A stretch of 52,415 bases of DNA. Origin: Girardia tigrina (Eukaryota). The notes under the pieces were generated by a model. That model was given only the letters and a program-made list of their open reading frames with translations. It had not been told where the DNA came from and ran no database searches. This document shows, piece after piece, positions 1 to 52,415 of the stretch. The stretch is from positions 72,273 to 124,687 of the forward strand of contig MQRK01235606.1 in assembly GCA_001938485.1 (NCBI GenBank), written 5' to 3'. The number at the start of each line of letters is the position of its first letter. The stretch's first letter is position 1. The position numbers were made by a program, and so were the translations under genes.

Positions 1-529
1 TCCTTTCTGCTTTCATCGACCAGTTAACTAAAGAAGAACGATCGACTGGCTATTTTCAGCAGGATGGTGCAACAGCACATACCGCAAACATTTCGCTTCG
101 TTTTTTGAATGAGATCTTCGCGAAAAGAATCATTTCCAAAGGAATTTGGCCGCCAAAATGCCCAGATCTAAGTGTTTTGGACTTTTACCTGTGGGGAGCG
201 ATAAAACAAAAGGTTTACCGAAACAAACCACAAACTTTGCAAGACCTACGTGATAACATCCTACACCAAATTGAAGCCATCACCCAAGAGGAAATTCATC
301 GAGTGTTCGAAAACTTGAAACGTCGAATTAACGTTTGTATTCACGAACTTGGAGGGCATTTCCAGCAGTTGTTGTGACTCTTTTCTTGTTATTTGTAATA
401 AATTAAGAGACGGTCATTGTTCTTCACATAAAATTGACTATTCAAAATATTTTGTTATTGATTTTTAGAACACAGGATATCGTTATTGTTTTGAAATTGC
501 AGGTGCACAGTTACTTTTTGAACGCACTG
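1..529 (+). mobile_element. Tc1/mariner-superfamily transposon, 3' part (rosa/maT-like, D38D spacing), cut by the window edge
   Basis: Reads YFQQDGATAHT...WPPKCPDLSVLDFYLWG...GGHFQQLL* (stop at 377); 38 residues lie between the 2nd and 3rd catalytic Asp. Terminal ...TTTTTGAACGCACTG (ends 529) is followed by TA. Confidence 0.85.
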
Positions 530-843
530 TATTATATAATATTTATTCCCAACGATAAATTTGAAATTTTCTATAATTTAATACGGACTAATCGTTTAAA
601 GATTTAGTTGACACTTTCTGTTCTCTTAAACGACAAAAATCTCCAAAGAAGATTTATTTTAGACGACAAATGACTCCTAAATAGTGAACTCGTGAAGTAG
701 TGGTGTGGTAAATAGTTATTGAAGGGATATTTTGTCATTAATAATTGAAAAATATTTAATTTGCAACAATTTCGTGCTGATGAAATAAATGTGAAAATGT
801 AAAAGAAAGAAAGCTCTTTTTAAAATGTATTGCAGCAAAGCAG

Positions 844-1295
844 TCAGAGTGATTCGTATGCTGATTTGTTCTTCAACAGAAATGCTGCCATAAACTCGAT
901 CGGATTCGGAGGTCTAATTAGTCAATGCATGAAAGAATATTGTTCAAATCAATGTTCCCCAATAATAATCTAATAAACAACCTTTCTTTTACCAAATAAT
1001 TCATCCCCTGAATCAAAATCGGCACCACAGTTTCTTCCAAATACAATCGCGCTGGAAGAGATTGTATTTCTAATTTGTTTAATTTAGTTTTTTGTCTCCG
1101 TTGATTTTCAATGGCGATTATTTTCTCAATATTCATAATAGTGTCGGTGAATTCGCTTGGCGGACATTTGTTATCACTCGGTTCTGGATTTTCGTTAGAA
1201 CTGGCGAATGTATCTTAAGATCCATTGAAAAATTAGTTTAATATTTGACGTAAAGATCTGTCAAAGTTACCGTTTAATTCATAATTTTCACTCAT
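844..1295 (-). CDS. DPY30: Dpy-30 homolog (COMPASS/MLL H3K4 methyltransferase complex subunit), 108 aa, 3 exons: 1295-1271, 1213-982, 913-844
   Basis: GT-AG introns of 57 and 68 nt keep the frame. The C-terminus [45 protein letters not shown] matches the Dpy-30 dimerisation motif ([38 protein letters not shown]). Confidence 0.93.
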
Positions 1296-2686
1296 ATTTG
1301 TGCCAAAAAAATCTCTATGGAAACATAAATTTTAAACAAATGTCTTTTAAAAATGTCAAATAATTTAAAGTAATCGATAATAAAAAATTGATTTTAAACT
1401 TTTCAATTTATTTTGAATGTTTTTTAAAAATTTTTAAGAATTTTTTTTCTTATTATAATAATCGATATTAATGTTTTGTGAAAATCATTTTTTGTCATCA
1501 TAAAAATCGTTATTCAAATTATTTTGAACTATCTAATTATATTTAATATCTCATTAAATTTATAAAATAAATATTTTTTAGCAAAATACGATTGTGGAGC
1601 ATCTAAATTTCAGAAAGTACAATTTTGTTTATTACATTATAGTTTTTCAAAATTACCTTTCATGATCTTTTCATTAACTTTTTTTTCAGAATCTGATAAG
1701 AATATTGATAAAGTCACTAATTTAGAGGTACTGTGTGAATAAAACATATTTCAGAATACACATTTATTTTCTTACAAAAACATATTTTTATATAGAAACT
1801 TTGACAATATAACAATACAGTGTTTTCATTTCAGTTTAGGTAATGTTTAAAGTGTTTTTAATATCTCGTCAAATGTTTTTACCATTTTTTTCAATAAGTT
1901 TTGACAATTTATCATACAGTTTATTTATAAAATACTTTATTACATTAATAATGTTTAAATTAGCTTTTTAATGAAATATAAAAGATTTTTAAACTTTTGT
2001 TAGTCAAATTATATTTAAAATGTTTTTGTATCGAATTAAATTTGATTATTTTACTGAACAACACTAATAAAATTTATATATGCTTGTGTTAGGGTTTCGA
2101 AAAAGACGTATGAACACTTTTGATAAAATTTTATGTAGAAAAAATTTAAAAATAATTCTTTTGGTAAAATTATTAATTTCAAACAAAATAATATTTAGTT
2201 TAACAAATTTTGGAATCTAAAATTTAAAATATTTTAGTCTTTGTTTTAATTGATCAATTTTCAAGGCTGATGAAAATTACTATATAAACAGCAGCAAATT
2301 TAGTTTTAGTTTGCCCAAAAATATTTGCTGAAAAATTCGCCTATGAAAAGAGTTCACGTAAACAAGTAAAGTGAATACTAAATTTATTTTATTTTTATTT
2401 TATCCTTTAAAATATTGTTTATTGAAGAAACCATAAGTATCCCGTAATGGAGAAAAACGTTTTTAAATTTCAATCAAATCATCGTTCGTTTTGGGAGATT
2501 CACAGTCTTAACTGTAATCTGTTAACTCGCACGAAATATTGATTTGTGTTTGTGTTCTGTCCTCAAGAATTGAATTATTATTATTTTTGACTTGTTAATT
2601 TTTGTTATTTGAAATAAAGTTTCATAAGAGAATTTGTGTTCGTTGTCTATATATTTATGTTGGAAGTCTTTTCTGATTAATTGGAG

Positions 2687-2796
2687 TCAGATTAAAGATT
2701 TCAGATTAAATATTTCAGATTGAAGATTTCGGATTAAAGATTATTGATTAAAGATTAATGAATAAAAATTTACGATTAAAGATTAAGATTTAAGAT
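2687..2796. repeat. Degenerate ~14-bp tandem minisatellite (TCAGATTAAAGATT)n
   Basis: About 8 decaying copies of the GATTAAAGATT core. Confidence 0.75.
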
Positions 2797-2923
2797 TTGT
2801 GTTTTAAAAGCAAATAATTATATTAAAGATTTCTAATACCCAACACTTGGATTTTGTTTTGAATTGTATTTTTACATAAAATAAAAAATTTCTTAAACAT
2901 ATACTTTAAGGGATCGTAAAATC

Positions 2924-3038
2924 AGGTCTGTGGAGTCGGAGTCGGAGTCAAGGAGTGGGAATTTAAGGATTATTGAAGAAGTCGGCGACGAAGGCTGAGT
3001 CAAAGTCGTTAAACTAAACACCAACTGTGACTCCGACC
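2924..3038. mobile_element. Possible hAT-type non-autonomous element end with (GGAGTC)n repeats
   Basis: CAGGTCTGTGGAGTCGGAGTCGGAGTC start and an inverted GACTCCGAC near 3029-3037; no TSD confirmed. Confidence 0.35.
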
Positions 3039-5332
3039 AAATTTTTTCAATTTATAAAACACAAACTTTTTGAAAATTATTTTTAATTTAGTGTTATTAA
3101 TTATAATTTGTAATCTACATTTGAAAGCATCGTATATTTTCGAAATCATGTAATATAAATTTCTCAGTTTAAGTTTTTCTTTTTTTAATGATCAATTAAT
3201 GACATTTGTGATTTTATTTTTTTGTTGTTTTTATTTTTATGTGATTTACGAAATCACTACACACATCAATACCCAAACATTTGTGTTCTTAATAGTCAAG
3301 TTTCAGATTACTTAGAAATTGCTTTACATTAATTTTTAGTCCCTCTAAAATCAAAATTTTTTTACCAAGTTTTAGTCCAAAAACGTGATTAACTCATAAA
3401 TGCATGATTTTTTGTTTTTAATTAAAAATTTTTCTTTTATAGGAAGGGAGTCATGGATTGTGTAAACCATGAACCGCCAAAAATAATGTCAAATGTTTTT
3501 ATTCATAAATAATTTATTGCCTATGACCATAAACGTGTATTTGGTAAAGTACACATGCAGATTTTTTTGATAAAATTAAATAAAACAGGAATGCTGCAAA
3601 TTTGCTACAATATACATTTAAGGGTTAATAATGACCATTGCCAAAATTTACTAATTGACAATTTTAATAGATAAAAAATTAATAAATCCATCGTTATTCG
3701 TAATTTATAATTCCATAAAAGATACTTATTTTGGCGGTTTAATATTTATCCTCAAGTAACATAATGTTTTTAAAATATGGTTTTATGTATTATGAAACGA
3801 CCGAAACAAACAACTATGAAGCACAAGGCATTGTCTTCTTATCAGGCCCTTTATCTTTCCCAAAAGAAATAATGCATAAATATTTCTGGCTGTTAATTAA
3901 TAACTCTTATTACAATCACAAATAAAAGCAAAATTATTTAACAATATTTCACAGGATATTAAGAAAATGTTTAGCTATTTCAAACACTATTCTTAGTGAT
4001 AAAGGCTTATTACAATAAAGCTAACACAAAAAGTTCTCCAAAAATGGCAGATATCGGTTGAAGAATGGCACTACGTGAATTTGATAGAAAAGAAGAAGTG
4101 AAGTGTACATTAATATTATTCTTATTGTTGAAAAAAGAATTATAAATTATCGAAATAATTAGTTTTAATAAGAACTATAAAAAACTTTAAGACTTTAGAA
4201 AATCCATATGATAGGCAATTTATTAGTGTTAGTAGAACTGATATTATCTTTGATAATATTTGATTCAAGATTAGAATTTATAATTTTACTCACAAATTTA
4301 TTAATGAAAATTACACATATTTAATCAAATTTCTTCACGTTAATTAAATCATTTCGCAAAAATCCTTTTATTTAATTTTCTTTAAAGTTAAATTTTTATT
4401 TTTGTATTAATTTATTTAACTTTAACTATTAATAATTATCTCTAAAAAATTTACTACTTTTGTTAAAAAAATATTTAATTTATTTTAAATTTATTTAATA
4501 ATTAACTTTTCATTTTCAAAATAATTTCGAAATAAATTTCAAAATAAATATTTAACTTACTCTAACTTTAATTTCTTTGAAATTATTTTGTTTTACATTA
4601 TAAAATTCATCCAGTTTGCTGTTTTTATTATTTATTTTAAAACTTTTACAAAAATAATTTCCTTTTAAAATACGTCGATTTTATTGAATATAAACTTTTT
4701 AGATTTTTAAACTTTATATACTTATTTTGGTATACATAATTATTTAATTATTATTGGTTCTTTAAAAAATCAATTTAAACTTTTTTTAGTTTAATAAACT
4801 TTATGTATTTTTATTTTTCACGTAATTATTTAATTTTTGTTAAAACTTTAAAGTAAACAATTTTTATAAATACTTTTGCAAATTCAAAATTTTAACTTAC
4901 TCCTCATTATTCGTTTTACTTGTTTCTTATATACCGAACCCAATGCATTTGTCTAATTTGTGGATGTGATAATCTTGCCTTTTATAAAGGAGAATAGGTA
5001 AATTGATTTTACGATTAAATCAATTTCAAACACCAGAAATGAGCCAAAAGAATGGGTTGAGTGCTGATTCAAAGGGTACACAAACAGATTAACAATTAGT
5101 CTCTCCCATGCCTTTAGAACTAAAAATAAACATTAACACAATATTGGCTGCGCGTTAATTAGCATGACTTAGCATTATCAAACATACTGACCACTGGCTA
5201 CTATAGTGTTTTTGATATTTTTATAGCAAATTTTATATTATATTCATCCCAATGTTTAGGTAGATTGCTTTTATCATTTATCTGACAACTTATTTATGAT
5301 AAATTGTCTTGTATATTAGGATCCGTTTAATA

Positions 5333-6587
5333 CAGGGTGCGCAAAAAAAACCGACCACTTTAAATTTGACAATTACTTTGCTTTTCTTCACATTGTATTT
5401 TTGTATTTTGGTTTTTACACATTGTATTTTTGTTTTTTTGTCACTCTAAATAAATTTATACATCTACAAAGAAAATCCGAGCGCCAAATTGCTGAATCGA
5501 TATGTGTACCAAAAACCACAGTTCATCATATAATTTCCCGATTCAATGAAACTGGTATAAATGAGCGTAGACCTGGAAGTGGATGACTCAGAACAGTGAG
5601 AACAAAAGCCAAAGTACGTAGCATCAAGGGAAGAATCAAGCGAAACTTAAACAGCCGCAAGAACTCGACCAGAGAGATTGGCATGGCATTGGGTATATCA
5701 GATGGATCAGTCCGGAACATCCTTCACAAAGACCTTGGAATGAAGTAAAGAAACAAGGCTAAAGGGTAGTTTTTGAACCAAAATGCTGAACAAAAAAGCC
5801 CGGATCGATGCAAAAGGTGAAAAAGAAGATTAGCGGCCGGAAGACATCGCTCAATCCTCTTCACCGATGAAAAGTTGTTCCAAGACGAACAAAGCTTCAA
5901 CTCCCAAAACCATCGCGATTGGTCAGTTGAGAACCTCCCACTGGAGCAGCGCATCATCTCCCGCCAGCAAAAGCCGAAGCAAATCATGGTTATGGCCGGG
6001 ATCCATTGGTCAAAGGGCAAGACACCTCTTGTGCTTATTGCCGAAGGTGTCAAACTTGATGGTCGGGTGTATCGAGAGATGTTGTAAGATAAAGTTTTTC
6101 CGTGGGCAAGAAAGGCGTTTGGAGACGAGCACTGGACATTACAGCAAGATGGCGCCATGTCCCACAAAGCTGTTGAAACCCTGGAGTTGATCGAAGCAAA
6201 TTGCCCAGACTTCATTTCTGTTGACATTAGCCCACAAAGAGCTAATGGTGAATGGCCTACATGTCGCTCAGATTTGAACGTGATGGACTACATCATTTGG
6301 AATTGGCTGGAGGAAAGAGCGTGTTCAAAACCGTGCCAGTCCATACAGTCGTCGAAAAAGAGTCTGAAGAAGGCATGGGATGAATTACCATTGAAAATGA
6401 TTCAGAAAGCGACTGATGACTTCCCGAAGCGATTGCAAAAGTGTACTGATGCCAATGACGGCCATTTTGAAAAAAATAAGTTGTATATACCTTTTTTGTT
6501 GATATTGTTATGTTTTGAATAAATTTTGTTGAACGGAAAACATAATAATTGTCAAATTTAAAATTGTCGGTTTTTTTACGCACCCTG
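5333..6587 (+). mobile_element. Full-length decayed maT-like Tc1/mariner transposon (D,D45D spacing)
   Basis: TIRs are CAGGGTGCGCAAAAAAAACCGAC..TTTAAATTTGACAATTA (5333, preceded by TA) and its inverse ending at 6587. Transposase pieces LFTDEKLF, QKPKQIMVMAGI, WTLQQDGAMSHKA and WPTCRSDLNVMDYIIW, with in-frame stops. Confidence 0.88.
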
Positions 6588-7101
6588 CAATATTATGCTG
6601 CTTTAAGCAGAGATTGTGGAAGTATTGCTCTTCAACATTGTCTAAACACAACAACAAATGTTATAATCCACGTACAAGTTTTCCAGTACTACCGATCAAC
6701 TCAATACTGAAAATAAGACTACAAACATAAAATGACGCTTTAGTCTGATCTCTTTTTGAACAGTCTTTTTAGAGACCTAGAAATGATAATACTGTTTTAT
6801 ATTAATAAAGTTTTGTAAATAAATTACATTATACAACGAAAATTAAGATCACATTCTTTATTTAAGGAGATATGATATTCAATTTTGTATTAGAGCTTTG
6901 AAAAAATATAAATGAAGAATAATTGAAAAGCAAAAATTATATATATTAAAAGGAAGTTTAAAGCGGATGTAGTGAAAGATTGTATTGAAAATTAAAACTC
7001 AATAATAAATTACTATATCATGTAAATACGGGGATGAAAAACGAAACTTGGAAATACAGAATGAGAATTAATAAATGAGATATTGTAAACAAATACATAA
7101 A

Positions 7102-7373
7102 TTATTGGTGGCCCCCATCAGTCCCTTGTTGTGATTCTGTGTCTTGAATATTAAACATGTCAATGTATAATTCTGGAAAAGACAATTCGGGATGCAAATT
7201 CTTTAATTCCTGGATAATCTTCAAATGCTCCGAATTCATTTCTGTCAACAATTTCGGGAGCTCTTCGAATATGATTTCGTATCTCTTTTCACTTTTTCTG
7301 GGTAGAACTGTTAAAATGTTTTCGTGTTCTTTTTTGATAACACTTTTTGAGGATGAATTTTCCGTTTCTTCAT
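7102..7373 (-). CDS. 2DBD-NR exon 11 (LBD helices 10-12, stop)
   Basis: Acceptor CCCAG; ...[36 protein letters not shown]...GGHQ*. Confidence 0.85.
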
Positions 7374-10110
7374 CTGGGTAATGTATTTAAATTAGTACAA
7401 AACTATGAGCCATTAAAATCCTTTACTTTCCAGGTAATTCCAAAGCAAGTACTTTGCTTGGTAAAGAACTCTTTTCCCATCATCCGGACATGAAAGTAAA
7501 TGATAATCTAAAAATAAAGTTTTTCTTTTTACTTGTTATTCTAAATTAGTACTTTACAAATTGATTTATTAATTGTTTGAAATTTGATCATTCAAAAGGT
7601 TTTTTAACACGTTGACAGACACGCATCTATTGCAGTATAAATGAACTTCGCTTTGGCGACTGTAGACGCAACTGTCTGTCAACGTGTTAATAAAAATAGA
7701 AGGCTTAAAAGTTATGACGATCACAATAAAGTTTTAATGATGAAGATCAAAGATCAAATGTTTGGTATTCCATAAAATCAAATTTACAGGGTTACTCAGC
7801 GTTATAAATTCTTTTTTCAAGGTAATAAATTCTTTATTCAAGGTTATAAATATTTAAGGTTATATTTAATTTTTTTACTTATGTTTTTACTTGATTAGAA
7901 AATGTAAGTTCACATGAAACAATTTCAAGAGGAATAACAGTGAGCATGATTATGTGGTTGGCCAAAAAGTCATTGCGTTTTTTACTAAAATATTTATTAT
8001 CAAAAAATGACATGGATGCACAAATATTTTTACACAATATACTGCCCATTATTTTAAATCACTTTCTTCCACCTTTCCGGTAGCTTCATTATTCCTGATT
8101 CATAAAAACCTTTGCCTTTGTCAGCAAAAAAGCCGTCTAGGAACGATTTGATGTCATCATCACTGGCGAATGTTTTTCTGTTTAAGGAATTCTGCAGTGA
8201 TCTAAATAAGTTAAAATCCGATGGGGCCAAGTCTGGAGAATATAGTGGGTGCGGCAAAACCTCCCAACCCAGTGATAAGAGTTTCTGGCGAGTGGTCAAA
8301 CTTGTATGCGGTCTTGCGTTATCATGCTGAATTACAACTCCTTTTCAATTTGCCAATTCAGGACGTTCCTGTTGAATTCAATGAGCCAATTTCTCCAGCT
8401 GACCACAATATCTGTCAGAATTGATGGTTTCATTCCTCGGAAGGAGTTCAAAAAACACAATTCCTTTAAAATCCCACCAGACGGAAAGCATAACCTTCTT
8501 TTGGTGAATTTCTGCTTTTGGGATCGTTTTAGCAGGCTCACCACGTTTTATCCATGATCGTCGGCGTTCCTTATTGTTGTAAACAATCCATTTTTCGTCA
8601 CCCGTAATCAAGCGCTTCAAAAATGGATCACTTTGTTCTCGCTTCAAAAGGGAATCGCAATTGTCTATACGTTTCACCAAATGAATTTCTTTCAGTTCAT
8701 GTGGTAACCACATTCTACAAGAATGATATTCAGAATCTAAACTTATGATCACAATTTTTCGCTGACAGTAGCACATCACAATCCTATCCTCAATTTTGTT
8801 GGGGACTTAACTATAATCATTGACCGAGATTGAGAATGGTCATCCTCAAAAGACCACGCTGACCTTCAGATATATATATGAGAGACATTAAAAAAGTGGT
8901 TGGTTGATATGAAAGTACTGTATGACGCAGTAAAACTAATAAAGAATGTGAGAGAAGAAAACGAAAAACAGTTTACTAGACATTAGGAATTTTTAGTTTT
9001 GTTGTATATTATTTCGAGTTGTGTCGAACTATATTTTTTGTGTCAAGTATTTATTTATTTATTGTATCCTATTTATCTGTTAAATATAAATATAATACGC
9101 AACGCAAAATAATTTTTTAAAAGAAGAGAAAGAAAGTCAGAACAGAAAATTGCCCCCCATCTTTGTTTATTCCATTATAATTATTTAAAATTTGAAAATA
9201 ATATAAAAATCAATGGAATATTAATGATTCCATAAAAAAATTCAAATTTATATGTGTTGTAGGATTTGACAAATACTGCGAGGTTAAATGTAAAATAGAC
9301 CAGTTATGTAAATGTAGACTGAACACCCTGGAGTATCAGTGAGTCCGTGTGTATGGTACATGTGTGGTTGTGTATAAAGTAATATGATCTTTATGTAATG
9401 TTTATGTGATATGTTTATTGAAATGTGGTGTACCAGTGAAAAGTTATTTTGAAAACCAAACAAATCATAAATAATTTTTTTAATAAAATAATTTTGTGTA
9501 ATATTTATAAACATATATATAAAAGGGTAAAGATACCCTAAAAAATAAAAGCAAACAGAAAAAAAACAAACAAATTACAGAAACTATAAGAAATAAAATA
9601 AACGTAAAGTAATATAATCAAGCAAAATAGTTAATTCGATACGGAAATAATTATTTAGCCTCAATTGTTGATTAGAAGGTTCATGCACAATATTTTTTGA
9701 GAAAGTTGTACATGGATTTACCAAATATAATTCGTACAATAATTGTTGTTTATTTCAACCCAAATAAACTTTATTTCATCAATTATTGAGCTGGGTTCGA
9801 GCTACAAACACTTAATGCAGCATTCGAATTATTTCAATTCAATTCAGATCAAATCAGTGTAATTTCATTGAATAATATTAGTGAACAAAATAACTCAATT
9901 ATTTACACCCTGTAAAAACATACAAATCAGCAACAGATTGTTTTCACACATGATATTCAGAAACTGTATCGAGTAAAGCATACATATATTATATATTAAT
10001 ATATATATTTACGGGATTAGGCAGATTCATATAAATCATATTTATCGACAGCATTTTCATGGAAAGCATATTCATCGAAAAACGAAATCATGGAATGAAA
10101 AATTCTAAAC

Positions 10111-10146
<36 letters not shown>

Positions 10147-11540
10147 AAAATATAATTTGATTAAAGCTTTTTTTATACAACTATTGGACATGTTTCGATG
10201 TTTATATACAGTGCGGTTCATAAGTAAGTTCGCACCCTAACAATTTCAATATATCTCAATAAAACGATGAAAAAGTCTTTATTATTTTAATTGCATTGTT
10301 TAAAATGATTAAAATTNNNNNNNNNNNNNNNNNNNNNNNNNNNNNNNNNNNNNNNNNNNNNNNNNNNNNNNNNNNNNNNNNNNNNNNNNNNNNNNNNNNN
10401 NNNNNNNNNNNNNNNNNNNNNNNNNNNNNNNNNNNNNNNNNNNNNNNNNNNNNNNNNNNNNNNNNNNNNNNNNNNNNNNNNNNNNNNNNNNNNNNNNNNN
10501 NNNNNNNNNNNNNNNNNNNNNNNNNNNNNNNNNNNNNNNNNNNNNNNNNNNNNNNNNNNNNNNNNNNNNNNNNNNNNNNNNNNNNNNNNNNNNNNNNNNN
10601 NNNNNNNNNNNNNNNNNNNNNNNNNNNNNNNNNNNNNNNNNNNNNNNNNNNNNNNNNNNNNNNNNNNNNNNNNNNNNNNNNNNNNNNNNNNNNNNNNNNN
10701 NNNNNNNNNNNNNNNNNNNNNNNNNNNNNNNNNNNNNNNNNNNNNNNNNNNNNNNNNNNNNNNNNNNNNNNNNNNNNNNNNNNNNNNNNNNNNNNNNNNN
10801 NNNNNNNNNNNNNNNNNNNNNNNNNNNNNNNNNNNNNNNNNNNNNNNNNNNNNNNNNNNNNNNNNNNNNNNNNNNNNNNNNNNNNNNNNNNNNNNNNNNN
10901 NNNNNNNNNNNNNNNNAACCTAAACGCAGAGAAATATCAAAAGGAAATAATAAATGACATTGATATCGTCGGACAATGTTTCAGATTTCCTGAGAAATCA
11001 TTTATTTTTCAACAAGACCTTGCTCCAGCCCACAAAGCGACTTCGACAACTCGTTTTCTTAACGAAATGAATGTGGAAGTGTTAGACTGGCCTGCCAATT
11101 CACCGGACGCAAACTCGATTGAAAATTTATGGCATATTATTAAAAGGAATGTAATAAATACTTGCCCTGCAACAGATCTATGGAATGTCATTCAAGACAT
11201 ATGGTACAAGATCTCTAGGGCACAGTGCGAGTCCCTAGTACATTCGATGCCCCGTCGTTTGTCGTCGATAATACAAATGCGTGGTTATCCAACAAAATAT
11301 TAATTAAATATTTTATTTTAATACATGTTCAATGTGTCTTTGTTGTAGATCAATAATATTCATGGGGTGCGAACTTACTTATGAACCGCACTGTATATCA
11401 TCATCAGCAATTTTCTATTGAATTGTTTGAATAATACAATTTTTCACAATTTTAATAAATATAATTTACTTTAAAACCAAATAATAATAAGCTTTAATCA
11501 AATTATATTTTCGAAATACTAAACTTGCATTCACAAGACT

Positions 11541-11584
<44 letters not shown>

Positions 11585-11634
11585 NNNNNNNNNNNNNNNN
11601 NNNNNNNNNNNNNNNNNNNNNNNNNNNNNNNNNN

Positions 11635-11686
<52 letters not shown>

Positions 11687-14600
11687 TTTTAGAAAAAACT
11701 AATTTAGTGAAAGCAGTTGAAGTTTCCTTAAGCTATGCCACTGTTTTTGTTCATACATTAAAAGTACTCATTTTGTCTTTAGAATTATCGGTTAAACGAA
11801 CGGTTAAACATTTAATTCTTTAAACGGATTGCGCTTAAACGTTTACCATTTTTACTAAACGTGTGACCCTTATTTCTGAATGACAAAAAGATCATTTAAT
11901 TAAGTTTTGGCAAGCATGAGGTAGTGACGGATAAGAACCTCTGCGTTACACCTCCATAGAAATTTCAAGAAACTAAATGCATTTGTCTTTTTTCAAGATT
12001 CGTTTTTACGTAATTTGAAAAATTCTCTGAATTATAAATTTTTTTAGAGAAATCGTGTTAGAACAAAATTATGCGACTAATAAAGATTATTAATTCCTTT
12101 TCATAGACTATTATTTTAAAATATGGTAAAAGGTCTCTGAAGAACAGACATTTGAAAATAGATAAACTTTTGAAAATTTGAAACTCGAAAGGCCAAAGAA
12201 ATTCGATAATTATACTTGAAAAGCAGTTTAAAAAGATCATCAACGCTAAGTACAATATTATAGGCAATGTTTTATATTATAATACGGATTGTCACGTTTT
12301 TACATAAAGAAGTAGGATCAGGCGAATTTACCAGTCGAACATACATTTGGGTATAGTCCATGAGAAACTAGATTGAATGAAACTCCATCTCTAGGTTTGG
12401 ATGCTAGAATGCTTCTCTTACTGAAAAGCCACTCAGTTAGAGTATATTAAGAGGATTTGCAACCCAATAACTAAATGATTTCCTAGTCCTTTGTACACGG
12501 TACTGCAGCTATTTGAGAACAAAATGATGTCAATGGAGGAAAATGAATAGACTAAAGAAAAAGAACATTTATTCCATATAAAATTTTTATTTAGATGAAT
12601 ACATATATAAAGGACGACATCATTTAATGAATCCTAACAACTTTTAAACACTGTCGAAACTGACTGCTGACAGTAATTAGATGGGTCTTGGGAATATTCG
12701 CTAATGCATCCACTACAACAGCTCTGAGAGCTGAAGTAGTGTTGTAGAGTTGATTATTGAAGTTCCTATCAACTACGCATCACACATAAAAATGCAGCTG
12801 ATTGACATATGGTGAGTTGGGGGCCAAACGTTAGGTGTGTTGTGGTCGTGAAAATCCTTAGCCAACCATTCTTGGATTGTTCTGTCTATATGAGATGGTG
12901 CTCAATCTTATTGAAAAACATACTTCCTCCGACGTACCACAATAGCAATCCAAGGCTTGACAACTGTGGCTAACAACAGTGTAAGCAACGGTATCGACTA
13001 TAGTACCTAAAGTAAAATACCGGTGCCCATGATTTTAAGTCATATTTCTTAAAAATCATTTTACAAATAAATCTGAATTAATTTTAGTCTTTAAAATCTT
13101 TATTATGTTTTATATCAATATCAACATAATAATTACCACATAAAATAATAAGAATTTACTTTTCATAAGTTCCACAACACATATGAGGCTAATAGGATAG
13201 CTGGATAGGCCAAGGATAAACAGTTTCCGACTGATTGTTAATATGTGATCAGTTAATCTATGAAATGAATCAAAGTTCCTCAGGATCAACTCCCTATCGG
13301 AAACTGAAAAGTCAAAGTAGTTGTATTCGTCCAGATTATATTTGTAGTCTTGAGCAAGTTTTAACAACATGATCGGATACATGGCTTCTTGAACTAGAAT
13401 CCGCCGGGATTTCAGTTCAAATTTGTTGAAACCTGAATTTAGGAACTTTAATAAATTTTATTAATATATATAAATGCTTTTATTGATATAAATGTTGATA
13501 AAGTTTAAATTTCTTTTACACTTAGATAACGCTTGGATATTGGATATCCAGTTGTGAGTAGATTATCTGCCATATGGATTCTCCAGCCGTGTTCTTTATA
13601 TGAAATATACATAAATATTTTAGCTTTTGAGAATAAGAATAGCAAAAATATTATGGTTTTTGCTAGCTTTCACGACAACGACTTGTAAATTCAAATTAAA
13701 GAGTTTTAATCCCATACCTTGGAAAAATCATTTTTAAACAACCTTAATCTTTAAGACCGCAGTTGAGTAAGTCAGATCTCGTCCGATCTCCGAAGTTAAG
13801 CAACCAACGGCCGCGTTAGTACTTATTTGGGTGACCAATAGGGAAATCGCGGGGCCATTGACTACAGGTCAGGTCAGGCAATCTGTCTGCTACAGGTATC
13901 ATGTAAACCTGGAATACCTGTCCCATGGTCGAATAGTTGGCGACTAAACCAGCTGCCTCACCCAGAGCAACCTGGGTGAAGAGGTGTGTGAACAGCTAGC
14001 TGGATGAAAAACATAACCTAGCAAAGGGCGGATGAGCTCCTTGAAGCCAACGGCCATCCATACCTGGAGAGAAGATAGGCGCCACCAGGTTCCTTGCCTA
14101 CTCAGACACTCAAATATATATGCAAATCCAAGCATAATTGAATGCACCCACGGCCCAAAGGCTACGGTACAAAAAAAATCTTTAAGAGCACGATCATCCA
14201 ATTTGTTTTTAAATATTTCGGTTACCTCAAGTATGGAAAGTATGATGACACTAGCAACGTTTGTTCCCCTGAAAATTATGACAGCATCGCTCAATTTTGA
14301 TATAATTTTACCCAGAATCTGGTATGATTCACATTTCATAAATATTTGCTAATTCTTTTCGTTTCAGAAAAATACATTATGTATTACTTTATCGTAAGTC
14401 AATATTTAACTGTAACCTCCGTGGTCACTAAAACATATTTTCAAATTTTTTAAAGACCAATAATTCTCAACCTTTATCTTAAGACATAATTCAAAACCCT
14501 TTTTAATTGTAAACCTAGAAATTACAACTTTTTTATTTTTAAACAATCAAATTATCTTTTTTACTCAACATACTTTTTTGATCAAAAACTCATTTGATCA

Positions 14601-17600
14601 AAATTTTGGTTAATTCCCTGTTTTATAATTTATTTAATTGTAAAAAATAGTCATGTACACGAGAAATTCAAACACCTGATCAAAGAAACTGTGTCTGAGA
14701 AGCTAACAGAAGTGATTTAACAGAGAAAAGAGTATCCAAAAGGCTCCAATCGCGTATCAAAAGAGTGCAATGCACATATCCCTCTTGTTTCAAAGCTTTT
14801 GCGCAACAGAAGGAATTAAAAAGACACATCAAAAACGTGCATACGGTCACAATGCCACAGTGTCAGAATGGTGACAAACTTCTCCAATGTCCCATGAAAA
14901 ATTGTTACAAGACCTATAAAATGGATGTATGGTTAAAGTGACATTTATTGATCGATCAGTGAATCCAAGACAGTATCAGTGGTACTAGTGTTTAACAATA
15001 AGGATGAAGCCATGATTAGAGGCTATATGTGAAAATTAATGAAATACGATAAGAAAAATAAAGTTCACTACACACCTTTGAAATGTAAGACATATTCTAA
15101 TAGAACATTTTACTATTGTTTCACATTACGAAGTGTTATTTTTAAGTTATTATTATAAATGCTTTTGTATATTATTAAGAACACTAAGTGTGTTTTCACT
15201 ACATTTATTTGTATCACAATTTGAATTGCCACTAGAACAATTCTCCATAAAACATGTGTAGCTCGTCAACGTTCTTGATTAATAAGTTTTTTAATAATAC
15301 TCTTTAACGCCTTATTATTCAAACAAATTTAATTTACAATTCGATTACAAAAATAATTTATACTTTGAATTTAAAATAAGTTTTATTTATTTTACGAAAA
15401 ATATTATTAAAATATTATTTATGAAATATTAATTTAATTTTAAAGTTGATTATTAAAATTGTAATAATTTATAAAACAATCCGATGTTTTTAAATATGTA
15501 GAGTATCAATCTTCCATCTGGGTGGGAGAAACGCAATCCTAAAAAAACATACCAAACAACACACAATAATCCCCATTCAAAAATAATACTCACATATATA
15601 ATGTACTCACGTGTTTTAGAACTAAATTGTAGAATTAGAGTTAAATTATAAGGGTTAAATTAAGTTTAATGATAATTTACCTATACAAATATTTATGTCA
15701 TTCATCAAATTATATACCCATATTATCGACACTTTTTTTCCATTTGAGGTGCAGCTTGTTAAGGCCATTTGAATATATATATATATGGTGGGCGATTCAC
15801 GATTTTCAAACAAAAAAATCACACATACTTACAACAAAGACAATAACTCCCTCTGATTGGACATCCAATCAGAGACCGCACCTCACATACTGCACGCCAC
15901 ACACTCCACACAAGGTAACAAAGATCTCGTTGTTTAATTTCAATTCAAAATTTATTTAATAATTTTCTTTTATAGCTTTTTCTTATCATCGGATTTTACT
16001 TGTGACCAAATAATAATCTCAATGATCGGTAATATACCAACGACTATTAGGAGTATTATCCGTGTATTAATTTCTTTCAACCCGACATTCCACTTTAATT
16101 GTTGATGCCATATACATTGAAGAGCTCTGCTGTAGAACTTTGGCATTTTCATTCATATATTTCAATTTGTCTCCTCTTTCGAATACTTTACTAATATTTT
16201 GTTGCATACTTTTTGCGATATCATCGATCTGATATTTTAATCTATCGACTTTCTGATTATCAAACGGTTGTTCCGTTGAACCATTATTGTTAACATAATA
16301 CTTTGTAAACTTATAAGTAAGACAGTCTGACGGTTAGTAAATGTTGGGTCAATCCTTAATCTCTTAATTTGCCGTTTTGTAGTTTTTTCGCAAAAAAATA
16401 AATAGGACAAAGGTAACCCCAACACAGTTTTCAAACGACCAGCAATGACGGCATTCACAAATAACGTAGACCTGTGATTCTTTTTGCACAGAAGAAGCGC
16501 GGAAGACATAAGACAACGACGATTTCTTTTACTTTCGTTCAATTCGTGAGGCACCCATTTATCGAGCTTTTTCGACTTTCCAATTTGCTTCAAGTGCCAA
16601 GCGACGGTTGAGGGATCAATGGTAAGCTCTTCTATGATTGCTCTAAAAGTTGTGCGTGGATCAGCTTCCACCAGCTCCTTCAATTCGTTGTTGTCAATCG
16701 TCGATGGGCGGCTACCATGAGTAAAACATTTGATAACAGCACTGCAACGTGCATTCATTGGCACTTCCCTTACCCCAAACTTCGTTTATGTTTTTAGCGG
16801 TTTGAGTTACATTATGCCCTAACTTGAACTCGTACAAGTAAATATTGCGAAAATCACGTTTTGTCATTTGTAATTAAAATCAAAATAATTAACAAAAGAA
16901 ACATTATAATAAGTTTTAGACAAATATATCTGAAAGAGTATAAATTAAGCTATTGAATGGCTCATAACATCATACATGCTTTTATTATAACATTGCGGTA
17001 AAAAAAATCAAAAACCTGCTTTCCTTTTGTATCAACCTAATAGCAGACGTGATGATTGAGGAAACAAAAGAAATTACTTCTAATGACATCGTGGGCTATT
17101 TCAGGTATACTCTCTGTAACATTACCACTTGCGTAGCGGAAGTTCCTTATATTCCCCGGGAGCTGAATTTTCGACTTTGAAAGTTTCTGTTATAATTTTT
17201 AAATCGTAATTATTATACTTTATTATTAATTGTTTTAAATTCTGAGTTAGTTTACCAGTCAGTCAAATAAATCGGCTCCCAGGGCCTTTCGACAAAGGCG
17301 CTGTACAGACAGAACCGTCTCAATGTGGACTATGCAGAGCTATCTCAACTTTACGCGGATTCACTCAATTTTCCTCTAATATTTCTCATTTTATCAGCAT
17401 ATATTTGATCATAGTAAAATTTGAGCTTGACCGACAAACCGTGAATCAGATGATAACGAAATTTTGCAAATTTAACCTAAATTGATTTTTAGAAATATAA
17501 TTAGTAAATAAGGCTTCCGGGCGTCTTTCGGCGAAGGCGGGCTATCCAGAGTGACCACGATCTTAAATGGATTCATTCTGGTTCGTCCGCAATTTCATAT

Positions 17601-20600
17601 TGAAAAGCGTGACCCACAAACAAACAAACAAACAAACAAACACACTTTTTAGACAAATATTATATATATATATATATATAGCTAAATATATTTTTAGACT
17701 GTTTTATATATTCGTAAGATTAAATTGTGTTTTTAAAGTATTTAATTTATTTGAAAAATTGTCTAATTTGACTGGGAATGGTATAAAGTGATATATTTTA
17801 AATTAAAAACAGATTCAATAATCACAAAGATTTAAAATTATTAGATATTGAGGCGAATATTTTTCAAACAATATTTTAGGGATAAAAATTTTCAACTCTG
17901 ACATGAAAAAGGTGTGGTAAACTGTACAGGTTATAACTTCAAAGGTATGCAGAACCATGGTTATACAACCCATGGGTGGTCGTTTCTCACAGGGAATTCG
18001 AAAAGATCTCGGAGACCGAAACTATCCGACCCCGTAGGAGGCCTATCGGGGGCCTACTAGTGATTCTTTAGTCTGGGTGGACCTTCTAAAGAGCCTAGAG
18101 GCTGAATACCATTCGATGGGAGGCCCACAGGTTATATATTATCATATGTATTAAACCGACTTCTGAAACACAAACTACTCAAAATAATGTCGGTATAAGG
18201 ATAATTTTTTTGTGTTTTTTATTTCACATAAGTGAGCGATAGTCGATCTATGTAACTTCAGCAATATAATTACTTCCTCATACAGCTCATCACATTTAAG
18301 AAAGAGAGGAACAAGAACAAATCTTTGCAAAAGTTATTTAACGTTAATGGCTTCGTATGTTGTCTTGAAATAATATGAGTGTTTGTAAAAAAATAAAGTA
18401 ATAATTCCTAAATTTTACCTTTGATTGATATCTTCTCACCAATTAAAGTAGCAATATTAAAAGAATATTCTCATTAAATGGGAAATGTCTCAATAAAAAA
18501 GATAAGTACAAAAATATAACCCTTACCAGGAATGGCCTTGACGAACTGAACCGTAATTGCAGAATGGACATCGAAATAATTCATCATATAATTCCATAAA
18601 TCATTCAATAAGAACGTATTTTCGGAAAATCGTCGATTTCTGATATCTTGAAGATTCTAAATAGAAATTATTTATTAAAAATTTATTAAATAAATCAAAC
18701 TGATTTCGATATCTCAATGATTCTTGTGGCATCCTTGATAGAATGTTCAAAGGAAATTCGTTCTTCTTGTGAATAAAAACATTCATTTTGTGATAATTTA
18801 GACATTTCTTGTTTTAATCGTTCGAAAATATTTTCGGTATTTTTGACAGATTTTTGTTGGGGTTGAGGACACAATTTTCGATAAGCTCGGACGTAAACCG
18901 ATTTTTGTGGACCACAATCATTAAGAAGTTTATCGTTCTGGTCTTCAGGTTCTTGGGTTCTTTGCATTATTTCCAGAACACAATGAAACTTAACAGCGTT
19001 TGGTTGTCTACCTATTCGACTTCCTATAAGTGAATAATAATAATAATAACAATAACAATAATAATATTAATAATAATTGTGAGGATTTTGAGAAACTCTT
19101 AAATTTTTGGATTAAACAAAACATTAATATTAAAAAATTAATATTAAAATATAAAAATAAAAAAATAGAGATTTATTGTAAAATAAGTAACGACGATAAA
19201 ATGTGGTATTAAGTTACAATATTAATAATATTTAAAAAAGAAATGTTTTAGATAACATTTAAATTATTGAAATTCGTAAATTAAATAAATTTAAAAAACG
19301 AATATAAGTTAAAGTAATAAAATTATTAAATTAAATAGATTTGAAAACTAATTAAATACATATAAGATTTTAAGAATAGTTAAACAGAATTTATGAAACT
19401 TTCAAAAAGTAAATACAATTGGAAGAAAACTAAATATTATTATTAACAACATCAATATGATTTTTCAAACATTTATTAACATCACAATCAGAATTGTTAT
19501 GACAACAATTATTCAAAAGACTTTCGCTATTTGATATTTTCTCGATTAATATTTTTCAATCATCCATCTGTGTAGGAGAGACACAATCCGAATCAACATT
19601 CAACATACACAATATCAACACACAATTCCAAACATTCCTCACAATCACAACAAATATTATAAAAATAACTAAGTTTAAGAAAATTTTTCTTCAAAATATA
19701 ATACAATATTTAAAAAATATTCATAATTAAATACAAAATTTAATATATAAAATATTTGAAAATAGTTTATATTTATAATTAAAATAGTTTTAAAATTAAC
19801 AAAGGTTTATAAAAGTTAATACAATTCAAATTTCGAAAAAAATAAATTTACACATTTTATATTTACAATTATTTTGATATTATTGGTTTGTGCAAGAAAA
19901 ATTAAATATTGTTCCTCAGAAATTTACATAGACAAAACTTGTTTAAATAATATATATATTGTTGTTATTAAAAAAAGTTTCAAAAAATGTCTTTATATGA
20001 ATTCTCATCAGAATGTATTCCCGAAACTAATAGTAACAATAATAATATTAATAATTATTATTATTCATTTAAATTTTATATATAAATCATGGTGAAATAT
20101 CTATTTTGAAAGGTAATTAAAAGTTATTTACTCTTAAATTCCATTATTTCTATCAATTTTGTTTTAATAAATTGATTTTATTTATATTTTTATTTGTGTC
20201 CTTAAATGAGGACAATGAATTTATTCATGTTTTTCGTGATTTAATTAAATTATTTTTTAATAAATTAAACTAGAAAAGTAAAAATAAATTAAAACTTCAA
20301 TTCACAACATTCAGAGTCAATGTTAAGGTCGATTTAATCTAGAAAAATAACAAAAAACTCTGAATAATTTTTGTTGAACTTTAGATAAACTTTTAAATTT
20401 GTGAAAGAAAAAAATATTTGATAAAAAATGTATATTTGATAGGAACTTTTAAAATATTATATAATTTATTTAATTATTAACAATTTCTTTCGAAATTCGA
20501 TCTAATATTTAAATAATGAAAAGTTATAAAGAAAAAGCAAAGAAATAAAATAAATACTATAAAAATATCTTTAATTTATCATAATATTAGCAATTAACAC

Positions 20601-23600
20601 TTCAAAAAGGAAATAAAAAGAATTTAAACGTTTTTTTTCGTTTTTTATTTTTATTAAAATTTATTTCTTAAGACCAAAAGTCTCAAATAAAGTGAAATCC
20701 AACTATAAGAAAAGTTCTCCAAAATTGTATTAAAAAATGTGGTCGTCTTACTTTTTTATTTTTTGATTATTGAAAATATTTTACAAATATTTTGGTAAAT
20801 AATGACAATCCTTATCAACGAATGTTTCCCGTATAAGTATCTCCTTTCTGGAATCTTTGAGTTTAGCTTCGTTTTAAAGGATTCTAATTTTACCCCCCCC
20901 CATCCCACCGACACACCTTTCCTGGTATGGACTCAAGTTCGTTGAAAATAACTTATAAAACATATAAAAACGAAAATTAAAAACAAATAATGACTTTGAT
21001 TTTTTTCCGAAGTGTTAAGAGCGGTTTACTTTTATGGTTTATTTCATCATCGAAATTTTCACTTAACAACTACTATTCTTTTGAAGTTTATTCTAATGTG
21101 TTATTCGTCATGGTCTCACAACACAGGGTACCGTAACATTATCAGTTCATAATGGCTGTTCTTAAAATTCACAACAATTGCTTAAAAAAGCTTTCAGATA
21201 AGCAGCAGCCTACGTTGGTACTCTTGTGTCGCAATGCCGCTAAAATGGTATTTCAATGTGACTTGCTGAAAGACTTAATTTGTCTAGTTTGAAAGGAATA
21301 GCAAAATGTCTGACCGTTTAAGATCATTGAAGTACCGATAGAAATAAAATGGCTCATATAATATCTATAATCAAATGGTTTTTTATACCAAATTATTAAT
21401 TTTTTAACATTTTCGATTCAATTCGTATGTGATGGCAATTCGTTTCTCACTGATTTGTCTGGTGAAAACGTGAAAATGTAAAAAATAAATAAAATTTTGC
21501 TAGAATATTAAACTTCCTTTATTTTTCCCTAACCGTATTTTTAGTGAATATAAATCGAAAGAACTTTAGTTTTTGAAAAAAATATAAAGTTGTTTAAGAC
21601 TTTTAAATAAACTAAATTCAATATATGTGAAGTATGATGCTAAAATCGATACAAGAATAATATTTTCGTGTTTATAAAGGGAAAAATAAGAAGGGAAGTC
21701 ATCTTCATTTATCAAATGATATATCTCAGAACGTTCATCTTCATTCGGATTTGTAAAGGTCTTCTTAATAAGGGTATTCCCTCCAAACTTCATGACAGCT
21801 GCTAAAACGGACTCTTGAAAAATGTTCCTTAAAAATATTATTTTAATTTTCTTGAACCCTCAGAATAGCCGGGTTTTATATTGAGTACTGCAATATCACA
21901 ATCCCATCAATATTTGTTAGGAGTATACGTTTGAAAGGTCTGGAGAAGGGATTTGAGATATTGATGTAATACGCTATGCTTAAGCACATTGAACCCATTT
22001 GGAAGAGGATTTCGCTATATACTTAGCAAACTGTTATAAAGGGATTCAGATCTTTTTATGAGATACACTTAAGTCGACGTGTAAAATATTTTGAAGAATA
22101 ATTTTTTTGCAAATCCACATCAAAATAATAAAAAAATAAATAAAAGATCATTCATTTAATATATAACAATGTTTTCTTTAGGTAACGTATGAGACTATTT
22201 AATTATTTGCAAATTTATATACTTATAAAATAAATTTATAAAATAATTAAGGTTATTTATGAATTATCCGGTTTATAGTAAAATTTATTCTTAAATTATT
22301 TTGTATTGATTAAAGTTTGATTTCAGAAAAATAGTGTGGGTTGGGAATTAATTCGAGTTTAGAGTATATATATATATATATATATATATATATNNNNNNN
22401 NNNNNNNNNNNNNNNNNNNNNNNNNNNNNNNNNNNNNNNNNNNATATATATATATATATATATACTCTAAAACTCGAATTAATCCCCAGCCCACACTATT
22501 TTTCTGAAATGGTAGATGAATACAAAGTTTCACTAATTTGTGTCTCTTATTTTTTATTTCGTTAATTCGGTTAATTTTTGATGATACCTCAAATAGTCTT
22601 GGGAACAATAATTGGAAATTTTTAGAATTGATATTTCTGAAAGAATGTTTAAAAAGTCAACGTTAGGGATGTTTCGATCGCAATAATAATTTATTTTATT
22701 TAATAATTTATTTAATTTTTATCATTCATTAGGAAACTATTTTAACAAAAATAATATTAAAGTTCAATTTTATTAAGAAATTTAAAAAATTATGACAAAT
22801 TTTTATTAAAATCAAGAACGCCATTAAAATCAAATTTTATTGTCGCAATATATTTCGGTGGATTTTCCACCATCTTCAGGCTGAATCAACAACAATTTCG
22901 CTATCTATTATATAGCAAATTGATGATTATGTAATCATCTTGAGTAACAACTAATTAAATATTTTCAACAAATTGAAAGAGAGACTTGTTTGGACATTAA
23001 TGGACGGATTAAGTGATTTAATCAATAATGCTTCACAAGTAACTCTTTCCCAATAATTTTTAAAATTACTGCACAATATTTTAAAATTAGTTGTTTTCAC
23101 CTCCGACTTACAACCCTTCATATATCCAGCAATATTACTCCCATTACACAATCGTCCATGCTCCTGAATCCGTTTACCGAGATGACGAGACGTCTCTCCA
23201 ATGTATGTAGCGTTGCACCCATTACATGAAAATCCATAAACCAGATTGGAGCATAAACTCAAAGGAGTACGAGATTTATTGCAGAACATACTTTGAATTT
23301 TGTAAGATTTAGAAATTCAAATTTTTACTATCAATTGATTTTAAAATAGACGATTTAAATTTTTTGTAACCTTCTGAATAAGGAACGATTAGCGCATATT
23401 CAATATTAGAATTTTCATTAGATAATTTATCGGGTTTTAATTCGTTTTTACCCTCATGTTCTTTATTCATTAATTTATCTATCGTCTCATTAGTTAGTTT
23501 CTCTAAAAATGATTTCGAATAGCCATTTTTCTACAATTGTTCTGTTACTTTATCTATGCTTGCATCTGCTTTTTCATATGTTGATGATAGAGACCAACAC

Positions 23601-26600
23601 CTAAATAACAAGCCTTTTACCATACTTCTATTATACTTAGGTTCACAGAAGCGTTTAGTAGTAGTATATAGCCCTGCGTCTGTTTTCTTTCTATTTAAAT
23701 TTCTTTCTATTTGAATCTTTCTATTTCTTTGGATTTTTAGCTTGTTATTTGAAAAATATAATTAACTGTTGATTAAAAAGAATATGTGAAATATGTTATT
23801 GTATATAGGTGTCGTCATGTCATTCCAAACCATCAATGATTTAATAATAATTAATAATAATAATTTTATAATCTCGCACAATTGTCTTTCCGCAATTGTC
23901 TGGTCTGGTTTATTCTATACCCCAATCAACTTATAAGAGTAGTGGCTCCTTTTCTTTAGAGTGATTGAGTTTGCTCTATTGAACACCACTACTCAATTGT
24001 TTGTATCGCCAGGGCTTCAGTTAACTCTGCGCCTGCGCTGGCCTTGCTCTTATGGCCCATCTCGCAAGTATTTGTGTCGCCAGGACCTCCATGTTCTGGA
24101 TTGCAACGTAAGAGTGCTTGACCTTACTTCTGGGGATCAGTTCATTGAGTATTTGTGTCACCGGGACTTCAGTTTCTGTACCTTGGAAAATGAATCTAAT
24201 TGGTTCTAGCCTCAGCTCTTCGATATCCGAGTTATCAGCTGCTCAGCCGACCTCCGAGCCGGCCTTTCCGAGCCATAGCTGCTCTGAACTACGGTGTCAA
24301 CAATCGAGGACTTGCTTTCGCGGAACCCCCAGTGATCACCGAAGTGGCGCCGATGATTCTGAGGAAAAACGAGCTAACCCTAATCAGACTTAAGTCCTGC
24401 TGTGCAGGCAAAAAATAACTCTTGTTTTGTAATAAATTTTTGTACACATATTTAACTTGTCGAAGATCCAGAAGGAATCCTTGAAATTTCTCGAAGAGAA
24501 AAGTAACCAGCCGAGCGAATCTGTTCGAATGGTAAAAAAAATAAATATTTAGTTTAATAAAAGTATATATTGGAAGCGCAACACTTGTCTGTGTCTCAAG
24601 GTCGCTATCAGAAATGGTAATTGACTCATTGAAACCTATCAGCCATTTGTCACAGTTTTTCATTTTTCCTACAACCAGGAAAATCAGTTGACTTCGATCA
24701 AGGAGATCCATGAAGATGTAGTAGTAGTACCTTGTCAAACTTCCAGACAGTGTTGCAAAAAAGTTTATGAAAGAGATCTAAAGCACAAAAAAGAGCAAGA
24801 TTACAAGATCAACTAAAAATAAGATGTGTCAATCCGAAGAGCGTCAAACGTCCATGAGGATCAGCCAAATGGCAAAAGAATATGTATAGAGGCACAGCAC
24901 TGTACCTGTAGGAGTCTTCTTCAACCCAGAATTTTGTGGTGCCAGCACATTGCTTGATATGGCATCCATAAGCCACACTTGAAGGACATTTGCGACTTCT
25001 GGCCACCCGAATCTCAGATGCAAAAATAGTTTGTTGTGATGACATGAATATATTAACAAAATTGATCGATTTTTGAGAAGTTTTAAGTGAATTCCAGATA
25101 ATATATGTGTATATTTTTTAAAAATATTTATAATTGTTATAATTTGTTTGTAATTTATTTCACCCGTCTCGAACACTTCTTTGATATTTTACAATAATAT
25201 TTTATAATTTTTTTTAATAAAATAAATAAATAATCTCTAGATCAAAAAAAATAATAATAAAGAACAAACAAAAGATAAATAGAAAATATTATTATTTTGT
25301 CTTAAAAATTATGAAATTTTGTTTTTTCATAAAATAAAAATATATAATTTGATAATATAAATAAATATTAATATATTCGATAATTAACACAAAACACCGA
25401 CGATCATTCAAAGTTGTAATTAAAATTTCATTAAATTATGAATAATTGAGCGATTTAATGTCGGAATTTGATAGAAAAATCACTTTTGTAACTCACACCA
25501 AATGATCATTAAATGTAAATTTATTATAACTTTCTCAGATTCGTTATTTGATTTTATTTATATTTTTATTCTATATCGCAGCATCGGTAACTTGTCTGCT
25601 ATCAATTGCTTGGTAGTAGCACTATATCTAGTAAGTATTATCACATTGATAATACTATTATCACCACCATCAGCATCATCATTGATACCGGCCATGTAAG
25701 TCACATCACAATTCTAGTGCTAATTTCGTTCTGTCGGCAGAGAATATGATTTTATTTTATTAATAATAAATAAAATTGGTGATTATTGTTGGTGGATGAA
25801 GACTGGCACAAAAATACAGACTCGTCTGTACCGATTACATCAAAACGACAATGTCTGGTTGACTTGATTGACATGGAATGGTGCATGGACGAGGAAATGG
25901 TTTAAGGAAGGTTGCTGACAATTTCATACATATCTCTATATATGTGGCTAACGAGCAAAGTACACACTGGTTCTCACACTATTATTAAATCCCATCGTTC
26001 CGCATCGGCAACATCAAAGCATTATAACGCATAATATTGCATGTGCATTGAGATCAAAGAAGCCGTAGCATGCGCGAAATCATCCCCCAGAAATACATTA
26101 AAGGAAAATAATGACCAATTAACCATAGAGTTACATGTCGGCCACCTTAGACTACTCCGGTTTTATCAATTCCCATTTTGCACAATAATAATTACCAGAT
26201 TCCCTAAACATCCATTGAGTATCACAACTAATATAAACATCATCACAAATAGGCTGGTCTTATCCGCTAATTTTATGGTAAGACATTAATAGGTGATAAT
26301 CGTAAAATGAGTGTTGGAAATCCATTAAAATAGATAATATAATCGGGTTTCTGTGCAAACTGAAAAAAATGTTTCTTAAATAAAATTCGTTTTTTTTCTC
26401 TATTTTCGATAAAAGAACCCGGGAACTTATCGCAGAAACTTCGGCAATTAAATCCATTTATTTTCCCACAAAGATTTTATTTTTATTTTTTCGGAAGAAA
26501 AAGAGAGAAAAAACGATTGAAATTTATGAAAATCTCTCAAAACCGTTTAAGATTTTCGAGGGATATTTCGTATTTTCGTCTCGTTTTTGAATAAGGATAA

Positions 26601-28663
26601 TTGGGAAAATGATTTTACTTGTTAGGAATTATTTTTTATTTATCTTTGACTTTTGGAAACTTTTCAGATACTTAAGTTTTGTTTTTACAATTTTATAATA
26701 TTTAAAATTGTGAATAACTTATATATAAACGTTCTTAAAGAACCACAATTTATGACAATTAAAAGATTTTGTAAAAAACGTTAACTTACATCTTATAAAA
26801 GATGATGAAGTTCTTACTTCTCCATTATCAAATCTTAATAAACGCGGTCATATTTGTGATAATTTGGTAAAAAGTTGGTATCCAGTTTGTTTCTCAACCA
26901 GCCAAATTATTTGGACTTACAATAGTACATTCAAATGGTATACATTTAAGACCCGATTTATCGTTTATTAAAACACCTTAGTATAAGATAGAGAAATATC
27001 TAGACGTAAAATTAAAACCTTTGTTCACATCTGAATTTATGTGTCGTGTAAATGTAATTGGTGCGATGCCACACACATTGGAGAGACCCGTAATTTCTGT
27101 AAATTCTAGAACATGGTCGAAAAGAGAGTAAGAGTAATATTGCAGAACATAGGAAAAAATGTAAATGTAATATTAATATTGATAATTTCAGGATTCTGTA
27201 TAAGCATTTTGAAAGTTACTGATAGAGAGTTTAATGAAAAACATTGTTAATAAGGTCACGTTGCCCTAAAATCAATGTTCAATCGGCAGTCTCAACCAGC
27301 TTATTGAGAATTTTTGATTAGCGTGATTTCATGCAATCGATTACATAATCATCATTTTTGTTTTTATAGCATTTTTACAATGAAATTGAACTTTTGTGGA
27401 TGCATATAAAAAATCAAAATTAAAAAATAAAATGTATTTATCTATCATATTTATTGTTTAAATACTATAATATAATTTTATAATTTAAATTTTTACTACT
27501 TTAAGAATGTTAAATAATAATTCGTTCATAATAACAAAAAGTAAAAAAAGCATGTCTCTGATGAAATGCGAAGACTTGTAATTGAACAGTTTATTAATTG
27601 TGATGAGAGCATGGTTAACGTAGCAAACGAATTGCAAATAAAAAAACGACGGTGGCAATGATAGAAATCTAAAGTAAGGGTAAGCCAGTCAAGAAGATCA
27701 CAATGGAAATTGGTGGTTTTATCGAGAAGTGAATTTAGGTAAACCCTACGATAACTTTAAAAGATATTAAGAACAAGTGTGGGTCCGAACGGAGTACTGT
27801 ATTATCAGAATCATCAATACATAATAACCTTGTTAATTTGAAAATAACTTTTAAAAGGACGAGCATTATATTAGATTGTGTTAACGACACAGAAAAATAT
27901 CAGCTAAGAAAGTCATATGCAAATGATTTCCTCGCAAATGCATCAATGGATGATACCAAAAATGTATTTATTGGCGAAACAGGATTTAATTTGCACATTG
28001 ATAAAAAATTATGGAAGATCTCCAGCTGGAAGAAGAATATCCTTGAATATCCCAACAGTTAGAGGAAGACACATAACACTTTTGGTTGCAATTAAGAAGG
28101 ATGGTATTAAATTTTTATACTTGATAAAATATTTGCTGGCGGTTGTAATGGAGAACTTTTTAAAGAATTTTTAAGAGAATTAAATGAAGTTATGTATAAT
28201 ATATACCGAATAACGGATGTACGAGCACATACATCGGCTGAGTCTAGATCAACTATTAGTGAACTCAAAACCAACTGCAAATTCCAATCACCGTACTCAT
28301 ATATGCTCAATCCAATCGAATTTGATAGTTGACAAGTGGCAGTCAAATTTACCTGACACTATTCGATCAGCTATATTTCAGGTACCACAATCTGATTGCG
28401 AAGGATGGTCGCACATATTAGAAGAAACTGTTTCTTAACTACAGAGGAGCATTATTTTAATTAGATCTTTAAATTAAACGTTTTTTTAATAAATTTTGTA
28501 TGTTTTGCATAATTTATTTTTTATTTTATTATTTTTTATATCATGAATAAAAGCTCAATTCCATTTGCAAAAGTTCAATTTCATTGTAAAATGGCGAATT
28601 AATTATTAATGAGTGATCTGCAGATGGCGGTTGATCCGTCGTAATTTATTTTTAAATCGATGA

Positions 28664-28714
<51 letters not shown>

Positions 28715-31700
28715 CTTCTCTCATATTTCCTTCTTTAACATTTTCTTTTTACAATATTTTTCTTTTGAAAATTCCAAAAAAATTGACAGTAAAGAATATT
28801 ATAGCACTGTAATTTTCCTTAATTTTTATTTAAATCAATTATCTTTTATTGTTTTTTTAATAGTTGTAAAAATACACTTATTTTATACGACAAACATCTG
28901 TTCAAAAGTTAAATGAACAGAGATATTATTTTTATTTTCCCCTTGGAATTCAACGTTCTCCTCAATGACGAGTCCTCGTCCTGAAATTTATAAAAAAAGC
29001 ATTTTTGATTCTTGAAACCCGTTTTAAAATCATTCTAATCACATACTTTTCCTTCGATCAGGTAGAAATAAAATTTATAAGTTACAATCCGTGAACACTG
29101 ATTTTGGTCTAGTTAGTCACGAAATTTGCACAGCAAGACTCTGGGGTCCGAAGCAAACCGTCGTATTTTACGTCAGTGCAATGTATATGAGTATTGCGAA
29201 TTAAATAAATCTTAACCTAAGATTAAAATAAAGCTTTTTGAAATGAACATGAAGTGGCGCCACAAAGAGAGCTCTAGATCAGGTGGCGGTTTTCTCAAGT
29301 AGTTTCATTAAATATTGTGCCCTCGCACAACCCTCAACAGACAGAAAGCCGTGAGACGGAGATTAATAAATAAACTTTAAAAATTGATTTTAATTCATTG
29401 AAAATATCTTTTTTTAAGAAAACTTACTCTGTTTTTTGTATCTTTCAACATTTTATATAGCAAAGTTATGAAAAATATAAACCGACAATAAGAAAGACCA
29501 AGTTTCAAGTGGTAGCTTTTTAACCATCACCTTAGATATACCTATACAAATATAGTATTAGAATACCCGGAATTAAGTAGAAAAGAACATGACACATGAA
29601 TATTTTTTTAACCAACATCGTTGGATATATTTAGGTATTTCTTTCAATATAAGAGTGACCCTTCTGTACAGTGTTCACAATTTTTCCAGCATTTTACCAC
29701 CTCCAAGAAGACATTTTCGCAGAAAACGGCGGTTTGATTCTGCAAGATTTGTTGCATCATCTTTTTTTAATTTTGCTTTTGAGGTGAAGTGTCTACCTCA
29801 CCGTTTTTTCGAGAGTTGGAGGAACAAATATAATCAGAGAGGATGTGGGAGGCTATGGAAACCCACCTTCCCTATTTCGCTAGTAGAGAATGCACTTGTG
29901 TATATTGTGGCATTATCCTGGAGAAAAAAAGACATATATTTGCGCGATTTTCATGGCTTTCTGAGGTTGATCAAAATATTAACAGGAGTTAATTTTCCCG
30001 CCATTGTCAGCAAAATATATTGAAACCATGCCATGGAAATACCAAAAAATCGTTTGCATGAAAGATTTCTGGTGGGAAGTTAATACTTTCTAGCTTCTTT
30101 GTGATTGTCTCATTTTGGAATTTCCACTCCTTAGACTCCTGTTTAGTATTCAGTCGATAGAGAGAGCGGAGCTTCGTCAACTGTCATGATTTTTTGCAAA
30201 AAAATATCTCCAAAAAATTGAAAGTATTCTCCAATTTTTCTGTAATGTTTTTGTCGATTTAAAAAGATCTTCCAGCTACTTTTCTCATCAAAAACATTGT
30301 CTATCATACCTATGTTGTACAATGCGGTTATAAATAGTAGTTTTCATCATGGTATACACTCCTTAACTCTTCAATAATTTCCTTCGACCAGAACGTTTTC
30401 AAAACAAGAAAAACTATACAACATTATGATACAACGACATTCCACGGTAGAATATATTATTATGACGAAAAATTGAATGACCGCAAAAACTAGACCACAT
30501 GCAGATGCTACAGTGAAATAAATTGTATTTCAGTTACCTATAATACTCAAGGAATAAATCACAAACAAATCAATTAAATTGATATATTATTAGACCTTCA
30601 TTCCGGGTATTTAATGGTCGCATTACATATTATTAGTATCGTTTTATGCACTATGAAAACATTCCGACAAATGGATTTAAAAGAAGAATGCGTGAAGATG
30701 CTTTTCACAATTTTCAAAATGAAACCTTTATGAAAGTATTAAAAAACATATAATGTAGAAATTATTTGATTTATTACTCTCCGTTGTTACTTAAAATGAT
30801 TAGTTATGCAACATTGAAAAGCACTTATTAAATATCTAAGCTCATATTTTTTTAAAATAGGACACAATAATAGACAAATTTCAACTAAAAATATATAAAT
30901 TTTGTTTCGATAAATAAATATTATTAATAAATTTATATTTGTATAGAGATAAAAGACGCGTTTGAGCGGGGTCGAGTGAGACAAATGAAGATTATTCCTG
31001 ACAAATGAAAAGAAGAATATAATAGATTATTAAGGATAGAAAAATCAAAGAACGGGGTTTAATTCTTGGAAGATTAGGAAGTTTGTAAAGAACGATTGTT
31101 TACGAAGTTTCCTCTTTCTCTGAATCTCATATATGTGTTAATAATATGAATCCTCTAGTGGTAATAGATGAATCTATATATAGATGGTATATAGTAGATG
31201 AATCTCTGTATCAGTGTCGGGCAACCTTTTTCTAGTTGCGACGCACTAAGCTTAAAACTTTTTTTCGGAGCGCACCTGTGGGACTCACTTTAAATTTACT
31301 TGTAGATTATTACAATACATAAATAAATACTATTAAAAATTTAAACATGTAACACATTTATTATTTTTAAATATTAAATTTACATAATTAATGCGAACAT
31401 TACGATTGTTTTTGAGAACAAGTTCAATAACTTTAACGATTTTAAATATTATACAAAAATGTTCGTGGCCAACCTCAGAATTTATCGAGGTGCACCGGTT
31501 GCCCGACACTGATATACATGAATCATATAAATAATTAAGGGGGCACGATAATTAAGTCTCAGACAATTAAGTCTCCGTGTTATTTTTCTTAAACTTGTGA
31601 ATACAAATGAAAATTTGTAAAATAAATCTCAAAAATAAAGAAAAATATTAAAATTCTCATAAATTTCAAAAGTATTTAAAAATTCCAGGAATGTTAATGT

Positions 31701-34700
31701 TCATTACACAATCTCAATCAAAAACTTCTTTTGCTTTCTTATAAGTTTTTTTATGAAAATTGGAATATACGAATCCTCTTTTTGTTCCGACAATCTAAGG
31801 ATCCCAAAAATAACATTTCAAACATTTTATACTTCTTTCCAATCACATTTTTTGTGGTATTGAAGGTTGTAAACGACAAAAGAAAGATAAAAAATATTTT
31901 ATGATAATTACGTTTTTTGATAAAAAGTGACGAAACAAGCAAAAGTTTCAGAATAAAATCGACTTATTTGATAAATATTGGCATTTATAATAGTAAATTA
32001 TCTGCATGATTAGTTTCAGGTGAATTTCTATTTAATCTCAGGGTTGGGTGCCCCCATTGTCTCGACATATAATGACAGATGGGGTAGCTGACATGGTCGC
32101 ATGATTGAGCAATTTTATCTGGTGTGAATTGATATTATTATTACGGTATGAAAACTTTGGGAATATATCGTTTATTTTGTAATAAATACTGACTTTTGCG
32201 TCCCAATTCATGTAAAACATTTTTGGTAACAATTGATTGGAATTTATTGAATACAGAGCTTGATGTTTGGAAACATATTTCCCTTTTGACTTTGTTTAAT
32301 TTTCTGGTAAAAAACTTTTTTTGTGGTACTGTTATCCTTTGGCGGTGAATTAAGCTTTTTGTTATATTATTATAAATATATTATATGATAATAATTATCA
32401 TTTATTAAAAGATAAAAATTGACTAAGTGATAATGTTTTTTCATAATATTCAATGATTTACAAATGAAAATTTATGTTGCATTATGTGTTATTTTATTAT
32501 TTTATTATATTAGATTGCCAAGTATGAGATTTGTGGGCAAGATTACAAATAGTTTTAATTTGACAATGACTTAACATTTTGTTGCACAGTTCTTTTTATT
32601 TAATAGCTACAAATCTCGGCTATTGAACACATAAATAAAAAATAATTTAAATTATAAATGACTTGTTTTAATAATCAGTATTTTAACAAATGGAAAAGGT
32701 TGAAACCATGTAAAACATCATTAGTGTATTCTGATGCAATGCTATTGTGCAGCAGGTAATTTCAAATTCTTTCAATAAATTCGTGTAATTCTAACCTCAA
32801 TAATGAGTCCGGGGCCACCCAGGAATGCAAGTAGATAATTTCGAACTAAATGTAACAGTTGAGTCGAATCCATCACAAAGTGCTCATGATTTATCTCTAA
32901 CGTTTGCTGTTACAAAGCAAACAATATTGAGTCACTTGGCTGAAATTGGTAAAATGAAAATGTTAGATAAGTGGACTCCACTTGAGTTGGATGAAATGCA
33001 ATGCTAGCTTGACTATGCTTTCTCGTTTTATGTGGGTTGATCGAATAGTCATTTTTTATGAAAATTTGATTCAATATGATAATCGCAAACTTTCAGCAAG
33101 CTTAATGGTCACGAATAAATCAGCAAACGCAGTCCAAAGTAAAACGTTCATCAAAGGAAGTTAATGGTGAGTGTTTGATGGTCTGGCGGAGGTGTAATAC
33201 ATTATGACGTCCTAAAACCTGATTCGTCGAAGACAGCAGACGTCTACTGCAACCAATCAGAAGATATAATGTGGAATCTCCAAGAAAAACAACCACATTT
33301 TATAAACATATCAATTACCATCTTGCACCACGATAATGTAAAACCACATACTGCACTTAAACCGTGACAAAAATACAGGAACGTGAGTTTGAACTTCTGC
33401 ATCATCCTCAAAAACCACCAGACCTAGCCCCAAAGAACTACCATTTCTTCCTCAATTCGAACAATGTTATGAGAGGAAAAAAATTCAATTCCGAAGATGC
33501 AGTAAATTTATAGATTCTTCCTCACGAAATATTTATTCAAATGGCCCCAACAAACTGCAGCTCAAATGGCAAAAGTGTGTCGATAATATGGGTATATAAT
33601 TTGATGAATGACATAATTATTTGCATTGGTAAATTATCAATACTTTGAATTTAGTTCTACAAATTTCATCTTTGACGACTTAATTACATAAACTTTGTTA
33701 GAAAACTAACTGAAAATTAGGGTTATATTTTCAGGGATGAATTTCTTGTGAAGTAAATGTGAAGGAAGAAGAGTGAAGGACTGATACACATGCCTCTCTT
33801 TTAGATGTCAGTTATCATAACATCCTGGGATGCTTACATATGTTTGTCTTGCCTAATTATTCTTCAGAATCTTTTAACATCTGTTTCTCTTGTTAGTCCT
33901 CTTTTCATGTCAGTCTTGAGTGCTCTATCATGGTTCGTTTATTCTTTTTTTGTATGACATCTTTGTATTTAAAAATGTAAAATACTAAACAAAAAATATT
34001 AAAGGAAATGAAAAGATTTCATATTTTTTTTGAAACCGCCTTTAATTGTTAGAAGTAATTTCGTTTTTTGATAATTGTACAAACCTTTATTTTATTGAAC
34101 ATTTAATTTCAAATTTTAAAAAAATCGTATTTGTTATATCTCTAGTACACGTTCAGTTCTTTTCTTGTAAATTATGGATATTTTCGATGTAAAATATCCT
34201 TCAACACCAATCTTATCAGCTAAGGGATATGAAGATTGAAACATAACTTCTAAGCTCAATTTCGATATTAAACTTTGGTGATTGTGGTGTATGAGACCTT
34301 ATATTATCACACTGGAAAATGTCATACTTTCGATTAAACGGGCACAATAATATTCTGCCATTATAATTTAATTGCAAATCGAAACTTCAAAATGAATAAT
34401 TACGGATTTTAATCATTCACAAAATGGAATTATTTTACCTACCCTGACACTTTATGATACCCATCACATTAGTAATTAATGACATGATCACTCTAGCGGT
34501 TGTGGTAACTTTATTAACCGCTAGAAAACACGAATACTATTAAATACTTAAAATACTCCTTATCTACAGTTTGGGCTTCGATTTTTAACTGTTTAATATA
34601 TATATGGGATAAAAAGAAGACGACACATTTCGAAATAACAATCCCATCAGCAGGTCAATTTACACCATGCAACTAACACATTTCAGGACTGCATAATAAT

Positions 34701-36329
34701 TAAGAAACATTTAACCAATAAATTGTTGGATAAATATGAATTTATTTAAAATGAAGAATAAAAATAAATAACGAATAAATTAAAAACAAAATGTATTTTG
34801 TCGTTATGTGATTGTCTTGCACTGACCGAATGTGTTACAATACTGTGTGTCACCAGTCTCAAACCTGATAGAGTTGAGAGAATACCCTGTTCTCTCAGTT
34901 TGCATTTTGTCCAGACATTCGATTTTGATTTCAGCTTTGATGTGAAAGCTTAAATTGAGTGTGAGAAGTTTCATCTCAAAGATTAGCTTTTGGTTGGGTG
35001 TCAGTTTTCATCTTTATCATATTTCTCTGTTACATGTTAATGTACGGAACGATAGAGAAAACATATCGTTTTCTCAAATGGTAATCGATATCTGCCAATG
35101 GTCGGTGGATGAGAATGGAATTGATCGCGTTTAGTGCATTTTGCTCAATTTTTAAGAAAAGTGAACTAAATTCATTTCATTCCAATAATTTATTGGAAAA
35201 ATATTTTTTTAATAATTGTATATACAGTAGGCGACACATTATTATAACCACCTGATATTTTCATGTTTTTTTAGGTTTTCTCATTATTTATAAGGTTATT
35301 AGCAAATGCAGTCATAGTTTTGATACTTTCTGTGTTTGTTTTATCACCCCATCAGAAAATGGGACAACTTTTAAACTTTATACTGAAAAATTACCACAAT
35401 TATATTAGAAAATGATCAAAATATAAGAAAATCAAAAAGGTAAGAAATACATGTTTTATTCCAGAATGCAAAATTTAAGTATGTACATACCTGATTACAA
35501 ATGTTTTATTGTTCATAGAATAAGTAAAGTGAGTTCAATAAATGATAAATTAAACAATTTAATATTTTGTTTGTCCTCCTTTAGCGTTTAGTACTACCTG
35601 GAGACGTCTAGGCATGCTATCAATAGAGTTTTGAAGCTTCTTCTGAAATTCATCATCACGAAACCAATTGCGGAGGACACTCGAAATAAGCTGATCCTTT
35701 GTTGCATGAGTAATTTGGCTGAGTTTATCCTTCATAATACCTCTTATATTTTTATGGGGTTTAAGTCCCGAGAAATCCCAGGCCGAGTAAGGACAAAAAT
35801 TGAGTCACCACCCTAGCCTAATGGCATGGAGCTGAATCATGCATGAAAACACAGTTTTCAGTTGAACCAAACCATTCCAGCAGTTGAGGCAGCATCCGTT
35901 CGCGCAAACAATTCATGTATTGATTTTTTTCCATCATACCATCTACAATATGCAAACGTCCATGACCTTTTGAACTGATAACAACCCCAAAACATGACTT
36001 TGGTTTGATGTTTGACGGCTTCACGCACCACTGGTTGACTTGAAGGTGTCTGCCAGACACGTCTCCTTGTTGCTGATTGGCATTCAAAAATCGTTTCATC
36101 AAAACATGAGAAAATACGGAGGTTACAATAAAAAAGCATGAAAATATCAGGTGGTTGAAATAATGTGTCCCCTACAGTATATATATATATATATATATAT
36201 NNNNNNNNNNNNNNNNNNNNNNNNNNNNNNNNNNNNNNNNNNNNNNNNNNNNNNNNNNNNNNNNNNNNNNNNNNNNNNNNNNNNNNNNNNNNNNNNNNNN
36301 NNNNNNNNNNNNNNNNNNNNNNNNNNNNN

Positions 36330-36379
<50 letters not shown>

Positions 36380-39300
36380 TATATGTTTGTAAGATCAATT
36401 TTTTTTAATTTTTTAAATATTTGATTATAAATCATAGAAAAAGTTATTAAATATTAAAAGCAAATTTTGAGCTATTGAGTCTTAAGTGTTCTAAAATAAT
36501 AAAAAATCCTTCAGCCCTTTTTACATATTACGACAAGATATTGTAAAATCTTACAATTTATCCATCTCATTCCCAATAATCCCCACAAAATGACACAACA
36601 TGTCAAACAAAAGGTTCTCTAAAACTTTCTTAATCTTATCCATTATTCTTTTGTCATTATATATTATTTATCCTGTTCACTGTCTCTTTTACTCCATCAT
36701 AAATCTCCTGATTCGATTTCAATAAAAATTCAAGGGAAAGTGGATAGAATTAACAATTAGAAGATCCGGTGGACATAAAGACCGGTAATTGGATAATTGC
36801 GAAAGTTGATGAGCTGAAATGCTATTAAGCGAAATGTTGTTTTTAGTGAATTTTGTAACAATTTCACGCCCTACTTGTCAGCCACGTCAATTTACGAAAA
36901 CCGTGGATAATTTATATTGAAACGGTACAAATAAAGTTGACGAGCAATCAGTAGAAAACGCGCAGTCAGGAGAATAGTCTCGATTCATCGACATTTGATA
37001 TATGATTTGGTCATTTGTGATGATTTTTGACAACTACGAAAGGGGAACTGACAGACAAAAAGGTACATAAATATACCGACAGGGATCTATTTGTACAACC
37101 AACGTAAACAAAGCCTTTATTTGAGTTGAAAATAAATTAGTAATGATACATGTGCAATTAAATTTCGTTTACCTTTTTTTGACATTCCTACTTCGAGACA
37201 TCGGTTGAATCTGCAACTTTTGCAAAGGTTGCGGCTGCTGCTGCCAGTCAAGGAGCAGTCGTTGTAGCCGGTGATGCACGTCAGCGGCTGGTTGATGCTT
37301 TCCGTCCGTCTGAAAAACCCCTGAAACATTTTTTAAACCTTTAAAAACAAATAAACGAAAACGATTTTTTTTTCGTTTTTAAAATGAATAAATGAATAAT
37401 GTAATCATTTCAAATAATATTATTAATTTAGTTCGAAAATTCAGCGGTCATTACCCGAATATAACAAGTAACGAAAACAAATGTTTTATTAAAATAATTT
37501 TTTGGGACCCAAATTGGTACACGTTTTTTAACACTTGATATTTGATATAATCGTTATTCTTTTACTTAAAAGGTGCCTAAATAAATATTTATCTTCGAAA
37601 AATTGTTTTTTTTTCATTTAAAAGCATTCAATATTTGACCAAAGATAACTAAAATTTTTGAAACTTATATTAGGTTGATGCAAAAGAAATGTCGTTTTTA
37701 ATGTATTAAATATTCATTGTTAGAAATATTTAGAAAATCATTAATTAATAGATTCATATTTAAATCTACTTTAATGCTAGAAACTTTACTCTATATTTTG
37801 ATACCAGGTATAGCATTATTGTTGTTAATTTAAGGTGTATTTATTTTATTTTAGAAATGTTAGAAAAGAAGGAAATGAGAACAATTTATTCTGCGATTTC
37901 AAACTCGGTCGAAAAGTGACAGAAACGGCTCGGAATATTAACAATGTATATGGACAACGTACCACTAATTTACGATCAGTACAACGTTTTCTAAGTTTCG
38001 TAGTAGCAACGAGAGCTTTGAAGATGAAAAACACGGTAGTCGACCATCACAAGTTGACGACGACCATTTAAAGAAGTTAATTAATGCTGACCAGCATAAA
38101 AATTCACGAGAAGTCGCTCAAGAACTCAACGTTCACCAATCAACAGTTGTTCATCACCTGAAGAAAATTCGGAAAGTGAAAAAGCTGGACAAGTGGGTGC
38201 CGCACGAACTAAACGAAAATAAAAAAAATCGTCGTTTTAACATGTGTTCTTCTCTGCTTTTGCGTAATCAAAGCGACCCGTTTCTGGATCGAATTGTAAC
38301 GTGCGATGAAAAATGGATCCTATACGACAACCGGCGACGTACGGTTCAGTGGTTGGATTACAATGAGGCTCCAAAGCCTTTTCCTGAAGTCAAAATTACA
38401 CCAAAAAAAGTCATGGTAACTGTTTGGGGGTCTGCACACGGTTTAATCCATTACAGCTTCCTAAAACAAGACGAAACAATTATAGCGGAATAGTATCGTC
38501 AGGAAATTGACAAAATGTACCAAGAACTACAAAAAACGGCCGGCATTATTCAATAGAAAGGGGCCAATTCTTCTGCATGACAACACTCGTCTACGTGTTG
38601 CAAGAAAGACCGTGCTGAAGTTAAACGAACTGGGATATGAAACTTTACCTCATCCATCGTACTCACGAGACCTTTCTCCTACAGACTATCACCTTTTCAA
38701 ACATTTCAACCAGTTTCTTCACGAAAATGCTTCAGAAACCAAGGAGATGCTGAAAAAGCCTAGGATGACTTCATCGCCTTCAGAACTCCAGAATTTTATG
38801 AAACTGGATTAAAAAAAACTTGTTATCCGTTGGTAACAGTGTGTTCAATGAAATGGTTTTTATTTTGACTTATAAAGTTAATTCTAAAGAAAGTTATGTT
38901 CATTTAAAGTTGACGGTTAAAAATCGACATTTCTTTTGCATCAACTTAATAAAAGTTAGTGCTTTTGAAAAGGTTGAAGGTTGTTTAGAAGGGTAATTTG
39001 AATTTAATATATAATTCGAAATGATAGTAATCTTAAACCTCTCAAAGAATCAAATATGAAGCCAGCCATATAAGTTTTAGTTGTTTCATCCTGATTGACT
39101 AAAGGAGCCATTATATAAGATAAGCAAGGTCCTTAAAAAGGTGTATGAGAGAGGGGATCTACATTTTATAGTGGATTTAACAAAAAAAATGACCAATTGT
39201 AACTAGTGGAAAGACGTGAATGTGGTATTTAAATATTAAATGCAGAAAACAAGGGTCATAAAAAACGTAATCATAAATTTATTTTCTTTAACAAACAAGT

Positions 39301-42300
39301 TTTAAAGGTGTATCAGCATTATTTTGGTTTTATTAAATTAGTTTTTGTCATTTTACACAGTGCAGAATTCAGAAACTGTATTTGGAAAGTGTTACTTGGA
39401 AAGGTCAATTGGCGAGACTAGTTCTGTTGCTGGTGAAGAAAATCCATTTAGGCTAAAGTCAAACAATAGTTTAACCATTTTAAGATGATAGAACATCTGT
39501 TTTTGATGAAGAAAAATCAGAATGGAAAAGTAAAATTGACTGCGATATATGGAAAAAACTCGAGCAATTTGGGTAGAGTGAACAACAAAAAAGCACCGGA
39601 GAACTAACAATACACTTAAATGCTTGACAAATGTACTCCGCAGTCATTATTTACTCCAACTGGTAGTTTTAAACTGTGTTCCTACAATTTTCTGCGACTG
39701 TAATTGCATAGATGTAAGATTGACGATTGATTTACTGTGAGGAGAACTTGAATCTCTGTTCACGGGTAGTAGACCGTGTCCAGAAGAATATTATAACTGG
39801 GGATGAAATAACTTTTGATTTTCATGAACCCGAATTGAGACATGGGTCTCAAAATTAAAAGCTGACTTTGGAAAAAGATGCGGGCGTTTGTATATCAAAA
39901 AAGTTGTCATGCTAACCAATTTTTAGATACCAAAAAAGTAATCCTCCTCGAGTTTGCTGAGACAAGTGCTAGTATCTACAACGAGGAATAATTTATTCTC
40001 GTACAACAGACTAAAATAATAATAATGAAGAACAGAACAAACTTTTGTAACTTGTACTATTTGAATGATAATGCATCCATTCATAGTATTGTTTCTTTAC
40101 CAATCCTAAAGGTTTTTGCAAAAAAAGGCATCAGAAAAACATTTAGATCTTTATTATATGTTGGAAAATGTGATGACTTGCTTGCTATGGAAAATAAATT
40201 ATGTTTTCTATTGTAGGTTCCCTACTTATTTGATGCACGATATACGGCGAGTTAGTCATAGTTAGAAAAACATTTTCTGTTTCTCAATCAAAAAGAGGTA
40301 ATTTTGCTGCGAGAGAAAGCTAAATATTCTTCTACAAAAATGGCTCAAGAACAAATTAGACAGTTTTTATGGCGACTCCAACAGCATTTTTCATACTCTC
40401 CGGATATTAAGCCTAAATATTAATTTTGTTTATTGTTGATATTGATAACGAAGATTTTGTAAATTCTTTCCAAAGAATTATATTTAATTAATTAGCAGAT
40501 ATCTTTTTTAATAGTTTCGAAATCTAAATATTATTTGAGATGAGGAATGTTTTGAAAAAACTTTATAAAACACTTACTTTACATCCTTCACAAGTTAAAG
40601 CTCCAAAATGGAAACCAGATGACTTTCCTCCACAAACTCTGCATGGAATCCTTGAGATATCAAATTTAGAATTATTGTTGTTTGGGTCTAAAAAATAGTG
40701 AAATGATTGACGAAATTATGAAATATTTATTTTATTTTTATATATTTAAATAATGATAACAATTTTGAAAATTGATAAACAACTTTGTTAAATAATTATT
40801 GATAAGCTTCAATCTGGATGACTTTCTTTTGTTAAAAACAAAATTCATTCATTAAAAAAATATATATTTAGAGACAATATATTTGGAAGGATCAACCGTC
40901 ATCTCAAGGTCACTGATTAATAATATAATTCACCCGTGTAAAATGCAAAAATAATGATTATGTAATCGATTGCGCAAACATTATTTTTGAATTATAATTT
41001 TATAATAACAAAAGAAATAAAATAATTCGCTCTATAATAATTTTCTAAAAATGGAAAATAAATAATGAAATGTTATTACATTTACGATATGTTTCGTTCA
41101 AAATCGAACGTCTTCAGAGGCTTGGTCCATTGGGAGAACTCAAAGTTTCAACAAAAAGTATAAGCGGTTAGTCTGTATTAAATTACAGAAATTATCAAAA
41201 TAATCCTTGACAATATATGTACACATAAAATCATTTTTGAAATTCATATTATAATTTATTCCTTATTTAACAACATATATGTGAAAAATAAAAGTAATTT
41301 AAAATTGGTAGGTTTCAGAAAAATGTATTTAAGATATTGAAACTTGTACATGAATTGAACAGCAATCCATTTTTAAGATACAAAACTTTAAATACAATAA
41401 CTTTCACATTGTTTTTTAGTCCAATTTTTATTTTGGGACCCCAGTTACGAGGATTGACAAGATGGGAGACATAAAATGTTAAATAAATTAAGCTAAATAA
41501 GTCAGCACTAAATAAATTAAGTTAAAATTTAAGTTAAATTAAAATTTAACGATGAATCAGTGGACAAGACAATCGTCACACTATTTTTATTGATATTATT
41601 TTTTTGAATTACATTTACGGCCAAAACATCAATTTACTGTACCACAAGTGATCCCTAGGGGTAGAGCCGTAGTAAGGAAAAATTGCGCCCTGTACGAAGT
41701 TCAAATCTGGCGCCCCCAGCGCGAAAAAGATTCACTACTACAAATTATGCCTTAAAAGAATTAAATTGACTTTGGACGTTCGTATTCCCATGCTCTATGA
41801 CGCAGCATTGATGCTTAAGCCTTACATCGCCTAGCTATAAGAAAATATCAATTTATTCGGATAAATTCATGGATGCTTTGCCATTAAACAAAAAAGACTA
41901 CTATAATTATTATTATAAAGTAATTAGCCTACAGAGATCTGATCAGTCAAAATTGGTCATTTTGCGATTTTGGCGCCTGGTGCGGCCGCACCGCTCGCAC
42001 CGCCCTCACTACGGTTCTGCCTAGGGGTACTTTAAGGTGCCACTTGTAAGATTTAATAATTAATGATTAATAATAAAAAAATTCTCAAAATTTGTGCAAA
42101 AAATAAATTAATTAATGCATACAATTTTACTTTTAATCATTCAAATTTATCGTAAAATTTGTATTAATATGTGAAGTTTAAATACTGACATAAAATTGTT
42201 ATACGATTCTCATAATATTATTTATATATTTTATTATCATTCAGATCATGAATGAAACAATCAATCCGTTTATTTTGACCTGAAATAAATCCATTATTAA

Positions 42301-45300
42301 AATTTTAAAACCAATTTTCAATAAAAAAATAACGAAAAAATCTGATGAAAATTGCAACAAAATTATTATTTTAGTCAATTTGAAATGCAGTAAATCTATC
42401 ATATTCGATACATTGAAGTTTTTATCAAAACAACTTATAGGTTCCATTAAGACTTTTACACAATATAACTGTTTAAAACTAAACTACAATTTGAATTAAA
42501 ATAAATTAAATTAAATTAAATTAAATTACTGACGTTGAAGAGCCATCCCAATAGTGATACACTTTTTGAACCGGCACGACTGGCACTTGATCCGGCCGGT
42601 CTTCAGCTGGGCGCACTGCCCATCCGTCGGACAGGGGATCGTGAATTTCGTGCAGTTTAAATTGTGCCTCATGAAAAATTTCTAAATCATAAATACTATT
42701 TTTAATGAAATTAATTTATATTTTAAATAAATTTCTTTCTAAATTTAATGTTCCATTTTGTAATAATTATAACAATTAGCGGAGATTATTACACCGGAAA
42801 TAACTATATTTGTGTGACTACCGTTTAGGCTGTTTACGAGTGTCATCGAATTAGGACCTGTGAACTTTACTGATGGACGGCATAAACAAAGTTTACGGTA
42901 GGTAGAAAGTTTAAGATATGAGGACTTTTGGAATGTGATCAGTGCGATTGTTTCTATATCGAAATTCAATAAAAAAAAGATTAATTTATTTGAGGTGGAA
43001 AAAATCTAGTTGAATTTTTAACGATAGAAAGTTATATTTTATATTATTTGTTAAGAGTCTTCCTTTGAGGATATTAATCTATAACAATTGTCCTTGTAAA
43101 GGACCCTGTGTTAGGGTTCCTGTGTTCGTGGTCTTATATTTTATATATTTCAATTTATATACGGAAATAGTAAAAAGAGATTGACCAGTAGATCCCATCT
43201 GAAACCCAAAGGATTTAGAAATATGGAAATAAAAAAAACATACAATAATAATAAAGAGAATGAGAAGATTAAAATTAAAAAATATTTATTTTATTTAAAT
43301 ATGATGTTTCAAAGCGATTATTATATAAAAAATGTGAATTATCAAGACTAGGTACTTTTCTATGATTTATTTTTCAACTAGATATTCAATTATTCCATTA
43401 TCATAAAAAAGACAGGTCCATAGCTTTTCAGCTATTTCATGGATATTGTCTTTTTTGCTAATGGAGATCTCAAATGTATTTATTATTTTGATTACTGCTT
43501 GGCCTCACGGACATAAAAAGAGCTTCACACTTCTCCTGTTGTAACAAATCATTGGAAAAGATCAGTTTTTTATCAGTGAAAACAGTCTGGACTCTTGATA
43601 AAAATTTTCATTGTCTGAAGGGGTCAATATACTCAGCATTGGCGTACAGGGTAGTGAATCATAGACTCTATCGTATAGAAACCATTTGACAAATGCAAAG
43701 TTTTCTAATCCTCTCACACGGCTTCAGATGCAAGAGTGCGAGCTCTCAATGCACGGGCACACTTCGGCTTCCCTCTGAGAAATGACCAGTCATGTTCCTT
43801 CGTTCCATGATTCTGGAGACTTCTGGCTGTATAAACGCACTTAGTGCAACGGGGAAATGGGCAATGAAACATTCCCTTATCCGTTATATTATCCAGCGGA
43901 AAATTCAGCACCACACTAGGGATTACTCTTGGACAGTCATCATCAGTTACACCAACAGACACTGGCATATCATGTTCCGCATTTAAGTTCAAAGGTCCAG
44001 TACGTCTTTCTGTTTCATCTCTTTGTACTACTTGGATGTTCGTAGTACCATTACCTTGGGTTCGATGATCAGTTAATAAATGCCGTTGTAGCCATCCACT
44101 AATTTTATAAGTTTTGTGGCAGTTCTCCATGGTACATATGAATGAACCACCACTTCTCTGTATCGTCGGCACCGTGGCCAGATGCACATTCTTAATGTGT
44201 CTTGTGAGTTCCTTCTGCTCAGCAAATTCTTTAAAGCAAGAAGGGGATGTGGAAGCTAATATTTTGATGCGCAGCTGAAGCATTTTCGGATATTCTTTCT
44301 CGAGTTCGATTACCTCTTTCAGTCGCTCAGATATGGTTCCTTTGATCAGGTGTTTAAATTCCTCATCATTGTCGAGAAGCCCTCTTTCGTTTAGGCTTTC
44401 CCTGTCTTCTGCCAAATCTGCCGGATCGTTGAATATCCAGGGCACATCGTGAGCAATGCGCTCTCTCATCAGTTACTTTTACGGCCGCTGATTCTGTGAT
44501 TTTCTGAGGCAATCTCAGAGTTTAGAACTCTTCGAACCTCAGTTACACCCTTCCGTGAATTTTATTCATAGAATACTACGCCTCTTTTGGCTAGAATTAC
44601 TATTGCCCAAGTCAGTCCAATCGTCATGTCCTTATTCAGGATCCTGTCGAGTTTGATCTTCTTGAGAGCTGTCCTCATGCAGCAGTTATGGAAGGCTTGT
44701 AACCGTGTAACGTCCTTCTAACTCGTTGCCCAGCACTTACTATCATAATAGACCACAGGGAAAATACTAGTCTCAATCAGTTTTCTCTTCAATACTATTG
44801 GGACGCGGTTACTCTGAATTGCAGGTTGCAATTCTTTAAGCTTCCGCATTCCATTTCGTATTCGTTGACTAATATCCCGATTGTAGTTACCACTAGTGGT
44901 CAATGTACTTCCGATATAACAAAATTCTTTCACCCATTCTATGACTTTCTCACCACATTTGACTTGCGATATTACAAAGCCTGATTCGTCAGTAAGGCAC
45001 ATGACTTTTGTCTTAGTAGCACTTATTGTCAGTCCAAACTACATAAATGTGCTTCTTAGTATATGTAGGTTTTTACAGGCTCGATCAATATCAGAGTCGA
45101 TGATACTGAGGTCATCTGCATATGCAAATATGTTCACTTGATATTCAGTGCCTTGATCATCGATCAGGGCGACACCTCCACCAAATCCTTTCAGTATAGC
45201 CGTTTTGATCATTTAATCGAAGATCAAGTTGAAAAAACTAGGTCCCATCACACATCCCTGCCTAACACCTATTTCCATGGGAAAATTACTGTTTCCTACA

Positions 45301-46614
45301 GTCGCAATGAAATTCTTTGATAAGACAGAAAATCTTGTCGGTTAAGCTGAATCTTTTCAGGCAAGTCCACAGAACTTCGCGCAGGACAATGTCAAACGCG
45401 TTTTCCAAATCAATGAAGATCACATATAACTTCTGGTTTCTGTATCGACCTTCTTCCTTTATACGCCTGAGTATACTAATGGCCTGCAACGTGCCTCTTT
45501 TCGGTCTAAAACCAATTGCCAGGGATCTAATCTTTTTTCCATCGCCGATAGGATTCTATTTACAATGATTCGCGCAAAAACCTTATCAGTAAATTATAAG
45601 AGACAGATACCCCTATAGTTGTTCGAGTCGGATCTTCTACCTTTTCCTTTGAATAATGTCACCACTTTAGCGCTTCTCCAAGCCGATGGAAATTCATGAA
45701 CACCATTCCATATCAGTTCAAAATCAAGCTTCAGTTTGTCAGCGAGTGGTTGCCCACCCCACTTTTGTCGTAAGTTTTTCAACCTTAATTTAAGATTTAA
45801 AATGATCTTTATTTTCGATACTGATATCATGCACAGTTTAAGAAGGTTCTGTATGATCATATATTGGTTTTTTTTAATAATTTCAGTTTTTAATATTCTA
45901 CTGGAAGGGTTATCATATTGACCCGTACTACGTTGCTTATATGGTGGTCACTCACTTATGTACTTTATTCATTTTACAAATCTATAACAAACTAAACGGA
46001 ATGAGAAAAAAAGAAAAGAAGTTTTATCATTAAATCACAGTGGAAAATAGAAATATGACTGAAGAGATCAACGAATAAATATGTTATTTTGTTAAAAGAA
46101 TACGCTTTTAACAGGAACTGATGCTGTAATCTGTATTTTGTTTCGCCAACTTATAGAGAACCAACGAAAAAATAATCATCTAAATATGAGATAAATATGA
46201 AAAAGTAAAGGAACAACATAAAAATCCAAACTTAACTTAAATTTGGTTCTGTTAAGAAGCTATTCAATGTAAGATATAAAAACGCTTTTTCCCTCAAAAA
46301 ACATTTGTAAAACCAAAACAACAAAACAAACAATTTTAGTTATAATCTTTTCTAACAGTCTCAAAAATTGTTGAAAAGAATTTTAATCCCTCTTCTAATT
46401 TATGTTCCGATTTAAATATTTTAACTTTGCTTAAAATGTTCCATGATTAACTTCATCTTTACGGGGATATGACTTTTTTATATAAAACAGTTGTCAAAGT
46501 TTTTGTATTATTTATAATAGTTATATATAAATATATAGTACGAAAAAATAAGAAACAACAACACTTTTAATAAAACTAAGATTACAAAATTATCACATCT
46601 TCGTCCTCTATTGT

Positions 46615-46645
<31 letters not shown>

Positions 46646-49600
46646 TTGAAGTTTTTCCCTTTAAGGTTTTATATTTATCCTAAGTATGATATAAATATGA
46701 AAATTTGGCAAAATCTAAATTAATGGTTCATAAAGACGTTAAATATTTTTAGTAAATTAAAATATTTTTCGAACCAAATTTTTAATCACATATGCTACCT
46801 TATATTAGATCTTCATATTAGATCTTTGAAAATTAAACCTACAGTAAACTTGGAAAAGGGTCAATAGTAATGAATGAGGAGAACAAATGTATCATTTATA
46901 AATAAAATATTTAATTTTGCCTTGACTTGGAGGTTGTTAAGATCAAACCAAAATTCTCAGTGACAAATATTGAAATCTCAGAACTTTATTTGACACTAAG
47001 TGTTTTCATAACAAAGTAAGAACAGTATTCAGAAGCTATAATTGATCTAAAAATGAACTTATCTAAGTTGCAATATTATCGTTTGGAGATATAGTACTGC
47101 ATAAAATAGGAATAGTTTCGGATCAATATATAGCAACAGGTCACTAACGGAAAGGTTTGTATATGTACACGTGTAGGAAAAGTTGTCCGGAGATATAATG
47201 TCAAGTTACTGTGTGGTTTGTAAAGTTTTAATGATTCGCATCGATATATATATAACGGATATCGCCAAATAGTATCACTAAAATTTTTTTAAGTTGGTTA
47301 TACTATTTGGGTCGTGATACTATTTGGTGCTTTCAATTCCCATTAACAAAAATATCAAAATATAAATAAAAAAGAAAACAAATATCAATAATACTTTATT
47401 CATTAACGACATCCAAACATTCTACATCACCATTATCATCTAAACAGTCTACATCCTGATAATCTAAATCTTCCCCGGACATAGACTCATAGGGAAATTG
47501 TTCAATCTGGTTTGAAACAGCCCAAGCCTCGCAAAACTTGCTACCATTCATTGATGGTTTTTTATTAGAAAGTTTATCTTTGTTTCTAAACCACTGTTGA
47601 AACATAGAATGATCATATATTTCCATGTTTTTAACTTCGAAATGCCGTTTAGCAGCATAACACGTTTTGCCTTGCAACATAAACTCGATTACTTCTTTTT
47701 TGAAAGCGATTGTAAACGATCGTTTGACCATAAGAATTTTTAAAATGGAATATTTTTTAAAACAATTTAATTAAATGATTTTAAAAATTAATGATTTTTT
47801 TTCAAGTGATTTTTAAAAACTTAAATAGTGATACTAATAGGGTCGTGATACTATTTAAATAGTATCACTAATAATTTTTTAAATTGGTGATATTATTTGG
47901 GCCGTGATACTATATTGGTTGGTGATACTAATTGGCGATATCCGTTGTATCTATGAATGTTGCGCACACAAAAATATTTGAATAATAATTGTTAAAGATT
48001 TTTTGAGAAATTGATTATTGAACGTGTTTTGAAGTTTAATATTCCATCACCAGCAATTAGAATTTAATTTAAAAGAAGAAGATTTAAAATTAAATATTAT
48101 AAATAATTTGAATTAAATATTATATTGGATTAAGTATCAGTTTTGAGTGTTTAGAGTTGGATTTTTGAAGCAAAATATTATTACATTTACGTATTTAAAA
48201 TTAAAAGTAATTATTGAAAGATTTTTTTGTTTTGTTTCTTTTTCTTATTCACAGTTTCGTTCGGTCTCTTTTATTTTTAAATTTCATTCATTTGAATCTT
48301 TTATATCCTTCATGTGATTTTAAGATAAACTTGACATAAAAAATTTTATAAATAAAAATTTAGGTACCCAAACTAACATGTTATTTGTTCACAAAATTCG
48401 AAATTCCTTTTACAATGTCCATCAAGATTACGATATATTCCGAAAAAGAAGATAATGAAAGACTAAAACATTATATCTTTAAAATGTATACTTGAAAATC
48501 TCTTTAAGAAGTAAAATAGAAATACAAAATAAGGTTTGATAAAATTAAATAAATAATTATATTTAGTAAAAAAATAAAAGTGAATTACTTTTGTTCTTTT
48601 TAAAACCGAAACATTTCATTTCTTTTCTAACGGTAAAATTTTGGTACAATCAATTTTATAAAAAAAAGAAATATTTTTTATCATTTTATTTTATTATATT
48701 TTGCTTTTCATATTTTAATAATTTATTAATTATTTTTATACTTTTTATTTTTAATAATAATATTCTGAAGAGGTATTTATACTGATTCAGGCCTCAAAGT
48801 TCGTCTTGTTCAATTTGTCACTTACAAATTTGACTAGTTTTTTAAAATCATTCTTTGAAGAGATCAAAAGGTTAAAGGTCATTAAATATTGTATGGAACT
48901 TTACTATTCACATTTAAAATATTAAAGAATTTGTATTTTAAATATTTTGAAACTTTTCCGAAGATGGGGACCGTTAATTAAAATCTCAGTTCAAAGCGTT
49001 GAAGACCAATTATGTAAAAGAATGATATTTATTTTTCTGATGGAGAAAATCTACAAACAACAGATTGATGTTTTAGATCTTCTTCTAAAAACAATGATAT
49101 TCCAAGATTAAAAACATAAAGATATATGATAAAAGTGTATTAATTATAACAAATTAAACAGAAGGACAAAAAAGAAAGAGTTTTATCAGTAAATCACAAT
49201 GGAAAATAGAAATATGATTTATGGAATCAACGAATAAATACTTAACTTTGCGAATAGAATACGCTTTTAACAAGAACTTGGTCTTGAAGTCAGTGAGATA
49301 CACCTATCCCCCGATTTACGCGGTACTTGTTTTACACGTTTTCGCTTTTACACGATTTACTCGAATCTATCGAAGTATTTCAAGCACATAAAGACTTTTT
49401 ACAGAGTCGCTTTTAAAGCAAGATGTTTTGGAATAAATGTTATTTTAAAAAGGTCTTCTTGTTATTTAAATGTTAAAATCTCTTAAAAAATTAATATAAA
49501 TATTATTGAAATATAAAAAATATAATATAACCTAAAAAATAATTCTTACTTTACATAATAACACATTAAAATTTCCATAAAATCGCTGCTTGGCTCAATA

Positions 49601-51847
49601 TGAAAAAGTTTACCTTTGTAAACTTTTATTTATTTTATATTTATTTTATTTTATATTTTTATTTTATAGTTTTTATTATTCGTTTCGAATTTTAATTGAT
49701 TATTCAATTTTCAATTCACATGATCCACATAATGCATTCTTATGTTTTATATTCTTAATAAATGTTATTAATGTTTGTTAAACCGTTTTCTTTTATGTTG
49801 CTTTTTCTTTTTTGGCGGGTGTGTTGTCTTGTTTTGTGTGGGGTCTAGACTAAATTATTACAAGATTTATTAACACAACAATACAACCTATATCAACAAT
49901 TAAATACAACGAAGTGGATTCTTGGTGCGGAAGAAGAATCCACCTACCCTCAAACCAAGATACGACGGACCGTATCAGGTCATAAGCCGATCAGATAATA
50001 TGAAGACCCTACTCCTCAATATCAACGGTATACAGAAGAGAATCTCGATAGATCGGGTCAAACCGACTTTCTCTCCAAAAGAAGAAACATACTCCCCAGG
50101 GAGTTATGTAAAGTAACTAGTTTACTTTCACGATTGTGCAAGAGTTGGTTGATGATATCAGATCAACCCGAACAATTTCAATTTCGAAATTGAAATGTAT
50201 TTTTGTAATTTTTATTTTTAATAGTTTAGAGTTTTAATAATTTCGTATTTTGTATTAGCTGAATTTTAGAATTTTTTTTTGGTAAATCTGTCAAAAATTG
50301 AAAAACAATATTAAATGGAATTAAAAAAACTGATTAAGGTTTTATAAAAAGATTGTTGAATTTGTTTAGCTGAATAATTTATGTTATGATAAACGGCGAA
50401 AAGATTATTGGAATTGTATTGGTGGTTTTAATCGATATTAATAAAAGTTATTTCCGTGCGTTTGTTGATGTTTTTTGAAAGGAATTAATCGATAAGATCT
50501 TTATCTTACAAAAAATTCGAAGCAATTGTTAATAACCGATTTTATTAACATCTCTCATAATGCAAATGAGAGCTTCAAAAATCGAATCGGCACAAATAAC
50601 TTCGAGTGATGAAAGTGAATTCGAACCTTCGATTCCGAAAAAAAGAATTAGAGTAATTTCTGACAGTGATGAAGGATAATAAAACATCTTTGGTTTTATT
50701 TTTTGTTCTTCTGTTTAATGTATTGTAATTAAATAAAAAACAGTGTTTCCGTAATATATTACATATTTTAACCTGTCAATGCATTTTATTTTTATTTCTG
50801 TGTACACCTAAAAAATATTGAAAAAAAATCACAACTGTTAAATAGCAAAATTATGCATTTTCTGTTTCGATTTACACGGTTTTGACTTGAAAATTTTGAA
50901 TTTTCGATTTAAACGTTTTCTCAGGAACGTATCTACCGTGTAAATCGGGTTTAAATATAACTTTCATCATTATCTGAAGTATTCACTGCGTTGTACGTCA
51001 TTTACGGCGTCGATTATATATTCTTTTTCATAATATTCTATGAATATTTTTGAGCAAAATGCAAATAAATCGTTAAAATTAATCTTAAAAACCTCAAAAT
51101 AATCAAAATATTTTGTAATTTAAAAATCCAAAATTATATATTTCACCTTGCACGCCTCACAAACATAAGCTCCGTGATGAAACCCGGCCGCCGACTCTTT
51201 ACAAACTTGACAAAGTTGATTTTCCATTTTTTGTTGGTAATCATAAAATGCAGATTCTGGACTCGTGAATGTCAAATGTTGTTCCGGTACTTCCGGAATT
51301 TCATCTTTACATTCAACAATGGAAGAAATATCAGAGTAATCTACAGATTCTTTTAGAGAAAGCGCCATACTCTCTGCCTTCATAGATGGCAGTTGATGAA
51401 GTCTTAATGGGATATTATTATTATTATCATTATTATTATTATTATTTATTACTTAGTTTGAGTTAAAACCAAATCAGAACTTTCAGAATTAGCACCGTCT
51501 ATATTTTTTTCAATAAACGATTTATTTTCCGCCTCAGATTTCGATTTTCCTTCGTAATTCCAGTCGGTATTCCAGTTTTCCGATTGGTACATGTAGCCAT
51601 ATTCGTCGATGGTCATATTTACAGAATAGTCTTTCAAAATCCATGGATAAGAAATATCCTCAAACTTCCTGTGGTCATGGTCGAATGGTGGAAACACCCA
51701 CGTTGATGAGTGGGATTTCAGGTCATTGAATCTGTGATGGTTGTCCCAGTTGAAGTGGTTCTGAACGCACCCTAAAATCGGTATTTTTTTCAGTCTTATC
51801 AAAACAGATATCAACTAACCGGTACACGTTTGACTGTTATATTCCAT
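7102..51847 (-). CDS. Nuclear hormone receptor with two tandem DNA-binding domains (2DBD-NR family), 695 aa, 11 exons
   Basis: Minus-strand join: 51847-51820, 51771-51453, 51402-51147, 42681-42534, 40687-40578, 37320-37173, 19023-18701, 18656-18527, 13432-13160, 7507-7427, 7373-7102 = 2088 nt. All ten introns are GT-AG and phase-compatible, with no internal stop. DBD1 [33 protein letters not shown]; DBD2 [33 protein letters not shown]; T-box GSRIGRQPN; LBD FVKAIPGF; AF-2-like FPELYIDMF. An in-frame stop lies upstream of the ATG. Confidence 0.92.
7427..7507 (-). CDS. 2DBD-NR exon 10 (LBD)
   Basis: TTTTAG|..[26 protein letters not shown]|GTAAAG; phase 1-1; a 53-nt intron follows. Confidence 0.78.
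7608..7686. mobile_element. 79-bp piggyBac-type MITE with TTAA target-site duplication
   Basis: TTAA-CACGTTGACAGACA...TGTCTGTCAACGTG-TTAA: perfect 14-bp TIR flanked by TTAA on both sides. Confidence 0.75.
7953..8715 (-). mobile_element. mariner (D,D34D) transposon, 5'-truncated, frameshifted
   Basis: [46 protein letters not shown]; 3' TIR GGTTGGCCAAAAAGTCATTGCG next to TA at 7951. Confidence 0.9.
10183..11411 (-). ncRNA. Minimal type I hammerhead ribozyme split into two halves (11411-11396 and 10208-10183) by a Tc1 insertion
   Basis: Rejoined minus strand: ATTG-CTGATGA-TGATATATATAAACATC-GAAACATGTC-CAAT. This gives an intact CUGAUGA/GAAA core, 4-bp stem I, palindromic stem III ACATGT and a GUC cleavage triplet. 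Confidence 0.75.
10209..11393 (+). mobile_element. Tc1-family (D,D34E) transposon, middle hidden by an N gap
   Basis: Perfect 29-bp TIRs CAGTGCGGTTCATAAGTAAGTTCGCACCC with TA TSD; FQQDLAPAH...[16 protein letters not shown]...GYPTKY*. Confidence 0.93.
12620..13030 (-). mobile_element. Highly decayed maT-like transposase fragment
   Basis: Minus strand reads [33 protein letters not shown]...[20 protein letters not shown]. Confidence 0.6.
13160..13432 (-). CDS. 2DBD-NR exon 9 (LBD helices 3-8)
   Basis: TTCAG|[30 protein letters not shown]...ICVVELMK|GTAAAT; completes FVKAIPGF from exon 8. Confidence 0.88.
13755..13863 (+). pseudogene. 5S rRNA-derived sequence (5'-truncated), head of a probable SINE3-type element
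   Basis: GATCTCGTCCGATCTCCGAAGTTAAGCAACC..GGCCGCGTTAGTACTT..TGGGTGACC..GGGAA matches the 5S loop C, A-box, loop E and C-box. Helices CCGCG/CGCGG and CTTATTTGG-GTGA-CCAATAGG pair. The 5' strand of helix I and the oligo-T terminator are missing. Confidence 0.85.
13755..14112 (+). mobile_element. 5S-headed SINE-like retroposon with GC-rich structured body
   Basis: The 5S head runs straight into ~250 nt of GC-rich sequence with hairpins (ACAGGTAT..ATACCTGT; GTCG..CGAC; ACCCAG..CTGGGT; CCAGCT..AGCTGG). Confidence 0.55.
14658..14960 (+). mobile_element. Decayed fragment of the RTE-LINE C2H2 zinc-finger tail (same family as 43714-45860)
   Basis: [60 protein letters not shown] aligns with ORF 43714-44469. 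Confidence 0.8.
15970..16333 (-). pseudogene. VAMP/synaptobrevin (R-SNARE) homolog with a frameshift between the SNARE motif and the TM anchor
   Basis: Frame A (16333-16067): [50 protein letters not shown].. is an R-SNARE motif with the zero-layer R. Frame B (to the stop at 15970): [28 protein letters not shown] is a C-terminal TM segment. Confidence 0.75.
16470..17040 (-). mobile_element. mariner (cecropia/Hsmar1-like) 5' half
   Basis: TIR TTAGGTTGATACAAAAGGAAAG next to TA; [19 protein letters not shown]...[20 protein letters not shown]...[11 protein letters not shown]. Confidence 0.88.
17125..17680 (-). mobile_element. Possible non-autonomous Helitron-like element with (GTTT)n microsatellite
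   Basis: Minus strand starts TATATAATATTTG..GTGTGTTTGTTTG(n)..GGTCACGC and carries internal GC-rich hairpins; a canonical CTRR end was not confirmed. Confidence 0.35.
18527..18656 (-). CDS. 2DBD-NR exon 8 (LBD helix 3)
   Basis: [44 protein letters not shown]|GTAAGG; preceded by a 44-nt intron. Confidence 0.88.
18701..19023 (-). CDS. 2DBD-NR exon 7 (T-box/hinge)
   Basis: TTATAG|[28 protein letters not shown]...IIEISKS|GTTTGA; continues GMSKK from exon 6. Confidence 0.88.
22321..22510. repeat. ~43-bp imperfect inverted repeat enclosing a (TA)n array and an N gap
   Basis: TTTCAGAAAAATAGTGTGGGTTGGGAATTAATTCGAGTTTAGAG ... CTCTAAAACTCGAATTAATCCCCAGCCCACACTATTTTTCTGAAA. Confidence 0.8.
22790..23760 (-). 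mobile_element. Penelope-like retroelement, 3' part (RT C-terminus, GIY-YIG endonuclease, pLTR)
   Basis: [19 protein letters not shown], then [28 protein letters not shown]...[15 protein letters not shown] (GIY-YIG); a hammerhead lies ~70 nt after the stop. Confidence 0.9.
22843..22884 (-). ncRNA. Minimal type I hammerhead ribozyme of the Penelope pLTR
   Basis: TCAGC-CTGAAGA-T-GGTGGA-AAA-TCCACC-GAAATATATT-GCGA: intact core, 6-bp stem II, palindromic stem III ATATAT, AUU triplet, weak bulged stem I. Confidence 0.8.
23996..24173. repeat. Three 26-bp imperfect direct repeats separated by unique 45- and 55-nt spacers
   Basis: ATTGTTTGTATCGCCAGGGCTTCAGT (23996), AGTATTTGTGTCGCCAGGACCTCCAT (24067), AGTATTTGTGTCACCGGGACTTCAGT (24148). 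Confidence 0.75.
25650..26290 (-). pseudogene. Probable decayed class A (rhodopsin-like) GPCR fragment, TM1-TM4
   Basis: One frame reads [37 protein letters not shown] (TM1 GN motif and ICL1 LRxPT), ERWDL..EPVCTL and [17 protein letters not shown] (TM3-like). Further on, [16 protein letters not shown] is TM4-like. Several stops. Confidence 0.45.
26720..28650 (+). mobile_element. Decayed Penelope-like element (GIY-YIG region and pLTR), interrupted by an IS630/Tc1-like element
   Basis: [12 protein letters not shown], then [35 protein letters not shown], similar to 22951-23289. It shares the GATTACATAATCATCA 3' motif. A mutated hammerhead CTGCAGA-T-GGCGG-TTGAT-CCGTC-GTAA sits at 28618-28644. 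Confidence 0.7.
27370..28593 (+). mobile_element. Decayed IS630/Tc1-like (DDE_3) DNA transposon
   Basis: TIRs CATTTT(T)ACAATGAAATTGAACTTTTG at both ends; [33 protein letters not shown] and [10 protein letters not shown] fragments. Confidence 0.78.
29560..30615 (-). mobile_element. Highly decayed mariner-like element
   Basis: Inverted AATACCCGGAAT (29563) / ATTCCGGGTATT (30600); minus strand reads TVDE.. and [10 protein letters not shown]. Confidence 0.5.
31212..31511. mobile_element. 300-bp hAT (Charlie/Buster-like) MITE
   Basis: Perfect 15-bp TIR CAGTGTCGGGCAACC / GGTTGCCCGACACTG; no 8-bp TSD recognisable. Confidence 0.7.
32510..33683 (+). mobile_element. Decayed full-length mariner
   Basis: Degenerate TIRs (TTAGATTGCCAAGTATGAGATTTGT / ACAAATTTCATCTTTGACGACTTAA); [23 protein letters not shown] and [11 protein letters not shown] pieces. 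Confidence 0.8.
35225..36177 (-). mobile_element. Internally deleted Tc1-family element
   Basis: ~45-bp TIRs CAGTAGGCGACACATTATTATAACCACCTGATATTTTCATG with TA flanks; [21 protein letters not shown] and FMHDSAPCH. Confidence 0.85.
37173..37320 (-). CDS. 2DBD-NR exon 6 (DBD2 second zinc finger)
   Basis: TTTCAG|[49 protein letters not shown]|GTAAAC. Confidence 0.93.
37670..38949 (+). mobile_element. Full-length mariner (D,D34D; cecropia/Hsmar1-like) with frameshifted transposase
   Basis: TIRs TTAGGTTGATGCAAAAGAAATGTCG / CGACATTTCTTTTGCATCAACTTAA with TA TSD, 1280 bp; [23 protein letters not shown] and [13 protein letters not shown]. Confidence 0.93.
39780..40500 (+). mobile_element. Highly decayed mariner fragments
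   Basis: [16 protein letters not shown] and [17 protein letters not shown]; further on [19 protein letters not shown]. Confidence 0.5.
40578..40687 (-). CDS. 2DBD-NR exon 5 (linker and DBD2 first zinc finger)
   Basis: TTTTAG|[37 protein letters not shown]|GTAAGT; not in the ORF track. Confidence 0.93.
41086..41120 (-). ncRNA. Degenerate hammerhead ribozyme (Penelope pLTR remnant)
   Basis: CTGAAGA-C-GTTCG-ATTT-TGAAC-GAAACATATC. The core and stem II are intact; stem I is lost. The Penelope 3' motif TGATTATGTAATC lies at ~40955. Confidence 0.55.
41662..42019. mobile_element. hAT-type MITE with 8-bp TSD
   Basis: TSD CCTAGGGG at 41654-41661 and 42020-42027; TIR TAGAGCCGTAGTAAGG / CCTCACTACGGTTCTG; GC-rich GGCGCC subterminal motifs. 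Confidence 0.82.
42534..42681 (-). CDS. 2DBD-NR exon 4 (DBD1 second zinc finger)
   Basis: ATTTAG|[49 protein letters not shown]|GTCAGT; not in the ORF track. Confidence 0.93.
43714..45860 (-). mobile_element. RTE-clade non-LTR retrotransposon (5'-truncated, frameshifted RT) with a C-terminal C2H2 zinc-finger tail
   Basis: [66 protein letters not shown] and FCYIGS; then three C-X4-C-X12-H-X4-H-type fingers in ORF 43714-44469 (the first lacks its first Cys). Confidence 0.9.
47253..47947 (-). mobile_element. pogo-like internally deleted DNA transposon with an intact 111-aa ORF (47731-47396)
   Basis: TIR AACGGATATCGCCAA(A/T)TAGTATCAC at both ends with TA flanks and many subterminal GTGATACTA motifs. 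[36 protein letters not shown] is Brinker-type HTH-like and is joined to an acidic tail. Confidence 0.7.
49301..50956. mobile_element. Tigger/pogo-like non-autonomous element
   Basis: Inverted CCCGATTTACGCGGTA (49310) / TACCGTGTAAATCGGG (50934) with repeated TTTACACG subterminal motifs and GGAACGTATC. Confidence 0.55.
49900..50112 (+). mobile_element. Gypsy LTR-retrotransposon integrase C-terminal (GPY/F) fragment
   Basis: [39 protein letters not shown], followed by a PPT-like GGGGAGTTA-TGT. Confidence 0.75.
51147..51402 (-). CDS. 2DBD-NR exon 3 (A/B region and DBD1 first zinc finger)
   Basis: ..[27 protein letters not shown]|GTGAAA. Confidence 0.92.
51453..51771 (-). CDS. 2DBD-NR exon 2 (N-terminal A/B domain)
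   Basis: TTTTAG|[13 protein letters not shown]...[10 protein letters not shown]|GTAATA; open frame, phase-compatible with both neighbours. Confidence 0.72.
51820..51847 (-). CDS. 2DBD-NR putative exon 1 (start)
   Basis: [12 protein letters not shown]|GTTAGT, followed by a 48-nt intron; an in-frame TAA lies 8 codons upstream. Confidence 0.6.
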
Positions 51848-52299
51848 TAACCACTTGACTTCAACAAATTATTAATTTGTCACTGATATTTTGCGTATAT
51901 ATTATTTATAGATATTTTTAATAAATCTTATTCGATTAAAAAAAATTATTCTCTCTATTTTCTCTATTATCATTGGTCGATAATACGAACCAATTATAAA
52001 ACAAAAATCATGAAAAATAAATAAATGTTTAAAATAATTTGAATGAAAAATGAATTGAGTTGTAAAAATTTTACGACAATATTTTTCAACAGTAAGGGTT
52101 TCGAAGGATCTGAGAAGGAAAGAAGGAAATCACTGACAAAAACTGTGGTGAAATGTCCTAAACCAAATTTAGAATATATATACGGTTATTAGAACTTATT
52201 AAGTTTGGTAAGATTAACTGGAAGCTTTAGTGATGGTCACCTAAGTATTTTATCAACGTTAAGAGGACTTACACTTTTTACAATCTTCATCGTTATAAC

Positions 52300-52415
52300 C
52301 AGGCCTGGCCAACCCAAGGCCCGCGGGCCACGTTTGGCCCGCAAGACAATTTTTGTGGCCCGCCGGACCATTTCATATTAAAATTATTTTTTAATATGTA
52401 TTACATAAATGTTAA
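52300..52415. mobile_element. Left end of a hAT (Charlie/SPIN-like) element, cut by the window edge
   Basis: CAGGCCTGGCCAACCC..GGCCCGCGGGCCAC..TGGCCCGC subterminal motifs. Confidence 0.6.

Follow-up and report, generated by a model that had tools for sequence, protein, structure and literature searches.

An intact two-DBD nuclear receptor gene in the planarian Girardia tigrina, very probably a 2DBD-NRA2/A3 orthologue

Zinc-finger pieces of the nuclear receptor type lie along about 44.7 kb of AT-rich eukaryotic DNA (about 29% GC) from the planarian Girardia tigrina, and they raise the question of whether one gene encodes a receptor with two different DNA-binding domains (DBDs), which family it belongs to, and how its product would read DNA. 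The interest of this family lies in the presence of two different P-boxes in one receptor, for which neither response element nor ligand is known. In planarians, the A1 paralogue nhr-1 is reported to be necessary for the development of the reproductive system. A first-pass annotation made from the sequence alone had read the locus as a complete gene for a two-DBD (2DBD) receptor, and we followed it up computationally.

Materials and Methods

The window is the whole stretch of DNA analysed, 52,415 nucleotides of contig MQRK01235606.1, and positions are counted from its first letter. A joined protein of 668 aa was assembled from window coordinates and used for the frame check, for local BLAST against fetched proteins, and for the tree. 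Relatives were sought with HMMER in an exhaustive search that took exon 4 (51 aa) as the query, and the labels A1, A2, and A3 were given by matching cluster-member accessions to the nomenclature table of Wu & LoVerde 2023. For the ligand-binding domain (LBD), a profile (profile A1) was built from fourteen orthologue LBDs and the three window exons and searched against solved structures. Loci with CEACK were searched in the whole assembly (1.43 Gb, 255,254 contigs). For RNA evidence, a search gave runs with small shares of the stretch 37100-42700, and the contigs of four of these runs were aligned to that stretch.

Results

A six-frame motif scan detected two C-X2-C-X13-C-X2-C fingers and two second fingers, all on the minus strand, at positions 51212-51150 (finger I), 42633-42574 (finger II), 40643-40581 (finger I), and 37278-37213 (finger II). 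All four pieces matched Pfam zf-C4 above the curated cut-off, in the order I-II-I-II; since together they span the zf-C4 profile twice, they make up two complete DBDs, and an intron interrupts both at the same position. The P-boxes are CEACK/K (across 51147/42681) and CEGCK/G (across 40578/37320), with a phase-0 intron right after CK in each. The linker, counted from GM to the first Cys of DBD2, has 18 residues and is made across the phase-1 junction 42534/40687. The tandem DBDs with P-boxes CEACKK and CEGCKG and an 18-aa linker, as first proposed, are thus borne out by the zf-C4 matches and the splice model. We also observed that finger II of DBD2 (37213-37278) has the spacing C-X6-C-X10-C-X2-C, so that the loop following the D-box is longer by one residue; C-X6-C-X9 has been reported for tapeworm 2DBD-NRs and C-X5-C-X9 for typical receptors.

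Read on the minus strand from 51847 to 7102, 10 GT-AG exons gave an unbroken 668-residue frame of 2007 nt with a single terminal stop, as confirmed by a script run on the window. The domains follow in the order A/B, DBD1, 18-residue linker, DBD2, GRIP-box, hinge, and LBD. The first-pass annotation had counted 11 exons and 10 junctions, whereas 10 exons and 9 junctions are needed for the intact 668-aa frame; its end points, 7102 and 51847, coincide exactly with the stop codon and the candidate ATG of our model. A pseudogene was rejected on the intact frame, the presence of all 16 cysteines, and the spliced RNA, and a processed copy was rejected on the presence of introns.

The two DBDs are encoded by exons 3 to 6. 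Exon 3 (51147..51402) encodes the end of the A/B domain, including the NTSS, and DBD1 finger I ending in CEACK; it matched zf-C4 positions 1-25 (E 8e-6), showed 73-80% identity to A2 orthologues by tblastn, and ends at the phase-0 donor AAG/GTGAAA. Exon 4 (42534..42681) opens with the last K of the P-box, continues through DBD1 finger II (C-X5-C-X9-C-X2-C), and enters the linker (zf-C4 26-69, E 5e-9); exon 5 (40578..40687) completes the linker and encodes DBD2 finger I as far as CEGCK (zf-C4 2-25, E 1e-8). Exon 6 (37173..37320) provides the last G of the P-box, FFRR, DBD2 finger II, and GMSKK (zf-C4 24-70, E 2e-10).

Downstream, exon 7 (18701..19023) encodes the GRIP-box CTE and the hinge, with 86% identity to A2 orthologues over the GRIP-box stretch by tblastn, and the split codon G/GA at the exon 6/7 junction rebuilds the GRIP-box stretch found in homologues. 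The LBD is encoded by exons 8 to 10. Exon 8 (18527..18656; splice sites TTTAG/ and /GTAAGG) runs from the helix 3 region to FVKAIPG, the start of the Ti signature, and gave tblastn matches at 18608-18525. The LBD core (helices 4-8 region) lies in exon 9 (13160..13432), with 42-45% identity to A2 orthologues (tblastn E 1e-20). The C-terminal helices with the AF2 core PELYIDMF and the stop codon TAA (7104-7102) are in exon 10 (7102..7373; tblastn E 7e-8 to 3e-7), which includes the region of the L.FPELYIEMFQL motif conserved in A2 orthologues; the frame is kept across the phase-1 junction of exons 9 and 10.

The 5' end is predicted. Exon 1 (51820..51847, 28 nt) is a prediction from sequence, with a candidate ATG at 51847 and the donor GTTAGT; an in-frame TAA TAA lies 27 nt 5' of that ATG. 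Exon 2 (51453..51771, 319 nt), the predicted A/B domain, holds 121 open codons in 29% GC DNA and is flanked by GT-AG mini-introns of 48 nt and 50 nt. Neither exon found homology or read support, conservation of the A/B domain sought in the paralogues was not seen, and the next 10 kb of the contig (30% N) yielded no further 5' coding exons. The true 5' end could differ from exon 1, e.g., via trans-splicing or an upstream exon. At the 5' end, where exons 1 and 2 are predictions, the earlier designation of the gene as complete is unproven. Intron sizes are strongly bimodal: there are three mini-introns (51403-51452, 50 nt; 51772-51819, 48 nt; and 18657-18700, the 44 nt preceding exon 8), and the others range from 1.8 to 18 kb.

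Automatic annotation could drop both middle finger exons, and this locus illustrates how. In the open reading frame track, the only trace of exon 4 is an ORF of 48 aa, which falls short of the default of 60 aa; no ORF with a start codon covers exon 5, and exon 6 gives an ORF of 70 aa. The remark of the first-pass annotation that two finger exons are lost from such a track was therefore correct.

RNA evidence was obtained for the DBD region. One public contig of run X1 (contig 1, 1647 letters) matched 42683-42536, 40687-40577, and 37319-37172 with no mismatches and no gaps, and its pieces are contiguous; exons 4, 5, and 6 are thus joined exactly at the predicted sites. The run kind was guessed, and we treat X1 as RNA because the contig is intron-less. 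The joint 37319/40577, which removes 3257 nt bounded by GT..AG on the minus strand, was seen in both X1 and X5, and in contigs of these two runs exon 5 is spliced at the predicted sites on either side. Shorter contigs of X5 and X6, which bear other organism labels, contained the same exons, each contig with one mismatch. One spliced RNA contig therefore carries DBD1 finger II together with both fingers of DBD2, in support of the earlier reading. At the exon 6 donor, the X1 contig ceases to match the genome, although 72 more intron letters were available in the aligned stretch, and it continues for 728 letters; exons 7-9 total 726. Upstream of exon 4 it has 513 letters, as many as exon 3 and 257 nt of exon 2 would supply. 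That DBD1 finger I and the LBD are included in the same RNA as exons 4-6 is strongly suggested. Two of the nine junctions (exons 4/5 and 5/6) were thus confirmed in RNA; the others rest on sequence and homology. Judged by its length, the X1 contig is expected to end no more than about 2 nt from the exon 9/10 junction (about 13160), and such an end near the exon 9 donor could mark a branch of the assembly graph, such as intron retention or an alternative 3' exon. A search of protein collections for the species' own protein or transcript, using the DBD region of a fluke orthologue and exon 3, found none; the sole match to exon 3, P0199, is a fragment of a Schmidtea A3 paralogue.

Four N gaps interrupt the assembly within the gene. 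Intron 6 (18,149 nt) contains 36201-36329 and 22394-22443, both flanked by (TA)n on either side, and intron 9 (5,786 nt) contains 11585-11634, with (TA)n on both sides, and 10317-10916, a run of 600 N within a Tc1-like transposase frame. All four are intronic, and no reading frame spans any of them. Homologues have no missing block at exons 6/7 or 9/10; in P0008, for instance, residues 705-725 follow 656-707, and 1188 follows 1187. We infer physical continuity over the four gaps from this collinear homology.

The LBD was recognized through homologues. Pfam Hormone_recep (PF00104), which had been expected alongside zf-C4, did not match the single LBD exons, and exon 2 was likewise without a match; the expectation thus came true for zf-C4 on the four finger exons and failed for Hormone_recep on single exons. 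The closest A2 orthologues list only PF00105 in their precomputed Pfam column. In local BLAST, the joined LBD aligned to the Clonorchis A2 protein with an E value of 3e-47 and 40% identity over about 200 residues, unbroken at the junctions. Profile A1 matched the LBD structures of LXR-beta (E 5e-18), ROR-alpha, ROR-beta, ROR-gamma, Rev-erb, and EcR, with E values from 5e-18 to 1e-15 for the LXR, ROR, and Rev-erb structures. About 6 of the 10 defined positions of the Ti signature were matched, with divergence as in the A2 orthologues, and the AF2-like core LYIDMF has D where relatives have E.

The relatives place the gene in the 2DBD family. Multi-finger Cys-rich proteins that topped the first HMMER search with exon 4 were set aside in favor of two-stretch CEACKK/CEGCKG matches, and the relatives found by HMMER carry these two motifs about 85 residues apart. 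In tblastn against the window, they gave eight collinear blocks, corresponding to the four finger exons, the GRIP-box exon, and the three LBD exons. The nearest named proteins in a word-indexed search are 2DBD receptors of flukes and tapeworms. The best-scoring group is 2DBD-NRA2 (Of TGZ60667 and Ov XP_009167226), and the other groups are A3 (Em CDS37339 and Eg KAH9280969) and A1 (Eg KAH9284012 and Em CDI98537). In a tree of the region from DBD1 to the CTE, built without Schmidtea sequences, the gene fell inside the flatworm 2DBD-NRA2/A3 clade (SH-aLRT 100). It stands there at a trichotomy with A2 (84) and A3 (98) and is nearest to A2 by identity (67%, the highest), path length, and tblastn score.

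Features defined for group A of the 2DBD-NRs (NR7; PMC10497141) were found throughout the gene. It has the P-P module CEACKK-CEGCKG, and its spacer of 18 residues falls within the range of 17-22, with the linker junction confirmed by the X1 contig. The G-box RxGRQ(P/S), with a 5-residue pre-Grip and without a T-box, is formed across the predicted exon 6/7 junction, and the NTSS (S/T)PExAFxQYQxR(M/S)EGQx precedes DBD1 and departs from this consensus at three positions, all conservatively (Q to D, R to K, and G to N). Like the A2 orthologues, the gene has F five residues after the G-box, in accordance with the A2/A3 rule (not His). The reading A/B-DBD1-DBD2-hinge-LBD and the 2DBD assignment are therefore upheld by every testable feature of 2DBD-NRA, including the tree placement.

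The assembly contains at least four loci whose first finger has CEACK: the window gene, an A3-like locus (L002), an A4-like locus (L003), and an A1-like locus present on three contigs (L004-L006). This four-locus complement parallels the four planarian genes nhr-1, -2, -3, and -6. The A1-like (nhr-1-like) sequence, CDVCGDVSAGFHCSAFVCEACK, occurs identically on contigs C12721, C132206, and C151909 of assembly G000 (L004, L005, and L006), which may be haplotigs or assembly duplicates. The A1-like paralogue L006 reads NAIKH in the stretch following the G-box, His being the A1 mark. This paralogue is compact, with mini-introns of about 47 and 37 nt, and has DBD1 finger II, the linker, and DBD2 finger I in a single exon; the linker intron of the window gene (1,846 nt, phase 1) is thus absent there.

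Among planarian sequences, Schmidtea mediterranea Sme2DBD-NRA2 (nhr-2) has DBD and Ti-signature rows about 90% like the window gene, an uncertain figure, as the rows come from the S2/S3 files of PMC10497141 as machine-read text with errors. After FFRRTES the window gene reads INQPLT and the Schmidtea row TK..QHLA, and in NLN.TKF the window gene has C where the Schmidtea row has S. With the A2 members Sm2DBD-alpha (Schistosoma mansoni) and Eg2DBD-alpha (Echinococcus granulosus), the window gene shares CEACKK-CEGCKG, an NTSS of the (S/T)PExAFxQYQ type, a 5-aa pre-Grip followed by RIGRQP, a C-X6-C D-box in DBD2, and an AF2 core like L(Y/F)xEM, with about 55% identity over conserved blocks. The Eg2DBD-alpha gene has ten exons and nine introns (PMC6844482), the same exon count as the window gene. 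The window gene differs from them in one extra residue in DBD2 finger II, in D for E in the AF2 core (LYIDMF), and in a far shorter A/B domain (about 180 aa versus 350-570 aa). The single-DBD NR1 receptors ROR, Rev-erb, and LXR have in common with it the EGCKG-FFRR region (in DBD2), the RxGRZP GRIP-box CTE, and the closest LBD structures. This GRIP-box was first defined in Rev-erbA-alpha. Unlike them, the window gene has an extra N-terminal EACKK DBD, lacks a T-box, has a diverged Ti signature, and is not detected by Hormone_recep exon by exon.

Discussion

We conclude that the locus is very probably a planarian 2DBD-NRA2/A3 orthologue, that is, an intact and transcribed 10-exon gene for a receptor with an NR1-like LBD, whose two DBDs would together read a composite element. 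On each monomer, DBD2 (EGCKG, FFRR, and RIGRQP) would bind, like ROR and Rev-erb, to an AGGTCA-type half-site with a 5' minor-groove extension, and DBD1 (EACKK; triad E-A-K) would occupy a neighboring ERR/ER-like half-site. With DBD1 and DBD2 on adjacent half-sites, one polypeptide would read a composite element. Dimerization would be mediated by the LBD, and A2 orthologues homodimerize without pairing with RXR. For the tapeworm protein, an AGG(C/G)CA half-site has been proposed for DBD1 (PMC6844482), and yeast two-hybrid and GST pull-down experiments showed that Sm2DBD-alpha homodimerizes, whereas it did not bind RXR (PMC1810520). Such class I behavior is known for Sm2DBD-alpha and Eg2DBD-alpha. 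Intramolecular reading of two half-sites is plausible and has already been discussed in the literature (PMC1810520 and PMC6844482).

Whether the 10 exons form one gene product as modelled can be questioned in two ways. The half that bears the DBDs (51847-37173) and the half with the LBD (19023-7102) might be separate transcripts or might have been mis-joined at N gaps, for intron 6 is 18,149 nt long with two such gaps and the exon 6-7 junction was not observed in reads. However, the X1 contig departs exactly at the exon 6 donor with 728 extra letters, close to the 726 nt of exons 7-9; the split codon G/GA restores the conserved GRIP-box stretch; order and collinearity are as in every orthologue; and the same (TA)n repeat flanks gaps on both sides. 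We regard two separate halves as extremely unlikely. Skipping of exons 4 and 5 is the other concern: together they measure 258 nt (86 codons), so their loss keeps the frame, and since phase-0 introns divide the two DBDs at the same point, DBD1 finger I could be spliced to DBD2 finger II. That such a single-DBD receptor is the main product and the two-DBD form minor is hardly credible, however, given that the aligned contigs, from three run labels, all carry exons 4-5-6 joined and that both DBDs are kept in orthologous cDNAs and proteins of other flatworms. Since rare isoforms are lost from contigs, a skipped form that is minor would be hidden there. Very improbable, though somewhat less so, is a regulated switch, in which skipping of exons 4-5 could turn the receptor into a hybrid with a single DBD. 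If true, the hybrid would start the helix with CEACK and continue with G-FFRR, DBD2 finger II, and the GRIP-box, and one gene would have two DNA specificities. As a separate point, the two-DBD form may read a composite element intramolecularly.

For the 10-exon, two-DBD receptor that we favor, the way in which the DBDs share the work is less settled. A three-dimensional model of Eg2DBD-alpha on DNA led to the proposal (PMC6844482) that only one DBD recognizes the response element, probably DBD2 with the GRIP-box, and that DBD1 stabilizes the complex or contacts DNA or protein non-specifically. The uneven conservation across A2 orthologues agrees with this, with 51-53% identity in DBD1 finger II versus 76-93% in DBD2 finger I. 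EACKK and all eight cysteines of DBD1 are nevertheless conserved among planarians, flukes, and tapeworms and also between phyla, which fits base-specific reading better than a passive DBD1, and we consider a single reading DBD rather unlikely. Alternatively, instead of a self-contained intramolecular dimer, the working unit may be a homodimer held together by the LBDs, with its four DBDs on four half-sites or on two separate pairs. Sm2DBD-alpha does homodimerize, joint action of four P-boxes has been proposed (PMC1810520), and 2DBD-NRs have class I (homodimer) LBD residues (PMC10497141). This arrangement is possible, and we grant it tentative weight; yet we found no response element described for any 2DBD-NR, and it is compatible with, rather than exclusive of, the reading of two adjacent half-sites by each monomer.

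The first-pass annotation had called these orphan receptors rare, which does not hold, as 2DBD-NRs are known from numerous phyla of both protostomes and deuterostomes, and Schmidtea mediterranea has four named genes (PMC10497141). The locus leaves the knowledge of the family unchanged. It adds a resolved A2-type gene structure in a second planarian, with DBD1-DBD2 junctions backed by RNA, and its value is that of a correctly annotated orthologue and a source of reagents for binding-site and RNAi experiments.

At 44.7 kb, the window gene is about four times longer than the 10.9 kb given for Sm2DBD-alpha/Eg2DBD-alpha, because its introns are filled with transposons, and its huge introns indeed contain abundant transposon remnants. 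A high-copy repeat is present at 37660-38970 in intron 5 and also at 40840-41026 and 41588-41961; the piece at 37660-38970 resembles mariner and has a plus-strand frame like that of a transposase. Contig depth summed over this repeat reached thousands in all three flatworm-like runs, and copies 90-95% alike were present even in a leaf-litter metatranscriptome (X7). Intron 3 holds a remnant of a non-LTR retrotransposon (43717-45947) on the minus strand, parallel to the gene and with 40% GC against 29%, which has a C2H2 zinc-finger frame (43717-44472) and pieces of a reverse transcriptase (RVT_1 at 45289-45555); a related C2H2 piece lies at 14765-14941 on the plus strand. Further remnants were found in introns 6, 8, and 9, at 8381-8806 (minus), 10296-11303 (plus), 16240-16873 (minus), 35562-36171 (minus), and 22954-23316 (minus). 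They include a mariner transposase that matched Pfam Transposase_1 (E 5e-28), Tc1-like frames, of which one is cut by the 600-N gap, and a frame with a GIY-YIG domain of the kind carried by Penelope-like elements. At 22330-22510, a 50-N gap forms the center of a long inverted repeat, reading GGGTTGGGAATTAATTCGAGTTTAGAG...(TA)n on one side and (TA)n...CTCTAAAACTCGAATTAATCCCCAGCCCAC on the other, which looks like a hairpin-forming or MITE-like element.
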